Below are positions 1 through 64,000 of a stretch of 64,000 nt of DNA, one piece after another. Origin of the DNA: Heptranchias perlo (lineage: Eukaryota); the NCBI RefSeq assembly GCF_035084215.1, contig NC_090340.1, positions 2,666,001 through 2,730,000 of the forward strand, in the 5' to 3' direction. Positions within the stretch are counted from its first letter, which is position 1, and the number at the start of each line of letters is the position of its first letter. The notes under the pieces are model-generated. The model was not told the origin of the DNA, did not search any database, and was given only the letters and a program-made list of their open reading frames with translations. A program made the translations under genes and the position numbers.

Positions 1-52
1 CAGCTACCAGCCAATCAGCTTCTTCCCCTGTTTATTTCTAGTTTTATTAGTC

Positions 53-720
53 AAGTGAGAGTAGGGTCACCCCTCCACCAATCCCAGTGAGAGTAGGGTC
101 ACCCCTCCACCAATCCCAGTGAGAGTAGGGTCACCCCTCCACCAATCCCAGTGAGAGTAGAGTCACCCCTCCACCAATCCCAGTGAGAGTAGGTTCACCC
201 CTCCACCAATCCCAGTGAGAGTAGGGTCACCCCTCCACCAATCCCAGTGAGAGTAGGGTCACCCCTCCACCAATCCCAGTGAGAGTAGGGTCACCCCTCC
301 ACCAATCCCAGTGAGAGTAGGGTCACCCCTCCACCAATCCCAGTGAGAGTAGGGTCACCCCTCCACCAATCCAAGTGAGAGTAGGGTCACCCCTCCACCA
401 ATCCCAGTGAGAGTAGGGTCACCCCTCCACCAATCCCAGTGAGAGTAGGGTCACCCCTCCACCAATCCCAGTGAGAGTAGGGTCACCCCTCCACCAATCC
501 CAGTGAGAGTAGGGTCACCCCTCCACCAATCCCAGTGAGAGTAGGGTCACCCCTCCACCAATCGCAGTGAGAGTAGGGTCACCACTCCACCAATCCCAGT
601 GAGAGTAGGGTCATCGTTCCACCAATCCCAGTGAGAGTAGGGTCACCACTCCACCAATCCCAGTGAGAGTAGGGTCACCCCTCCACCAATCCCAATGAAT
701 ATAGGGTCACCCCTCCACCT
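53..720. repeat. 32-bp minisatellite (gtgagagtagggtcacccctccaccaatccca)n
   Basis: Exact 32-bp period (gtagggtc at 61, 93, ...), about 20 copies. Confidence 0.95.
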
Positions 721-2500
721 CTCCCAGTGAGTGCAGTCTCCCCTCTCCGCCTCTCCCAGTGAATGTAGCTCCCCCCTCCACCATTCCCAGTGAGTGTAGC
801 TCCCTCCTCCACCTCTCCCAGTGAGTGTAGGCTCCCCCCTCCGCCTCTCCCAGTAAGTGTAGTCTCCCCCCTCCACCATTCCCAGTGAGTGTAGCTCCCC
901 CCTCCACCATTCCCAGTGAATGTAGCTCCCTCCTCCACCTCTCCCAGTGAGTGTAGCTCCCCACTCCGCCTCTCCCAGTGAGTGTAGCTCCCCCCTTCGC
1001 CTCTCCCAGTGAGTGTAGCTCCCCCCTCCGCCTCTCCCAGTGAGTGTAGCTCCCCCCTCAGCCTCTCCCAGTGAGTGTAGCTCCCCCCTCCGCCTCTCCC
1101 AATGAGTGTCGCTCCCCCCTCCGCCTCTCCCAGTGAGTGTAGCTCCCCCCTCCGCCTCTCCCAGTGAGTGTAGCTCCCCCCTCCGCCTCTCCCAGTGAGT
1201 GTAGCTCCCCCCTCCGCCTCTCCCAGTGAGTGTAGGCTCCCCCCTCCACCTCTCCCAGTGAGTGTAGCTCCCCTCTCCGCCTCTCCCAGTGAGTGTAGCT
1301 CCCCCCTCCGCCTCTCCCAGTGAGTGTAGCTCCCCCCTCAGCCTCTCCCAGTGAGTGTAGCTCCCCCCTCCGCCTCTCCCAATGAGTGTCGCTCCCCCCT
1401 CCGCCTCTCCCAGTGAGTGTAGCTCCCCCCTCCGCCTCTCCCAGTGAGTGTAGCTCCCCCCTCCGCCTCTCCCAGTGAGTGTAGGCTCCCCCCTCCACCT
1501 CTCCCAGTGAGTGTAGGCTCCCCCTTCTGCCTCTCCCAGTGAGTGTAGCTCCCCCCTCCACCTCTCCCACTGAGTGTAGGCTCCCCCCTCCACCTCTCCC
1601 ACTGAGTGTAGGCTCCCCCTTCTGCCTCTCCCAGTGAGTGTAGCTCCCCCCTCCACCTCTCCCAGTGAGTGTAGCTCCCCCCTCCGCCTCTCCCAGTGAG
1701 TGTAGGCTCCCCCCTCCACCTCTCCCAGTGAGTGTAGGCTCCCCCTTCTGCCTCTCCCAGTGAGTGTAGCTCCCCCCTCCACCTCTCCCACTGAGTGTAG
1801 GCTCCCCCCTCCACCTCTCCCACTGAGTGTAGGCTCCCCCTTCTGCCTCTCCCACTGAGTGTAGCTCCCCCCTCCACCTCTCCCACTGAGTGTAGCTCCC
1901 CCCTCCGCCTCTCCCAGTGAGTGTAGGCTCCCCCCTCCACCTCTCCCAGTGAGTGTAGGCTCCCCCTTCTGCCTCTCCCAGTGAGTGTAGCTCCCCCCTC
2001 CACCTCTCCCACTGAGTGTAGGCTCCCCCATCCACCTCTCCCACTGAGTGTAGGCTCCCCCTTCTGCCTCTCCCAGTGAGTGTAGCTCCCCCCTCTGCCT
2101 CTCCCAGTGAGTGTAGCTCCCCCCTCCGCCTCTCCCAGTGAGTGTAGGCTCCCCCTTCTGCCTCTCCCAGTGAGTGTAGCTCCCCCCTCTGCCTCTCCCA
2201 GTGAGTGTCGCTCCCCCCTCCGCCTCTCCCAGTGAGTGTAGCTCCCCCCTCCGCCTCTCCCAGTGAGTGTAGCTCCCCCCTCCACCTCTCCCACTGAGTG
2301 TAGGCTCCCCCTTCTGCCTCTCCCACTGAGTGTAGCTCCCCCCTCCACCTCTCCCACTGAGTGTAGGCTCCCCCCTCTGCCTCTCCCAGTGAGTGTAGCT
2401 CCCCCCTCCGCCTCTCCCAGTGAGTGTAGGCTCCCCCCTCTGCCTCTCCCAGTGAGTGTAGCTCCCGCCTTCGCCGGTCCCAGTGAGTTTAGGCCTTCGA
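721..2500. repeat. 31/32-bp C-rich minisatellite (ctcccagtgagtgtagctcccccctccgcct)n
   Basis: Head-to-tail unit related to the preceding 32-mer; explains the spurious Gly-rich ORFs. Confidence 0.95.
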
Positions 2501-2574
2501 GCCTCGACCTTTATTTGAGTCCCTCTGCCACCTCCAGTGCTCCTTTAGGTCTGCTCCCGCCACCTCCGCCACTC

Positions 2575-3785
2575 TCATTCAAAACTAATCCCACTGCTCT
2601 GCTGTCTCCCAATAGCCCTGTATCGATTCAAAACTAATTTAACTGCCCCACCCTCTCCATAGCCCTGTTCAATCCCAAATTAATTCCACTACCCCCTCTC
2701 TCCCCATAGTCCTCCATCAATTCAAAACTTATTCCACTACCCTGCTTTCCCCCCATAGGCCCGTATCAATCCAAAACTAATCCTATTGCCTCGCTCAATC
2801 CCCATAGCCCTCTAACAATTCAAAACCAATCCCACTGCCACGCGCTCTCCCATTGCTCCGTATAAATCCCAAACAAATCCCATTGCCTCATTGTCTTCCC
2901 ATAGCCCTGTATAAATCAAAAACTAATCCCACTGCTCTGCTCTCCCCGTAGCCCAATATCAATCCCAAACTAATCCCTCTTCCCCACGCTCACCCGATCG
3001 CCCTGCTTCAACCCAAATTAGTTTTGGATTGATACAGGGCTACGGGAAGTGAGTGGGGCAATGGTATTAGTTTTTGATTGATACAGGGCTATTTGAAGAG
3101 TGCGGGTTAATGGGATTTGTTTGGGATTGAGAGCGGGGCAGTGGCATTAGTTTGGGATTGGTACAGGGATATGGGGAGAGCGCAGGTCAGTGGGATTCGT
3201 TTTCGATTGATGCAGGGCTATAGAGTAAGAGCGGAGCAGTGATATTAGTTTGGGATTCATACAGGGCTATGAGTAGGATTAATCATCCAGCCCCACACTC
3301 TCCCCATAGCCCTGTATCAATCCAATACCCTGTCCTGCTCTATCCTATAGCCCTGTATATATAGCCCTGCCCTGCTCTTTTCCCATAGTCCTGTCTCAAT
3401 CCAGAAATAATGTCACTGCTGCACTCTCTCCCCATAGTCCTGTACCAATCTCAAACTAATTCCACTGCCGCACTCTCCCCTTAGCCCTGTATCAATTCAA
3501 AATTAATTCCACTGCCGCACTCTCCCCATAGCTCTGAATTACTCCCAAACCTATACCACTGCCCCGCTCTACCCATAGCCCTGTATCAATCCCAAACTAA
3601 TATCACTTCCCCGCTCTCTCCCTATAGCCCTGTATAAATCAAAAACTAACCCTACTGCCCCACTTTCTCCCCATAGCCCTGTACCAATCGCAAACTAATT
3701 TGACTGCTCCGCTCTCCCCATAGCACTGAAACTATCGAAAACTAATGCCACTGCCCAGCTCGTTCCCCAGAGCCCTGTATCAATA
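2575..3785. repeat. Degenerate ~45-bp tandem repeat resembling the CR1 3' end, with an internal inverted block (~3020-3280)
   Basis: Unit aaactaatcccactgccccgctctccccatagccctgtatcaat; its reverse complement resembles CR1 3' ends at ~10168 and ~13777. Confidence 0.8.
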
Positions 3786-3899
3786 ACTTGCATTATCTAG
3801 CACTTTAAGTTAGTAAAACATCCTAAGGCACTTCACATGAGCTTTATCAGACAAAATTTGACACTGAGCCACATAAAGAGATATTAGGACAGGTGACCA

Positions 3900-4622
3900 A
3901 ATACCCTGGGAGTGTTTGAATGGACAGTATGAAGGGAGCTTTACTCTGTATCTAACCCAAGCTGTATCTGCTTCATAGTGTTTGCTGGAACAGTGTCATG
4001 GGAGCTTTACTCTGTATCTAATCCACTCCTTTTCCTACTCTGGAAGTGTTTGATCGGACAATTTAGAGGGAGCATTACTGTGAATCTAACCCGTGCTGTA
4101 TCTGTCCTGGATATGTTTCATCTGACAGTGTAGAGGGAGCTTTACTCTATATTTAACCTGTACTGTACTTGTCTCGTGAGTGTTTGATGGTATAATGTAG
4201 AGGGAGTTTACTCTGTATCTAACCCATGCTGTACTTGACCTGAGAATGTTTGATGGGATGGAACAGTGTAGAGGGAGCTTTACTCTGTATCTAACCTGTG
4301 CTGTACCTGCCCTGGGAGTGTTTGATGAGACAGTGGAGAGGGCATTTATTCTGTATCTAACCCGTGCTGTGGCTGCCCTGGGAGTGTTTGATGGGATAGT
4401 GTAGAAGAAGTTTATTCTGTATCTAACCCGTGCTGTACCTGTCCTGGGAGCGTTTAGTGGGACACTGTAGATGGAGATTTACTTTGGATCTAATCTGTGC
4501 TGTACCTTCCCTGGGAGTGTTTGATGGTACAGTGTTGATGGAGGTTTTCACTGTATCTACACTGTGCTGTACCTTTCGTGGAGGTGTTTAACCGGACAGT
4601 GTAGATGGAGCTTTACTCCGTA
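3900..4622. repeat. 67-bp tandem repeat array (gggagtgtttgatgggacagtgtagagggagctttactctgtatctaacccgtgctgtacctgccct)
   Basis: 67-bp period, diverged copies. Confidence 0.9.
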
Positions 4623-4634
4623 TTTATTAGTGAC

Positions 4635-6175
4635 TATCTATGGCCTACAGTTTTGGTCTTCCCACAAGTGGAAACATCTTCCCTACGTTTACCCTATCAA
4701 ACCCTTTCAGAATCTTAAAGACCTCTATCAGGTCACCCCTCAGTCTTTTTTCGAGAGGAAAGAGCCTCAGCCTGGTTCAATCTTTCCTGAATAGGCATAA
4801 CCTCTCAGTTCTGATATCATCCTTGTAAATCTTTTTTGTAACTTCTCCACTAACTCTATATCCTTTTTATAATATGGAGACCAGGAGGTAATATTAAGCC
4901 CCAAGAACGGGAGGGTTGGGGGTGGGTGGGCAATAATAATAGTGGATTTTTGGAGCGGGAACGCATCCTGGCTCCAACGCGCCCACTTCTGGGTTTAACC
5001 CAAGCACGTTTGGATGCGTGTGCACAACAGACACCCGATATCCCTCCCCCACTTAAAGCTGGCGGGCTGATCCTTAATGGGGCAATGTACCTCATTGCGA
5101 TAATTGAGGTACTTAATCTTTTGTGTATTACAAAAGTAAAACAACTTTAACCTTACCCGTTCGGGTTTCCCATTTCTTACGTTTCACATCAGGTGAAAGC
5201 AGGCGGGAAGTGCTGGATCCATGAGGTGAGGGCCTTTATTGCACTGCTTGTTGGCCCGGAGGAGCAGGAGTGCTTCATTCAGGCCCAACAAGCTCAGCTG
5301 GCATGACATGACCCTGTGATCGGCTCCCCCTGCCACGATGCTGGACGCCCCCCCAGCCCCACCTCCGACTCTTCACATGACCTCCGATCTCCTCTTCATT
5401 TTGGTACGACCTCCGATCTCTACCTAGCATCAGCCCTGCCCCCATTTCCTCCACGGCCCACGATCCCATTTACCCTCTTCTCCGATCCCCGGCCTTCCCA
5501 CCCGACAGCCAGTTAACCTGTCATTCAGGTTGGCTGCTGGATGCAAAGCCGTGTAGTACTCACCTCATTAAGTTCACGATCACAGATTGCGAAGTGTCAA
5601 AAACCTTCCGGGTTTTGCGGCCGATTATCTTCCCCCCAGTCCCTTCCCGCCTCCATTTCAAAATCATGCCCCAGAACTGTTCACAGTACTCTAACTGTGG
5701 TCTAACCAAGGTTCGATACAAGTTTACCAGAAGTTCTCTGCTTTTCAATTCTATCCCTCTAGAGATGAAGCTCAGTGCTTTGTTTGCTTTTTTTATGGCA
5801 TTATTAACCTGCGTTGCAACTTTTAGTGATTTGTGTATATGAACTCCTCTATCTTTGCTCCTCTATCCTGTTTAGGCTCTTATTTTCCAAGCAGTATGTG
5901 GCCTCCTTATTCTTCCCACCAAAATGCAACAGATCATACTTATCTGTATTGAAATTAATTTGCCAATTACACGCCCATTCTGCAAGTTTATTAATGTCTT
6001 TTATTTTGTTGCAGTCTTCCTCAGTTTTAATTATACCCCCCAACATGGTGACATCGACAAATTTTGAAATTGTACTTCCAATTCCCGAGTCCAAATCGTT
6101 TATGTAAAATGTGATCAACAGTGGTCCCAGCACCGATCCTTGTGGAACACCACTTCCAACCTTCCGTCAGCCTGA
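4635..6175 (-). mobile_element. CR1 LINE RT/3' fragment, split by a MITE at 4885-5671
   Basis: Minus-strand ORFs LVRPQLEYCEQFW and LGPLL..YINDLD..ISKFVD; tggagaccag|...|cagaactg rejoins across the MITE. Confidence 0.85.
4885..5671. mobile_element. Non-autonomous DNA transposon (Harbinger-like MITE)
   Basis: 3-bp TSD CAG (4882-4884 / 5672-5674), imperfect GGG..ATTTT-type termini, no coding capacity. Confidence 0.65.
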
Positions 6176-6181
6176 CTCAGA

Positions 6182-6583
6182 CTGAATGAAGCACTCCTGC
6201 TCCTCCGGGCCCACAAGCAGTGCAACAAAGATACTCACATCATGGATCTGGCCCTTCCCGCCTGCTTTCACCTGATGTGAATGGGAAGCAATGGGAAATC
6301 TGAACGGGTAAGGTTAAAGTTGTTTTACTTTTGTAATACACAAAAGATTAAGTACCTCAACTATCGCAATGATAGTACATTGCCTGTTTAAGTATCGGTC
6401 TGTCAGCTTGAAGTGGGGATGGGACCTCCTGGTGTCTGTTGAGTGCATGCAGACAAACCTGGCTGGGCTAAACCTGGAAGTGGGTGAGTTGGAGCCGGGA
6501 TGCGGTCCCGCTCCAAAAACCTGTTAGTGTAACCTCCCACCTGCCTCCAACCCACCAGTTCTCGGGGGTTAAAATTAACCCCC
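6182..6583. mobile_element. Inverted partial second copy of the 4885-5671 MITE
   Basis: Reverse complement of ~4885-5283 (aatcttttgtgtattacaaaagtaaaacaactttaaccttacccgttc is shared). Confidence 0.85.
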
Positions 6584-6890
6584 ATAGATGGGGCTTTACT
6601 CTGTATCTAACCTGTGCTATACCGTCCCGGGGTGTGTTAGATGGAATGGTGCAGATGGAGCTTTACACTGTATCCAACCCATGCTGTAGTTGAACTATGA
6701 ATGTTTGATGGGACAGTGTAGAGGGTGTTTTACTCTGCACCTAACCTTTGCTGTACCTGTCCTGGAAGTACTTGATCCGACAGTGGGAAGGGAGTTTTTT
6801 CTGTATCTAACCAGTGCTGCACTTGATCTGTGATTGTTTGATGGGACAGTGTAGATGGAACTTCACTCTGTATCAGTCCTGTGCTGTGCC
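6584..6890. repeat. 67-bp tandem repeat array
   Basis: Same unit as 3900-4622. Confidence 0.85.
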
Positions 6891-6892
6891 TA

Positions 6893-9800
6893 TATAATAG
6901 ACTTGTTAGCAAAATTAAAGCCCATGGGATTAAAGGGACAGTGGCAGCCTGGATACAAAATTGACTAGGGGACTGAAAGCAGAGAGTAGTGCTGAATGGT
7001 TGTTTTTCAGACTAGAGGGAAGTATACATTGGTTTTCCTCTGGGGATAGTATTAGGACCACTGCTCTTTTTGATATTAATGACCTAAACTTGGGTATAAT
7101 TTCAAAGTTTGGCAGATGACCCCAAACTTGGAAATGTAGTGAACAACATGGAGGATAGTAACAGACTTCAGGAGGACATGGGCAGACTGGTGAAATGGGT
7201 GGATCAAATTTAATGCAGAGAAGTGTGAAGTGATGCATTTTGGTAGGAAGAATGAGGAGAGGCAATATAAATGAAATGGTACAATTTTAAAGGTGGGTGC
7301 AGGAACAGAGAGACCTGGGGGTGCATGTACACAAATCTTTGAAGTTGGCAGGACAAGTTGAGAAGGCTGTTAAAAAAGCAAATGGGATCCTGGGCTTTAT
7401 TATTAGATGCACAGAGTATAAAAGCAAGGAAGTTATGCAAAACCTTTAAAAAGTACTGGTTAGGCTTCAGCTGGAGTATTGTGTTCAATTCTGAGCACCA
7501 CACTTTAGGAAGGTTGTCAAGGCCATGGAGAGGGTGCAGAAGAGTGGTAGTGATCATAATACAGTTAGTTTTAGAATAGTTATGGAAAAGGACAAAGACA
7601 GAGCAGGAGTTAAAGTTTTCAATTGGGGAAAGCCCAATTTTACTAAACTGAGAAGTGATTTAGCAGAAGTAAACGGGAAACAGCTACTTGAAGGTAAATC
7701 AGTGTTAGAGCAGTGGGAGACATTCAAAGGGATTCAGGGTAAACATGTTCCCACAAAGAAAAAGGGAAGGGCTGGCAAATCTCGAGCCTCCTGGATGTCA
7801 AGAAGCAATCAAGGTAAGATAAGGCAGAAAAAGAAAGCCTACGATAGACTCAATATTACGGAAAGCTTAGAGGAGTATACAAAGTGCAGGGGTGAAGTTA
7901 AAAAGGAAATTAGGAAAACAAAGAGAGGGAATGAAAAAATATTAGCAGGTAAAATCAAAGAAAACCCAAAGGTGTTTTTTAAATACATTAAGAGCAAGAG
8001 GATAACTAAGGAAACAGTAGGGCCTATTTGAGACCAAAAAGGTAAACTATGTGTGGAGGCGGAAAATGTGGGTATGGTTCTTAATGAATACTTTGCATCT
8101 GTCTTCACAAAGGAGAGGGATGATGCAGGGATTGAAGTTAAGGAGGAGGAGTGTGAAATATTTGATGGGATAAACATAGTGAGAGAGGAAGTATTAAGGG
8201 GATTAGCATCTTTGAAAGTGGATAAATCACCAGGGCAGGATTAAATGTATTCCAAGCTGTTAAAAGAAGCTAGGGAGGAAATAGCAGAGGCTTTAACAAT
8301 CATTTTCCAAACTTCACTGGATACAGGCGTAATGCCGGAGGATTGGAGGACTGCTAACATTGTATCGTTGTTTAAAAAGGGAGCAAAGGATGGACTGAGT
8401 AATTACAGCCCAGTCCGCCTAACCTCGGTGGTGGGCAAATTATTGGAATCAATTCTGAGGGACAGGATAAAGTGTCACTTAGAAAGTCACGGACTAATCA
8501 AGGACAGTCAGCATGGATTTCTTAAGGGGAGGTCGTGTCTGACTAACTTGATTGAATTTTTCAAGGAGGTGACAAGGAGGATTGATGAGGGTAGCGTAAT
8601 TGATGTAGTCGACATGGATTTTAGCAAGACTTTTGACAAGGTCCCACATGGCAGATTGGTCAAAAAAGTAAAGGCCCATGGGATCTAAGCGAATGTGGCA
8701 AGTTGGATCCAAAATTGGCTCAGTGGCAGGAAGCAAAGGGTAATGGTCGATGAGTGTTTTTGCGACTGGAAGGCGGTTTCCAGTGGGATGCCGCAGGGCT
8801 CGGTACGAGGTCCTTTGCTTTTTGTGGTATACATTAACGATTTGGACTTAAACATAGGGGGCATGATTAAGAAATTTGTGGATGACAAAAAGATAGGCCG
8901 TGTGGTTGATAGTGAGGAGGAAAGCTGTACACTGCAGGAAGAATATCAATGGACTGGTCAGATGGACAGAAAAGTGGCAAATGGAGTTCAATCCGGAGAA
9001 GTGTGAGGTAATGCATTTGGGGAGAGCAAACAAGGCAAGGGAATACACAATAAATGGGAGGATACTGAGAGGTGTAGAGGAAGAGAGGGACCTTGGAGTA
9101 CATGTCCACAGATCCCTGAAGGTAGCAGGACAGGTAGATAAGGTGGTTAAGAAGGCATATGGAATAATTTCCTTTATTAGCCGAGGCATAGAATATAAAA
9201 GCAGGGATGTTATGCTGGAACTGTAATAAAGCACTAGTTGGGCCACAGCTTGAGTACTGTGTACAGTTCTGGTCACCACATTACAGGAAGGATGTAATTA
9301 CACTGGAGAGGGTGCAGAGGAGATTTACGAGGATGTTTCCAGGACTGGAGAATTTTAGCTATGATGACAGATTAGATAGGCTGGAGTTGTTTTCCTTAGA
9401 ACAGAGGAGGCTGAGGGGAGATTTGATTGAGGTGTACAAAATTATGAGGGGCTGAGATAGAGTGGATAGGAAGGACCTATTTCCCTTAGTGGAGGGGTCA
9501 ATAACCAGGGGGCATAGATTTAAAGTGATTGGTAGAAGGATTAGAACGGAAATGAGGAAACATTTTTTCACCCAGAGGGTGGTGGGGGTCTGGAACTCAC
9601 TGCCTGAGAGGGTGGTAGAAGCAGAAACCCTCAACTCATTCAAAAAATACCTGGATGTGCACCTGAAGAGCCGTGACCTGCAGGGCTATGGACCAACTGT
9701 GGTAAAGTGGGATTAGGCTGGGTGGCTCGTTTCTCAGCCAGCGCGGACACGATTGACCGAATGGCCTCCTTCTGTGCCATAAATTTTCTATGATTCTATG

Positions 9801-10288
9801 ATTCTAAGAGATTTACTAGAATGGTACAGGGATGAGGGACTTTAGTTATGTGGAGACACTGGAGAAGCTGGTGTTGTTCTCCTTAGAACAGAGAAGGTTA
9901 AGGGGAGATTTGATAAGGTGTTCAAAATCATAAACAGTTTTGATAGCGTGAATAAGGAGAAACTGTTTCCAGTGGCAGAAGGGACGGTAACCAGAGGACA
10001 CGGATTTAAGGTGACTGGCAAAAGAGCCAGAGGTGACATGAGGAAACATTATTTTACACAGTGAGTTGTAATGATCTGGAATGCGCTGCCTGAAAGGGTG
10101 GTGGAAGCAGATTCAATAGTAACTTTCAAAAGGAAATTAGATAAATACTTGAAGGGAAAACAAAATACAGGGCTAAGGGAATGAGCAGGGGAATGGGGCT
10201 AATTGGATAGCTCTTTCAAAGAGCCTACATGGGCATGACAGGCCAAATGGCCTGCTGCTGTGCTATACCTTCTATGATACTATGATAC
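6893..10288 (+). mobile_element. Older CR1 3' half (6893-7544 and 9806-10288) hosting a nested CR1
   Basis: RT motifs; gggtgcagaagag|...|aagagatttactagaatgg continues across the insert; (ctatgata)n tail. Confidence 0.85.
7545..9805 (+). mobile_element. 5'-truncated CR1 LINE (decayed ORF2)
   Basis: SDHN, KSPG, SQHGF, PQGSV.GP, YINDL motifs with stops and frameshifts; (ttctatga)n tail; 5-bp TSD AAGAG at 7540-7544 / 9806-9810. Confidence 0.92.
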
Positions 10289-10289
10289 C

Positions 10290-12040
10290 TTGAATGGTAG
10301 TGTTTTTTAGGACAGTGTAGATGGAGATTTACTCTGTTTCTACATTGTGCTGTACCTGTCATAGAAGTGTTTGATTGGACAGTGTAGAGGGTGTTTACTC
10401 TGTATCTAACCTGTGCAGTACTTGACCTGGGAGTCTTTGATGGGACAGTGTGGAGGGTGCTTACTCCATATCTAATCTGTGTGGTACTTGACCTGGTAGT
10501 GATTGATGGGACAGTGTGGAGGGAGCTTCACTCTGTATCTAAACTTCCAGTATCTTGCCTGGGAGTGTTTGATGGAACAATGTAGATGGAGCTTTACTCT
10601 GTATCGAACCTGAGCTGTACCTCTCCTGGGAGTGTTTGATGGGACACTGTAGATGGGGCTTTAGGCTGTATAAAACCTGTGCAGTACCTTCCCTAGGAGT
10701 GTTTGATGGGACAGTGTAGATGGAGCTTTACTCTGTATTGAACGTGTGCTGTAGTTGACCTGGGAGTGTTTGATGGGACAGTGTAGAAGGAGCTTTGCAC
10801 TGTATCGAACCTGTGCTGTACCTTTCCTGGGAGAGTTTGATGGAACACTGTAGATCAGGCTATAGGCTGTATCAAACCTGTGCAGTACTTTCCCTGGGAG
10901 TGATTGATGGGACAGTGTAGAGGGAGCCTTACTCTGTATCTAACCCGCACAGTATGTGCCCTGGGAATGTTTGATTGGACACCATAGATGAAGCTTTACT
11001 CTGTATCCAACCCGTGCTATATCTGCCCTGGGAGTGTTTGATGGGACAGTGTAGTGGGACTTTATACTGTATCAAACTCATGGTGTACCTGCCCTGGGAG
11101 TGTTTGATGGGACAGTGTAGTGGGACTTCACACTGTATCAAACCTGTGCTGTACCTGTCTGGGAGTGCTTGATGGGACAACATTGATGGGGCTTTACTCT
11201 GTATCTAACCTGTGCTGTACCTTCCCTGCATGTGTTAGATGGGACAGTGCAGATGAAGCTTTACTCTGTACCATTACTGCGTTGTACCACTCCTGGGAGT
11301 GTTGATGGGACAGTGTAAAGGGTGATTTACATAGCATCTAACGTGTGCTGTACATGTCCTGCAAGTACTTAATCTGACAGTATGGAAGGAGTTGCCTTTG
11401 TATATAAACTAGTGCTGTACTTGACCTGGGAGTCTTTAATGGGACTTTGTAGAGGGAGCTTTATACTGTATTTAACCCTGTATCGAACCCTCACTGTACC
11501 TGCCCTGGGAGTGTTTGATGGGACAGTGTAGAGGGAGTTTTACTCTGTACCTACATTTTCCGGTACCTTCTCTGGAAGTGTTTGATGTGACAGTCAGATG
11601 GGGCTTTACTCTATATCTACACTGTGCTGGACTTGACCTGGGAGTGTTTGATGGGCCTTTGTAGAGGTAGCTTTATACTATATCTAACCCTCTGTATCTG
11701 CCCTGGAAGTGTTTGATTGGACATTGTTGAGGGAGCTTTACTCTGTATTTAACCCGAGCTGTACCTGCCGTGGGAGTGTTTGATGGGACAGTGTAGAGGG
11801 AGCTTTACTCTGTATCTAACCCGTGCTGTACCTGCCCTGGGAATGTTTGATGGGACACTGTAGATGGTGCCTTACTCTGCATCTAATGTTTCCGGTATGT
11901 TCCCTGGGAATGCTGGATGGGATAGGGTAGAGGCAGCTTTACTCTGTATCTAACCCACACTGTACGTACACTGGGAATGTTTGATGGGACACTGTAGATG
12001 GTGCTTTACTCTGTATCTAATGTGTCCCTAATGTGTACTT
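10290..12040. repeat. 67-bp tandem repeat array (~26 copies)
   Basis: Same unit as 3900-4622. Confidence 0.92.
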
Positions 12041-12060
12041 TAAGAACATAAGAACATAAC

Positions 12061-13894
12061 ATAAAAGGGAACCCAAAAGTCTTCTATAGGCATATAAATA
12101 GTAAACGGGCAATAAGAGGAGGGGTGGGGCTGATTAGGGACCAAAATGGAGACCTACTCATGGAGGCAGAGGGCATGGCCAAGGTACTAAATGAGTACCT
12201 TTCATCTGTCTTTACCAAGGAAGAAGATGCTGCCAAAGGCAGAGTAAAAGAGGAGGTAGTTGAGATATTGAATGGGCTAAAAATTGATAAAGAGGCGGTA
12301 CTAGAAAGGCTGACTGTACTTAAAGTAGATAAGCCACCAGGTCTGGATGGGATTCATCCGAGGTTGCTGAGGGAATTAAGGGTGGAAATTGCACAGGTAC
12401 TGGCCATGATCTTCCAAACACCATAGGTGCGGGGGTGGTGCCAGAGGACTGGAGAATTGCAAATGTTACACCCTTGTTCAAAAAAGGGTGTAAGGATAAA
12501 CCCAGCAACTACAGGCCAGTCAGTTTAACCTTGGTGGTGGGGAAACTTTTAGAAATGATAACCCGAGACAAAACTAACAGTAACTTGGACAAGTGTGGAT
12601 TAATTAAGGAAAGCCAGCGTGGATTTATTAAAGGCAAATCATGTTTAACTAACCTAATTACGTTTTTTGATGAGGTAACAGAGAGGTTTGATGAGGTCAA
12701 TGCAATTGATGTTGTGTATATGGACTTCCAAAAGGCGCTTGATAAAGTGTCACATAACAGGCTTGTCAGCAAAGTTGAAGCCCATGGAATAAAGGGGGCA
12801 GTGGCAGCATAGATACAAAATTGGCTAAATGACAGGAAACAGAGAGTAGTGGTAAACGGTTGTTTTTTGGAATGGAGGGAGGTGTACAGCAGTATTCCCC
12901 AGGGGTAGGTACTAGGACCACTGCTTTCCTTGTTATATATTAATACTTGGACTTGGGTGTACAGGGCACAATTTCAAAATTTGCAGATGACACAAAACTT
13001 GGAAGTGTGGTAAACAGTGCGAGGATAGTGATAGACTTGAAGAGGACATAGATAGGCTGGTGGAATGGTGGGACACATGGCAGATGAAATTTAATGCAGA
13101 GAAGTGCGAAGTGATACATTTTGGTAGGAAGAACGAAGAGAGGCAATGTAAACTAAAGGGCACAATTCTAACGGGGGTGCAAGAATAGCGAGTCCTGCGC
13201 AAAGGTTGTTGAAGGTGGCAGGGTAGATTGAGAAAGCGGTTAAAAAAGCATACAGAATTCAAGGCTTTATAAATAGAGGCATAGAGTACAAAAGCAGGGG
13301 AGTTATGATGAACCTTTTTAAAACACTGGTTCGGCTACAACTGGAGTATTGTTTCCAATTCTGGGCACCGCACTTTAGGAAGGATGTGAAGGCTTTGGAG
13401 AGGGTGCAGAAAAGATTAACTAGAATGGTTCCAGGGATGAGGAACTTCAGTTAGTTGGATAGACTGGAGAAGCTGGGGTTAGGGTTAGGGTTAGAGCAGA
13501 GAAGGTTGAGAGGAGATTTGATAGAGATGTTCAAAATCATAAGGGGTCTAGACAGAGTAGATCAAGAGAAACTGTTCCCATTGGCGGAAGGGTCAAGAAC
13601 CAAAGGACACAGATTTAAGGTGATTGGCAAAAGAACCAAAGGCGAAATGAGGAAAAACTTTTTTACGCAGCGAGTGGCTATAATCTGGAATGAACTGCCC
13701 GAAAGGGTGGTGGAGGCAGATTCAATCATGCCTTTCAAAAGGGAATTGGATGAGTACTTGAACGAAAAAAATATTGCAGGACTATAGGAAAAGGGCGGGG
13801 GTGTGGGACTAGTTGGATTGCTCTTGTAGCGAACTGGCATGGACTCGACAGGTCGAATGGCCTCCTTCTGTGTTGTAACCATTCTATGATTCTA
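12061..13894 (+). mobile_element. 5'-truncated CR1 LINE inserted into the 3' microsatellite tail of the minus-strand CR1
   Basis: ORF2 motifs (WRIANVTPLFKKG, NYRPVSLT, DFQKA); ttctatgattctat tail; flanks aagaacataagaacata and aagagataggagcagg belong to one CR1 tail. Confidence 0.9.
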
Positions 13895-16800
13895 TAAGAG
13901 ATAGGAGCAGGAGCAGGCCATACGGCCGCTCGAGCGTGCTCCACCAATCAATATGACAATTTCAAAGATTCACAACCCTCTGAGTGAAGAAATTTTTCCT
14001 CATCTCAGTCCTAAATGGCCCACCCCTTATCCTGAGTCTATGCCCCCTATTTCTAGACTCTCCAGCCAGGGAAACACCCCCTCAGCATCTACAGTGTCAA
14101 ACCCTCAGAATCTTATGTTTCAATGAGATCACTTTCATTCTTCTAAACTCCAGAGAGTATTGGCCTATTCTACTCAATCTCCCCTGATAGGAGAACCCTC
14201 CAATCCCAGGAATCAATGTCGTGAACCTTTGTTGCACCGCCTCTAAGGCAAGCATATCCTTCCTTAGGAAAAGAGACCAAAACTATACACAATACTCCAG
14301 GTATGGTCTCACCAAAGCCCTGTACAATTGCAGCAAAACTTCCTTACTTTTGTACTCCAACCCTCTTGCAATAAAGGCCAACATACCATTTGCCTTCCTA
14401 ATTGCTTGCTGCACCGGCATGTTAACTTTCTGTGCTTCGTGTACAAGGTCATCCAAATCTCACTGAACACCAACATTTAACAGTTTCTCACCATTGAAAA
14501 ATATTCTGTTTAGATAATTCTTCCTACTATTTCCCCACATTATACTCCATCTGCCGTCTTCTTGCCCACTCACTTAACCCTTTGCAGACTCTTTGTGTCC
14601 TCCTCACAACTCACTTTCCCACCTAGCTTTGTATCATCAGCAAACTTGGATACATTACACTCGGTCCCTTCATCTAAGTCATTAACATAGATTGTAAATA
14701 GTTGAGGCCCAAGCACTGTTCTCTGCAGCATCCCACTAACCTGCCAACCTGTGAATGACTCGTTTATCCCTACCATCTGTTTTCTATCCATTAACCAATC
14801 CTCTGTCCACGCTAATATATTACCCCGACCCCTATGAGCCCTTAGCTTGTGTAAAAAGCTTTTGTGCAGCACCTTATCAAATGCCTTTTGAAAATCCAAA
14901 TATACTACATCCACTGGTTCCCCTTTTTCTACCCTGCTAGTTAGTCTCAAAAAACTCTTAACAGATTTGCAAACATGATTTTCCTTTCATAAAACCATGT
15001 TGACTCTGCCAAATCATATTATGATTGTCTAAGTGCCCTGTTACCACGTCCTTAATAATAGATTTCAGCATTTTCCTGACGACTGATGTCAGGCTAACAG
15101 GCTTGTTGTTCTCTGTTTTCTCTCTCCCTCCTTTCTTGAATAGCGGGGTTACATTTGCTACCTTCCAATCCACTGGGACCATTCTAGAATCTAGGGAACT
15201 TTGGAAGACCACAACCAATGCATCTATGCAGCCACCTCTTTTAGGACCTTAGGATGTAGGCCATCAGGTCCAGGGGATTTGTTGCCTTTTAATCCCATTA
15301 ATTTCTCCAGTACATTTTCTTTACTAATATTAATTACTTTAAGTTCCTCATTCTCATTTGTCTTTTGGTTCCCCACTATTTCTGGTATGTTTTTTGTGTC
15401 CTCTACTGTGAAGACAGATACAAAATGTTTGTTTAACTTCTCTGCCATTTCCTTATTCCCCATTATAATTTCTCCTGTCTCAGCCTCTAAGGGACCCACT
15501 TTCACTACTCTCTCTTCCTTTTTACATACTCATAGAAGCTCTTACAATCTGTTTTTATAGTTCTTGCCAGTTTACTCTCATATTCCATTTTCTCCCTCTT
15601 TATCAATTTCTTGGCCATACTTTTCTGGTTTCCAAAACTCTCCCAATTCTCAGGCGTACTACTCTTCTTCACAACATTATAAGCCTCTTTCAATCTAATA
15701 TTATCCTTAACTTCTTCAGTTAGCCACGGATGGCTCACTTGCCCCGTGGAGTTTTTATTCCTCAATGGAATGTATATTCATTGAAACTTATGAAATATTA
15801 CTTTAAATGTTTGCCATTGCTTATCTACTATCATGTCTTTTAATCTAATTTCCCAATGAACTTTAGCCAACTCGCCCCTCATAACTATTTAATTGGCTTT
15901 GTTTAAGTTTAAGACCCTAGTTTCGGACTTAAGTAGTCACTCTCAAACTCAATGTGAAATTCTATCATATTATGATCTCTCTGCCCCAGAGGATCCCTTG
16001 CTATGAGATTACTAATTTACCCTGTCTCATTACACAAGACAAGATCTAAAATAGCCTGTATTGGTTTCACGACGTATTGTTTGAGGAAACAGTCTCAAAT
16101 GCATTCCATGAACTCATCCTCCAAACTACTTTTGCCAATTTGATTTGTCCAGTCTATATGAAGATTGAAGTCCCTCACGATTATGCATTGCCCTTGTTAC
16201 AAGCTCCTCTTATTTCTTGATTAATATTCTGTCCAACAGTATAACCACTGTTTACAGTGCCTATTAGCTACTCCCACCAGTGCTTTCTGCCCCTTGTTAT
16301 TTCTTATCTCCACCCATACTGATTCTGCTTCCCAATCTTCTATGCCACGATCCTTTCTCACTATTGTCTTTATGTCATCCTTTATTATCAGGGCTACACC
16401 CCACCCCATCGCCTCCTCTTCCATTTTGTCTGACTTTTCTAAAAGTCAAGTACCCTGGAATATTTAATTCCAACCTTGGTCACCCAGCAACCATGTCTCA
16501 GTATTGACGACTAGATCAAACCCCTTTATCTCTATTTGTGCCATTAATTCATCTATCTTGTTACGAATGCTCCGTGTATTCAGATAAAGTGCCTTTAATT
16601 TTAACATTTTACTATTTTTCCCTGATTTGACCTTATTCACTGATGCGCTATTACCGCCAAACTCTCTGTCCCTTCCTGAGACACTCTGCTTATCTTTACC
16701 CAAATCGTTACACTGCCCTATGGCCTTGACTTTTCTCTTTAGATTTAAAATGTTACCCTTATCTGAATTTCCCCCCACTCCTTCCCCCATTTTAGTTTAA

Positions 16801-18070
16801 AGCCCTATATTCTGCCCTAGTTATTCGATTTATCTGGTCCCAGCCCAGTTTAAGTGGAGCCCTTCCCAACGGAACAGCTCCCTCTTTTCCCAGTACTGGT
16901 GCCCATGCCCCATGTATCAAAACCCCTGTCTCACACACCACTCTTCGAACCATGTATTTAACTCACTGCTCTGTTTGACCCTATGCCAATTTGCGTGTGG
17001 CTCAGGTAGCAATCCAGAGATTATTACCTTTGAGGTTTTACTTATTAATTTGGACCCTAGCTCTTCAAACTCCCTCAGCATAACCTCATTCTGAGTTCTA
17101 CCTATGTCGTTGGTTCCTACATGGACCACGATAACTGGATCCTCCCCTTCATGCTCCAAGTTCTTCTCCAGCTGCGAGGAGGTGTCCTTAACCCTGGCAC
17201 CGGGCAGGCAACCCAGCCTGTGGGACTCCCGGTCATGGCTGCAGAGAACGGTATCTATCCCCCTGACAATACCTTCCCCTACCACTATCACTTTCCTTTT
17301 TACTCCTACCACTTAAATGGCCTCCTGTACCACGTTGCCATGGTAAAGTTGCCCATCCTCTCTGCAGACTTTGTTCTCATCCACACAGGTAGCAAGTACC
17401 TTGTACCAGTTGGACAAGGTCAAATGCTGAGGCTCCTCCATCACTGGATCTTGGGACCCCATACCTGCCTGACTCGCAGTCACATCCTCCTGTCCCTGAC
17501 CACTGAACGAATCTAAGCCACTACCTAACCTAAGGGGCGTAACTGCCTCCTGGATCAAAGTGTCCAGGTAACTCTCGCCCTCCCTGATGTATCGCAATAC
17601 CTGCAGCTCTGACTCCAGATCAACAACTCGGAGCCGAAGTTCCTCGAGTTGCAGACACTTACTGCAGATGTGGTTACTCGGGATCTCACTGGTCTCCATC
17701 AACTCCCACATACTGCAGTTACTACATACCATCGACCCTGACATCCCTATCTAATCCTGCTTCATATATTTAATTAATCAAAGTTTTTATGGAATTAATT
17801 GACTTGGTTTATTTCTGTTTTTTTTAAACTAATTGATTTATCTACTTGTAACAAGTTGCCCGCTCATTTTGACTGTTCATTTTTAAGGCTTTTTAACTAA
17901 TACTAACAGATTAACCACTAAAAGCACAAACCACCATCAAAGACAATAACCACTAAACACAATAATCCTTAAAAACACTCAGGAACAAACTAAATACTTC
18001 CAGCGACTGAACCTCCGCGCTCCTCTGTGATGTCACTTTGTATCTTTTTCTTGAGTTTTTTGGTTCCACC
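13895..18070 (-). mobile_element. Near full-length decayed CR1 LINE (ORF1 zinc finger/esterase ~17744-16792; ORF2 EN/RT fragments)
   Basis: CSNCSMW...CSKC zinc finger, VVHVGTND esterase motif, LYLNTRS, TETWL, KSPGPDG, KFADDTK; many stops and indels. Confidence 0.92.
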
Positions 18071-18072
18071 GC

Positions 18073-21000
18073 CCGGGTCCACTCTCCCCGCTCCTGTTAT
18101 TAATCCCCGGGTCCACTCTCCCCGCTCCTTTTATTAATCCCCGGGTCCACTCTCCCCGCTCCTGTTATTAATCCCTGAGTCCACTCTCCCCGCTCCTTTT
18201 ATTAATCCCCGGGTCCACTCTCCCCGCTCCTGTTATTAATCCCCTAGTCCACTCTCCCCGCTCCTGTTATTAATCCCTGAGTCCACTCTCCCCGCTCCTT
18301 TTATTAATCCCCGGGTCCACTCTCCCCGCTCCTTTTATTAATCCCCGGGTCCACTCTCCCCGCTCCTTTTATTAATCCCCGGGTCCACTCCCCGCTCCTT
18401 TTATTAATCCCCTGGTCCACTCTCCCCGCTCCTTTTATTAATCCCCGGGTCCACTCTCCCCGCTCCTTTTATTAATCCCCGGGTCCACTCTCCCCGCTCC
18501 TTTTATTAATCCCCTGGTCCACTCTCCCCGCTCCTTTTATTAATCCCCTGGTCCACTCTCCCCGCTCCTTTTATTAATCCCCGGGTCCACTCTCCCCGCT
18601 CCTTTTATTAATCCCCGGGTCCACTCTCCCCGCTCCTTTTATTAATCCCCGGGTCCACTCTCCCCGCTCCTGTTATTAATCCCCTGGTCCACTCTCCCCG
18701 CTCCTTTTATTAATCCCCGGGTCCACTCTCCCCGCTCCTTTTATTAATCCCCGGGTCCACTCTCCCCGCTCCTTTTATTGATCCCCGGGTCCACTCTCCC
18801 CGCTCCTGTTATTAATCCCCGGGTCCACTCTCCCCGCTCCTTTTATTAATCCCCTAGTCCACTCTCCCCGCTCCTGTTATTAATCCCCGGGTCCACTCTC
18901 CCCGCTCCTTTTATTAATCCCCTGGTCCACTCTCCCCGCTCCTTTTATTGATCCCCGGGTCCACTCTCCCCGCTCCTTTTATTGATCCCCGGGTCCACTC
19001 TCCCCGCTCCTTTTATTAATCCCCTGGTCCACTCTCCCCGCTCCTGTTATTAATCCCCTGGTCCACTCTCCCCGCTCCTTTTATTAATCCCCGGGTCCAC
19101 TCTCCCCGCTCCTTTTATTAATCCCCTGGTCCACTCTCCCCGCTCCTTTTATTAATCCCCGGGTCCACTCTCCCCGCTCCTTTTATTAATCCCCTAGTCC
19201 ACTCTCCCCGCTCCTGTTATTAATCCCCGGGTCCACTCTCCCCGCTCCTTTTATTAATCCCCTGGTCCACTCTCCCCGCTCCTTTTATTGATCCCCGGGT
19301 CCACTCTCCCCGCTCCTTTTATTGATCCCCGGGTCCACTCTCCCCGCTCCTTTTATTAATCCCCTGGTCCACTCTCCCCGCTCCTGTTATTAATCCCCTG
19401 GTCCACTCTCCCCGCTCCTTTTATTAATCCCCGGGTCCACTCTCCCCGCTCCTTTTATTAATCCCCTGGTCCACTCTCCCCGCTCCTTTTATTAATCCCC
19501 GGGTCCACTCTCCCCGCTCCTTTTATTAATCCCCGGGTCCACTCTCCCCGCTCCTGTTATTAATCCCTGAGTCCACTCTCCCCGCTCCTTTTATTAATCC
19601 CTGAGTCCACTCTCCCCGCTCCTTTTATTAATCCCCGGGTCCACTCTCCCCGCTCCTTTTATTAATCCCCTAGTCCACTCTCCCCGCTCCTTTTATTAAT
19701 CCCCGGGTCCACTCTCTCCGCTCCTTTTATTAATCCCCGGGTCCACTCTCCCCGCTGCTTTTATTAATCCCCTAGTCCACTCTCCCCGCTCCTTTTATTA
19801 ATCCCCGGGTCCACTCTCTCCGCTCCTTTTATTGATCCCCGGGTCCACTCTCCCCGCTCCTTTTATTAATCCCCGGGTCCACTCTCCCCGCTCCTTTTAT
19901 TAATCCCTGAGTCCACTCTCCCCGCTCCTTTTATTAATCCCTGAGTCCACTCTCCCCGCTCCTTTTATTAATCCCCGGGTCCACTCTCCCCGCTCCTTTT
20001 ATTAATCCCCTAGTCCACTCTCCCCGCTCCTTTTATTAATCCCCGGGTCCACTCTCTCCGCTCCTTTTATTAATCCCCGGGTCCACTCTCCCCGCTGCTT
20101 TTATTAATCCCCTAGTCCACTCTCCCCGCTCCTTTTATTAATCCCCGGGTCCACTCTCTCCGCTCCTTTTATTAATCCCCTGGTCCACTCTCTCCGCTCC
20201 TTTTATTGATCCCCGGGTCCACTCTCCCCGCTCCTTTTATTAATCCCCGGGTCCACTCTCCCCGCTCCTTTTATTGATCCCCGGGTCCACTCTCCCCGCT
20301 CCTGTTATTAATCCCCGGGTCCACTCTCCCCGCTCCTTTTATTAATCCCCTAGTCCACTCTCCCCGCTCCTGTTATTAATCCCCGGGTCCACTCTCCCCG
20401 CTCCTTTTATTAATCCCCTGGTCCACTCTCCCCGCTCCTTTTATTGATCCCCGGGTCCACTCTCCCCGCTCCTTTTATTGATCCCCGGGTCCACTCTCCC
20501 CGCTGCTTTTATTAATCCCCTGGTCCACTCTCCCCGCTCCTTTTATTGATCCCCGGGTCCACTCTCCCCGCTGCTTTTATTAATCCCCTGGTCCACTCTC
20601 CCCGCTCCTTTTATTAATCCCCGGGTCCACTCTCCCCGCTCCTTTTATTAATCCCCGGGTCCACTCTCCCCGCTCCTTTTATTAATCCCCTGGTCCACTC
20701 TCCCCGCTCCTTTTATTAATCCCCGGGTCCACTCTCCCCGCTCCTTTTATTAATCCCCGGGTCCACTCTCCCCGCTCCTGTTATTAATCCCTGAGTCCAC
20801 TCTCCCCGCTCCTTTTATTAATCCCTGAGTCCACTCTCCCCGCTCCTTTTATTAATCCCCGGGTCCACTCTCCCCGCTCCTTTTATTAATCCCCGGGTCC
20901 ACTCTCCCCGCTCCTTTTATTAATCCCCGGGTCCACTCTCCCCGCTCCTTTTATTAATCCCCGGGTCCACTCTCCCCGCTCCTTTTATTAATCCCTGAGT

Positions 21001-22025
21001 CCACTCTCCCCGCTCCTTTTATTAATCCCCGGGTCCACTCTCCCCGCTCCTTTTATTAATCCCCGGGTCCACTCTCCCCGCTCCTTTTATTGATCCCCGG
21101 GTCCACTCTCCCCGCTCCTTTTATTGATCCCCGGGTCCACTCTCCCCGCTCCTTTTATTAATCCCCGGGTCCACTCTCCCCGCTCCTTTTATTGATCCCC
21201 GGGTCCACTCTCCCCGCTCCTTTTATTGATCCCTGAGTCCACTCTCCCCGCTCCTTTTATTAATCCCCTGGTCCACTCTCCCCGCTCCTTTTATTAATCC
21301 ATGAGTCCACTCTCCCCGCTCCTTTTATTGATCCCCGGGTCCACTCCCCGCTCCTTTTATTGATCCCCGGGTCCACTCTCCCCACTCTTTTTATTAATCC
21401 CTGAGTCCACTCTCCCCCTTCCTTTTTTTGATCCCCGGGTCCACTCTCCCCGCTCCTTTTATTAATCCCCTGGTCCACTCTCCCCACTCTTTTTATTAAT
21501 CCCTGAGTCCACTCTCCCCCTTCCTTTTATTGATCCCTGAGTCCACTCTCCCCGCTCCTTTTATTAATCCCCTGGTCCACTCTCCCCACTCTTTTTATTA
21601 ATCCCTGAGTCCACTCTCCCCGCTCTTTTTATTAATCCCTGAGTCCACTCTCCCCGCTCCTTTTATTAATCCCCTGGTCCACTCTCCCCACTCTTTTTAT
21701 TAATCCCCGGGTCCACTCTCCCCGCTCCTTTTATTAATCCCCTGGTCCACTCTCCCCACTCTTTTTATTAATCCCTGAGTCCACTCTCCCCCTTCCTTTT
21801 ATTGATCCCCGGGTCCACTCTCCCCGCTCCTTTTATTAATCCCCTGGTCCACTCTCCCCACTCTTTTTATTAATCCCTGAGTCCACTCTCCCCCCTCCTT
21901 TTATTGATCCCCGGGTCCACGCTCCCCGCTCATTTTATTGATCCCCGGGTCCGCTCTCCACACTCCTTTTACTGATCTGCTGGGTCCACTCTCCCCGCTC
22001 CTTTTATTGATATCTGGGGTCCGCT
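18073..22025. repeat. 34-bp tandem array (gggtccactctccccgctccttttattaatcccc)n, ~115 copies
   Basis: Exact 34-bp period, few variant positions, no spacers. Confidence 0.97.
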
Positions 22026-22059
22026 TTGCCCGCGCCTGCCCCGGTAGTGTTAGAAAGAA

Positions 22060-22548
22060 CAACGTAGAGGGAGCTTTACTCTCTATCTAATCCGTGCTGT
22101 ACCTGCCCTGGGAGTGTTTGATGGGCAATGTAGAGGGCGCTTTACTTTGTATCTAACCCGTGTGTACCTGCCCTGGGATGTTTGATGGGACAATGTAGAG
22201 GGAGCTTTACTCTGTATCTAACCTGTAGTGCACCTGCCCTGGGAGTGTTTGATGGGACAGTGTAGCGGGAGTTTTACACTGAATCATACCTGTGTTATAC
22301 CTATCCTGGGAGTGTTTATAAGGCACTGTAGTGGGAGCTTTATTCAGTCTCAAATGTTTGCTATACTGTCTCTGGAAGTATTTAATAGGACAGTGTGGAG
22401 ATAATTTGCTCTGTATCTAACCCGTGCTGTGCTTGACTTCGGAGTCTTTAATGGGACAGTGTAGAGGGAGTTTGCTCTGTAGCTAACCTGTGCTGTGCTT
22501 GGCCTTTGAGTTTTTGATGGGTTAGTGTAAAGGAATCTTTACTCTGTA
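22060..22548. repeat. 67-bp tandem repeat array
   Basis: Same unit as 3900-4622. Confidence 0.88.
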
Positions 22549-23296
22549 ACCTCCTCCAGCCCTACAACCCTCCGGGTTTCCTGCACTCCTCCAATTCTTT
22601 CCTCTTGTGCATCCCTGATTTTAATCGCTTCACCATTGACGGCTGTGCCTTCAGCTTCCTAGGCCCTAAGCTCTGGAATTGCCTCCCGAAACCTCTCTAC
22701 TTCGCGCTCATCCTTTAAGACGCTCTTTAAAACCTACCTCTTTGAGCACGTACTGCCCCTGTGCATACTGCCCCTTGCGCACTGCCCCGTCCACAGTGTC
22801 ACTGTGCACACTGCCCCTGTGCGCACTTCCCCTGTGCGCTCTGCCCCTGAACCTACTGCCCCTATACATACTGCCCCTTGCGCACTGCCCCTGTGCATAC
22901 TGCCCCTTGCGTACTGCCACAGGGGCAGTAAATGTAGCGACAGTGTGCACAGGGGCAGTGCGCACAGAGACAGTACGCACAGGGGCAGTACATGCAGGGA
23001 CAATGTGCACAGGGCACATTAAATTCTATCTGCCAAACCTACCTCTTTGACCAAAAGCTTGGTCAAAGAGTTAGGTTTTAAAGAGCGACTTAAAGGATGA
23101 GCGCGAAGTGGAGAGGTTTCGGGAGGGATTTCCAGAGCTTAGGGCCTAGGAAGTTGAAGGCACAGTCGTCAATGGTGTAGCGATTAAAATCAGGGATGCA
23201 CACGTAGCAAGACTTAGAGGAGTGCAGGGATCTCGGAGGGTTTTAGGGCTGGAGGAGGTTACAGAGTAAAGATCCCTTTACACTAATCCATCAAAA
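22511..23296. repeat. Inverted repeat (~235-bp arms 22511-22745 / 23062-23296) of a satellite-L2 LINE junction around a ~16-bp minisatellite
   Basis: Arms are reverse complements; the L2-like 3' segment encodes LWN.LP...FKTYLF-type sequence. Confidence 0.85.
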
Positions 23297-23299
23297 TCT

Positions 23300-23730
23300 A
23301 CATGCACTGCCTTTATACCCACTTTCTTTACAGACATTTCCCCATACACACTGTCCCTATGCACACTGCCCCTGTACGCACTGCCCCGTGCACACTACTC
23401 CTGTGCGCAGTGTCCCTGCGTGCACTGCCCCTGCACGCACTGCTCCTGCACACACTGCCCCGCACGCAGTATTCTTGTGCGCTCTGCCCCTGTGCGCTCT
23501 GTCCTTGCACGTACTGTCCCTGTGTGCAGTGTCCCTGCGCACAGTGTCCCTGCGCACAGTGTCCCTGTGTGCACTGCCCCTATGCGCTCTGCCCCTGTGA
23601 ATATTGCACCCTGCGCACTGCCCCTGTGCGCAGTGTCCCTACACATACTGCCCCTACATGCAGTGCCCCTGCAGCACTGCTTTTATACCAACTTTCTTTA
23701 TACACACTGCCCCTATACACACTGCGCCTA
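23300..23730. repeat. ~16-bp degenerate minisatellite (gcactgcccctgtgc)n
   Basis: Repeated actgcccctgtg cores; same family fills 22746-23020. Confidence 0.85.
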
Positions 23731-23899
23731 AAGGATTCCTGTTCTGTCTGTTAATGCCAGTTCATTTATTTTTCTTTCTTCGCTCCCTCTTGACCCCCTT
23801 GACTTTGTCTCCAAGCAGGAAAATGTGAAGTAAAGAAATGAGCAAAGGAAAACAAGAGAGAGAGAGAGTGCAGGAGCGCACAGCAAGAAGATTGCTGTT

Positions 23900-25010
23900 T
23901 GAAGACAGCCTGAAAGTGCAGAGCTGAGAGCAGTCATTGTTGGTAAGAAGCTCCGACTGCACCTGATATTCCCATCAGTATCACATCCAAGCTCTGTCAG
24001 TTTCCATGGCAGCTCCTGCTGCTGTGGAAACTGAAACTGCTGCCATCTTGGCTGTGGGGGCCAGTGTTGCCAGGGGCATCAAGAGTGCCACACTACTTCT
24101 GCACTCAGTTCTGGCACAGAGCCATAGGAATGCTAAGGTGCAGTCCCAGGAGGGTGGACTTGGCTCCATGGGAGAGGCACCTGCTGTCCTCTCTCAGAAT
24201 GACAGCATGCCTGCATCCCCACCAGCCACTCCACCAGTTTCCTTGTTAATGTCACACAGTCAGCTGGGCCCGACTGCCCCGGCCCACATCGAGATGCTGC
24301 AGTCTGTAGCTGGGACCTCAGGGCCCAGGGCTCGAGGTCGACCACCACGGTCATCTGAAGTGTCCTCAATGGAAGATCAGCAGCCTCCGACCCACCAAAC
24401 TCCAGCCATTGCGGAAACACCTAGTAGGAAAGATAAACCTGCTAATAAGACAGGCACTAAGGGGTAGCATGAGGGTGATTCATAATTATACTTGTTAAAT
24501 ATAATGCACAAATGGAATTAAGTTGTTGCATAATTTTTTTCTAGATTCGGTCTTCTGTGTTAATATGTGTAGTGAAGTGAGGGCAATACTTATCAGGCTG
24601 GACTGAAGGAAGGCAATCGGATGATGGTAGTAAGGATGATGGTGATAATGATTTAGGGCCGAATGGTGTTTTGTGGATGAGATGGATGGTTTAATTGAAG
24701 GCCTCTTGGATGCGTTGCTCTCTAAGAGCTCTGGCAGCTAGGGGCACTGATGGTCGATGCTGCCCTGTTCCTCCTCCTCTTCCTGCATTTTTTTCTGCTC
24801 AGGTGATGGTAACTAGCAAAGTTATGCAGCACATGCCCACACATCTGTATACCTACTTACTGCAAAACTCCCCCCCCCCCACACCCAACGAACGGTCCAG
24901 GCAGCGGCAGTGTTGCTTGAGCTCACTGACAGTCTATTCGAGGATATTTCTGACAGTAGCATGGTTCTCATTGTATGCCTGCTCTGTGGCTCTGCCCAAG
25001 TTCCTGTTGG
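23900..25010. mobile_element. Decayed PIF/Harbinger remnant (Myb-partner C-terminus on +, transposase C-terminus on -)
   Basis: ORF 24006-24467 resembles 55139-55882 (AHIEM.QS.AG.S.PRA.GRPPR); minus strand ~24900-24985 reads QAYNENHATVRNILE*..LKQHCRCLDRS. Confidence 0.75.
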
Positions 25011-25019
25011 ACGTGCTGG

Positions 25020-25325
25020 CTTTTGGATGAGATGTTAAACCGTGGCCCTCTCTCAGGGCTGTAAAAGATCACATGGCACTATCAGAGAAGAGTACGGGAG
25101 TTCTCCCGGTATGCTGGTCAATATTTATTCCTCAACAAATGCCTAAAACAGATTGTCTGATTATTTCTTTTATTGCTGTTTGTGGGAACTTGCTGTGCGG
25201 AAATTGCTTGTCCCATTCCCTACATTTCAAGAGTGACTACATTTGGAAAGTATTTAATTGGCTGTAAAGAATTTTGGGACATCCTGAGGTCACGAAAGGA
25301 GCTATAAAAATGCAAGTTCTCTTTT
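25020..25325 (+). mobile_element. Partial Deu-domain SINE
   Basis: ggatgagatgttaaaccg...taaaagatc.catggcactat core; homologous to 47168-47535. Confidence 0.7.
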
Positions 25326-26169
25326 TATTTTCGTTCTCCGCTGGAATCCAATCACCTCATGCTCTTTGAATCAGTTGGGGCCACATGTAATTGCCCCTAG
25401 GTTCTTGGATTTTATATTGGTGCAGGCCTAGTAGTCTAACTCCTGCTCCTTATCATTCTTCTTTATGTAACCGAACAGGTTCATACGTATTCTTGTGGTA
25501 TTGATAGATCTGACAGATCTATCAATGTACTACTCAGTGTGTTGCCTTCAACTATTAGTTAAAGGCAACACATTGATTAGTACATTACATGCAATACTTT
25601 TATGTACACATAAGTAGAATATCGGGATGCTCGACCTTACACCTCACTCGGCAGTTCGCAGTCTTGAGACTCCACTTGTTCTAAACATACTTCAGATGGA
25701 CAATTCCTAAGCAAGGTCAGGTGATTTGTTTCTAACCCATTGGGGTAGATCTTGACTTTGTGCATATTATGAAGTCAATGGAAATAAAAATGGGGAGAGA
25801 TGTACAGAGGGCTGCCCATCCGCTATCACTCATTTCACACTATGGCACAAAGTCACGGGCAAACGTTATGTTATCCCTGTGTGTCATATGCTACTACACC
25901 AGTAGGTGCCAATGTTGCATCACATATATTTCATACTGGAATATGAAAGATATTTCAGCTGGAATGAGGATAGACTCCCAAAGATAAGTCACACATTTTT
26001 CCAGAGAATAGCAACTTAAACCAGACATATTGAACGATAGTGTAAAATGCGTGATAGCGGCTCGGCCACTTGTTAAACATCTTTCCTGATTTGCGTTTCT
26101 ATTGAATTCAATGAAAGGGGAGTTTAACAGGTGACTCACATAGGTTCCCAGTCCCCCAATGCCTCCAAT

Positions 26170-26522
26170 TTAAAATTCTCATATTGAGTTTAAATCTCCT
26201 CTCTATAACCTTCTCCAGCCCCCCAACAATTCTCTACTCCTCTGATTATGGACTCTTGGGCGTTCTGCCTTAATTTGCCCCAACATTGGTGGCCATGTCT
26301 TCATCTCTCTAGACCTTGTACTTTGAAATTCCTTCCAACCCCTCCAACTCTCCACCTCGCTCTCCTGCTGCAAGACCCCCATTGAAATCCAGCTTTTGAT
26401 CAAACCTCCTACCATCACCTTTTACGGCTTGGTGTCCATTGTTGTCTGATTACATCCCTGTGAAGTGGCTCGGGATGTTTTTCTAGTTGAAGACACAATA
26501 TAAATGCATTTTGTTGTTGTTG
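26170..26522 (+). mobile_element. L2-like LINE 3' fragment
   Basis: Homologous to the L2 segment at 22548-22745; ends tataaatgcattttgttgttgttg. Confidence 0.6.
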
Positions 26523-26800
26523 AAATGCAAAATTATAGATGTATATGAACGCCACCGTTTACCGACGTGTGCAATTTTATCATGACAATTTTACATAAGA
26601 CGTATCAACTCCAAATATGGACTAAGGAAATTGTAATGGAAATAAATTGACATAGAATTGTGATAAAAACGTGGGAACAGGGAGTAAGATTGACATAAGA
26701 TATTTAATATATCCTAGCTAGATTAATACCTACTGCAAGTGAATGCCCATTGAAACAATGCATTTTTCAAAAGTAACATTGTTACATGGAATTACACAGA

Positions 26801-29800
26801 AGCCAACTTCCTGGCACCACGGGTAGCTCTGCTGCACAGGCTGGGAGGAAAAAGAGTGGCAGAGCTATAGTGATAGGGGACTCAATTGTAAGGGGAATAG
26901 ACAGGCGTTTCTGCGGCCGCAACCGAGACTCCAGGATGGTGTGTTGCCTCCCTGGTGCAAAGATCAAGGATGTCTCGGAGCGGCTACAGAACATTTTGGA
27001 GGGGGAGGGCGAACAGCCAGCTGTCGTGGTGCACATAGGCACCAACGATATAGGTAAAAAAGGGGATGAGGTCCTAAAAGCAGAATATAGGGAGTTAGGA
27101 GGTAAATTAAAAAATAGGACCTCAAAGGTAGTAATCTCAGGATTGCTGCCAGTGCTACGTGCTAGTCAGAGTAGAAATAGGAGGATATTTCAAATGAATA
27201 CGTGGCTAGAGGAATGGTGCAAGGGGGAGGGATTCAAATTCCTGGGACACTGGAAACGGTTCTGGGGGAGGTGGGACCAGTACAAACCGGATGGTCTGCA
27301 CCTGGGCAGGGCCGGGACCGCTGTCCTAGGAGGAGTGTTTGCTAGTGCTGTTGGGGAGGGTTTAAACTAAAGTGGCAGGGGGTTGGGAACCTGAGCAGGG
27401 AGAGAGAGGAAAGCGTAACAGGAAGGGACAGAAGGTATGGAGTAATATGTAAAGTGTTAAAAAAGGAAAAAGCAGGAACTAAGCGTCACAAAACAGATTT
27501 GAAAGTTCTTTATCTGAATGCACGTAGCATTCGTAATAAAATGGACGAGTTAACGGCACAAATAACTACGTATGGGTATGATCTTGTGGCCATTACAGAA
27601 ACATGGCTGCAGGGTGACAACGACTGGGAATTAAATATGCCAGGGTATTTAACAATCAGGAAGGACAGGCAGGAAGGAAGGGGAGGTGGGGTGGCTATGT
27701 TAATAAAGGAAGGAATCACTGTAATACAGAGAAATGATATTGGGACAAAGCATCAAGATAATGAAACAGTTTGGGTGGAGATAAGGAATAATAAGGGAAA
27801 AAAAACATTAGTGGGCGTAGTATATAGGCCTCCTAATAGTTGCAACTCTGCTGGAAGAAGTATTAATCAGGAAATAGTCGGGGCATGTAATAAGGGAACA
27901 GCCATAATTATGGGGGATTTTAATTATCATATTAACTGGACAAATCAAATTGGGCACAGCAGCCTTGAGGACGAGTTCATTGAGTGCATCAGGGATGGAT
28001 TTCTTGAGCAGTATGTAACTGATCCTACAAGGGGGCAGGCAACCTTGGACCTGGTCCTGTGTAATGAGTCAGGATTAATTAATAATGTCCTAGTTAAGGA
28101 TCCCCTTGGAACGAGCGACCACAACATGGTTGAATTCCATATCCAATTAGAGGGTGATAAGGTTGATTCTCAAACAAGCGTACTGAGCTTGAATAAAGGA
28201 GACTATGATGGTATGAGAGCGGAATTGATTAAAGTGGACTGGGAAAATAGATTAAAGGGTAAGACGGTACATGAGCAGCGGTGTTCATTTAGGGAGTTAT
28301 TTTACAACTTTCAAAATAAATATATTCCACTGAGGAAAAAAGGGTGTAAAAGAAATGACAGCCATCCGTGGCTAAGTAAAGAAATCAAGGATAGTATCCG
28401 ACTAAAAACAAGGACATATAAGGTAGCCAAACTTAGTGGGAGGATAGAAGATTGGGAATTCTTCAAAAGACAGCAAAAAGTAACTAAAGGATTGATTAAG
28501 AAAGGGAAGTTAGATTATGAAAAGAAATTAGCAAAAAATATAAAAACAGATAGCAAGAGTTTCTATAGTTATATAAAAAGAAAAAGGGTGGCTAAGGCAA
28601 ACATAGGTCCCTTAGAGGATGAGACCGGGAAATTAATGGTGGGAAACATGGAGATGGCAAAAATGCTGAACAAATATTTTGTTTCAGTCTTTACAGTAGA
28701 GGACACTAAGAATATCCCAACACTGGACAAACAGGGGACTCTCGGGGGGGGGGAGGAGCTAAATACGATTAAAATCACTCAGGAGATGGTACTCAGTAAA
28801 ATAATGGGACTCAAGGCGGATAAATCCCCTGGACCTGATGGCTTCCATCCTAGGGTCTTGAGGGAAGTGGCAGTAGGGATTGTGGATGCTTTGGTGATAG
28901 TTTTCCAAAATTTCCTGGACTCAGGAGAGGTCCTGGCAGATTGGAAAACTGCTAATGTAACACCGTTATTTAAAAAGGGTAGTAGGCAGAAGGCTGGAAA
29001 TTATAGGCCAGTTAGCTTAACATCTGTGGTGGGTAAAATTTTGGAGTCTATTATTAAGGAGACAGTAACGGAACATTTAGATAAGCATAATTTAATAGGA
29101 CAAAGTCAGCATGGCTTTATGAAGGGGAAGTCATGTCTGACAAATTTGCTTGAGTTCTTTGAGGATATAACGTATAGGGTGGATAAAGGGGAACCAGTGG
29201 ACGTAGTGTATTTAGACTTCCAGAAGGCATTCGACAAGGTGCCACATAAAAGATTATTACTTAAGATAAAAAATCACGGGATTGGGGGTAATATTCTGGC
29301 ATGGGTGGAGGATTGGTTATCGAACAGGAAGCAGAGAGTTGGGATAAATGGTTCATTTTCGGACTGGCAACCAGTAACCAGTGGTGTTCCACAGGGGTCG
29401 GTGCTGGGTCCCCAACTCTTTACAATCTATATTAACGATTTGGAGGAGGGGACCGAGTGCAACATATCAAAATTTGCAGATGATACAAAGATGGGAGGGA
29501 AAGTAGAGAGTGAGGAGGACATAAAAAACCTGCAAGGGGATATAGACAGGCTGGGTGAGTGGGCGGAGATTTGGCAGATGCAATATAATATTGGAAAATG
29601 TGAGGTTATGCACTTTGGCAGGAAAAATCAGAGAGCAAGTTATTTTCTTAATGGCGAGAGACTGGAAAGTACTGCAGTACAAAGGGATCTGGGGGTCCTA
29701 GTGCAAGAAAATCAAAAAGTTGGTATGCAGGTGCAGCAGGTGATCAAGAAAGCCAACGGAATGTTGGCTTTTATTGCTAGGGGATAGAATATAAAAACAA

Positions 29801-30517
29801 GGAGGTATTGCTGCAGTTATATAAGGTATTGGTGAGACCGCACCTGGAATACTGCATACAGTTTTGGTCTCCATACTTAAGAAAAGACATACTTGCTCTC
29901 GAGGCAGTACAAAGAAGGTTCACTCGGTTAATCCCGGGGATGAGGGGGCGGACATATGAGGAGAGGTTGAGTAGATTGGGACTCTACTCATTGGAGTTCA
30001 GAAGAATGAGAGGCGACCTTATTGAAACATATAAGATTGTGAAGGGTCTTGATCGGGTGGATGCAGTAAGGATGTTCCCAAAGATGGGTGAAACTAGAAC
30101 TAGGGGGCATAATCTTAGAATAAGGGGCTGCTCTTTCAAAACTGAGATGAGGAGAAACTTCTTCACTCAGAGGGTGGTAGGTCTGTGGAATTTGCTGCCC
30201 CAGGAAGCTGTGGAAGCTACATCATTAGATAAATTTAAAACAGAAATAGACAGTTTCCTAGAAGTAAAGGGAATTAGGGGTTATGGGGAGCGGGCAGGAA
30301 ATTGGACATGAAGCTGAGTTCGGATCGGTCAATGCCCTATGGGTGGCGGAGAGGGCCCAGGGGCTGTGTGGCCGGGTCCTGCTCCGACTTCTTGTGTTCT
30401 TTAGATTTGTGGTTGGGATCAGATCAGCCATGATCTTATTGAATGGCGGAGCAGGCTCGAGGGGCCAATTGGCCTACTCCTGCTCCAATTTCTTATGTTC
30501 TTATGTTCTTATGTTCT
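26801..30517 (+). mobile_element. Young CR1 LINE, 5'-truncated within ORF1; ORF2 has a 1-nt frameshift near 29781
   Basis: ORF1 esterase part ends 27370; ORF2 pieces 27454-29787 and 29808-30311; (ttcttatg)3 tail; near-identical to 40313-44407. Confidence 0.97.
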
Positions 30518-31430
30518 AATTTACAGCACAGAAACAGGTCATTCAGCCCAACTGGTCTATGCCGATGTTTATTCTCCACATGAGTCTCCTCTCACTCTAA
30601 TTCCCTTCACAAACACGTATGCACCAAGACTTCCTTTAAATGTGTCAACGCTATCTGATTAAACCACTCCATGTGACATTTCCTCTAGAAATGAACCCCA
30701 TTACTTTTATTGCACTCTTTATGACCTTATCAATTTGCGCTGCTAATTCTGTTAATGTATCTCTATTCCCAGATCTCTTTGTTCCTCTACCCCATTTACT
30801 TTTTTACCCTCAAAGGAATAAGTGGCCTTATTATTCATCCTACCAGAATGAACCACCTCACAGTTTGCTATATTGAATTTTATTTGCCATTTATCCACCC
30901 ACTCTGCAAGCCTGTTCATGTCTTCCTGTGTTTTGGTGCAGTCCTCCACATTGTTAGCTATATCCCCCAATTTGGTATCATCTACAAATTTCAACACGAT
31001 GCCTCCGACTCCTGAGTCCAAATAATTTCTGTATACAGTGAACAACGGTGGTCCCAGCACGGATCCCTATGGGACACCGTTTCACACTTTCTGACAGTCT
31101 GAGAAACTTCCCTTAACTCCTACCCTCTGCTTTCTGTTCTGTCGCTATCTTTCAATCCATTCTGCTACCTGGCTCCTGACCTTTGTCACGAGTTTTTCAT
31201 GACGTACTTTATCGAAGGCCTTCTGAAATACATGCAGACCACAGCCACTGCATTTCCCTTGTCTACCCTTTTAGTTATAACTTCAAAGAGTTCGATAAGG
31301 TTGGTTAAACATAACCTTCCTTTTAGAAATCTTTGCTGACTATTTTTTATTATATTCTCCGTCTCTAGATATTTTGTTTCCCAACCTTTTAGCAAAGGTT
31401 CTAGTATCGTTCCTATATCTGACATTAAGA
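30518..31430 (-). mobile_element. Older CR1 fragments (RT and 3' end)
   Basis: LGPPLF.VY.NYLD..KFVDDTKLG and CLTNLIELFE on the minus strand. Confidence 0.85.
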
Positions 31431-33036
31431 CATCGCATTGTTTACATTTATTTTCAGCCAGTTTTTTCAAAGTAAGACAGCGTGCTACCATGCAGTGTTG
31501 AATAAACTGTAACTTGTCATTGATAACTTTAGGTAAATGTACTGACATGATTGTTTTATATATTGGGAGAGTACACGGTACTTTTACCTCTAGATTGAGA
31601 CTGAATCTACACCAACTGACCCTGAATGTCTCTCCATTCTCCCTACTGTGAGGGTCTTGCACGGAATGTTCTTGGCAAGCGTCGGCCCACACCATAAATT
31701 GACATTAAATTGGTAAACTCGCTGAAAGGGCACAAGAATGGTGGGTACAGGAAATGCTAATGTCGCACATGTGCCCGGTGATTTAGTGAGGCATATTTTG
31801 AGATAGAATAGAGGGAGCTCTCCACTGCCACCTATATCTGCCACGGTACAGCGTGAATCTAACATGGGTGGCATAAATAGACAAATGATTTTCTTTCCCC
31901 AGCACTTATATGCCTAACTTGAAAAACGAAGTTATTTGTTGAACGCTAAATCTTTTAACTAATTAGTTCACTGAAGGCTAAATTAAATATTACTAACATG
32001 GAACAACACATTGACTTTGACATTGAGTGGGGATCATAAATGAGTCAGCCGCTTGCTATGATTACATTTTATACTTTAATAGTTTTCTCCCTCGACAGGG
32101 AGTCATGAACATATCGGAAACATTACAATTAACGAGAAATAAACAGTAGAAAGATCAGCATCTGAAAAAGAAAGCTAAGCTGAAGTCTCGGATATAACCT
32201 CTCATGCCATTGATGTTAGATCCTATGGTGGTTTTCTCCCATTTTCTATTTTGATTTGAGATTGACAGAACTGTCGGGTTGGACTTTATTTTTTCGCTCT
32301 TTGTTCTGTTAGACGAGCCAAGGTTCTTTCCTTATTGATTCGCTTACGCTTTTCGTTCTCTTTAGGTTGTCATCTTTGGTAATAACCTATGCCATCCACA
32401 GCAATCAATTTTCAACCGTCCCTTCCATGGTCTGTAAAATCAAAGCGTTTTCCGGTTAACTGATGACCTGGATTAGTCAGCAGAGTGATGCATGAAAGCG
32501 AACGCGGTCAGCTGTAACTGAAGATTCAACGAATATGTTATTTGAATAATTAATATATCAATACCGGTATATCATTATTCAAATTGCACAATTTTTATTT
32601 CGAACCGTATCTTGCACAGTATTTTCTGCCAGTTCAGAGCGTCACCGAGGTGTGTAATTAAAAATTAATTAAAACTCTGTATCTAACCCGTGCTGCATTT
32701 ACCCTGGGAGATTTTGATCGGATAATGTAGAGGGAGCTTTACTCTGTATTTAAAACGTGATGTACCTACTCTGGCAATGTTTGCAGAGGGAAATTAGTTC
32801 ACATCCACCCCCTGCTGTACATGACTGGGAATGTTCAAAGCTGGTGTTGGGAATGATGAGGATTTGTTGATTTTGCTCAGTGGCCCCTCGTGCACATGAA
32901 AATAAACATTTACCAACAATCTAATCGTGCAAATTACAGGGTAATCGTGTAAGGCAAAGATTTGAAATATGCTCAGTTTTGGATCACATTCTTTTTACAC
33001 ATCAAGCATTTTCGAAAATGTACGAGAGAAACGCAC

Positions 33037-33080
33037 CCGTTCTTCGAAGTGTTGAGATCCCCCTTGGTCTCTGCGTGCGC
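33037..33080 (-). CDS. Ig receptor copy 1, cytoplasmic exon 1 (GARRDQGGSQHFEER)
   Basis: ttcattag acceptor, gtgcgt donor, 44 nt, phase 1/0; paralogous 44-nt exons at 51259-51302 and 60965-61008. Confidence 0.75.
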
Positions 33081-33513
33081 CTAATGAAATACAACATTTA
33101 ACTTTGACCGTGAATCAGGAAGTGAACCACCGAGAGCAGGGAAATCAAAATTAGTCTCAGCTGATAACATCTCGAAGATCACAGCTCATGAAAAGTTTTG
33201 AAAATTTCATCGCAGCTTCCCCCCCGCCCCCATCCTTGGTTGAACCGTCTTGTGTTAAAGTTCCTGAAATGAATTCAGCCTATAACACAGGGAAGCGAAA
33301 CACCACCGAAAAATGCAAATATCGGTGCTCGTTAATCATTTACTTTAAGTTCATTCACAAATCATCTATTTCAGATTATGGAACCAAATACAACGGTTCA
33401 ATATATCCACAGAATTCCCCATTAGCAGCTTTAACGCGCCTTCCTCTGCCCAGCATCATGTTCTCTTTTTATTACAAATGTATCACAATGAAACTGCAGA
33501 TTTGGCTCCTTAC

Positions 33514-33630
33514 CTTTACAGTAACTGAGTTGGTAACTCTTCCCAATGACGGCGACGAGGGCTAGAAATATCAGTGCACCCCCTGTACATCCAGAAATCA
33601 GTAGGTAAGGATGGTTCGGGTGCACACTGC
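33514..33630 (-). CDS. Ig receptor copy 1, transmembrane exon (SVHPNHPYLLISGCTGGALIFLALVAVIGKSYQLSYCK)
   Basis: AG acceptor, gtaagg donor, phase 1/1, hydrophobic helix followed by Lys. Confidence 0.88.
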
Positions 33631-34347
33631 CTACATGATTATTAATAATAATAATCATAATACCAGTACGACTAATCATGATAATAGTAATAAACAATGC
33701 CCACCTCTTCATTTTAGGCAGTGTTATGCAACCAGATTATTGAACGTGTTAGTTGTACGATTTATATATTCAGTGCCTCCAAGGCAGAGCACGAGGACTG
33801 AGACTGTTAACTTGTGCAAGCCGATTTACTTCGATATGTGAACAAAATATGTTTATTGATTCTTGTAAATTGCCTGCATTACATGATCAAAATGTAATTT
33901 GTGGATTTTCGTTGACAAGATAATGGTAAACTTTGAAGCTAAGAAGACTATGGCGCAAATTGCAGCCGCATTATTCATTCTCGGGTGATATCTCACGGAG
34001 AGCGCTGACACAGGGACTGATCTGTATCGGTAGCTTATTAATAAAGGAAAATACTTAAATGTATGAGAAAAATGCATTCTATCTATTTTCTCCGTGTTAA
34101 ATGAGGAGGAATTGAATCTGATGAAGGTTAGTTTAATTCAGTTTATAATTATAATCTCTAGAGTACACTATTCCTCTGATGGGAGACGTTTGCCTCTTTT
34201 AACCGTTTTACAAATCCGCAAATAGAAGCAATCTTTAAATTAACATTCTTTAAATAAATTGTATGCCAGAAGCATAAAGAAATTAGGGCAAATGAAGCAG
34301 ATTTAAAGTGATCAGTGGTTTCCAATATTAAAATGTCAGCATCTTAC

Positions 34348-34656
34348 CTGGGTTAGACGTGGAATCAAAGTAAACAGCCACGGCTGGACTCTGCAGTGTG
34401 AGGTGAGACACGACACAGGTATAGACAACCCCGCTCTGGGCTGGCTGTGTCGCTTTCAAACTGCTGGAAGCTTCATACATTCCTTCCGAATTCAGCTTTT
34501 TAGTATTGGTGATTCCAGTCACAATGTTGGTGTCATTTTTATACCAAGTGAAGGTGAGAGACTCCGGGTAGAACTCGGCTGTTGCACACACAAGCATCAG
34601 AGCAGATGAGTTGGTTCCGGACACTTTGGGGGACAGTCTCACAGGTTCTGGGGAAG
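34348..34656 (-). CDS. Ig receptor copy 1, C1-set domain exon
   Basis: LVCATAEFYPESLTFTWYK and YTCVVSH C1 signatures; ctgcag acceptor, gtaaga donor, phase 1/1. Confidence 0.93.
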
Positions 34657-35336
34657 CTGCAGAACAAGGCAGAGAATACACTGATTGTCTGGACTCTGCT
34701 AATTTAGTCCGGTTTGGCGCTCAGTCTTCTTGACTATAACGGCGTAACTCTCGGTCACAAGTACAGAGATAACCACTGACAGGAACTGACTTGGATTGGT
34801 AGGGTCGCCATTTGCTTGTTAGATGATAAGATGATTCCAATTCACACTTTGATTACTGAACAATTCGAAATAAGATTCTTCCCATAACTTTCTAGACTAA
34901 AATGCGAACGATTCACAACCGTGTTGCAGTAACAGGAGAATGTATTTCAGTGCGAGTAGACATTCAGGCCGTCGCTGCATTGTGCTTAGTCCACGGAAAG
35001 AATTAGATTTAGATTAAACTCAGCAGCTTTTTGCTCTGTTTTATTATTGAGCAGCGTTTAGTAAATAGGCAAAATTTATTCAGGTAATATCAATTCAAAC
35101 TGTTCGCGTTAAGAATTGCAAATTTGGAACAAAGGGGCAAAATCATTACCGCCCAGACAAGTGGAACTTTAACCCCGGGATTATTGTAGGGGCAGGAAAA
35201 AACATTTTGTCCAAAATTGTAAAAAGGAAAAAAAAACTTGCTGGAAATTTGGTTCTGATGAAATGGCGGGAAGTGAGATTTGAGGGGATCAACCATGGAT
35301 CTGAATGGCCAGTCACAGCCTCTTCCATCCTTCAAA

Positions 35337-36195
35337 CATTTCCTCCCAATTCAACTTTTAAATGGTGTTGACCCCAGTCACAATATTGGTGTCATTTTTA
35401 TACTATGTAAAGGTGAGAGACTCCGGGTAAAATACCGCCATTTCACACAATAGAGTCGGAGCAGATGAGTTAGTTTCGGACACTTTGGGAACTAGTCTCA
35501 CGGGTTCTGGGAAGCTGTGGAACAGCATAGAGAATACACTGATTGTTTAGACTCTGCTGATTTAGTCAGGTTTGGCGCTCAGTCTTCTTGAATATAACAG
35601 TGTGACTCTCGGCCACATGTACAGAAATAAACGACTGATCGAAATTCGCCATTTGTTTGTTGGATGATACGATGATGCCAATTCACACTTTGGTTACGTA
35701 ACAAATTCGAAATAAGATTCTCCCCATAACTTTCTAGATTAAAATACGGACGATTCAGGATCGTGTTGCAGTAACAGGGGAAAGTGTTTCAGTGGGATTA
35801 GACATTCAGGCCGTCGCCGCTTTGTGATTCGACTACGGAAAGAATTAGATTTACATTTCAAGTCAGCAGCTTTTTGCTCTGTTTTATTATTGGGCAGGTT
35901 TTAGTAAATTGACAAAACGTATTCCGGTAATATCAATTGAAACTGTTCGCGGTAAGATTTGTAAATTTGTTACAAACGGGCAAAATTATTACTGTCCAGA
36001 CAAAAGATATATTCATCCCGTGACCATTGTGGGTGCGGGAAAAATAATTTTGTCCAAAATTATCCAGAGATGAAAAAAACAACTTGCTGGAAATGTAGTT
36101 CTGAGGGAATGGCCGGAAGTGAGGTTTGAGCAAATCATCCATGGAGCTGAATGAGGGAAGTGGCTGAATGTCCAGTCACAGCCTCGTTCACCCTG
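35337..36195 (-). pseudogene. Tandem duplicate (~859-bp period) of the 5' half of the C1 exon plus upstream intron; pseudo-exon ~35337-35514
   Basis: Aligns to ~34478-35335; keeps an AG acceptor but has a 1-nt deletion and TGG->TAG at the conserved Trp. Confidence 0.85.
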
Positions 36196-36619
36196 ATACA
36201 TAGCAAGGCTAACATTAGACTGGGAATATATTATCACTGTCAAGAGGGCTCCTCATTCGTTTTTGTTAAGTTTATAATTGAAATCGAGAGTCACAGCCTG
36301 ACCTCTGTCCACAGAGCAGCGCGTGAGATACCTCGGAGAAGGCTGGTTCACAAACATTGGGTTCGACATTCTTGCAGTATAACTCCGGCTGGTGTCAAAT
36401 CTAGTTTTAAAAATACTATTTTAAACTTATCTGGAGTTTTTCAAATATTCCTAGATTGTAGACCCTCTGTTTCTGTTCTCTAAACGTATAACCATATATG
36501 TACAGAGCTCTCAAGCGGAAAGAGGAATCATACATCACACCTTGCAGTATTTGGTGTCATTATTGTTACAGTTACAATTCAGTCTTGTACTCAATGAACT
36601 GAGATAAAACCGATAGGAC

Positions 36620-37320
36620 CTCAAGGGATTTTACATGAATATTGGTTTGTGTGATTGGACTACCATAAATCTTTGAAAGTGGCAGGACAAGTTGCTAAAA
36701 CTAAAAAAAGCTTACAGCATCCTTGACTTTATTAATAGAGGCATAGAGTACATAAGCAAGGAAGTGTTGCTAAACATTTATTAGTCACTAGTTAGGCCTC
36801 AGCTGGAGTATTGTGTCCAATTCTGGGCACCACACTTTAGGAAGGATGTGAAGGCCGTGGAGAGGGTGCAGAGGAGATTAACTAGAATGGTACCAGGGAT
36901 GAGGGACTTCAGTTTTGTGGAGAGACTGGAGAAGATGGGGTTATTCTCCTTAGAACAGAGACGGCTAAGGGGAGATTTGTTAGATGTGTTCAAAATTATG
37001 GCGGGTTTTGATAGAGTAAATATAGAGAAACTGTTTCCTCTGGCCGGAAGGTCGTTAACCAGAGGACACAGATTGAAGATAATTAGCAAAAGAACAAGAG
37101 GGGAGATGAGATGAGTTTTTATGATCTGAATGCACTCCCTGAGAGGGTGGTGGAAGCAGATTGAATCGTAACTTTCAAAAGTGAACGAGGTATATACTTG
37201 AAAAGAATGAAATTGCAGCGTTACGGGGGTAGAGCGGAGGAGTGGGACAAATTGGATAGCTCTTGCAAAGAGCTGGCATCGATACGATTCCTGTGTTGTC
37301 GCATTCTACGATTCTATAAA
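36620..37320 (+). mobile_element. CR1 3' fragment in the V-C1 intron
   Basis: ERVQRRLTRMVPG..LFSLEQRRLRGDL motif. Confidence 0.88.
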
Positions 37321-38271
37321 ATTAGAGGCAGTTGCCTTCATTGTGACAAGAGTTTTAAAATGTATAGGAATAAATACATAGAAATTCAGGACGCGAAAAT
37401 ACTCTTTAGTCCAGCTGTCCATTCCCTCAAATATCGATCCAATACTCCCTTAAAAGTTTCTACAATATCTGCGTCCACTGGTCAGTCCGTTTCTCACATT
37501 CATCACCTTTTGCGTAAAGTAGTTACATCTAAACTCTCTGCCGACCTTCCTTCTGAAACGATTCAGCCACTGTCCACGGGTTGCCGTTTTTGTGGCAAAC
37601 TCGGGCTAACTATCTAATCTCATAATAATATTGAATACGTGAATAATATCTACAATGCGCCTCCTGTGGTGCAAAGCAAACAAGCACAGGCTCCTCAACC
37701 TCTCATCATTACTCAGATGCCTTAAGCTAGTTTTTAGTTTGGCTGCCCTGGTTGTACACTGCGTCCAATGCTTGTACATCCTCATTGTAGTTTGGTGATA
37801 GAATTGTACACAATATCCGTGACCATACCAGTATCTTGTACAAACTATTTTTCCCTATCCGTGTGGACAGTCACCCAAGGTCTCGTTTTTCTACCGCTTA
37901 CCACGCGTTTTGCTTCAGATCCCTCTTCTGTACAGTGTCCTGGAGCCCAGACATACTTAACTTATATATAATAAAGCATCATAATGGGTGATAACCGCGA
38001 TATAGCTTTAGGGCTGATTTTAAATAATGATCCCGAATAATCTTACATAAACTAACAACAGGGATAAATTCACTAAATAATCAAAACAACTTATGATAGT
38101 ATATACTTAGTTCTAGATAATTAAAACCCTTCACTTATACCTGTACTGTTAATATACAAACATACATGTACCAGAGATCGACTATTAGCAATGTTTGAAA
38201 AAAAAGCCTCAAAACGTAGCTCTCCGCCTCCTTTCGTTATTTTGGAATTCCCATGGTACAAGGCCTCTTAC

Positions 38272-38583
38272 CGTACACAGCAAGCTTCGATCCGGTTCCG
38301 TTTACGATCCTGTTTCCTGCGTATCTCACTCCGCAGTAATAGAATCCGGAGTCGGAGACACGCACACTCAGGATCTGGAAGGAAGCCTCTCCGCTTTTTA
38401 AATGAAAGAATCGTTTTCTGCCGTCAGAACCTGGGTTTAATAAGTGTTTGTCGCCAAGTCTCCACCAATAAACATTCACATCTGAATTATCCTGGAGAGA
38501 GCTCGTCAGACATTGGAAGGTAATGTCTGCACCTGAAATCACACTGGTGCTTTCAGGAGTTTGGAAAACTTCAGCGGGAGCAA
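38272..38583 (-). CDS. Ig receptor copy 1, V-set exon with germline-fused J-like strand
   Basis: ITFQC, VYWWR, DSGFYYC, NGTGSKLAV; ttatag acceptor, gtaaga donor, phase 1/1; no RSS seen. Confidence 0.93.
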
Positions 38584-38640
38584 CTATAAAACAGTAAAAA
38601 AACATTAATTACAAAATAAGGATAAAAGATAGTTAGGCAC

Positions 38641-38670
38641 GGATAGATAAATAGATAGATAGATAGATAG
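38641..38670. repeat. (GATA)n microsatellite in the leader-V intron
   Basis: gatagataaatagatagatagatagatag. Confidence 0.85.
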
Positions 38671-38708
38671 CTAGAAGAAAGAAAAGGAAAAAGAAAGCCG
38701 GAGAATAC

Positions 38709-38754
38709 CTTTGTAAATAATCCCCAGGGCCCATATGTACTGACACACAAACAT
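38709..38754 (-). CDS. Ig receptor copy 1, leader exon (MFVCQYIWALGIIYK)
   Basis: ATG at 38754; 46 nt ending in a phase-1 donor aag|gtattc that joins the V exon in frame (..YKVAPA|EVFQTP). Confidence 0.78.
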
Positions 38755-40059
38755 TGTACAATGGATATTGATCTACCAATGAACCGCGGCTCTGATAGTT
38801 TGGAAGTATCTGTTTGTAGAAAATCCCATCCGACTTGTGATGTGACGGATGTCGTATCATACACCTAAAACTGCTTTCCATCAACTATTTTAAGAGGCGA
38901 GATGCGAACGTAAATGTTATTTAATGTGCGTAAGGACCTCATCTCAACAGGAACTGTAATCTGAAGTTAAACCAAAGCCCCACTGGTCGGCCTTTAATGC
39001 GGTTTATCTCAATGACATCATCAAGGAACTGACAGGTTCACAACACGTTGATCGAATTCACTGATCTGACAGATGCAGTTTATATTATGTAGAAGATGTA
39101 GAGAGGAAAGGGTGGAGGAGGGGAGGAGAGGAGGAGCAAGGAGGGGGAGCGAAGGATTGCAAATGAGAAGATTGGAAAGCTTGAAAAAAATATATATTTT
39201 GAGCTGAATCTGGTCCAAGAGATTCCATCCCTAACCCGCCAATATTTCCTCCCTCGGTCTATATTATCCATGCAGGACGGATTCGGAGCGGTAAAACGAT
39301 GATGTTGCAGATTTCCAAAGGCTGCGGCCAGGTAAAGGGGGAAATCAGAGGATGGATTTTCTTCTTCGGGTCGTAGTTCCTTCGGTGCGGGACTTCCACC
39401 CGCCCCTCCGAATCCACCCCGATCCTGATCCATGTTTATCTGGCTGAGCTACATCTGAAACGCACCTCGGTTCCCGGCGGTATTTCCGCATCCAAGAGAA
39501 AACTCGCCCTGCCAAGCTGCTAAATGGCAATGAGTCTCCACTGAAGCAGCTGGAGAGGCGGTCGGGTATTTAAAGGGGCTGAAAAGTGATCTAAAACGGC
39601 TAACCAGCAGCAACAGCTGGCCCACGCCAGAAAATAAGTGGAGTCAGGTTGGAGGGACGGATAGCGGGCTACAAGGCCCATCCATTGGGCCACTTCCCTT
39701 GAGTCACCACCACCTTCCACACAGAGGCTCAGGGGAGCATCGGCAGATGCCAGGAGAATGTGAAAGGGGATCTGAGTTTTGACCCTCCTCCCCACTTGCA
39801 TCTGGCGGGAGGAGAAGGAGCAGCCAGTGGCAATGTCGGCGGGGGTGGGGTGTGGGAAATCCAGGTTGGAGCGGTGAGGCGGAGATTGGCCTCACCTCCA
39901 GAATATTCCTCCTTTCTCCGGCGCTTTTCCCATCCAGTTCCATGTTGGATTGTGCAGGAGATTCCAGCTTGAATTTTTGTGAAGCAGAGGGTGCAAGATA
40001 TCAGAGGGAGCAGCAGCGCTTGGGGAGGGGAATCGGTATCAGGATGATCTCCCAGATTC

Positions 40060-40300
40060 TTTTTTTATTCGTTCATGGGATGTGGGCGTCGCTGGCCAGG
40101 CCAGCATTTATTGCCCATCCCTAATTGCCCTTTAGAAGGTGGTGGTGAGCCGCCTTCTTGAACCGCTGCAGTCCATGTGGTGAAGGTTCTCCCACAGTGC
40201 TGTTAGGAAGGGAGTTCCAGGATTTTGACCCAGCCACGATGAAGGAAAGGCGATATATTTCCAAGTCGGGATGGTGTGTGACTTGGAGGGGAACGTGACG
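40060..40300 (-). mobile_element. 3' tail of a second LINE/SINE family
   Basis: Reverse complement of 50790-51015. Confidence 0.75.
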
Positions 40301-40511
40301 CTCCGTGGAGATAAGAACATAAGAACATAAGAAATTGGAGCAGGAGTAGGCCAATCGGCCCCTCGAGCCTGCTCCGCCATTCAATAAGATCATGGCTGAT
40401 CTGATCCCAACCACAAATCTAAAGAACACAAGAAGTCGGAGCAGGACCCGGCCACATAGCCCCTGGGCCCTCTCCGCCACCCACAGGGCATTGACCGATC
40501 CGAACTCAGCT

Positions 40512-43454
40512 TCATGTCCAATTTCCTGCCCGCTCCCCATAACCCCTAATTCCCTTTACTTCTAGGAAACTGTCTATTTCTGTTTTAAATGTATCTAATG
40601 ATGTAGCTTCCACAGCTTCCTGGGGCAGCAAATTCCACAGACCGACCACCCTCTGAGTGAAGAAGTTTCTCCTCATCTCAGTTTTGAAAGAGCAGCCCCT
40701 TATTCTAAGATTATGCCCCCTAGTTCTAGTTTCACCCATCTTTGGGAACATCCTTACTGCATCCACCCGATCAAGACCCTTCACAATCTTATATGTTTCA
40801 ATAAGATCGCCTCTCATTCTTCTGAACTCCAATGAGTAGAGTCCCAATCTACTCAACCTCTCCTCATATGTCCGCCCCCTCATCCCCGGGATTAACCGAG
40901 TGAACCTTCTTTGTACTGCCTCGAGAGCAAGTATGTCTTTTCTTAAGTATGGAGACCAAAACTGTATGCAGTATTCCAGGTGCGGTCTCACCAATACCTT
41001 ATATAACTGCAGCAATACCTCCTTGTTTTTATATTCTATCCCCCTAGCAATAAAAGCCAACATTCCGTTGGCTTTCTTGATCACCTGCTGCACCTGCATA
41101 CCAACTTTTTGATTTTCTTGCACTAGGACCCCCAGATCCCTTTGTACTGCAGTACTTTCCAGTCTCTCGCCATTAAGAAAATAACTTGCTCTCTGATTTT
41201 TCCTGCCAAAGTGCATAACCTCACATTTTCCAATATTATATTGCATCTGCCAAATCTCCGCCCACTCACCCAGCCTGTCTATATCCCCTTGCAGGTTTTT
41301 TATGTCCTCCTCACTCTCTACTTTCCCTCCCATCTTTGTATCATCTGCAAATTTTGATATGTTGCACTCGGTCCCCTCCTCCAAATCGTTAATATAGATT
41401 GTAAAGAGTTGGGGACCCAGCACCGACCCCTGTGGAACACCACTGGTTACTGGTTGCCAGTCCGAAAATGAACCATTTATCCCAACTCTCTGCTTCCTGT
41501 TTGATAACCAATCCTCCACCCATGCCAGAATATTACACCCAATCCCGTGATTTTTTATCTTAAGTAATAATCTTTTATGTGGCACCTTGTCGAATGCCTT
41601 CTGGAAGTCTAAATACACTATGTCCACTGGTTCCCCTTTATCCACCCTATACGTTATATCCTCGAAGAACTCAAGCAAATTTGTCAGACATGACTTCCCC
41701 TTCATAAAGCCATGCTGACTTTGTCCTATTAAATTATGCTTATCTAAATGTTCCGTTACTGTCTCCTTAATAATAGACTCCAAAATTTTACCCACCACAG
41801 ATGTTAAGCTAACTGGCCTATAATTTCCAGCCTTCTGCCTACTACCCTTTTTTAATAACGGTGTTACATTAGCAGTTTTCCAATCTGCCGGGACCTCTCC
41901 TGAGTCCAGGGAATTTTGGAAAACTATCACCAAAGCATCCACAATCCCTACTGCCACTTCCCTCAAGACCCTAGGATGGAAGCCATCAGGTCCAGGGGAT
42001 TTATCCGCCTTGAGTCCCATTATTTTACTGAGTACCATCTCCTGAGTGATTTTAATCGTATTTAGCTCCTCCCCCCCGAGAGTCCCCTGTTTGTCCAGTG
42101 TTGGGATATTCTTAGTGTCCTCTACTGTAAAGACTGAAACAAAATATTTGTTCAGCATTTTTGCCATCTCCATGTTTCCCACCATTAATTTCCCGGTCTC
42201 ATCCTCTAAGGGACCTATGTTTGCCTTAGCCACCCTTTTTCTTTTTATATAACTATAGAAACTCTTGCTATCTGTTTTTATATTTTTTGCTAATTTCTTT
42301 TCATAATCTAACTTCCCTTTCTTAATCAATCCTTTAGTTACTTTTTGCTGTCTTTTGAAGAATTCCCAATCTTCTATCCTCCCACTAAGTTTGGCTACCT
42401 TATATGTCCTTGTTTTTAGTCGGATACTATCCTTGATTTCTTTACTTAGCCACGGGTGGCTGTCATTTCTTTTACACCCTTTTTTCCTCAGTGGAATATA
42501 TTTATTTTGAAAGTTGTAAAATAACTCCCTAAATGAACACCACTGCTCATGTACCGTCTTACCCTTTAATCTATTTTCCCAGTCCACTTTAATCAATTCC
42601 GCTCTCATACCATCATAGTCTCCTTTATTCAAGCTCAGTACGCTTGTTTGAGAATCAACCTTCTCACCCTCTAATTGGATATGGAATTCAACCATGTTGT
42701 GGTCGCTCGTTCCAAGGGGATCCTTAACTAGGACATTATTAATTAATCCTGACTCATTAAACAGGACCAGGTCCAAGGTTGCCTGCCCCCTTGTAGGATC
42801 AGTTACATACTGCTCAAGAAATCCATCCCTGATGCACTCAATGAACTCGTCCTCAAGGCTGCACTGCCCAATTTGATTTGTCCAGTTAATATGATAATTA
42901 AAATCCCCCATAATTATGGCTGTTCCCTTATTACATGCCCCGACTATCTCCTGATTAATACTTCTTCCAGCAGAGTTGTAACTATTAGGAGGCCTATATA
43001 CTACGCCCACTAATGTTTTTTTCCCCTTATTATTCCTTATCTCCACCCAAACTGTTTCATTATCTTGATGCTTTGTCCCAATATCATTTATCTGTATTAC
43101 AGTGATTCCTTCCTTTATTAACATAGCCACCCCACCTCCCCTTCCTTCCTGCCTGTCCTTCCTGATTGTTAAATACCCTGGCATATTTAATTCCCAGTCG
43201 TTGTCACCCTGCAGCCATGTTTCTGTAATGGCCACAAGATCATACCCATACGTAGTTATTTGTGCCGTTAACTCGTCCATTTTATTACGAATGCTACGTG
43301 CATTCAGATAAAGAACTTTCAAATCTGTTTTGTGACGCTTAGTTCCTGCTTTTTCCTTTTTTAACACTTTACCTATTACTCCATACCTTCTGTCCCTTCC
43401 TGTTACGCTTTCCTCTCTCTCCCTGCTCAGGTTCCCAACCCCCTGCCACTTTAG
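40512..43454 (-). CDS. CR1 ORF2: APE endonuclease plus reverse transcriptase (frame open from the ORF1 overlap)
   Basis: LYLNARS, ITETWL, MGDFN, SDHN, PQGSVLGP, FADD; the 951-aa track starts at GTG and the frame is open 31 codons further upstream. Confidence 0.95.
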   Translation of the reverse strand, partial: LKWQGVGNLSREREESVTGRDRRYGVIGKVLKKEKAGTKRHKTDLKVLYLNARSIRNKMDELTAQITTYGYDLVAITETWLQGDNDWELNMPGYLTIRKDRQEGRGGGVAMLIKEGITVIQINDIGTKHQDNETVWVEIRNNKGKKTLVGVVYRPPNSYNSAGRSINQEIVGACNKGTAIIMGDFNYHINWTNQIGQCSLEDEFIECIRDGFLEQYVTDPTRGQATLDLVLFNESGLINNVLVKDPLGTSDHNMVEFHIQLEGEKVDSQTSVLSLNKGDYDGMRAELIKVDWENRLKGKTVHEQWCSFRELFYNFQNKYIPLRKKGCKRNDSHPWLSKEIKDSIRLKTRTYKVAKLSGRIEDWEFFKRQQKVTKGLIKKGKLDYEKKLAKNIKTDSKSFYSYIKRKRVAKANIGPLEDETGKLMVGNMEMAKMLNKYFVSVFTVEDTKNIPTLDKQGTLGGEELNTIKITQEMVLSKIMGLKADKSPGPDGFHPRVLREVAVGIVDALVIVFQNSLDSGEVPADWKTANVTPLLKKGSRQKAGNYRPVSLTSVVGKILESIIKETVTEHLDKHNLIGQSQHGFMKGKSCLTNLLEFFEDITYRVDKGEPVDIVYLDFQKAFDKVPHKRLLLKIKNHGIGCNILAWVEDWLSNRKQRVGINGSFSDWQPVTSGVPQGSVLGPQLFTIYINDLEEGTECNISKFADDTKMGGKVESEEDIKNLQGDIDRLGEWAEIWQMQYNIGKCEVMHFGRKNQRASYFLNGERLESTAVQRDLGVLVQENQKVGMQVQQVIKKANGMLAFIARGIEYKNKEVLLQLYKVLVRPHLEYCIQFWSPYLRKDILALEAVQRRFTRLIPGMRGRTYEERLSRLGLYSLEFRRMRGDLIETYKIVKGLDRVDAVRMFPKMGETRTRGHNLRIRGCSFKTEMRRNFFTQRVVGLWNLLPQEAVEATSLDTFKTEIDSFLEVKGIRGYGERAGNWT

Positions 43455-44401
43455 TTTAAACCCTCCCCAACAGCACTAGCAAACACTCCTCCTAGGACAG
43501 CGGTCCCGGCCCTGCCCAGGTGCAGACCGTCCGGTTTGTACTGGTCCCACCTCCCCCAGAACCGTTTCCAGTGTCCCAGGAATTTGAATCCCTCCCCCTT
43601 GCACCATTCCTCTAGCCACGTATTCATTTGAAATATCCTCCTATTTCTACTCTGACTAGCACGTGGCACTGGCAGCAATCCTGAGATTACTACCTTTGAG
43701 GTCCTATTTTTTAATTTACCTCCTAACTCCCTATATTCTGCTTTTAGGACCTCATCCCCTTTTTTACCTATATCGTTGGTGCCTATGTGCACCACGACAG
43801 CTGGCTGTTCGCCCTCCCCCTCCAAAATGTTCTGTAGCCGCTCCGAGACATCCTTGATCCTTGCACCAGGGAGGCAACACACCATCCTGGAGTCTCGGTT
43901 GCGGCCGCAGAAACGCCTGTCTATTCCCCTTACAATTGAGTCCCCTATCACTATAGCTCTGCCACTCTTTTTCCTCCCAGCCTGTGCAGCAGAGCTACCC
44001 GTGGTGCCAGGAAGTTGGCTGCTGCTGCCTTCCCCTGATAAGTCATCCCCCCCAACAGCATCCAAAGTGGCATATCTGTTTGAGAGGGGGATGGACACAG
44101 GGGACCCCTGCACTACCTGCCTGCATCTCTTACTCTTCCTGGTGGTCACCCATTCACTTCCTGCCTGTATACCCTTTACCTGCGGTGTGACCAACTCGCT
44201 AAACGTGCTATCCACGAGTTTCTCTGCATCGCGGATGCTCCACAGTGAGTCCACCCGCAGCTCCAGCTCCGAGATACGATCGGTCAGTAGCTGCAGGTGG
44301 ACACACTTCCCGCACACATGGTCGGCAGGGACACTGGTAGTGTCCATGACTTCCCACATCTTGCAGGAGGAGCATATCACGGGTGCGAGGTCTGCTGCCA
44401 T
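43451..44401 (-). CDS. CR1 ORF1: zinc finger/leucine zipper plus SGNH esterase-like domain (316 aa from ATG 44401)
   Basis: CSSC..CGKC, GDS, HIGTND, DGLH motifs. Confidence 0.93.
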   Translation of the reverse strand: MAADLAPVICSSCKMWEVMDTTSVPADHVCGKCVHLQLLTDRISELELRVDSLWSIRDAEKLVDSTFSELVTPQVKGIQAGSEWVTTRKSKRCRQVVQGSPVSIPLSNRYATLDAVGGDDLSGEGSSSQLPGTTGSSAAQAGRKKSGRAIVIGDSIVRGIDRRFCGRNRDSRMVCCLPGARIKDVSERLQNILEGEGEQPAVVVHIGTNDIGKKGDEVLKAEYRELGGKLKNRTSKVVISGLLPVPRASQSRNRRIFQMNTWLEEWCKGEGFKFLGHWKRFWGRWDQYKPDGLHLGRAGTAVLGGVFASAVGEGLN

Positions 44402-44411
44402 GTTCACGTCA

Positions 44412-45046
44412 GAGTGAGAAGGAATGGAAGATGAAATTGAATTCAGAAAAGTGAGAAGTGATTCATTTGGATGGTAGAATAAGGAAAGGCAATATAAATT
44501 AAATGGTACAATCTTAAAGGGGATGCAGGAATAGAGAGACCTGGAGATTTACATGCACAAATCTTTGAAGGCGGCAGGACAAGTTGATAAGGCTGTTTAA
44601 AAAGCACACCTGATCCTGGGCTTTATAAATAGATGCGTAGAGTACAAAAGCAAAGAAGTTTTGGTAAACCTTTATAAGGTTTCAAAATTATGAAGAGTGT
44701 TGATAGAGTAAATAAGGAGAAACTGTTTCCAGTGGAAGGAGGGTCGGTAACCAGAGGACTCAGGTTTAAGGTAATTGGTAAAGGAACCAAAGGGGAGATG
44801 GGGAGAATTTTTTTGATGCAGCAAGTTGTTATGATCAGGAATGCACTGCCTGAAAAGGGCGTGGAAGCAGATTCAATAATAACTTTCAAAAGTGAATTGG
44901 ATAAATACTTGATAAAGAAAAAAACACCAGGGTTGTGGGGAAAGGGTGGGTAGAGTGGGACTAATTGTTAGCTCTCTCAAAGAGCAGGCAAATGCACGAT
45001 GGGCCTAATGGCCGCCCTCTGTGCGGTATTACTCTATGAATCTATG
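44412..45046 (+). mobile_element. Older CR1 3' fragment
   Basis: KLFPVEGGSVTRG motif; ctatgaatctatga tail. Confidence 0.85.
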
Positions 45047-47167
45047 AAGATTGGCAAAATATGTGCAGAAAACCCATGGGGGTGAAATTCAACTTTGGCG
45101 GGGTGTATAACAGGCGGTAGCGGATTGGCCGTCCGTTACACACCCAGCCTGAGTTGCTTTTCCATTTACTTCAATGTTATGAGCCTCCGATCAAACCTTG
45201 TCAGTTTCCCGCAGGGACGATTAGGTTAATATTACCCCGGGCCGTTTCCCGAGGCATTCCGCGCAACATCAGTCGAATTACGTCGGACGATGGGAAAAAC
45301 TGCTGCGAAATAATTGAGCCTGCCTTCCAATGCCCTGACACCTGTCTTCCCGATTCCTTGGCCACACCCTTTGAGGGAGAGGGGCGGTTTCACAAATTAC
45401 TCCGCCGCCATCTCCATCGATCCTCCGGAGATCAGAGTCCAATATTACTGTGAAAGTGTACAGAAAAAGGCCATATGATGCATTTAGGGAACTATTTCTA
45501 TGGTTTGAATATAACAGACGGGGTATTGAAATTTAGAGGGCATGTGAAGTTCACAGAAATCCTGCAGTGAAATGACCACACAGGCCTCCTCAGTATTCCC
45601 TCTCCTTCCTCCGAATCCAATTCTGCCATTGGCAGACCCAATGGTTCCCGTGCGGCGTAGCAGCCAGTAAAATGAGACATTTGAAGATGGGCAGAATTAA
45701 CTTTCTCCTGATGTGTGAACTTAGTTGTTAAATCTATCTTTAAACGTGGCGTGTAATAGTTACAGTTGCTGACCACATAACCTGTTCCCATAATGTTGCA
45801 ATAATCTCAGCGCTTGAAGTATTGATGCCCCGAGAGATGCTAAGAGCCGCTTCCTTATTTATACGTAAACAGCGATGTTAGAATAAATGTAGGACAACAG
45901 CTTTCAGTGCAACAGAAACCGCATCACAGTTTTGGTAAACGGTCAGATTAGGTCGTATCTAGCTGTGTACGAGAGAAGTAGAACAACCACTCTTTAACCC
46001 CTTCACTGCTGTAGCTAAAAGTCCAATATTTCTATTTCATTGCATCTATCCACTTAAAGGGATGACATTTCTGTTGGCGCTATCTGCAGCACGCTGGTTC
46101 TTTTGCAGACATCCCAAGTTGTCCCCAGAGATTTGTAAGATATCTCGTGCTAATCAGCTAAGTAGCTTTTCCTGCTCATACAGCCGAATATATTACAGAG
46201 TCGTGACCATCTGAAACTCGTGCACACAAAACTGAGCTTTTTATATACATAAAAACCTGTACAACTTTCAACATTGACAGTCCCGTGGGACACGGGGAGC
46301 TTGGGGAGCTCATCACCGAACCTATTCATTGAGGTCCTTCATCACCTGCGGATATTGTACCACGACCATTAATACTCAGTATAATGGGTTTCACATTTTA
46401 TCATCTTTCGTCAGAATTATACTTTTTAATTGAAATTGTTCGGTGACAGTCAAGGGCACATGATTGTTTCAAAAGAAAGGAAGAGAAAAGGAGATAAATC
46501 CAAAAGCACCGATTAGGTCACGCCTCAGTACCCCAGCTCTCCCATGATATCATCCAGACACATCTTCAATGAACCTAATAGTGTTGGTTCTGTGGCCCCC
46601 GTTGAAGAAGAATTCCAGCCTCTGAGTAACAAACAATACTCTAGGGGAATCAAGGGATATGGGGATCAGGCGGTAAAGTGGAGTCGAGGTCGAAGATCAG
46701 CCAGGATCTGATTGAATAGCGGAGCAGGCTCGATGGGTCCTATGGCCTACTTCTGCTCCTATTTCTTAGGTTTTTATGTTCCAGATCGCTGCTAAATGGG
46801 TAATAATACCATGAGAAAAGTCAAGGACCAGTAAAAACTAGCCGGCCCACTGTAGCTCATCGCCCTAGTATCCCATCTCTCCCAATAAAGCATTCATAAA
46901 CATTTACAATGCATCTAACCGTTTTCGTTCTGTAGCCCCTTTTGAAGAAATACTCCAGCCTCTGAGTAAAAAAAAAACCTTTCCGCTATCTGTTTTAAAA
47001 AGCATTTCTTACTTGTGTCGTTCTTTTTGTCTTCTAGTATTATTTCTTGGATTTAATTCGAACTCCTCCTTTCATCTCATCTATACTATTTAATGTTCTA
47101 TAGATCCCAGTAAGTTGCTCAATTAACTGCCTTCTTCCTAGGCTATGGTGTTTGAACTTATCTAGAC

Positions 47168-47535
47168 TTGGCTCAATGGTAGCACTCTAGTCTCTGTTTC
47201 AGAAGGTGAATGTTTCAATCTCTACTCCAAAAATTTGAGCACATAATCACATGTCAGTTCAGTACTGAGAGAACGCTGCATTGTCGGAGGTGCTATCTTG
47301 AGGATGAGAAGTTAAATCAAATCCTTGGCTGCCCTCTCAGGTGGACGTAAAACATCCCATGACACCATTCGAAGAACAACAGGAGAGGTCTCCTGGTCTC
47401 CTGGCCAACATTTATCATTCAACCAACATCACAAAATTGTTGTTTATTGGACCTTGCTGTGTGCAAATTGGCTGCCCTGTCTCCCTACGTTACAACAGTT
47501 CGCAGAAAGCGCTATATAAATGCAAGTTCTTCATT
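47168..47535 (+). mobile_element. tRNA-derived Deu-domain SINE
   Basis: A/B-box-like head (ggctcaatggtagcactc...gtttcaatc), Deu core (ggatgagaagttaaa...caggtggacgtaaaacatcccatg), L2-like tail gcgctatataaatgcaagtt. Confidence 0.72.
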
Positions 47536-47999
47536 TGTTTCTTCCTAGCTCATTTCCCATTCACTGAGATTAATTCTGCTCCACTCCTTGAACCCAATCC
47601 AATTCCTATGGCTAAAAGTCAATGGAAAAGAAATCGAGCGGTGTGCAAAATTCGTTGCCTATTCGCTACCACCAGTTTTCCGGTCCCGTCCAAGACGAAT
47701 TTATAGCCCATAAAGATTAAATCTACGTTCCTATAATATTCAAATCACTCACGTTACTGATACCTGACGGATCACGGTGTTCTAATTTAAGATTTATTTA
47801 TCAATCAGGAAACCATGCTAAATCCAACACTTTCCAAAGCTACACAGAATTCAAACACCACAAAACAGTAAATACCAAATACAAGTGCAAACACCAATTA
47901 AATGCCCGTGGCTTTGGAAGTCTAAGGCCTGATAACTCTTAGAGCAGGGCTTGGACATTCTGTCATTGGGATTTCTACAATCTATTTCATCCTCACCGT

Positions 48000-49300
48000 C
48001 TCAAATAATGACAATGTGCTTAAGGATTCAAAGACAGAATCTATTTGGTTAGAGTTAAGAAGCAAAACAGGAGCTGTTGCGCTGCTGGCTGTATAAGATA
48101 GACCACCAAATAGTGGGAAGGAGATGGAGGACCCAATTTGCAAGCACATTTCAGAAAGATGCAAAAACAACAGATAATGAGGGCCTTCAATTATCCTAAT
48201 ATAGACTGGGAAAAAAACAATGTAAAGGGCAAGGAGGGGGAGGAATTCCTGAAATGTGTACAGGGGAACTTTCTTGATCAGTAATTTTCCAGGCCAACGA
48301 GGAAGGAAGTAGTGCTGAATTTAGTTGTAGGGAATGAAGTGGGGCAAATGAAGCATATTTCGGTTGGAGAGCATTTGGGAAACAGTGATCACCGTATCAG
48401 AAGGTTTAGAGTAGTTATGGAAAAGGACAAGGAACAATCAAAAGTGATTGTGCTCAACTGGAAGAGGGCTAAATTCCATGAGCAGAAAAGGGGATCAGGT
48501 TCAGGTTAAATAGAAAGAAAGATCATCAGGTAAAATAGTAAATGTGCAAGGGGAGGTCTTCAAGGAGGAGATAGTTCAGGTACAGACTAGACACTATGAA
48601 GGGGAAATGAAGGACATAGGAACAGGAGTAGGCTATTCAGCCCCTCGAGCTTGTTCAGCCATTCAATTAGGTCATAGCTGATCTGTACCTTAAATCCATC
48701 TACCCACCTTGGTTCCATAACCCTTAATATCCTTGCCGAACTGAAATCTATCAATCTCTGTTTTGACATTTTCAATTGACCCCCAGCCTCAACAGCTTTT
48801 CAGAGAGAGAGTTCCAGATTTCCACTACCCTTTGTGTGAAGAATGTTTTCTGAAATCACCCCTGAACGGCCTAGCTCTAATTTTAAGGTTATGCCCTGTT
48901 GTAACTGCTCTCCCACCACAGGAAACAGTTTCTCTCTAACTACCCTATCAAATCCTTTAATCATCTTAAACACCTCAATTAGTTCATCCCTTAATCTTCT
49001 ATATTCAAGCTCTACATCCAAATCTAGAGCTCCCTGGATGACTAAAGAAATTGTGATTAAAATGAAACAGAAAAAGGAGGCTTATGATAAATGGTAGGCT
49101 CACTATACAGAAGACAATCAGGCAGAATAAAGAAAGTGCAGAGGAGAGCTGAAAAGGGAGATAAGAGGGGCAAAGAACGTGTATGAGTAAAGATTAGTGG
49201 GTAACATAAAAAGGAACACTAAAGTATTTGATAAACATATATAAAGTAAAAGGACAGTCAAAGAAAGGGTGGGGCCGATTGGGACCAACAAATGGATTGA
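48000..49300 (+). mobile_element. CR1 endonuclease-region fragment split by a minus-strand CR1 3' piece (~48612-49008)
   Basis: HLGNSDH, KSRAPWMT motifs; opposite-strand RRLRDELIEVFK. Confidence 0.8.
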
Positions 49301-50059
49301 ACATTATTACCCGCAATTTTCTGATAAGCTTCTCCATGCTTGCTCTGTACACCGGCTGATGTGGTGACGCAGCAAATTCCGCCCAAAGAGTTGGAGGCAA
49401 AGATGTTGGGGTTGTTCCAAATTCTGTTGCATGCTGTGATGGGAAAATGAGCGATGGAAGGGAATGTCGATTTCGTGCCACCTATTCGGTTCCTAAAATT
49501 GCAGCAAATTCACCCACTGTACAATACAAAATTCAGTTTCTCTGCTGTGGGTACACGCGGGAAACAAATCAATGAACTGGCATTTCCAGGCTGTGACCTG
49601 CGTGTTTCTTTAATTCATTCTCGGGATGTGAGCATTGCTGGCAAGACTGGTCTTTATTGGCCATCCCTTTTTGCACTGAAAAGGTGTTGGTGGGCTTGAC
49701 AGGACACTTCAGAGGGAAGTTATGAGTCAATCAAGTCCGTGTGGGATTGGAGTCACATATAGGCCAGACCGGGTAAGAACGGTAGGTTTCCTTCCCTAAT
49801 GGACATTGGTGAACCGATTGGGTTTTTGAACAATCCAACAGCTTCATGGTCACTTTTTCTAATACCAGCTTTATGTGTACAGATTTTTATTAAACAGAAT
49901 TCAAATTCTGAAACTGCCGTTGTGGGATTTCAACTCGCCTTCTCTGTATTTAGTTAGTTAGTTTAGTTAGAGTTAGTTAATGGGCACAACATTAGAGACA
50001 GGGGTTGTATAATTTTGCAACATATTCCAGGAGGCAAAAGCAGCCTTTTTTAAAGCAAC

Positions 50060-51015
50060 ATGTCCTAGGCCCAATCATCTTCAGCTGCTTCATCAATGAC
50101 CTTCCCTCCATCATAAGGTCAGAAGTGGGGATGTTCGCTGATGATTGCAAGTGTGCAGTTCCATTCACAATTCCTCAGATAATGAACCAGTCCTGTATGC
50201 AGCAAGACCTGGATAACATCCAGGCTTGGGCTGATAAGTGGCAAATAACATTCACACTACACAAGTGCCAGGCAATGACCATCTCCAACAAGAAAGCGTC
50301 TAACCACCTCCTCTGACATTCAATGACATTACCACCGTCGAATCCCCCACCATCAACATCCTGGGGGTCACCATTGACCAGAAACGTACCTGGACCAGTC
50401 ACATTAATAACGTGGTTGCAACAGCAGGTCAGAGGCTGGGTATTCTGTGGCGAGTGACTCACCTTCTGACTCCCCAAATCCTTCCCACTATCCACAAGGC
50501 ACACGTCAGGAGTGTGATGAAATACTGTCCACTTGCCTGGATGAATGATGCCTCAACAACACTCGAGAAGCTCGACATCTTCCAGGACAAAGCAGCCAGC
50601 TTGATTGGCACCCCATCCACCACCCTAAACATTCGCTCCCTTCACCACTGGCGTACCATGGATGCAGTGTGTACCATCCACAGGATGCACTGCAGCAACT
50701 CGCCAAGGCTTCTTCCAAAGCACCTCCCAAACCAGCGATCTCTACCACCTAGAAGTTCAAGGGCAGTAGGCGTTTGGAACGCCGTCACCTCCAAGTTGCC
50801 GTGCAAGTCACACACCATCGTGTGTACACCGTTCCCTTTTTGTGACTGGCTGAAAATCCTGGAACTCCCTTCCTAACAGCACTGTGGGAGAACATTAACC
50901 ACACGGACTGCAGCGGCTCAAGAAGGCGGCTCACCACCACCTTCTCAAGGGCAACTAGGGATGGGCAATAAATGCTGGCCTTGCCAGCGACGCCCATATC
51001 ACAAGAATGAATAAA
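50060..51015 (+). mobile_element. LINE (CR1/L2 clade) RT C-terminal fragment with 3' tail
   Basis: VLGPIIFSCFINDL, MFADD, VRSVMKYC motifs. Confidence 0.85.
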
Positions 51016-51258
51016 ATAACTAAACAATCCGAAGGTGATTGTTGTAATTTGGTTGCCTCTGACCTACTGACACAGATATTAAAAAATCTAATGTTTACGT
51101 GTGTGTGTGTGTTGCATTAGTGCAGATATCACTCTGCAGTATTTTTGGTATGAATTTTACAGCATAGAATAAAATGAGGCAAATTCTTGCATTAAATATA
51201 TTACACCTCTCTTATCGATATATTTACATTAAAGATAAGATGAAATATGGGAACATAC

Positions 51259-52830
51259 CGGCTCTTCGCGATGGTCTGATCTTTCCCTATCATTCTGCGC
51301 TTCCAAATGAATGAAGTTGAAGACTTGCAATGAAGCATTTCATTATCTTAAAATACACTTCGGGGTAGATCGAATGTAAAGTATAACATGATCTTGATAG
51401 CACAGTTTAAGGAATTGATTGGATTCCGACCTGTATTTGACAATAGGACGGGATTGTTCAGCTTCCGATGGGCTTTGCGCACAGCGGGAGGCTGATTGGA
51501 AAATCGCAGGGTCACTACACACATTTCTCTGTTTATTGTCCTGAATGGACGGAAAAACGCACTCAATGAAAGTTGATTTTCCAATAACGATCCCGCCGAG
51601 TTCCAGACTCCGCCGCTGGCTTGGGGGCCTTGGGAAATTCCACTCCATTTTATCCAACAATTTAGAAATTCGAATCTATCGTTACACCAGTAGTAACGAA
51701 ACCTGTATTAAAAACATTCGTTTATATAAATTGCAACAACTAATCGGACTGAGATGACTGGGAAGGGTCCTTCATATTTTAAAACCCAGGATAAACTTAT
51801 ATCCACCAAGCGCCCCTGTTCCCGTGAGACAGTGTAACTGTAATTTGAACCGTTCAGTTACAATCCACTAACTTTCTCTTTACATGTAACAGAAAGTTTT
51901 CGCTTACTCTTTGAAAGTTGTGTTTACTTTAGTAAAAACACTAAATGATTCCTTGCTTTTATTTTTCGTTCTGAGGCATCGGTTCCCCATGGTGAGAGCT
52001 AACACCGAAAATACCAACCCGCCCCCTGCACATACAGAAATCAGCAAGTAACGGGAAATGTCACCATCTACAAGAGTTAGATGTAATGTATAAATATGAA
52101 GCAGTGCACTGTTCAATTCAACACGATCATGACTTAAAAGATCACAAATATTTTAATCAATTTTTCTATTTCAGTACTTTTACATTTAAGCTATAGTTTT
52201 ATGAAACAGAATGAAAATGCTGAGCTATGTTTAATTTTTTCATGCTTGACGAACAAGTTTTTTTTACCTTATCTTGCCTTAAACTCAAATCTGATTTTAT
52301 CCAGGTTTCCTGTTGAAATAAGACTGCGATATAAGGGGGTAATTGTGACTTTGTGCGTTTCTGTAAAACTGGTGATAGCGAAGTGGCAGCCCGTTTTACC
52401 TCACTTCCGATTTTTATTTCCATTTACCGTGTGATAATAATTAGTTTGTTATTTTATACAACGGCTAATAGCTGTTGCTAAAATTACAGCTTGCTGCAGA
52501 TTGCGGGCACGGTTTAAGGAATGCAGGAGACAGCGGTGCAACTCCAACGTGTTAAGACTTGGAACGGCAGGATGCGAGTTATCGCCCCACATTGCCCCAG
52601 GCATCAGTTCCACATCTCGACCGTGACTCCCACTTATCCAGGAGTTGCCGAACAACAGTTGCAGAGGCTTTGGAGTGAAATATCTGGCAGAAATCCACGA
52701 ATAGGGGTATCTGAGTGAAAGTTAGCACATGGGGGTGGGGATAACCGCAAACGGTTCTATTTGCGGGATAATGAAATCTGCAATCTGCGTTGGGGTAGGT
52801 GATAGTGTAAGTGGACGTTGGAGGATGTAG
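51259..52830 (-). pseudogene. Ig receptor copy 2 pseudogene (C1 3' remnant ~52788-52830, TM exon 51957-52067, cytoplasmic exon 51259-51302)
   Basis: TM LLISVCAGGGLVFSVLALTMG; C1 donor lost, TM donor is GC, cytoplasmic acceptor AG->GG; introns homologous to copy 3. Confidence 0.8.
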
Positions 52831-53749
52831 GTTATTGGAGGATGAAGGGATACAAATAAAAGGCGGGTAAATGGAGTTAAGGTACAGATTAGCCATTATC
52901 TGATTGAATAGTGGAACACGCTGTAGGCGCTGACTGGCCTGCCCCTGCTTGTTTGTTTGTATCTAAGAACAATTACGGGATGAAATTCGCCCCGGTACTA
53001 TCTGTAGTCCGTATAGATACGAGGCTTAACCTCATATCGAATTTCCTTATACGGGCGTTATTTTGAACAACGGAGGCTATGTTATCCCATGTCTTCGTAT
53101 CTAAGAGTCCAAGACTTGGAAAGAGTTAAAGTAAAACGTTAACTGCTGCAAAGTATCTTAACAAAATAAAGGAAGATGCTGAGCAAGATGCAACGACTGA
53201 AATATGTTGATGAGTGTGGCACAATGCACACCCATAGGTGGGAAGCAAGGGCGCAAAATTGGGCCGTGTAGCGCCCATTGTTTCGGCGCTGCACGGTCTC
53301 TCCGACATCCAAGACGGCGTTTTGGATGCGCATCCACGTTTCCTGCGTGACGTGCGCCAGACGCCATCTTGGTATAGTAGTTAGCGCATGCGCTAATACC
53401 GGACCCTGGCAGCATGTAAAGTAGGGAGAAAATGGCTGCAATCAGTGGGCAACGCTGATTTAAAGTGATACACACCATTTTCAACCTTAACGCTCAACTC
53501 AACGGACATTCTTATTCCCGACCCATCTAAACGTTTCTTACAGCGCTTGAAGGACCCCCCACCAGCGCTATTTAAAGGGGCCACACAGTTGTTGCAGGAT
53601 TATTGGACCTGGCTGCTGGAGGAGTAGGAAGTGATTTTGAAGCTCCCAACTCTTATTCAGAGTTCCTACACTACTTTTGAGGGGCTTTGGCAGGTACTGC
53701 CTTACGGGTCAGAAAGTTACAACCCTGTGGAACAACATTCCTGTCAACC

Positions 53750-54820
53750 ATGGGCAGTCTGCGAGGGCTCCCATTGGGCATTGAGCATGACTGAGAGCAT
53801 GCAGAGAGGCCACGCACAGTGGGTCAAGCTGCGAGGAGATGGAGGACGAGGAAGCCCAGCATACTGAGCAGGAGGCCCTACTCAATGAGTGCCTTCCGGG
53901 ATCAATTTTCTTACCTCAACATGACCGAGGGGGATTGCATCCGACACCTAAGGTTCACCAAGGATGCCGTCACCGAGATCTGTCAACTGGTGTGGCCACA
54001 ACTGCAGCCTCAGAGCAGGGCGAGGACAGCATTGCCTGTGGCTGTGAAGGTCATCGTGGCGCTTAATTTCTACAGCTCAGGATCATTTCAGGCTTCAGTT
54101 GGCGACGTGTGCAACATCTCGCAGTATGCAGTACACTGCTGCATAAGGGAGGTCACAGACGCACTGTGCCACATGAAGAACAGGTTCATCACCTTCCCTC
54201 TCAACAGAGACAATCAGAATGAGCGAGTGCGGGGGTTCACCCACATTGCTGGCTTCCCCATGGTGCAGGGTGCCATTGACTGCACACACATTGCCCTGCG
54301 TGCCCCGCACATCAACTCAGCTGTCTTCGTCAACCAAAAGGGTTTCCACTCCCTCAACGTGCAGCTGCTGCCCGAGCACACGCATTGAATCATGGAGGTC
54401 AATGCCCGCTACCCTGGGAGCAGTCACGATGCCTTCGTCATGCGGCAGTCCAACGTGCCAGCTATCTTTCACCTGACTCGGCAAGTCAAAGGCTGGCTAA
54501 TGGGCGACAAGGGCTATCCCGTCATGACTTGGCTCACGACACCGGTCAGGAACCCACGCACACGTGCGCAGCAGGCCTATAATGAGAGCCATGCTGGCAC
54601 ACGCAACATTGTGGAGCAGACCATAGACCTCCTCAAACAACGCTTCCGCTGCCGAGACCAGTCTGGAGGAGCCCTGCAGTACTCCCCTGAGAGGGTGGGC
54701 AGATTCGTGGTGGTCTGCTGCATGCTGTACAACCTCGCCATCATGAGGGACCAGCCTTTACCACCAATAATTGCAGAAGATCCTGAGCCAGAGGTGGAAG
54801 AGGAGGGGGAGAAGTGGTGA
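53750..54820 (+). pseudogene. Harbinger DDE transposase (HARBI1-like) with in-frame TGA at 53792 and 54386
   Basis: GAIDCTH, KGFHSLNVQ, PGSSHD, GDKGYP, RNIVEQT..LLKQRFRC in one frame. Confidence 0.92.
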
Positions 54821-55138
54821 TGGAGAGGAGGGGTTGGATCTGGAAGAGGAAGTGGAGGAAGACGCAAGGGTGCAACAGGAACCACATGCCTTGTCTGCAA
54901 GGGCTGTGCGTGCTCGCCTGATCCGTGCCCACTATCAATAATTTCAACTACATCCCCCAAGCCACCAACAGTCCTGCATTCCCCATCTTTCCCCTCCCAC
55001 AAGACAATCAAATCGTCCTCCATCTGATTACACATTGGTGTCCCTCTCAGCTCATTGCATAATTAAAAACAATCACCAAATGCAAAATCAAACTCTCATT
55101 TATGGATGAATAAATGAAATTATGCAAACATGATTGAA

Positions 55139-57038
55139 CTATTCGCCCATGTGCATGACCTTAATGTCTGTTGTCCTTGTGCCTTTACCTATCCTAGTGC
55201 TTCTACGAGGTACTTCCCCAGTGGCTGAAGCATGGGTGGTGGAAGGCTGCTGGCCTTCAATGGAGAAACGTGCAGATGGCCTTGGAGGACGACCTCGACC
55301 AGCTCTGGGCCTGGACGGCCCGGCTTCAGACTGCACCATCTCAATATGGGCTGCAGCAGTCTGGCCTGGCTGGCTGGGAGGCAACAACAGGGGCACTGGC
55401 AGAGTGGCAGGGGTGGGAACAAGAATGCTGTCGGCCTGAGAGAGGACAGCACATCTGGCTGCCATGGCGCCACTGCCACTCTCCCAGGGTGGCGCCTCAG
55501 CAATCGGCTGGAGAACGGATTGCTGGAGTGCTGTGACACCCTGGAAGCCCCGTTCCACAGTGGTCACCAGAACCATGATCGCAGCAGTCTGAGCTTCCAA
55601 GGCAGCAGTCTGAGCTGCAAATGCAGCAGTTAGACCATGGATGGCAGATGTTTGTGCTGCAATGGAAGCTGTGACATCAGTTATCAGACGCTGCATCATG
55701 GTGGGTTCCACAGGTGCGCTGATGAAGGTGAGCACCCGTTCCATTTTGGAAAGGATGGGCTCCAAGCTCTGCACAAAGCCCTGCGCCAAGTTGGAGCTGG
55801 ACTCCTCCATGTCCCTTCTCATTGTGCGCAGGTTTTCTGGCAGGCTTTCCAGTGCCCCAAGCATTTGTTGGTGTGCACCCATCAGCCGTCTTCTGTAGCC
55901 TGGCCCATCGAAATCCTCATCTGACTCCTCTGTTGCAGAACTAGTGAACGACCTCGCCCTCCGGTGAGCTGGGACCTGTGGTATCCATTCCCTCCACCCG
56001 GCTCCTGATCACTTGTGCTCGGTGTCTCATCACGTGCAGATCCCTCCTGTAACCTAATCTCTAAAGGACACGCAGTGTCAGTCTCTGAGCTGATGGAAGC
56101 AAGTGTCAGATCGAGTGCTGATGTGGCTTCAGTGTCCCCCTCCTCCTCCCCCACCTCCTCCCCCTCCTCCTCCGAGGGTGCTGTCACGTGTTCTTGGGTA
56201 TCTGCAAATTCAAAGGGAAACAGGTTGAGTTGTGGAGTGGGGAGAGGAGCAAGTCAGAGGTGTGTGCTGAGAGCATGTGCAGCACGTGAGTCAGAAAAGA
56301 TTATGGGAGGAGGGAGATGTGCAAAAGGAGAAGGAGCATTAGATATGCAGAGATCCCTTCATTGGGACCTTCAGCGCAGCACGTTGGCTGCAGCGACGGT
56401 CTGCCCAATGATCCGCAACACCATCTCCTCTAGGGGGTTGAGGACGTGCAGACGTGCCCGTCCAGCCTAAGGTCTCTCCTGCTGCCAGGTGTTATATATC
56501 ACCTTCTCCTGCAATACAGAGGAGAGTGTCAGTGAGTGTCCTGCAAGGTGTGTGGGTGATGTGCCTGTTGTGTGGTCGAATAGCTGCCAGTTTGTGTGGC
56601 TTGTGAGTGGTGGTTGTGTGGCCTGCAAGTGTGCTACTATGTGCAGGTGAGATGCAGCATTTGGTATGGATGGGCAGTGTTTGTTGGTGGGTGGGTGACA
56701 GGAGGTGTCGTGCATGGAGCATTGGTGCAGTTGGTAGGATGTGCCACTTAACACTTGTATTCACTCACCTTGACCAACTCATTAAACGTCTTCCGGCACT
56801 GCACTCACGTGCATGGTGCAATGCTCCTAGCATTCACCTCCTGCACCACAGCCTGCCAATGCCTACACAGCTGTAGTGTGAAGGGTCTCCAGCCACCCTG
56901 CGGGTACATGCATGCCCTCCTTTGGTCCACGCCTTCCACCAGGGCCTCGAGAGCATCGTCAGAGGATCATGGAGCCCTCTATCTTGCCAGTGCAGCTACT
57001 CACAATGCCCTTCACCTAGTTGGCTGTGTATCTGCCAT
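55139..57038 (-). pseudogene. Harbinger Myb/SANT-like partner gene (spliced, several stops)
   Basis: Exon 57038-56769 reads RAP*SSDDALEALV...W..V..EVN..CT*VQCRKTFNEL followed by gtgagt; further ttgcag acceptors near 56509 and 56202; low-complexity C-terminus. Confidence 0.8.
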
Positions 57039-59810
57039 TTGAAATGTGCCTGCACCTTTAAGTAGTACAGGCTGCTGATGTCGTGCGCTGTGCACGCCCC
57101 ATTTCCAATTTCCTCATTCTCCGTGCAATCTTTCAGCAGCGAGGGCTGCGCTTGCTGCATGGAGATTTCATGGTAAGTAGCAGGTAGCACGAAGTTCACG
57201 TTCTCGTTTTAATGGCATGGCGCTACCATTGCCCAGAACAGACCCTTATCCAATTTCCACTCCCACCAACTGTTTATATTTCGGTGAAAGTGATGACAGA
57301 CCATCGTGTGAGGGTAAGGGTGGTGGTTTAAAAATGACTGAAGACTGGGGGACAATGTTAAATAAACAGAATCCCTGAGTACATTTGCAAAGGATATTAT
57401 TCTTGTAATGAAGATATTTTTTACGCATTGAAAAGTGTTGAGTCACGCACCCTGCCACGTTATTAACCAGTGACATCAAAGACCTGCAAAAGTGGTTTGC
57501 TGATGGTCTAATACACAATTAAGCTTTACTCTGTCCGGCACCAAAACCATTCGCCCAATTTATCTCATATTTCCCACTCTTTTTACTGCACTGTCGGAGC
57601 TGTCGGGTGTTTAATAATAAATTAACCCCAAGCCCTGTCTACCTGCTGTGTTGGTTAAAGTGGGCGTGAAAGATCCGAAGTCTCTGCTCATTTCAATGGA
57701 CATCTGAATCGGTCGGTTTCTGTAACGGGCAGCGATATTCCGGTAATATTCTCCCCAGCTATTAAATAACACTCGACTTTTGGATTGATTGTTCATTGCT
57801 TGACATAATCACACCTTACACGTGTAATCATTTGCTAATTTATTTGTATTTTTGGATTTGATCTTTAAACATATAAAATGTCATTGTCGGTCCCAATCAG
57901 GGCAGCGTGAACTGCGATTACAAACAGAGCGCGATGTTCACATAGTGCTTATCGGTGGACTTCCGTCTGAGGATCTACTGGGCGGATTGCAGCAAGCAAA
58001 ATCTGGCGGGACTTTTGCACTCCAGTAACGCAACTCGCTGGATTTTCCTCCCATTTAAATTAATGGGAGGAACATCTATCGGTTCTGTTAAGGGCGCGTG
58101 AGCCTCCCCGCCTGATTTTCCTTCCTGCCTTCCGCCTAGAGGATAATTATGAAGATCTAACCCCGATATCTAAAGGAGGAAGAGATCCATTCATCAGCAC
58201 CTACTTCCCTCATCCCCACGTGCACAAAAGGAATTTTACACAGGATCCAGGAAAACTGGGACAATCGTAGGCTGGCAAGTGGACCCAAACTAAGATTTTA
58301 TCCTCCACGCTATAACTAATATATATATATATATATATATGACCAATCATTGAGTGTTTGAAACTTGAAACTTCATCACTTTCAGGTACCTTCCTGCTTA
58401 TTCTCTGGTCGCAGTTCGGACTGATTAACGAGAGGCAACTCATAGAAATCCTGATGCCCTAGAATTTGCTGACTACTAAATCACATCCATCTACCTTATC
58501 TTGCCTGTTTCTGTAGTGCAATGCATATTAAACAGCACTGACAGCCTAGCAGCCTCGCTCACAATACTTAGCATTGCACATTATATGGATACACGAAAGA
58601 AATGTCTCCAGAACTTAGGAAAATATATATTCCACGTGAGACACACGGGAAGATCTGTATCTCATTGAGATCCATGATATTTACAGATTTTGGAAAACGA
58701 GCATTTCCCAGAGCAATGAGTTTGGAGCATTGTCAACGGTCAGCAGATACCGACTTTCGCAAATGAAGGATAAAGCCAGAGAGCGGGACACCGCCAAGTT
58801 TGAAAAGAGGAGGAGAAGAGGAAAATAATGACAACCTGACATCAAGCTTGGGTTTTTAATCTGCAGCTTCTGAAATATTTTATTGTTCAGCTGATGTTGC
58901 AGGAAACGCACCAGCGAAAGAAACCAAATGATAACAAGTTTTACAATCAGGATATTACAATGTTTATTATCAAATTGTTACTTGATTTAAACAACGAGTT
59001 CTAAGCTATTTATGGTTAAACACTAGTATAGCGGTTTGGTGGCTATTTTTATTTTAAAATTGCTCATAAATTTCCGCTGTGCGCATCAATATTGTAAACA
59101 TCATTAGAAAAGAATAGTTAGCCATTCCAATGCGTAAAATTCACAGGGTGATCTTTCCTCTGAAAGCGAAATATGTTTAGACTAAAATATTGTTTCTTGT
59201 CGCTAGCTTCATCGCGATTTATTTCATTCGGTATTTTTAGGAGCCAACAGTCACGATGTCGCTACACCTAAGGACCAGCACATTTCTTAGCCCAATATTA
59301 TTAAACTATGTTTGAGATTGAAATACAATACTGCACGTTTATCGAACATTAACTAAACGTTTGTTGCTGATTTAACACGGCCACATGTTAGGAGTGAATG
59401 GACTAAATACGGTATTTAAAAATGATTACAAGTAATTTTATCTTGCTGAATACAAATGAGTAAAACAGGTTATAAACAGCCACAACGTATGATGTTAACG
59501 CTCTATTCTGCGGACAATCTGCTAATAGCGGGTAACATCGGAATACAGATTCCGTTAAACGAATTACAAGGACATAACAAAAACAAGGCCCGGAGCTGCT
59601 ATAAACAGCCAGGACTTCTCACAATGGAGTGTATATCCAACATGCCGCCCGGCGTAAAACTGGCGTTGCGGATCGGGCGCCCATTATAAAAACTTCCCGA
59701 TTACCAAAACCAGATTAATCCCATTTGTTCCACCGTGATGTATTTTTTGGTTAAGCGTGGGTGATGTGTGTCTCTTTGTTCTGATTCCCAGCCGGACGCT
59801 GCCCTCTCCT

Positions 59811-59888
59811 TTAATGTTTATCCCTGGACGGTTTTTTGGAACTGGTCAATACTATTGCATCGTAAGGCGCGTTTGCATTCGCGTCTCT
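59811..59888 (-). CDS. Ig receptor copy 3, putative terminal cytoplasmic exon (RDANANAPYDAIVLTSSKKPSRDKH*)
   Basis: tccctgcag acceptor, phase 0 matching the previous donor, one YxxI motif. Confidence 0.5.
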   Translation of the reverse strand, partial: RDANANAPYDAIVLTSSKKPSRDKH

Positions 59889-60964
59889 CTGCAGGGACTG
59901 AAATTCGAACTAGTTATTCAGTCATGTTGTTCGTTCAATTGAGCGGGCTCCTCGTTCAGACATTCTGAAAAGGAGCACCGACCGGTATATCGCCGGTCCG
60001 CGGTGCCTGATTTTCGAGTCATTTAAATTAATAAACAAAAAAGTGCAGCGGTGACCCATGATTTAACGACTTGTGAACGCCCGATCGTATTAGCCTGTCC
60101 GTTACTGTTCAAACACAGCGATATAAGGAAGGTTAGGGATAAGAACCGGCCATTTAGCCTTGAATGTACAGAGCAGAACAGTCAAGGCTAAATCTATTTG
60201 CAGCCCACCATTGTTGCAGAAAAAAAAAAGCGTGGACCGATTAGATCCTTTATGAAGATTAACAATATAAAATGTGAAGATTTATACATAGTCCAAATAG
60301 TGGTGCAATAATTATACAATAAATGGAATTGAATTAGCACAGAGCGACTTAGAAAGAGTCTGGGTCTCACCATAGTCAGATTACTATCAATAGCCCGGCC
60401 CTTAAATAACTAGTAGAATTCTAGGACATATAACCAGAACATCAAATTCAACAGGTCGTACGAAAGCTTCAAAATTAACTTGTGGAGCACATTTAGAATA
60501 TTACGTTCACTTTCCCACCAAAACTGAAAAAAAGAAATATAAATATGCAGCTAAGAATGAAGAAAAAGAGCAAGGCTGAGCCTAAATGTAGAAGGGTAAG
60601 TTAGGAAGAGGATTCGATGCGCCGACTCTTCCCATACTATAAATAAAGTGGTTAAGAACCTCATTAAAATTTCTACAATATTCAGTGATTTGGATACGGT
60701 GGACCGGATTATTGTTGCAGTCTTTACCAAGCTGCAGTTGATGTAAATGGGAAATAAATCGACAACAGACATAAGGAAAACACTTCCTTGATAGACTCAG
60801 ACAGATTTGGGATAATTTTCTAGACAGGGTATTGGAGGCAAACTCATTAAAATGAGGCCGGGCATGTTGTTACATGAAATAGATTGAAACGCTCTCAGCT
60901 GATTCTGGAAACAACAATACATATTTACATGTGATATAAGTTAGGATCAATCAAGTAAACATAC

Positions 60965-61008
60965 CGGCTGTTCACTGGGGTTAGGTCTCTCCACAGAGTT
61001 CTCCTCTC
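60965..61008 (-). CDS. Ig receptor copy 3, cytoplasmic exon 1 (GEENSVERPNPSEQP)
   Basis: aacag acceptor, gtatgt donor, 44 nt as in copy 1. Confidence 0.78.
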
Positions 61009-61229
61009 CTGTTAATGAACGGAGTTCAAAAATATTTTACAATGAAACATTTAATCCGCGGTTAGGCCTTTTATTAGAAGGACAACTGGTAGATTTCATG
61101 TAAAGTTTAAAATTATGTTGAGTGCAATATTAACAAGTCACGGCTCCATTCCTGTGACAGAGCAACAGAAATTTAAACCGTTCAGTTACTCAAATTAACT
61201 CCTCTCGGCACCAACTCTTGAAAATTCCG

Positions 61230-61745
61230 TCAGAACAGAGACTAGTGGGTGATTTGATGTGTTTAAAATGGTGAAGCATAGGACAGAGCAGATAGACATC
61301 ATTTTCACGATAGTGCAAAACGGGCAAAACTGTCCGTTGAACACCACGCGTTCCACAGGAGGAAAATCAGGCTGGGTGTATAAGACTGATTAAACATCGC
61401 CCATTTTACACTATCGCCAAAAGTTAAAATTACCCCAGACTGTTTCCAGGGATTGAGGGGCTTAGAACGAGCCTTTACCGGTATAAGATTAAATGTTAGA
61501 GAGCATGAGAAACCTTCTTACACAGAGAGTTGTGAAACTGCGGGACGCACTACCGGACTTATTGATTGAATCAGAGACCATGTCAACATTTAAGGATAAG
61601 TTGGATAGGTGGTGGAAGAAAAGGGAGATAAAGGGACATGTGAACAGGGCGGGCAGATAGTTTTAGGATACTGGTCGTCTGGAGGATGAACACCAACATG
61701 GACTGGTTGGGCCGATGGGCCGTTTCGTGTTGCATTTAATTCTAT
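61230..61745 (+). mobile_element. Old CR1 3' fragment with a small inserted repeat (~61300-61437)
   Basis: ttcttacacagagagttgtgaaactgcgggacgcactacc and a CR1-type tail. Confidence 0.6.
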
Positions 61746-61815
61746 ATAATTCCCAGGTAATCTCTACGTAATTCTCTTTCAGGCTGTTTTTAATTAACAA
61801 ATAAAAAATTCTTAC

Positions 61816-61929
61816 CTTTAATTTTCTTTAATTGACATCGCTTCCCAATAATGAGAGCCAGCATTAGAAATACCAAACTACCCCATACACATCTGGAAAT
61901 CAATAAGGAACCGCTGATGTTGTCACGAT
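61816..61929 (-). CDS. Ig receptor copy 3, TM exon with intramembrane Arg (DRDNISGSLLISRCVWGSLVFLMLALIIGKRCQLKKIK)
   Basis: ttttag acceptor, gtaaga donor, phase 1/1. Confidence 0.88.
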
Positions 61930-62727
61930 CTAAAATATTAATGTAAAGTATATAAATATGAAGGATATGTCCAAAATTATCACCCAATCATAACCATTAG
62001 CATGGATTCTTATTTGAAAATTATTCTCATAAACGCTGAAAGAACAGAGATATTTTAATCAATCTTTGCTCTTTTATCTTCTTCTTCGCGAAAGTATAGA
62101 TTCTTTTCTCTCAGATCTAATTTTTATCCTGGCTTCTTCTTGATGATATGATTGTGACTGAAAGTGAATTTTGTACAGTAACTAATAGATGTTGCTAAAA
62201 TTACAGTTTGCAGCAGATTGTGAGCACGGTTTGTGGAATGCAGGAGACGGCGGTTGTGCTCCAAACAGTAAGGCACGAGTTACTGCCCGTTACTGCTCCA
62301 AGGGCCACTTCCACACCTGAGCCGTGACTCCAGGAGGTACGGTGCAATGGGGCAGGAGACCCCGAACAGCAATCGCAGAGTTCTTGGAACCTGATTAAAA
62401 GTGAATAATTGTAGCCAGTAGTCTTACACTTTGACGGATTTAAAACCCGGTGAAAGAACCGGAGTAGAACAACTGATGAGAAAGTACAATTTGCCCAACC
62501 CGAAGAGAGTCGTAGCAAAGGGTTCTATCGCGCGATAACTGAGATCTGCTATCTTATCTTTAGGGTAGGTGATGATGTAAATGACCGAGGCTTTGGAGCA
62601 GAACACCTGGCATAAATCCACGGTTAATGGTATTTGAGTTAAACACATGGTGGGGTCAGGGCCAGGGTGGGGGAGCGATCACAGTAATCGGTTCTATTTG
62701 CAGGATAACTGAGATCTGCTATCTTAC

Positions 62728-63033
62728 CTATGGGATAGGTGACAATGTGAGTGGCCGTGGCTGGAATTTGGAATGTAACGTGAGACACCAGGCAGGTATA
62801 AACAGTCCCGGTTGGAACAGGCGTATCATCCAAACGGCTGGAAGCTTCATATAGTCCATCGGTGATGAGTTGTATAACGTTACTTATCTCTGTTGTAGTT
62901 TTGGTGCCATCTTTATACCAAGTGAAGGTGATATTCTCCGGGTAAAACGGAGATGTCGCGCACACAACTGTAAGAGACGCAGATGAATCCTTTTCATGTT
63001 CTTGAGAGGTAATTTTCAGCGGAGTTGGCGGAA
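62728..63033 (-). CDS. Ig receptor copy 3, C1-set exon
   Basis: [26 protein letters not shown]; ttctag acceptor, gtaaga donor. Confidence 0.93.
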
Positions 63034-63957
63034 CTAGAAAAGTTGAGGAAAGCAACGTTACTCGGGCATCAGTCAAGGTCATCAACAGTCGCTTTGTTTC
63101 GTCCTAATCCGGACAGCACGATGAGGGGAGCTATTCACTCTGCGCTATCGGTAGCGACATCGTAAACGGCATTTTCGTAAACGTGCACTTTATTTCGGAG
63201 TAATTTTAACTTTTATCCCCGGGCGATAAACGGGTGACGGCTGATGGGAAAGAAAATCACCAGGGTGTAAATCGGACGGCCGATTCACTATCGCCTGTTT
63301 TGCGGTACCGCTGCCGATCAATTCCACCCCTTTAAGTATAGCAACTGATGATAAAGTACAATTTTCCCAAACGCGAGGGACTTTGACACAAAGTTTCTGG
63401 ATAATATCTTATTTACTGGAGACTAAAAAGATGATGAAAATATGGGGTACGTGGCTCAAGTTACTGAGTGTGGACTTTAACTGTTAGTCACACCCGGCTT
63501 TCAACGCTCTTAACATATAGACCATTAAATTACAAATGGGTGAATCTGAATTCCAATTGAAACAGTCAGCCCTCCGAACCAGTGCACACAAAATCAACCA
63601 TCAAACAGGATCACATTTTGCTTACGGTGGCAGAAAGCGTTCGTATCCAATACAATAAAACAAACACAAGTCTTTAACGGATATTGTAATTTTAACTTCA
63701 CATACTTTTTGCATACACGCTGACTGTGTATTTTTGGGGTAAAATTACTAAAAGACAATGCTCTTGTTGATTAATATTGCTGAAATATTGTAATACCCAT
63801 TAGCATGTAACGTGTATCAGCCTACAATGCAATTTGAATTTATTCGTATAAAACGATTGGAATTTAAGTTATAATGTGAATCCTTCAAAGCACACCCGAG
63901 AAATGATTCGAATATTACAGTCACAGAGATCGCATTCGTCGCTATTTTCATACTTAC

Positions 63958-64000
63958 CCCATACTGTTAAATGTGATCCCGTTCCGTTTCCAGCTATTCT
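63958..64000 (-). CDS. Ig receptor copy 3, 3' end of the VJ exon (RIAGNGTGSHLTVW), truncated by the window edge
   Basis: J-like GxGSxLTV followed by phase-1 donor g|gtaagt. Confidence 0.85.

Follow-up and report, generated by a model that had tools for sequence, protein, structure and literature searches.

A candidate programmed -1 ribosomal frameshift at the ORF1-ORF2 junction of CR1 retrotransposons in Heptranchias perlo

The window, a stretch of 64,000 nucleotides from Heptranchias perlo contig NC_090340.1 (positions 2,666,001 to 2,730,000), carries CR1 copies referred to here as A, B and C. Copy A lies on the plus strand and is 5'-truncated. It retains the 3' part of ORF1 (26797-27370), an ORF2 with APE endonuclease and reverse transcriptase (RT) regions (27367-30311) that is broken near 29779-29787, and a 3' tail of 3.5 repeats of the octamer TTCTTATG (30490-30517). 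Copy B, on the minus strand, has a complete ORF1 of 316 aa without 5' UTR (43451-44401) and an open ORF2 in the -1 frame (40512-43454). Pfam searches assigned ORF1 to the SGNH/GDSL esterases (PF13472, matched on copy B, to which copy A is near-identical) and ORF2 to endonuclease plus RT. The element has a short tandem 3' tail, is frequently 5'-truncated and carries no LTRs; by its domains and octamer tail, with a tree built on ORF1 alone, it is a CR1-type LINE and not a provirus. The SGNH-esterase ORF1, the APE and RT ORF2 and the octamer tail are shared with canonical CR1 as described in the covered parts of a preprint (bioRxiv 10.64898/2026.01.13.699120). Named ORF1 homologues are nearest in sharks and rays, with further ones in turtles and squamates.

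Copies A and B agree at 3685 of 3713 aligned bases (99%), so they do not constitute independent evidence and were counted once. Copy B had been described as intact; both of its ORFs are indeed open, but the 5' UTR of the family is absent. It departs from all 15 longer copies found (29 examined) one nucleotide above the ORF1 ATG, the truncation point being window position 44402 (minus strand), and both ORFs were left open without an element UTR. Copy C (about 17732-13959, minus strand) belongs to an older, decayed CR1 family and has a 7-nt deletion in ORF1 upstream of the junction.

The end of ORF1 in copy A reads GAG GGT TTA AAC TAA (27356-27370; G-E-G-L-N-stop) and contains, as first noted, two phased heptamers of the X XXY YYZ type: T TTA AAC (27361-27367), directly followed by the stop TAA (27368-27370), and G GGT TTA (27358-27364). 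In-phase heptamers occur at just 3 of 314 ORF1 codon positions, and the final two positions are two of them. The -1 frame (FKLKWQG...) is open downstream into ORF2 and closed on its upstream side by a TAG at 27343-27345, five codons 5' of the heptamer. An ATG-free linker, open in the -1 frame only, connects the end of ORF1 with the endonuclease (27367-27507), whose first motif, LYLNARS, lies at 27508-27528. The first in-frame ATG of ORF2 (27541-27543) comes after this motif, too late for a whole endonuclease. A G-tract, GG-CA-GGGGG-TT-GGG (27374-27387), is a candidate stimulator, its G5 run starting 10 nt past the heptamer. The two heptamers, the -1 frame with its upstream TAG and the late ATG had been claimed for copy A, and the same site was found as claimed in copy B (43463-43451, minus strand), where the junction is identical and the frames give a predicted fusion of 1296 aa, in line with the proposed length of about 1,296 aa. 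Copy C, said to keep the site with its downstream frame disturbed, does retain GCT TTA AAC TAA (16801-16792, minus strand; TTTAAAC TAA at 16792-16801), and its endonuclease frame is shifted by indels in the G-run. Only 2 of 10 copies of its family show the -1 frame; since G-run length varies among these copies, the family is uninformative on frame.

For a genome-wide assessment, loci were gathered using DNA and divergent protein queries, and each junction was located through its protein anchors, independently of the heptamer. Candidate places numbered 828 for the young family and 5,932 for the old family. For the phase count, 204 loci were reduced to 142 distinct copies, most of them from two young families, by setting aside 39 loci without the DGLH anchor and 23 duplicates. 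The sequence TTTAAACTAR stood at the exact offset from the DGLH motif in 123 of the 142; in 12 others it was shifted by upstream indels, and 7 were without it (6 by one base). Frame was scored where both anchors were present (130 of 230 loci) and tabulated by the spacing between DGLH and the endonuclease. The -1 frame was found at 212 nt in 38/45 copies, at 227 nt in 35/36, at 242 nt in 4/5, at 275 nt in 2/2, at 284 nt in 10/17, at 335 nt in 1/1, at 353 nt in 3/3 and at 452-470 nt in 4/7. Two singletons, L185 and the fused L208, depart from the -1 arrangement. The tandem GGGTTTA did not hold as a general feature, being present in just 4 of 12 lineages, so the conserved unit is TTTAAAC plus the stop, which was TAA or TAG directly at the heptamer in 12/12 lineages.

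Codon usage over the last 140 ORF1 codons was compared across ten lineages (ORF1s 27-98% alike), whose representatives were picked as motif carriers, so that the fairness of this comparison rests on the 142-copy count. Invariant residues occupied 23 columns, 21 of which vary in codon; the only fixed codons were Leu TTA and Asn AAC. The codon ahead of TTA AAC always has T as its final base, though Gly and Ala alternate there. By these codon patterns and the protein endings given below, the heptamer is conserved beyond amino-acid need.

Conservation of heptamer and phase across CR1 had been proposed as a check. It is seen in diverged families of this genome and in a metagenome contig, L121, which carries an amniote-type CR1 (about 30% ORF1 identity) reading GCT TTA AAC TAG, with a DGLH-to-endonuclease spacing of 188 nt and the endonuclease in the open -1 frame; we take this CR1 to be bird-like. 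At the protein level the arrangement is kept from sharks to crabs. Three collections supplied 65 pattern loci, of which only 7, mostly decayed, reach the ORF1 end: the L121 junction is clean, L091, L095, L115 and L130 retain TTTAAAC, and the motif is altered in L099 and L093. Four more junctions, three with TTTAAAC and one with TTTAAAA, came from blind sampling of 40 x 10 kb. Contigs from two DNA-sized sequencing runs of other organisms piled up sharply on 27337-27390 and diverged on both sides.

Among protein homologues with the DGLH motif, 75 of 88 end in L-N; those with a named source belong to sharks, rays, coelacanth, a mormyrid, frogs, turtles and squamates. We further considered 150 representatives of 50% clusters, of which 106 had an anchored normal tail; the profile behind this set was built mostly from LN-ending proteins and thus favours LN matches. 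The C-terminal tripeptide could be encoded as X XXY YYZ in 64/106 representatives, versus 2-13/106 at offsets 1-11 and 3.6% internally, and was incompatible in the remaining 42. A residue whose codons cannot end in T precedes LN in 2/102 cases versus 111/510 at nearby positions (p=8e-8). Gln precedes GN in 20/22 and LN in 0/104. The Q-G-N ending is typical of an ORF1 group whose named members are crabs and predicts CAG GGA AAC, i.e. a G GGA AAC heptamer. Both G GGA AAC and A AAA AAC are known from protein only and stand as predictions; DNA of the GN and KN lineages was not found in viral contigs or genome G000, nor did any longer fused relatives score, which is weak evidence. Read-through variants P0040, P0079 and P0138 carry F-K-L, as TTT AAA CTA demands. 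In a quick, unfinished ORF1 tree, proteins ending in GN, KN, GF, NL and LN were interleaved within one clade, and a separate group of 11, possibly L2-type by our assumption, had no compatible ending. Six proteins (P0176, P0185, P0205, P0217, P0238, P0241) carry K-N at the usual position followed by 2-12 more residues; their clade may have an A AAA AAC site at which the two frames overlap further. One CR1 ORF1 with 63% identity (P0006) bears the NCBI name of a Pseudomonas aeruginosa SGNH hydrolase, a bacterial label that is probably due to host contamination.

The linker was compared in ten lineages, nine from this genome and L121. It spans 37-125 codons with no stops in the -1 frame in 10/10 lineages, and 4-8 and 2-11 stops in the other two frames. 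Since it has repeatedly been remodelled in length yet stays stop-free in the -1 frame, its translation most likely begins at the junction. In 6/10 lineages (including L047) there is no Met ahead of endonuclease strand 1, and in family B Met is absent for 143 codons; the other 4/10 have an in-frame ATG upstream of the endonuclease, which in one case overlaps the stop as TAATG. In a profile search against the PDB, the Asn of LYLNARS (27517-27519) aligned to Asn14 of the L1 endonuclease, which places the first ATG of ORF2 eight codons past it; a single-sequence PDB search gave no match. Asn14 of L1 coordinates the active-site water, like Asn68 of APE1, in the portion of the source covered (PMC8565326). 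Residues 2-9 form a strand in the endonuclease model, whose fold matches the L1 and TRAS1 endonucleases, and by this model an ORF2 protein begun at 27541 would be without that strand. Loci L160-L170 have linkers of 92-125 codons, the longest of which repeats a WQG-G-N-L-S block, as if the junction had been duplicated or two families had recombined.

Downstream of the heptamer, a G-run begins after 8-10 nt in 12/12 lineages, in agreement with the earlier remark on G-tracts, and the residues that it encodes differ between lineages. It falls within the top 2% of local windows by G4Hunter in 11/12 lineages, and ViennaRNA selects a G-quadruplex at the site in 8/12, mostly two-tier. Canonical -1 sites have a pseudoknot or stable stem-loop 5-9 nt downstream, but no conserved stem-loop or shared fold was found 3' of this one (MFE z -1.7 to +1.1, not significant, pseudoknots not being folded explicitly), the best long-range duplex of the G-tract was no better than shuffles, and Rfam returned two weak matches only, far below threshold. 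Of the hairpin or G-quadruplex proposed as a stimulator, a conserved hairpin was not found, so that the G-run is the only candidate left. The ribosome could pause at the adjacent stop codon and/or at the G-run, for which a G-quadruplex is just one option. Natural G-quadruplex stimulators were anticipated but not yet known in the parts covered of Atkins 2016 (PMC5009743).

Taken from the sequence patterns described, programmed -1 frameshifting at the CR1 junction is the probable source of an ORF1-ORF2 fusion, and we hold this with good confidence. Most ribosomes would terminate at TAA and release ORF1p; the smaller share that shifts by -1 on U UUA AAC would produce a fusion of ORF1, linker, endonuclease and RT of about 1,300 aa with the junction ...VGEGLN-LKWQG. 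The heptamers U_UUA_AAC, G_GGA_AAC, A_AAA_AAC and G_GGU_UUU are listed among the shiftiest in the covered part of a review (PMC5009743). The same part describes retroviral gag-pol and coronavirus 1a/1b (U_UUA_AAC in IBV), which share with CR1 the in-phase X XXY YYZ, the downstream ORF in -1 and the production of a structural protein and a polymerase at a set ratio. Unlike these systems, the CR1 site was found without a pseudoknot or stable stem-loop, its stop follows directly after the heptamer with the G-run 8-10 nt downstream, and no protease that would cut the fusion was found in the element. Also comparable are TRE5-A and TRE3-A of Dictyostelium, which differ from CR1 in being amoebozoan and of another clade, presumably L1-like. 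These are APE-type non-LTR elements whose ORF2 is said to need a -1 frameshift in the part of the source covered (PMC5911963). The CR1 junction would most likely be an instance of an established mechanism for which no report on this element family was found.

A broader scenario is put forward tentatively, and we consider it rather doubtful as a whole. It holds that a -1 cassette of heptamer, stop and G-run is an ancient feature common to esterase-ORF1 CR1s of crabs, sharks and amniotes, that the heptamer was swapped several times among U UUA AAC, G GGA AAC, A AAA AAC and G GGU UUU, that a natural G-quadruplex or G-tract stimulates slippage in vertebrates, and that ORF2p is mainly made as a gag-pol-like fusion.

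How ORF2 of LINEs is translated is an open question, to which reinitiation is the usual answer. Applied to CR1, this would mean that ribosomes terminating at TAA begin again right on the stop or close to it, using an AUG or some other codon of the -1 frame, and release ORF2p as a separate protein. Such coupling is described in the covered part of a review for L1 and SART1, characterised bicistronic LINEs in which ORF2 depends on ORF1 translation through unconventional initiation, AUG-independent in L1 and at UAAUG in SART1 (PMC2881922). An AUG overlapping the ORF1 stop in the SART1 manner would give the -1 frame as well, and the open linker is also compatible with it, but it was found in one CR1 subfamily only: L086, L211 and L227, three of five copies, read TTTAAAC TAATG, uniting a slippery site and a stop-start in one junction, and the sister copy L205 has TAAAG instead. 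TAAAG also stands at the copy A stop, TAATG occurs in just 1/12 lineages, and the stop is overlapped by a variable triplet (AAG, ACT, AAT, GAG, GGT, ATG) that is mostly no start codon. SART1 and L1 yield separate proteins, whereas the conserved signal of CR1 lies upstream of the stop. Reinitiation explains the frame, not the upstream synonymous constraint: the fixed TTA AAC, the preceding T and the reciprocity of Q-G-N and x-L-N have no account under it. It is less favoured than frameshifting, and we regard it as improbable.

Considerably less probable still is an internal start of ORF2 at a near-cognate or downstream linker codon, reached through leaky scanning, through splicing or from a shorter transcript, with L-N kept for esterase structure. 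In its favour, a purine stands at -3 of CTG 27391 and some lineages have linker ATGs; against it, families B, C, D, F, I and L121 lack this CTG. Selection on the protein cannot account for fixed synonymous codons, and the heptamer grammar persists while the C-terminal dipeptide varies (LN, GN, KN, GF, NL). Among the joints listed for contigs of 8 runs, none of the GT..AG type crossed the site, a result that does not speak decisively against splicing. The idea that motif and G-run act elsewhere (RNP assembly, reverse transcription, transcriptional slippage) and that active elements are rare in-frame fusions is the least credible, as the dominant, recently amplified form carries the -1 junction (35/36 and 38/45 copies) and the family A junction lacks a long homopolymer, even though natural in-frame fusions do occur in family B via a longer G-run. 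These in-frame copies (L231, L232, L236, L083, L208, L234) look like G-run indels; L231 (G000:C12:60972000-60977200) is open for 1290 aa and L232 (G000:C12:56496600-56501800) for 1271 aa.

In the literature searched, which left the key primary papers of 1997-2006 outside its coverage, no report of a CR1 frameshift was found. The covered parts of bioRxiv 10.64898/2026.01.13.699120 are silent on how CR1 ORF2 is translated and do not use the word 'frameshift', which by term search only is likewise absent from the portions covered of CR1 preprints and a LINE-composition preprint. CR1 accounts for over 410,000 fragments and 11.8% of chicken chromosomes according to a review. If programmed frameshifting holds, CR1 ORF2 annotations that start at the first ATG miss an active-site residue, junctions described as 'frameshifted' are the working form, and the RT can be accompanied by the esterase and coiled coil. 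The cassette, of 100 nt, is short enough for a direct reporter test and may hold a stimulator other than a pseudoknot.

Elsewhere in the window, a weak DDE_Tnp_4 match (53795-54385, E 0.006) and a facing ORF (55139-56008) form what we take to be a Harbinger-like transposon remnant (53795-56008). A host-gene exon encoding an immunoglobulin C1-set domain lies at 62639-63103 on the minus strand, and long minisatellites occupy 54-2494 (32 bp), 10295-12020 (67 bp) and 18072-22008 (34 bp).

What the first reader, a model, noticed from the sequence alone, without database searches (positions are those of the whole stretch)
32405..64000. Tandem cluster of non-rearranging VJ-C1-TM antigen-receptor-like genes
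Seen: three same-strand paralogs with shared exon architecture (phase-1 Ig exons, 111-117-nt TM exon, 44-nt cytoplasmic exon). V and J-like strands are in one exon and no RSS was seen. Established: C1-set domains are largely confined to Ig/TCR/MHC/B2M/tapasin/SIRP-type proteins, and germline VJ(-C1) genes such as NCR3/NKp30- and SIRP-like genes are regarded as relatives of the pre-RAG antigen receptor. Inference: a lineage-expanded, probably poorly characterised innate receptor family with TCR-chain topology undergoing birth-and-death evolution.
Basis: partly seen in the sequence, partly recalled or inferred. Interest (0 to 1): 0.85.

Follow-up and report, generated by a model that had tools for sequence, protein, structure and literature searches.

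The report
Shark non-rearranging VJ-C1 receptor gene cluster
This stretch of a shark genome holds one intact gene, one broken piece and one cut-off copy of a cartilaginous-fish-only family of cell-surface receptors built like a single T-cell-receptor chain but fixed in the germline; databases name the family inconsistently and I found no paper that describes it.

Summary
The Ig exons are real, and all lie on the minus strand. Gene A (32405-38754) is intact with six exons: split leader, one-exon V+J, C1-set, TM, a 44-nt cytoplasmic exon and a last exon. A decayed partial C1 copy sits in its V-C1 intron. Gene C (59.8-64.0 kb) has C1, a TM exon with an embedded Arg, and a conserved tail exon; its V is cut by the window end. 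"Gene B" (~51.8-52.8 kb) is only a 3' fragment with no V or C1, so "three paralogs with shared architecture" is partly right.

No RSS was found. RNA contigs from the same sample show V->C1->TM splicing, but they belong to a ~92% identical paralog matching Heptranchias perlo P0173, not to gene A.

Relatives number over 100 V+C1 models, all from sharks, rays or chimaera. Automatic names conflict (SIRP-alpha-like, Ig-lambda-like, tapasin-related, NCR3LG1-like). Many carry ITIM/ITSM tails; others have short tails with a TM Arg/Lys. This is a paired-receptor pattern.

The family fails the tests I could run for SIRP, UrIg, germline-joined IgL, TCR and MHC-linked NCR3. I could not read the paper on the shark NCR3 family (Kinlein 2021). 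Function as paired innate receptors is inferred.

The parts
38709..38754 (-). Gene A leader exon (MFVCQYIWALGIIYK, donor AAAG|GTATTC, phase 1; split leader)
   Evidence: signal-peptide/donor scan. It matches the leader MFVCQYIWVLGIIYKV of homologue P0173.
38272..38583 (-). Gene A V(J) exon, 312 nt, phase 1 to phase 1. Cys-Trp-YYC framework with the J-like NGTGSKLAVY strand in the same exon.
   Evidence: Pfam V-set 9.5e-11; sequence. The RNA contig of the paralog ends this exon at 38272. 82-84% identical to P0173.
35330..35617 (-). Decayed partial duplicate of the C1 exon, with about 105 nt of its upstream intron, inside gene A's V-C1 intron. It has a 1-nt deletion, TGG>TAG at the invariant Trp and a TAA stop, and is truncated after about 185 nt.
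   Evidence: 82% nucleotide identity over 289 nt; tblastn with stops; skipped by the spliced RNA contig.
34348..34656 (-). Gene A C1-set exon, 309 nt, phase 1
   Evidence: Pfam C1-set 1.6e-13; acceptor and donor; RNA joint 38272->34656 with GT..AG on the minus strand.
33514..33630 (-). Gene A stalk/TM exon, 117 nt (…PYLLISGCTGGALIFLALVAVIGKSYQLSYCK). Neutral TM with a Cys at the membrane edge.
   Evidence: The RNA contig joins C1 to this exon with an in-frame 3-nt difference in the paralog. It matches P0173.
33037..33080 (-). Gene A 44-nt cytoplasmic exon (G-ARRDQGGSQHFEER), phase 1 to phase 0
   Evidence: P0173 has GARRKEEESQHFEER at the same place.
32405..32431 (-). Gene A last coding exon (TMEGTVEN, then stop)
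   Evidence: P0173 ends TMKETVENRLL.
51825..52818 (-). Unit B, a 3' gene fragment. It holds a remnant of a C1 3' end plus intron (52818-52664), an intron block (52537-52451), a TM exon 52067-51957 (…RYLLISVCAGGGLVFSVLALTMGNRCLRTKNK, like the TM of the long-tailed, inhibitory-type H. francisci clade: P0197, whose sisters P0193/P0196 carry ITIMs), and a downstream block 51861-51825 whose acceptor is mutated. There is no V and no C1.
53600..56500 (.). PIF/Harbinger-type DNA transposon remains lying where unit B's 5' exons would be expected (limits approximate; the DDE ORF is 54392-54817 on the + strand).
   Evidence: Pfam DDE_Tnp_4 7.3e-23
63958..64000 (-). Gene C: last 43 nt of the V(J) exon (…NGTGSHLTVW, donor G|GTAAGT). 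The rest lies beyond the window.
62728..63033 (-). Gene C C1-set exon, 306 nt, phase 1
   Evidence: Pfam C1-set 2.4e-12; splice sites; 76% identical to H. francisci P0197.
62515..62591 (-). Tandem duplicate of gene C's C1 3' end and intron start, with the donor GT changed to AT
61816..61929 (-). Gene C stalk/TM exon, 114 nt (DRDNISGSLLISRCVWGSLVFLMLALIIGKRCQLKKIK), with an Arg embedded in the TM
   Evidence: The same LLISRC motif occurs in P0228, P0032 and P0201.
59814..59903 (-). Gene C conserved cytoplasmic exon. It is open in two frames (…DANANAPYDAIVLTSSKKPSRDKH or …RRECKRALRCNSIDQFQKTVQG), and both frames are used in H. francisci models. With the phase-1 TM donor, the second frame is predicted here.
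   Evidence: P0228 and P0207 tails.
40311..44024 (-). CR1-like LINE (esterase-type ORF1 plus APE-RT ORF2), 99.1% identical to an inverted copy at 26797-30512. The two copies flank gene A.

Best explanation
The region is part of a tandem cluster of a cartilaginous-fish-specific multigene family of type I membrane receptors. Each ectodomain is one germline-fixed V(J) domain followed by one C1-set domain, the layout of a single TCR or Ig light chain. A roughly 10-residue stalk, one TM helix and a variable tail follow.

The genes do not rearrange. They are spliced leader-VJ-C1-TM-tail.

Across the family the ectodomain is combined with one of two signalling ends:
- a long tail carrying ITIM (LTYAAL-type) and ITSM (TEYAxV-type) motifs; or
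- a short tail with an Arg or Lys buried in the TM helix.
I therefore read the family as paired inhibitory/activating innate immunoreceptors, working like SIRP, NITR or KIR. The V domain would bind a ligand. ITIM forms would recruit SHP-type phosphatases. Arg/Lys forms would signal through an acidic-TM adaptor.

In this window:
- Gene A is an intact member of a subfamily conserved from sharks to skates, with a neutral TM and a 35-residue tail lacking a motif.
- Gene C is an Arg-TM (activating-type) member.
- Unit B is the decayed 3' end of a member whose TM matches the long-tailed, inhibitory-type H. francisci clade.

Shown: the exons, domains and splice pattern (through a paralog's RNA and an annotated homologue); the family's range; the tail and TM dichotomy; and the absence of RSS. 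Inferred: ligand binding, signalling partners, leukocyte expression, and whether gene A itself is expressed.
For: - Domains: V-set 9.5e-11; C1-set 1.6e-13 and 2.4e-12; C1-set clusters in the ESM Atlas.
- Exon structure and phases.
- Splicing: RNA contigs join 38272->34656 (GT..AG) and C1->TM. After applying their listed differences, they translate to P0173 of Heptranchias perlo.
- P0173 has the same six-part layout, including the leader, the 44-nt exon and the last exon.
- No RSS.
- Family census: 87 hits below 1e-10. All named members are chondrichthyan.
- Invariant positions are the two Cys pairs, WW, the G of the DSG motif before YYC, and His in YTCxVSH; the G-x-G of the J-like NGTG motif is nearly invariant (at least 90%).
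- Tails: at least 30 distinct models have ITIM/ITSM tails, and at least 15 have an embedded TM Arg/Lys with a short tail.
- Trees: gene A pairs with P0173 inside a starred 9-member clade holding shark and batoid orthologues. Gene C falls in a starred clade with H. francisci P0193/P0196 (ITIM), P0197 (long tail, no canonical ITIM) and P0203 (short tail).
- Structure: the model of P0173 has mean pLDDT 86. Its best structural matches are antibody light chains and TCR beta over both domains.
Against: - No transcript of gene A, B or C themselves was seen. The RNA contigs at these exons are about 92% identical and belong to a paralog.
- Gene A has neither an ITIM nor a TM charge, so its own signalling mode is unknown.
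- No ligand, cell type or adaptor is known. The paired-receptor reading rests on motifs.
- dN/dS between gene A and the expressed paralog is about 0.6 (V) and 0.4 (C1), computed from an incomplete list of differences. That fits relaxed constraint as well as function.
- The homodimer prediction gave no verdict.
Confidence: 0.72

Rival explanations
1. These are the cartilaginous-fish orthologues of the SIRP (signal-regulatory protein) family, which has simply lost one C1 domain.
For: - NCBI's commonest automatic name for members is 'tyrosine-protein phosphatase non-receptor type substrate 1-like'.
- SIRP gamma and SIRP alpha are among the better solved matches of the C1 exon (6.6e-11).
- Both are V-C1 receptors with ITIM forms and charged-TM forms.
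Against: - SIRPs have V-C1-C1. Every full-length family model that I looked at has at most one C1, and some have none.
- No SIRP chain appears among the best 60 solved matches of the V exon or of a V-only family profile.
- The SIRP score for C1 is summed over two domains.
- Synteny could not be tested.
Confidence: 0.12
2. The family is a branch of the NCR3 (NKp30) family that kept a C1 domain. It would then already be covered by the published 'shark NCR3 family'.
For: - For the V-only family member P0105, human NKp30 is the best single-domain, full-length solved match (6.7e-6).
- A frog protein named NCR3 is among the nearest non-chondrichthyan hits.
- Some family models are V-TM without C1 (P0087, P0120, P0132, P0233).
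- Eight divergent nurse-shark NCR3 genes exist in GenBank (PMC12227049).
Against: - Bona fide shark NCR3 genes sit in the MHC class III region: white shark chromosome 19 at about 102 Mb, beside AIF1 and PRRC2A. In sawfish they are named 'NCR3-like' (supplement of PMC10751288).
- The white-shark family member P0007 is on a 193.5-Mb chromosome.
- No hit of the family profile carries an NCR3 name or comes from nurse shark.
- Gene A's V matches Ig lambda and TCR alpha (about 3e-6) better than any NKp30 chain.
- The 2023 and 2025 papers treat NCR3 as a VJ gene and UrIg as the novel VJ-C1 gene.
- I could not read Kinlein et al. 2021.
Confidence: 0.15
3. They are germline-joined immunoglobulin light-chain or TCR genes, made when RAG joined V and J in the germline. 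This is known for many shark Ig clusters.
For: - Several members are auto-named 'immunoglobulin lambda-1 light chain-like' or 'TCR beta chain-like'.
- Foldseek's best matches are light chains.
- Germline-joined IgL clusters are common in sharks (established knowledge).
Against: - Identity to solved light chains is only 20-28% across the listed Foldseek matches, and V matches are only about 1e-6.
- A TM exon and cytoplasmic ITIM tails are present.
- The family has its own invariant WW[KR]xG motif and a near-invariant NGTG motif, with Asn in place of the J-region Phe/Trp.
- There is no RSS and no unjoined member.
Confidence: 0.03
4. The copies in this window are dead relics. Gene A would be an unexpressed recent duplicate, and only paralogs elsewhere in the cluster would be functional.
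For: - The only RNA contigs over gene A's exons come from the paralog.
- Unit B is clearly a fragment.
- A decayed C1 exon, a duplicated C1 end, LINEs and a Harbinger element show heavy turnover.
- dN/dS is 0.4-0.6.
Against: - All six exons of gene A are open with canonical splice sites.
- dS of about 0.11 with no disabling change argues for constraint.
- Only three small contig-level runs from one sample were available, and contigs drop rare transcripts.
Confidence: 0.2

Closest known systems
SIRP family (SIRP alpha/beta/gamma)
   Same: Non-rearranging V domain with a J-like strand, followed by C1-set domain(s), a single TM, and paired ITIM-tailed and charged-TM forms. SIRP C1 domains are among the better solved matches.
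   Different: SIRPs have two C1 domains and this family has one or none. The V domain shows no special similarity to SIRP V. The family is found only in cartilaginous fish.
Teleost novel immune-type receptors (NITR)
   Same: A large, fast-evolving cluster of germline VJ-type receptors with inhibitory (ITIM) and activating (charged TM) members. Sequences that I take for NITRs from their V motifs, one of them confirmed as teleost (eel), are the next-best group after the family in the V search.
   Different: NITRs have V only, or V plus an I-type domain, and no C1-set domain. They are known only from bony fish (my own knowledge of the NITR literature).
NKp30 / NCR3
   Same: A germline VJ domain and a TM Arg in the activating form. 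One family subgroup (…YYCRVEG…GNGTGTRLIV) has human NKp30 as its best solved V match.
   Different: NKp30 has no C1 domain and is MHC class III-linked in sharks. In white shark this family lies on another chromosome. Gene A's V is no closer to NKp30 than to Ig or TCR V.
UrIg / UrIg2 (non-rearranging shark VJ-C1 genes)
   Same: A shark-lineage, one-exon VJ with a split leader, followed by C1-set domains. UrIg2 (PDB 9dmx) is the top solved hit of gene A's C1.
   Different: UrIg2 has nine to eleven C domains, and UrIg also has several (the paper compares its N-terminal three). They are single or low-copy genes in the MHC or the antigen-receptor complex (PMC12227049). The UrIg2 score is the sum of three weak domain matches of 18-23 bits each. 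This family has one C1 and dozens of copies.
Ig light chains / TCR chains
   Same: The same V-C1 two-domain ectodomain, which gives the best structural matches over both domains. Phase-1 exons and a split leader are also shared.
   Different: There is no RSS and no rearrangement. Identity is only 20-28% across the listed matches. The J-region Phe/Trp is replaced by Asn within an N-G-T sequon. The cytoplasmic tails carry ITIM/ITSM motifs.

Membership tests
Pfam V-set / C1-set immunoglobulin domains | Score above the curated Pfam threshold | tested here: met
   V-set 42.3 bits (cut-off 26). C1-set 51.2 and 47.4 bits (cut-off 21).
Non-rearranging 'VJ' genes | V framework and a G-x-G-T/S-x-L-x-V J-like strand in one exon, with no RSS | tested here: met
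   YYCGVRYAGNRIVNGTGSKLAVY is contiguous in exon 38583-38272. No heptamer/nonamer pair was found in 32-64 kb.
SIRP | Three extracellular domains, V-C1-C1 | tested here: not met
   A single C1 in gene A, gene C, P0173 and every full-length model that I looked at.
SIRP | V domain groups with SIRP V | tested here: inconclusive
   No SIRP among the best 60 solved matches of the V exon or the V profile. No tree with SIRP sequences could be built.
NCR3 / NKp30 | Single VJ domain directly followed by stalk and TM (no C domain) | tested here: not met
   A C1 exon is present in genes A and C. A few family models lack it.
NCR3 / NKp30 | Linkage to the MHC class III region | tested here: inconclusive
   White-shark NCR3 genes are at about 102 Mb of chromosome 19. 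The family member P0007 is on a 193.5-Mb chromosome.
NCR3 / NKp30 | V domain closest to NKp30 | tested here: inconclusive
   Met for the subgroup member P0105. Not met for gene A's V or for the family V profile.
UrIg / UrIg2 | VJ followed by several C1-type domains; a single gene in the MHC or the antigen-receptor complex | tested here: not met
   One C1 only. There are dozens of paralogs per genome, at least 15 models on one H. francisci chromosome. Family description from PMC12227049.
Germline-joined IgL | Secreted V-C chain without TM, with high identity to a rearranging IgL isotype | tested here: not met
   TM exons are present. Identity to light chains is 20-28% across the listed Foldseek matches.
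TCR chains | RSS-flanked V and J segments; conserved basic residues in the TM; a connecting-peptide Cys | tested here: not met
   No RSS. Gene A's TM is neutral. The Cys lies at the membrane edge (LLISGC), and the stalk is only about 10 residues long.
Paired inhibitory/activating immunoreceptors (functional class) | Closely related ectodomains joined either to ITIM tails or to a charged TM with a short tail | tested here: met
   In H. francisci, P0193/P0196 (ITIM LTYAAV plus TEYAQL) and P0203/P0228 (LLISRC-type TM, short tail) share one starred clade with gene C. Binding of phosphatases or adaptors cannot be tested with these tools.

The most novel reading that the evidence does not exclude
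This family, and not the multi-domain UrIg genes, is the closest surviving non-rearranging relative of the TCR and Ig chains. It would be a VJ-C1-TM chain of exactly the topology that the RAG transposon is thought to have split, kept in cartilaginous fish as a paired innate receptor and lost in bony vertebrates, where V-only NKp30 and the NITRs might be trimmed offshoots.
Probability: 0.1. Interest if true: 0.85.

Novelty: new variant of a known kind. Interest (0 to 1): 0.6.

Why it matters
Non-rearranging genes that combine a VJ domain with a C1-set domain are the main material for reconstructing how T-cell and B-cell receptors arose. Two such shark genes, UrIg and UrIg2, were reported as notable findings in 2023 and 2025.

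This family offers a third example, and the one that looks most like a TCR chain: one V, one C1 and one TM. It is present in sharks, rays and chimaera as dozens of genes with inhibitory and activating-type versions, yet it sits in databases under contradictory names.

If it is indeed undescribed, two things follow:
- Cartilaginous fish gain a candidate counterpart of SIRP, NITR or KIR-type innate recognition.
- There is a concrete gene set on which the origin question can be tested, using phylogeny, chromosomal paralogy and dimer structure.

The window itself adds a worked example of the family's turnover: an intact gene, a decayed exon copy, a gene fragment and transposon insertions.

Tried and rejected
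- Homodimer prediction for the P0173 ectodomain (residues 17-228, two copies) gave 'no answer' with score 0.00. I do not use it either way.
I therefore have no flanking genes, no synteny and no direct count of paralogs on the window's chromosome.
- The search for homologous proteins restricted to the V region of P0005 returned only six close relatives, so it supplied no outgroups. I could not bring TCR, IgL, UrIg, SIRP or NCR3 comparators into a tree. The trees show only relations within the family, plus NITR-like and frog 'NCR3' outgroups.
- Papers not held: Kinlein 2021 on shark NCR3 (PMC8273117); Flajnik 2012 on B7H6/NKp30 (by DOI and as PMC3709836); Ohta and Flajnik 2015 (PMC4594805); UrIg 2023 (PMC10530332).
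- A search for 'PRARP' returned only unrelated uses of the acronym. From memory, chicken PRARPs are V-only, so I did not pursue them.
- My first candidate for gene C's tail (61151-61138, GMEP-stop) was set aside. I prefer the exon at 59903-59814, which is conserved with H. francisci models. Its reading frame remains unresolved.
- I looked for V or C1 exons of unit B in 52.4-61 kb and for extra tail exons below 51.8 kb. None was found.
Exons were searched one by one by reference. Whole-protein steps (structure, complex, alignments) used the natural homologue P0173 and other database proteins.

Full report
**What is in the sequence**

The window is vertebrate DNA rich in satellites and CR1-type LINEs. 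All Ig-type exons lie on the minus strand between 32.4 and 64.0 kb. A pattern scan and tblastn of each exon against the whole window found one V exon, two intact C1 exons, one decayed C1 copy and three TM exons. Nothing similar lies in 1-32 kb. Pfam calls the V exon V-set (9.5e-11) and both C1 exons C1-set (1.6e-13 and 2.4e-12). The ESM Atlas agrees.

**Gene A (32405-38754) is complete**

Reading the DNA gives six exons:
- a leader exon, 38754-38709 (MFVCQYIWALGIIYK);
- a 312-nt exon, 38583-38272, holding the whole V domain and a J-like strand (…YYCGVRYAGNRIVNGTGSKLAVY);
- a 309-nt C1 exon, 34656-34348;
- a 117-nt stalk/TM exon, 33630-33514;
- a 44-nt exon, 33080-33037;
- a last exon, 32431-32405.

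All splice sites are canonical. The Ig and TM exons are phase 1. The V-C1 intron holds a partial duplicate of the C1 exon and its upstream intron (35617-35330). It is 82% identical and carries a 1-nt deletion, a TGG>TAG change at the invariant Trp and a TAA stop.

**Genes C and B**

Gene C has:
- the last 43 nt of its V exon at the window edge (NGTGSHLTVW);
- a 306-nt C1 exon, 63033-62728;
- a duplicated C1 end whose donor is lost, 62591-62515;
- a 114-nt TM exon, 61929-61816, with an Arg inside the helix (LLISRCVWG);
- a tail exon near 59903-59814.

The tail exon is conserved with Heterodontus francisci models and is open in two frames, and both frames are used by those models.

Unit B has no V and no C1. 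It keeps only the last roughly 70 nt of a C1 exon with intron homology to gene C, a TM exon (52067-51957) whose GT donor is changed, and a downstream block with a mutated acceptor. A PIF/Harbinger transposase (DDE_Tnp_4, 7.3e-23) lies where its 5' exons should be.

**Not rearranging**

V and J are contiguous in one exon. A scan for a heptamer (at most 1 mismatch) and a nonamer (at most 2 mismatches) with 12 or 23 +-1 spacers found nothing on either strand of 32-64 kb. Shuffled sequence gives 0.5 on average.

**RNA evidence**

Only three small runs from one sample were offered, kept as contigs. Laid on 33000-38900, one 541-nt contig joins 38272 to 34656. The skipped part begins GT and ends AG on the minus strand, and the join passes over the decayed C1 copy. 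Another contig joins the C1 exon to the TM exon with an in-frame 3-nt difference.

These contigs are only about 92% identical to gene A. After I applied their listed differences to gene A, the translation equals protein P0173 of Heptranchias perlo throughout the C1 region and almost throughout V. Two things follow. The sample is H. perlo or something very near it. The splice pattern is shown for a close paralog, not for gene A itself.

P0173 (286 aa) has the same six-part layout:
- leader MFVCQYIWVLGIIYKV;
- GARRKEEESQHFEER from the 44-nt exon;
- TMKETVENRLL from the last exon.

Gene A and this paralog differ by dS of about 0.11, with dN/dS of about 0.6 in V and 0.4 in C1. These figures come from an incomplete list of differences.

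**The family**

A phmmer search of the V exon against 1.84 billion representatives gave 356 hits, 87 of them below 1e-10. The single-domain, full-length matches are proteins of about 230-450 residues at 40-67% identity.

Every one whose source I could look up is from a cartilaginous fish. The genera are Heterodontus, Heptranchias, Carcharodon, Mustelus, Scyliorhinus, Chiloscyllium, Hemiscyllium, Pristis, Leucoraja, Mobula, Hemitrygon, Hypanus and Callorhinchus.

Their automatic names contradict one another. They include SIRP-alpha-like, Ig lambda-1 light-chain-like, tapasin-related-like, NCR3 ligand 1-like, CD276, MHC class II beta-like and TCR beta-like.

Alignments show invariant Cys pairs, an invariant WW, the G of the DSG motif before YYC, and His in YTCxVSH. 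The G-x-G of NGTG(S/T)xLxV is nearly invariant. The next-best groups in the V search are sequences I take for teleost NITRs from their V motifs (one confirmed as eel) and a frog protein named NCR3.

**Signalling ends**

Among 108 V+C1 models fetched, many have long tails with canonical ITIM (LTYAAL, LTYASL, VAYVTL) and ITSM (TEYAEV, TVYAKI) motifs. At least 15 others have short tails and an Arg or Lys well inside the TM helix. Examples are LLISRCVWF, ISRCVMGG, LIFRSALGG and LIIGRVGG.

In H. francisci, both kinds share one well-supported clade with gene C: P0193 and P0196 carry ITIMs, while P0203 and P0228 have the LLISRC-type TM. This is the signature of paired inhibitory and activating receptors.
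- Gene C is of the Arg-TM kind.
- Unit B's TM resembles that of P0197, the long-tailed member of that clade.
- Gene A belongs to a clade with one or two members per species from sharks to skates. It has a neutral TM, a Cys at the membrane edge and a short tail without a motif.

**Structure**

For whole-protein work I used the natural homologue P0173. Its AlphaFold model, built on a 53-sequence alignment, has mean pLDDT 86, two Ig domains and a TM helix. Foldseek's best solved matches are antibody light chains, with a TCR beta chain also listed. They align over about 215-230 columns, covering both domains, at 20-28% identity (18% for the TCR beta chain). The homodimer test gave no verdict.

**Comparison with known families**

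By sequence, the solved matches are as follows:
- Gene A's V matches Ig lambda and TCR alpha V at about 3e-6.
- A V-only family profile matches TCR alpha, CD79b and VNAR best among single V domains.
- C1 matches IgG CH1 and MHC class II beta-2 best as single domains. UrIg2 ranks first only because three weak domain scores are summed.

*UrIg and UrIg2.* UrIg2 has nine to eleven C domains and UrIg also has several. They are single genes in the MHC or the antigen-receptor complex (PMC12227049). The architecture does not fit.

*SIRP.* SIRPs have two C1 domains, and the V shows no special likeness.

*Germline-joined IgL and TCR.* Both are excluded by the TM and ITIM tails, the low identity and the lack of RSS.

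*NCR3 (NKp30).* This is the most serious candidate for 'already known'.
- For: one V-only member, P0105, has human NKp30 as its best solved single-V match (6.7e-6). Some family models lack C1.
- Against: bona fide shark NCR3 genes lie in the MHC class III region, on white shark chromosome 19 at about 102 Mb. In sawfish they are named 'NCR3-like'. The white-shark family member sits on a 193.5-Mb chromosome. No hit of the family profile is named NCR3 or comes from nurse shark.
- Limit: I could not read Kinlein et al. 2021 on the shark NCR3 family, so I leave about 15% for this.

Full-text searches aimed at the family and its nearest named relatives found no paper describing a cartilaginous-fish V-C1-TM paired receptor family.

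**Verdict**

It is a non-rearranging, lineage-expanded family with one-chain antigen-receptor topology, and it is turning over by birth and death.

I read it as a paired innate receptor family that works like SIRP or NITR but is a member of neither. It is a new variant of a known kind. Function, expression of the window's own genes, chromosomal paralogy and the relation to the rearranging receptors remain open.

The scan's first-stage readers noted the Arg in copy 3 on this window (s1-882501, which I confirm) and another leader-VJ-C1-TM gene 84.7 kb beyond the window (s1-882468, not checked).

Noticed in passing
window 26797-30512 (+) and 40311-44024 (-): Two inverted copies of a 3.7-kb CR1-like LINE (esterase-type ORF1 plus APE-RT ORF2), 99.1% identical to each other, flank gene A. 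They are either very young insertions or the arms of an inverted duplication.
   Followed up: partly
window 54-2494 and 18072-22008: Two large, strand-skewed satellites: a 32-nt unit in 77 copies and a 34-nt unit in 116 copies, each 92-93% matching. The first reads as a long false ORF (GGGGSYTHWERRRGE…).
   Followed up: no
window 3905-4623, 10295-12020, 22035-22548: The same 66-67-nt tandem repeat unit (…GGGACAGTGTAGAGGGAGCTTTACTCTGTATCTAACC…) occurs at three places. It looks like the tail array of a SINE or LINE family.
   Followed up: no
window 53600-56500: PIF/Harbinger-type transposon remains (DDE_Tnp_4 ORF at 54392-54817, + strand). A second long ORF lies on the opposite strand (55142-55882) with no Pfam match.
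   Followed up: partly
window 59814-59903; proteins P0207 and P0228: One cytoplasmic exon is open in two reading frames. H. francisci gene models use both: …TDADAKAPYVAIPL… after the TM exon, and …RRGCKSALRCNTIDRLQT when C1 is spliced straight to it, which gives a TM-less and possibly secreted form.
   Followed up: partly
proteins P0087, P0120, P0132, P0233: Some family models go from the V(J) domain straight to the TM, with no C1 domain. That is the NKp30 layout, produced either by exon skipping or by genes that lost the C1 exon.
   Followed up: no
window 38291-38299 (gene A) and family alignments A1-A3: The position of the conserved Phe/Trp of the antigen-receptor J motif (FGxG) is an Asn inside an N-G-T glycosylation sequon in most family members. 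A glycan there would sit on the face that Ig and TCR V domains use to pair.
   Followed up: no
window 38641-38680: A (CTAT)n microsatellite lies inside gene A's 125-nt leader intron.
   Followed up: no

What the first reader, a model, noticed from the sequence alone, without database searches (positions are those of the whole stretch)
61816..61929. Paired-receptor signature: Arg in the TM of copy 3 versus Gly/Val in its paralogs
Seen: LLIS-R-CVWG (copy 3), LLIS-G-CTGG (copy 1), LLIS-V-CAGG (copy 2); the adjacent Cys is invariant and a juxtamembrane Cys is present in all three. Established: an Arg near the outer end of the TM recruits FcR-gamma/CD3-zeta in NKp30, NKp46, LILRA and GPVI. Inference: activating and non-activating members in one cluster, possibly disulfide-linked dimers.
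Basis: partly seen in the sequence, partly recalled or inferred. Interest (0 to 1): 0.7.

Follow-up and report, generated by a model that had tools for sequence, protein, structure and literature searches.

The report
Shark paired on/off immune receptor family
This exon encodes the membrane anchor of a shark cell-surface receptor that looks built to switch immune cells on, one of a large family of antibody-like receptors whose near-twins carry off-switch tails; it matters because such on/off pairs show how sharks balance innate recognition with receptors shaped like T-cell receptor chains.

Summary
The three motifs exist. The exon is the transmembrane (TM) exon of a germline-joined VJ–C1–TM receptor of a cartilaginous fish. 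Its Arg is position 5 of a 21-residue helix, followed by 16 uncharged residues, the geometry of ζ/FcRγ-coupled receptors; the predicted tail is about 52 aa without an ITIM. The in-window comparison is weaker than claimed. 'Copy 2' is a relic with no V or whole C1 exon and damaged splice sites. Copy 1 is intact but neutral and short-tailed, so no inhibitory partner lies in the window. The family survey supports the inference: among 103 TM-bearing relatives, 0 of 20 with Arg at this column carry two or more ITIM-like motifs, against 37 of 83 without (p=5e-5). Arg members are scattered over the ectodomain tree, often beside 91–97% identical ITIM-bearing relatives. Disulfide dimers are unsupported. 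Adaptor binding, ligand and expression are untested. Ten literature searches found no description, but three key papers were unavailable. Verdict: a real paired-receptor family that works like SIRP/LILR and is not filed as either.

The parts
63958..64000 (-). Copy 3: 3' end of the V exon with the germline J-like G strand (NGTG); the rest of the gene lies beyond the window
   Evidence: tblastn of relatives; GT donor in phase 1
62728..63033 (-). Copy 3: C1-set exon
   Evidence: Pfam C1-set E=8e-13; AG/GT ends; one 221-nt contig from a probable RNA run covers 62829-63034 with 3 mismatches and stops at the exon edge (weak)
62515..62598 (-). Short decayed duplicate of the C1 exon's 3' end inside copy 3's intron
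   Evidence: self-blast 81% over 73 nt; alignment
61816..61929 (-). Copy 3: TM exon (the finding). Arg codon AGA at 61894-61892; Arg is position 5 of the best 21-residue hydrophobic window
60965..61008 (-). Copy 3: predicted 44-nt cytoplasmic micro-exon (phase 1 to 0)
   Evidence: 1 of 3 candidates from a splice-site scan; same length as copy 1's exon and aligns to the copy 2 relic exon; no RNA proof
59811..59897 (-). Copy 3: predicted last coding exon with one non-consensus Tyr motif (APYDAI) and an early stop
   Evidence: best hit of family tail profiles; the same exon ends the Heterodontus Arg receptor
52760..52823 (-). 'Copy 2' relic: remnant of a C1 exon 3' end, next to a short interspersed repeat (about 52860-52949)
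51957..52067 (-). 'Copy 2' relic: orphan neutral TM exon; acceptor intact, donor A|GC; closest to neutral TMs of the clade that holds ITIM-tailed members (69% P0003, 66% P0002)
51259..51302 (-). 'Copy 2' relic: first cytoplasmic exon with the acceptor AG lost (a weak in-frame AG lies 3 nt further); no ITIM exons found downstream
38709..38754 (-). Copy 1: leader exon
   Evidence: 93% identical to the P0025 leader; GT donor
38272..38583 (-). Copy 1: single-exon VJ domain, no RSS heptamer nearby
   Evidence: Pfam V-set E=4.5e-11
35316..35515 (-). Broken duplicate of copy 1's C1 exon (two stops, truncated)
34348..34656 (-). Copy 1: C1-set exon
   Evidence: Pfam C1-set E=8.8e-14
33514..33630 (-). 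Copy 1: neutral TM exon (Gly at the Arg column)
33037..33080 (-). Copy 1: 44-nt cytoplasmic exon
32405..32431 (-). Copy 1: last coding exon, 8 residues then stop, no Tyr motif
   Evidence: relative P0025 also ends early

Best explanation
Copy 3 is an activating member of a large clustered family of non-rearranging VJ-C1-TM receptors of cartilaginous fishes that works as a paired-receptor system. Shown here: gene anatomy, Arg position, predicted short tail, and the family-wide exclusion of Arg and ITIM-rich tails among near-identical ectodomains. Inferred: the Arg pairs inside the membrane with the two Asp residues of a ζ/γ-type ITAM dimer (most likely CD3ζ-like) and signals through Syk/ZAP-70, while neutral-TM siblings with 2-5 Tyr motifs recruit SHP-1/2 and inhibit. 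A third class, such as copy 1, is neutral and short-tailed and acts in adhesion or as a decoy. Also inferred: gene conversion or recombination keeps ectodomains alike, and activating TM/tail modules are both gained anew by point mutation and moved between ectodomains, as expected if pathogens exploit the inhibitory members. Copy 2 is the remnant of a neutral-TM, probably inhibitory, neighbour.
For: Arg at position 5 of 21, inside the best 19-, 21- and 23-residue windows; 16-17 uncharged residues follow it in 19 of 21 Arg rows (one row is an isoform duplicate). FcRγ partners have an N-terminal TM Arg, position 3 in FcαRI, and DAP12 partners a basic residue at 7-12 (PMC1440944 passages); NKp30, NKp46, CD89 and TCRα use this Arg with ζ/γ (PMC13107469 passages). 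0 of 20 Arg versus 37 of 83 non-Arg members have two or more distal Tyr motifs, p=5e-5; all six window/threshold choices gave p<3e-4; median tail 34 versus 77 aa. Independent pairs: 14 pairs, on average 7.9 same direction, 0 opposite, median p=0.008; with only the 88 full V+C1 models 0 of 20 versus 28 of 68, median p=0.03. One Arg clade is rejected, p-AU=8e-5. Same-species pairs: P0060 (Arg, short) and P0232 (neutral, Tyr-rich) 95% identical ectodomains; P0052 and P0229 94%. Copy 3's C1 is 97% identical to ITIM-tailed P0002 while their TM exons are 51% identical.
Against: No biochemical or expression data. The RNA contigs gave no TM cover and no informative joint. Most of copy 3's V exon and its leader lie outside the window and no genome is held, so the gene's integrity is unproven. 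The best 17-residue hydrophobic window excludes the Arg. FcRγ was not found in cartilaginous fish in 2014, and I retrieved no shark ζ sequence. All relatives are automatic gene models; some lack V (P0002, P0151, P0152) and could be chimeric or cut short. Tail length and motif count are not independent measures. 46 of 83 non-Arg members also lack two motifs. In the reduced set the pair test ranged up to p=0.5.
Confidence: 0.72

Rival explanations
1. The Arg has no adaptor role: it sits at the outer membrane face, and short-tailed members, Arg or not, are adhesion molecules, ligands (B7-H6-like) or decoys.
For: The best 17-residue window starts just after the Arg. Many neutral members are also short-tailed. 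The modelled V-C1 fold ties with B7-H6 (Z 14.9, rmsd 4.1, 193 aligned) among many Ig proteins.
Against: The Arg holds a fixed distance from the inner face, recurs in many separate ectodomain lineages and never occurs with two ITIM-like motifs.
Confidence: 0.1
2. One gene, two alternative TM/tail modules: copy 3's C1 exon can splice to the Arg TM or skip about 10 kb to the neutral 'copy 2' TM, giving opposite isoforms.
For: The copy 2 TM acceptor is intact and in phase, and read-through gives an open frame. P0002 joins a 97% identical C1 to a neutral TM with an ITIM tail. Two skates have near-identical ectodomains (V 97%, C1 94%) annotated with different TMs (P0001, P0015).
Against: Copy 2 keeps its own C1 remnant and intron, so it derives from a whole gene. 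Its donor and the next acceptor are damaged and no ITIM exons follow. It is only 66% identical to P0002's TM. The opposite-type pairs I looked up have separate accessions and are not labelled isoforms of one gene.
Confidence: 0.07
3. Copy 3 is itself a decaying pseudogene, and the Arg type is functional only in other species.
For: The region is full of relics: copy 2, two broken C1 duplicates, transposons. The V exon cannot be checked.
Against: All visible exons are open with canonical splice sites. A full-length Heterodontus protein has the same TM type and last exon (P0222). One probable RNA contig matches the C1 exon.
Confidence: 0.07
4. The adaptor is DAP12 or DAP10, as for SIRPβ.
For: SIRPα is the best non-antibody-like PDB hit to the family profile (E=3.5e-27), and SIRPβ uses DAP12 (PMC3533184 passages).
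Against: Type I DAP12 partners carry a central Lys; Lys to Arg cut KIR-DAP12 assembly to 15%. No member has Lys at the Arg column.
Confidence: 0.04

Closest known systems
SIRP family (SIRPα inhibitory, SIRPβ activating, SIRPγ non-signalling)
   Same: VJ-type V plus C1-set ectodomain; three signalling classes in one family (SIRP classes from PMC3533184 passages); many NCBI automatic names are 'SIRPα-like'; SIRPα ranks third among PDB sequences for the family profile.
   Different: One C1, not two (SIRP V-C1-C1 is recalled); outer-TM Arg instead of a central Lys for DAP12; orthology and CD47 binding untested.
UrIg and UrIg2 (non-rearranging shark VJ-C1 genes)
   Same: Single-exon VJ plus C1 in elasmobranchs; best PDB sequence hit for the profile (E=1e-33) and for copy 3's C1 (E=2e-15).
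   Different: UrIg2 has nine C1 domains in nurse shark and forms an Fc-like dimer (PMC12227049 abstract and section 7). This family has one C1, dozens of members and ITIM/Arg signalling types.
NKp30 (NCR3)
   Same: Germline VJ domain and an Arg in the upper half of the TM, coupled to ζζ or ζγ.
   Different: NKp30 has a single V domain and no C1 (recalled); no inhibitory twins known to me; it was not among the 60 PDB hits shown for copy 1's V.
LILR/PIR, FcαRI, GPVI (FcRγ-coupled receptors)
   Same: N-terminal TM Arg in activating members (FcαRI), ITIM tails in inhibitory ones.
   Different: C2-type domains; reported absent from sharks. The shared Arg is probably convergent.
PRARP and other tetrapod VJ-C1 genes
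   Same: Non-rearranging VJ-C1 architecture (named in PMC10751288 passages).
   Different: No tetrapod V-C1 protein was identified among the family-level hits; the primary papers could not be read.

Membership tests
Paired receptor family (functional class) | Closely similar ectodomains joined to opposite signalling ends | tested here: met
   P0060/P0232 95%, P0052/P0229 94%, P0152/P0151 C1 91%, copy 3/P0002 C1 97%
Paired receptor family (functional class) | Activating members: basic TM residue and short tail without ITIM | tested here: met
   0 of 20 Arg members have two or more motifs, 3 of 20 have one; median tail 34 aa
Paired receptor family (functional class) | Inhibitory members: neutral TM and ITIM/ITSM-like motifs | tested here: met
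   37 of 83 non-Arg members have two or more motifs; none in this window
Paired receptor family (functional class) | Genomic clustering | tested here: met
   Two genes and one relic within 32 kb; within a species the hits share one longest-contig length, an indirect sign of one chromosome
Paired receptor family (functional class) | Demonstrated adaptor or phosphatase coupling with opposite signals | not testable with these tools
   needs co-IP and reporter assays
ζ/FcRγ-coupled receptors (RDD assembly) | Arg in the N-terminal part of a type I TM helix | tested here: met
   position 4-7 depending on window; outside only the 17-residue window; rule
ζ/FcRγ-coupled receptors (RDD assembly) | A ζ/γ adaptor exists in the organism | not tested
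   FcRγ reported missing in cartilaginous fish; shark CD3ζ is recalled only
SIRP | V-C1-C1 ectodomain (recalled) | tested here: not met
   Copy 1 and typical members have one V and one C1; a few models repeat domains
SIRP | Activating member uses a central Lys with DAP12 | tested here: not met
   No Lys at the column in 103 members; Arg in 20
SIRP | Orthology by phylogeny or synteny; CD47 binding | not testable with these tools
   No flanking genes in the window, no genome held
NKp30/NCR3 | Single VJ domain directly followed by the TM (recalled) | tested here: not met
   A C1 exon lies between V and TM
UrIg/UrIg2 | VJ followed by several C1 domains with Fc-like dimer | tested here: not met
   One C1 against nine in nurse shark UrIg2
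Rearranging Ig/TCR | Split V and J with recombination signals; F/W-G-x-G motif | tested here: not met
   V and J in one exon, no heptamer near copy 1 or copy 3; F/W-G-x-G in 6 of 115 V domains, G-x-G in 104, an N-G-S/T sequon in 80
PRARP | Orthology to chicken PRARP | not tested
   No PRARP sequence or primary paper available

The most novel reading that the evidence does not exclude
This family is a surviving, expanded germline counterpart of a TCR chain: a V-J-C1 receptor that never took up RAG rearrangement, couples to the ζζ dimer through the same outer-TM Arg that TCRα uses, and gains repertoire by gene duplication and by swapping activating and inhibitory TM/tail modules between ectodomains. 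It would be the main NK/myeloid paired-receptor system of sharks, in place of KIR/LILR, and a living model of pre-RAG antigen-receptor signalling.
Probability: 0.15. Interest if true: 0.85.

Novelty: new variant of a known kind. Interest (0 to 1): 0.57.

Why it matters
A 2014 screen found no LRC-type (KIR/LILR) or Fc receptor genes in sharks, which leaves open what provides balanced activating and inhibitory recognition on their NK and myeloid cells. A multigene VJ-C1 family with ITIM and Arg types in sharks, rays and chimaeras is a direct candidate. Near-identical pairs such as P0060/P0232 make the test simple. If the Arg couples to ζζ, a non-rearranging V-C1 receptor shares its membrane assembly with TCRα, which bears on how antigen receptors arose. 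Repeated gain of Arg at one column is also a clean case of convergent origin of activating receptors.

Tried and rejected
No whole genome is held, so the V exon, leader and neighbours of copy 3 could not be read. Run search: no RNA holder on record, three guessed-RNA contig sets of one sample; laying them gave mostly repeat matches, one short C1 contig, no TM cover and no exon joint, which is no evidence on expression of the TM exon. Profile and motif searches for ITIM exons after copy 1 and copy 2 found none. Pfam found nothing for the TM exon. Single-sequence PDB search of copy 1's V gave only weak generic Ig hits. AlphaFold model of relative P0003 (pLDDT 75.8): Foldseek returned antibody and TCR chains with poor global fit; VIA-align gave many Ig proteins tied at Z 13-15.5, so fold does not pick a family. 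The ESM Atlas returned generic V/C1 clusters. The TM-only tree has 34 columns and few resolved forks; used only as a hint. Earlier scan findings: none. No complex was predicted, because no shark adaptor sequence was available. Disulfide dimer idea rejected for lack of a stalk Cys. Literature: ten searches listed no paper on this family; the shark NCR3 paper (asked by a recalled DOI), Ohta 2019 and Dornburg & Yoder 2022 are not held. PMC4536121 does not mention sharks.

Full report
What was checked. The three motifs are on the minus strand at 61906, 33604 and 52047. The flagged interval is exactly one 114-nt exon with AG and GT ends, in phase 1 at both sides. The Arg codon is AGA, against GGA in copy 1 and GTA in copy 2. 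No genome is held for the window, so everything upstream of the last 43 nt of copy 3's V exon is unseen.

Gene anatomy. Copy 1 is a complete six-exon gene (38754 to 32405) with canonical splice sites and a 284-residue frame: leader, a single-exon V domain that includes the J-like strand, one C1-set domain, a neutral TM, and a short tail without ITIM. It is 86% identical over 283 residues to P0025, which also has a short tail. Copy 3 shows the end of a V exon, a C1 exon, the Arg TM exon, a predicted 44-nt exon and a last exon that holds one non-consensus Tyr motif (APYDAI) and stops early; the tail is about 52 residues. The micro-exon was 1 of 3 candidates of a splice scan, chosen because it has the length of copy 1's exon and aligns with the copy 2 relic; no RNA confirms it. 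'Copy 2' is not a gene copy. It has a remnant of a C1 3' end beside a short repeat, a TM exon whose donor reads A|GC, and a following exon whose acceptor AG is lost. Six-frame profile searches found no V or C1 exon for it and no ITIM exon after it. Its TM is closest to neutral TMs of P0003 (69%) and ITIM-tailed P0002 (66%), so it is best read as the remains of an inhibitory-type neighbour.

The family. Copy 3's C1 found 24 proteins, copy 1's V found 5, and a 17-sequence profile found 91, of which 85 score at family level (E at most 3e-38). Every species name visible among those is a shark, ray, skate or chimaera; one is unnamed. The exhaustive profile search added 40 short proteins; the 12 I looked up are all from cartilaginous fishes and 28 were not looked up. 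Three longer multi-domain hits were a skink, a lungfish and a turtle protein. Within a species the hits share one longest-contig length, which suggests one chromosome. NCBI's automatic names are inconsistent (SIRPα-like, Ig λ-like, tapasin-related, B7-H6-like). The nearest named protein to copy 3's C1 is from Heptranchias perlo (96-97%).

Is the Arg a signal? I kept 133 proteins with a family C1 domain, 106 with a callable TM, and dropped 3 isoform duplicates, leaving 103 including the two window genes. At the aligned column there are 41 Gly, 24 Ala, 20 Arg and no Lys. None of the 20 Arg members has two or more distal [ILVSMT]-x-Y-x-x-[LIV] motifs, against 37 of 83 others (p=5e-5); 3 of 20 have one, against 51 of 83. 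All six combinations of column tolerance and threshold gave p below 3e-4. Median tails are 34 and 77 residues. Because kin share traits, I built an ectodomain-only tree. Arg (22 rows with one column of tolerance) needs 17 changes, against a shuffled mean of 20.2, with 8 of 300 shuffles at 17 or fewer: it is only slightly clustered. In 14 independent pairs the Arg member lacked the motifs its partner had 7.9 times on average and never the reverse (median p=0.008). With only the 88 models that have both V and C1, the split is 0 of 20 against 28 of 68, the pair test weakens (median p=0.03, range to 0.5), and a single Arg clade is rejected (p-AU=8e-5). Against this reading: 46 of 83 non-Arg members also lack two motifs, tail length and motif count are linked, and all relatives are automatic models.

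Pairs and module exchange. In Scyliorhinus canicula, P0060 (Arg, short tail) and P0232 (neutral, Tyr-rich tail) have 95% identical ectodomains; in Mobula birostris P0052 and P0229 have 94%. In Heptranchias, P0152's C1 is 91% identical to ITIM-tailed P0151 and 54% to P0020, while its TM is 84% identical to P0020 and 17% to P0151; both P0151 and P0152 lack most of V, so a model error is possible. Copy 3 shows the same split: C1 97% to ITIM-tailed P0002 with TM 51%, but C1 68% and TM 68% to the Heterodontus Arg receptor P0222. A TM-only tree has one well-supported group of 13 (11 Arg, 2 Gln) whose ectodomains fall in several clades, while other Arg TMs sit among neutral ones (only 34 columns). 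Two routes are therefore likely, both inferred: old activating TM modules paired with new ectodomains, and fresh point mutations to Arg.

Membrane geometry and adaptor. The Arg is position 4, 5 or 7 of the best 19-, 21- or 23-residue hydrophobic window and lies just outside the best 17-residue window; 16 or 17 uncharged residues follow it in 19 of 21 Arg rows. Passages of PMC1440944 state that receptors binding FcRγ through a basic residue carry an Arg in the N-terminal TM segment (position 3 in FcαRI), while DAP12 partners carry the basic residue at position 7-12, a Lys in type I proteins. Passages of PMC13107469 place NKp30, NKp46, CD89 and TCRα in the same Arg-Asp-Asp class with ζ or γ. Passages of PMC4016189 and PMC5742104 report no FcRγ in cartilaginous fish, from genomes of that time. 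A CD3ζ-type dimer is therefore my best guess; that sharks have CD3ζ is recalled, not shown here. Downstream Syk/ZAP-70 and SHP-1/2 steps follow from established ITAM and ITIM biology.

Cysteines. Copy 1 has the two Ig pairs, one intramembrane Cys and one cytoplasmic Cys, plus one in the leader; the visible part of copy 3 has the C1 pair, one intramembrane and one cytoplasmic Cys. The Cys after the Arg column is in 52 of 103 members and a juxtamembrane Cys in 41 of 103. Nothing points to an extracellular interchain bond; palmitoylation of the inner Cys is more likely (inference). The J-like strand mostly lacks the aromatic residue of the Ig/TCR motif (6 of 115) and mostly carries an N-glycan sequon (80 of 115), which argues against Fab-like V-V pairing (inference).

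Comparison with known systems. The family profile's best PDB sequences are UrIg2, an IgA model and SIRPα. It works like SIRP or LILR pairs, including a SIRPγ-like silent class (PMC3533184 passages), but it fails SIRP membership on domain count and on Arg versus Lys, fails NKp30 on the C1 domain, and fails UrIg on the number of C1 domains (PMC12227049 abstract and section 7). Non-rearranging VJ-C1 genes are a known kind (PMC10751288 and PMC11599192 passages). Fold searches did not separate candidate families.

Novelty. Ten full-text searches listed no paper on a chondrichthyan VJ-C1 family with ITIM and Arg types. This is keyword searching of an open-access library; the shark NCR3 paper, Ohta 2019 and Dornburg & Yoder 2022 were not held, and these or genome-paper supplements, none of which I read, may list the genes. 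The genes are in RefSeq under misleading names. I rate it a new variant of a known kind.

Verdict. The motif is real and the paired-receptor inference holds at family level (confidence about 0.72 for an activating, ζ/γ-coupled copy 3). Interest 0.57.

Noticed in passing
window 26797-30512 (+) and 40311-44024 (-): Two 99.1% identical 3.7-kb LINE copies (ORF1 with GDSL esterase, ORF2 with endonuclease and reverse transcriptase; CR1-like by recall) flank copy 1 in inverted orientation. They could promote inversion of the gene. ORF2 is continuous in one copy and interrupted in the other.
   Followed up: partly
window 1-23700: Dense satellite block: 32-bp (77 copies), 34-bp (116 copies), 67-bp and 47-49-bp tandem arrays, suggesting the cluster edge borders heterochromatin-like DNA; no family exon found there.
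   Followed up: no
window about 53200-57500: GC-rich multi-copy element between copy 3 and the copy 2 relic, matched by many contigs at about 90%; one weak DDE transposase hit below cut-off (E=0.006).
   Followed up: partly
window 34471-36153 and 62515-62598: Both genes carry local partial duplicates of their C1 exon (an 840-nt tandem duplicate at 81% in copy 1; a short one in copy 3), a sign of frequent small duplications in the cluster.
   Followed up: partly
proteins P0007, P0010, P0222 (Heterodontus francisci): RefSeq isoforms of the Arg receptor include one that skips the TM exon (predicted soluble) and one lacking most of V; TM-skipping also appears in P0231 and P0057.
   Followed up: no
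window 57978-58139: Imperfect 160-nt palindrome (71%), in a stretch the read-laying tool skipped in part as repeat.
   Followed up: no
proteins P0076, P0132: Two members of the Arg-type TM group have Gln in place of Arg, possible loss of adaptor coupling.
   Followed up: no
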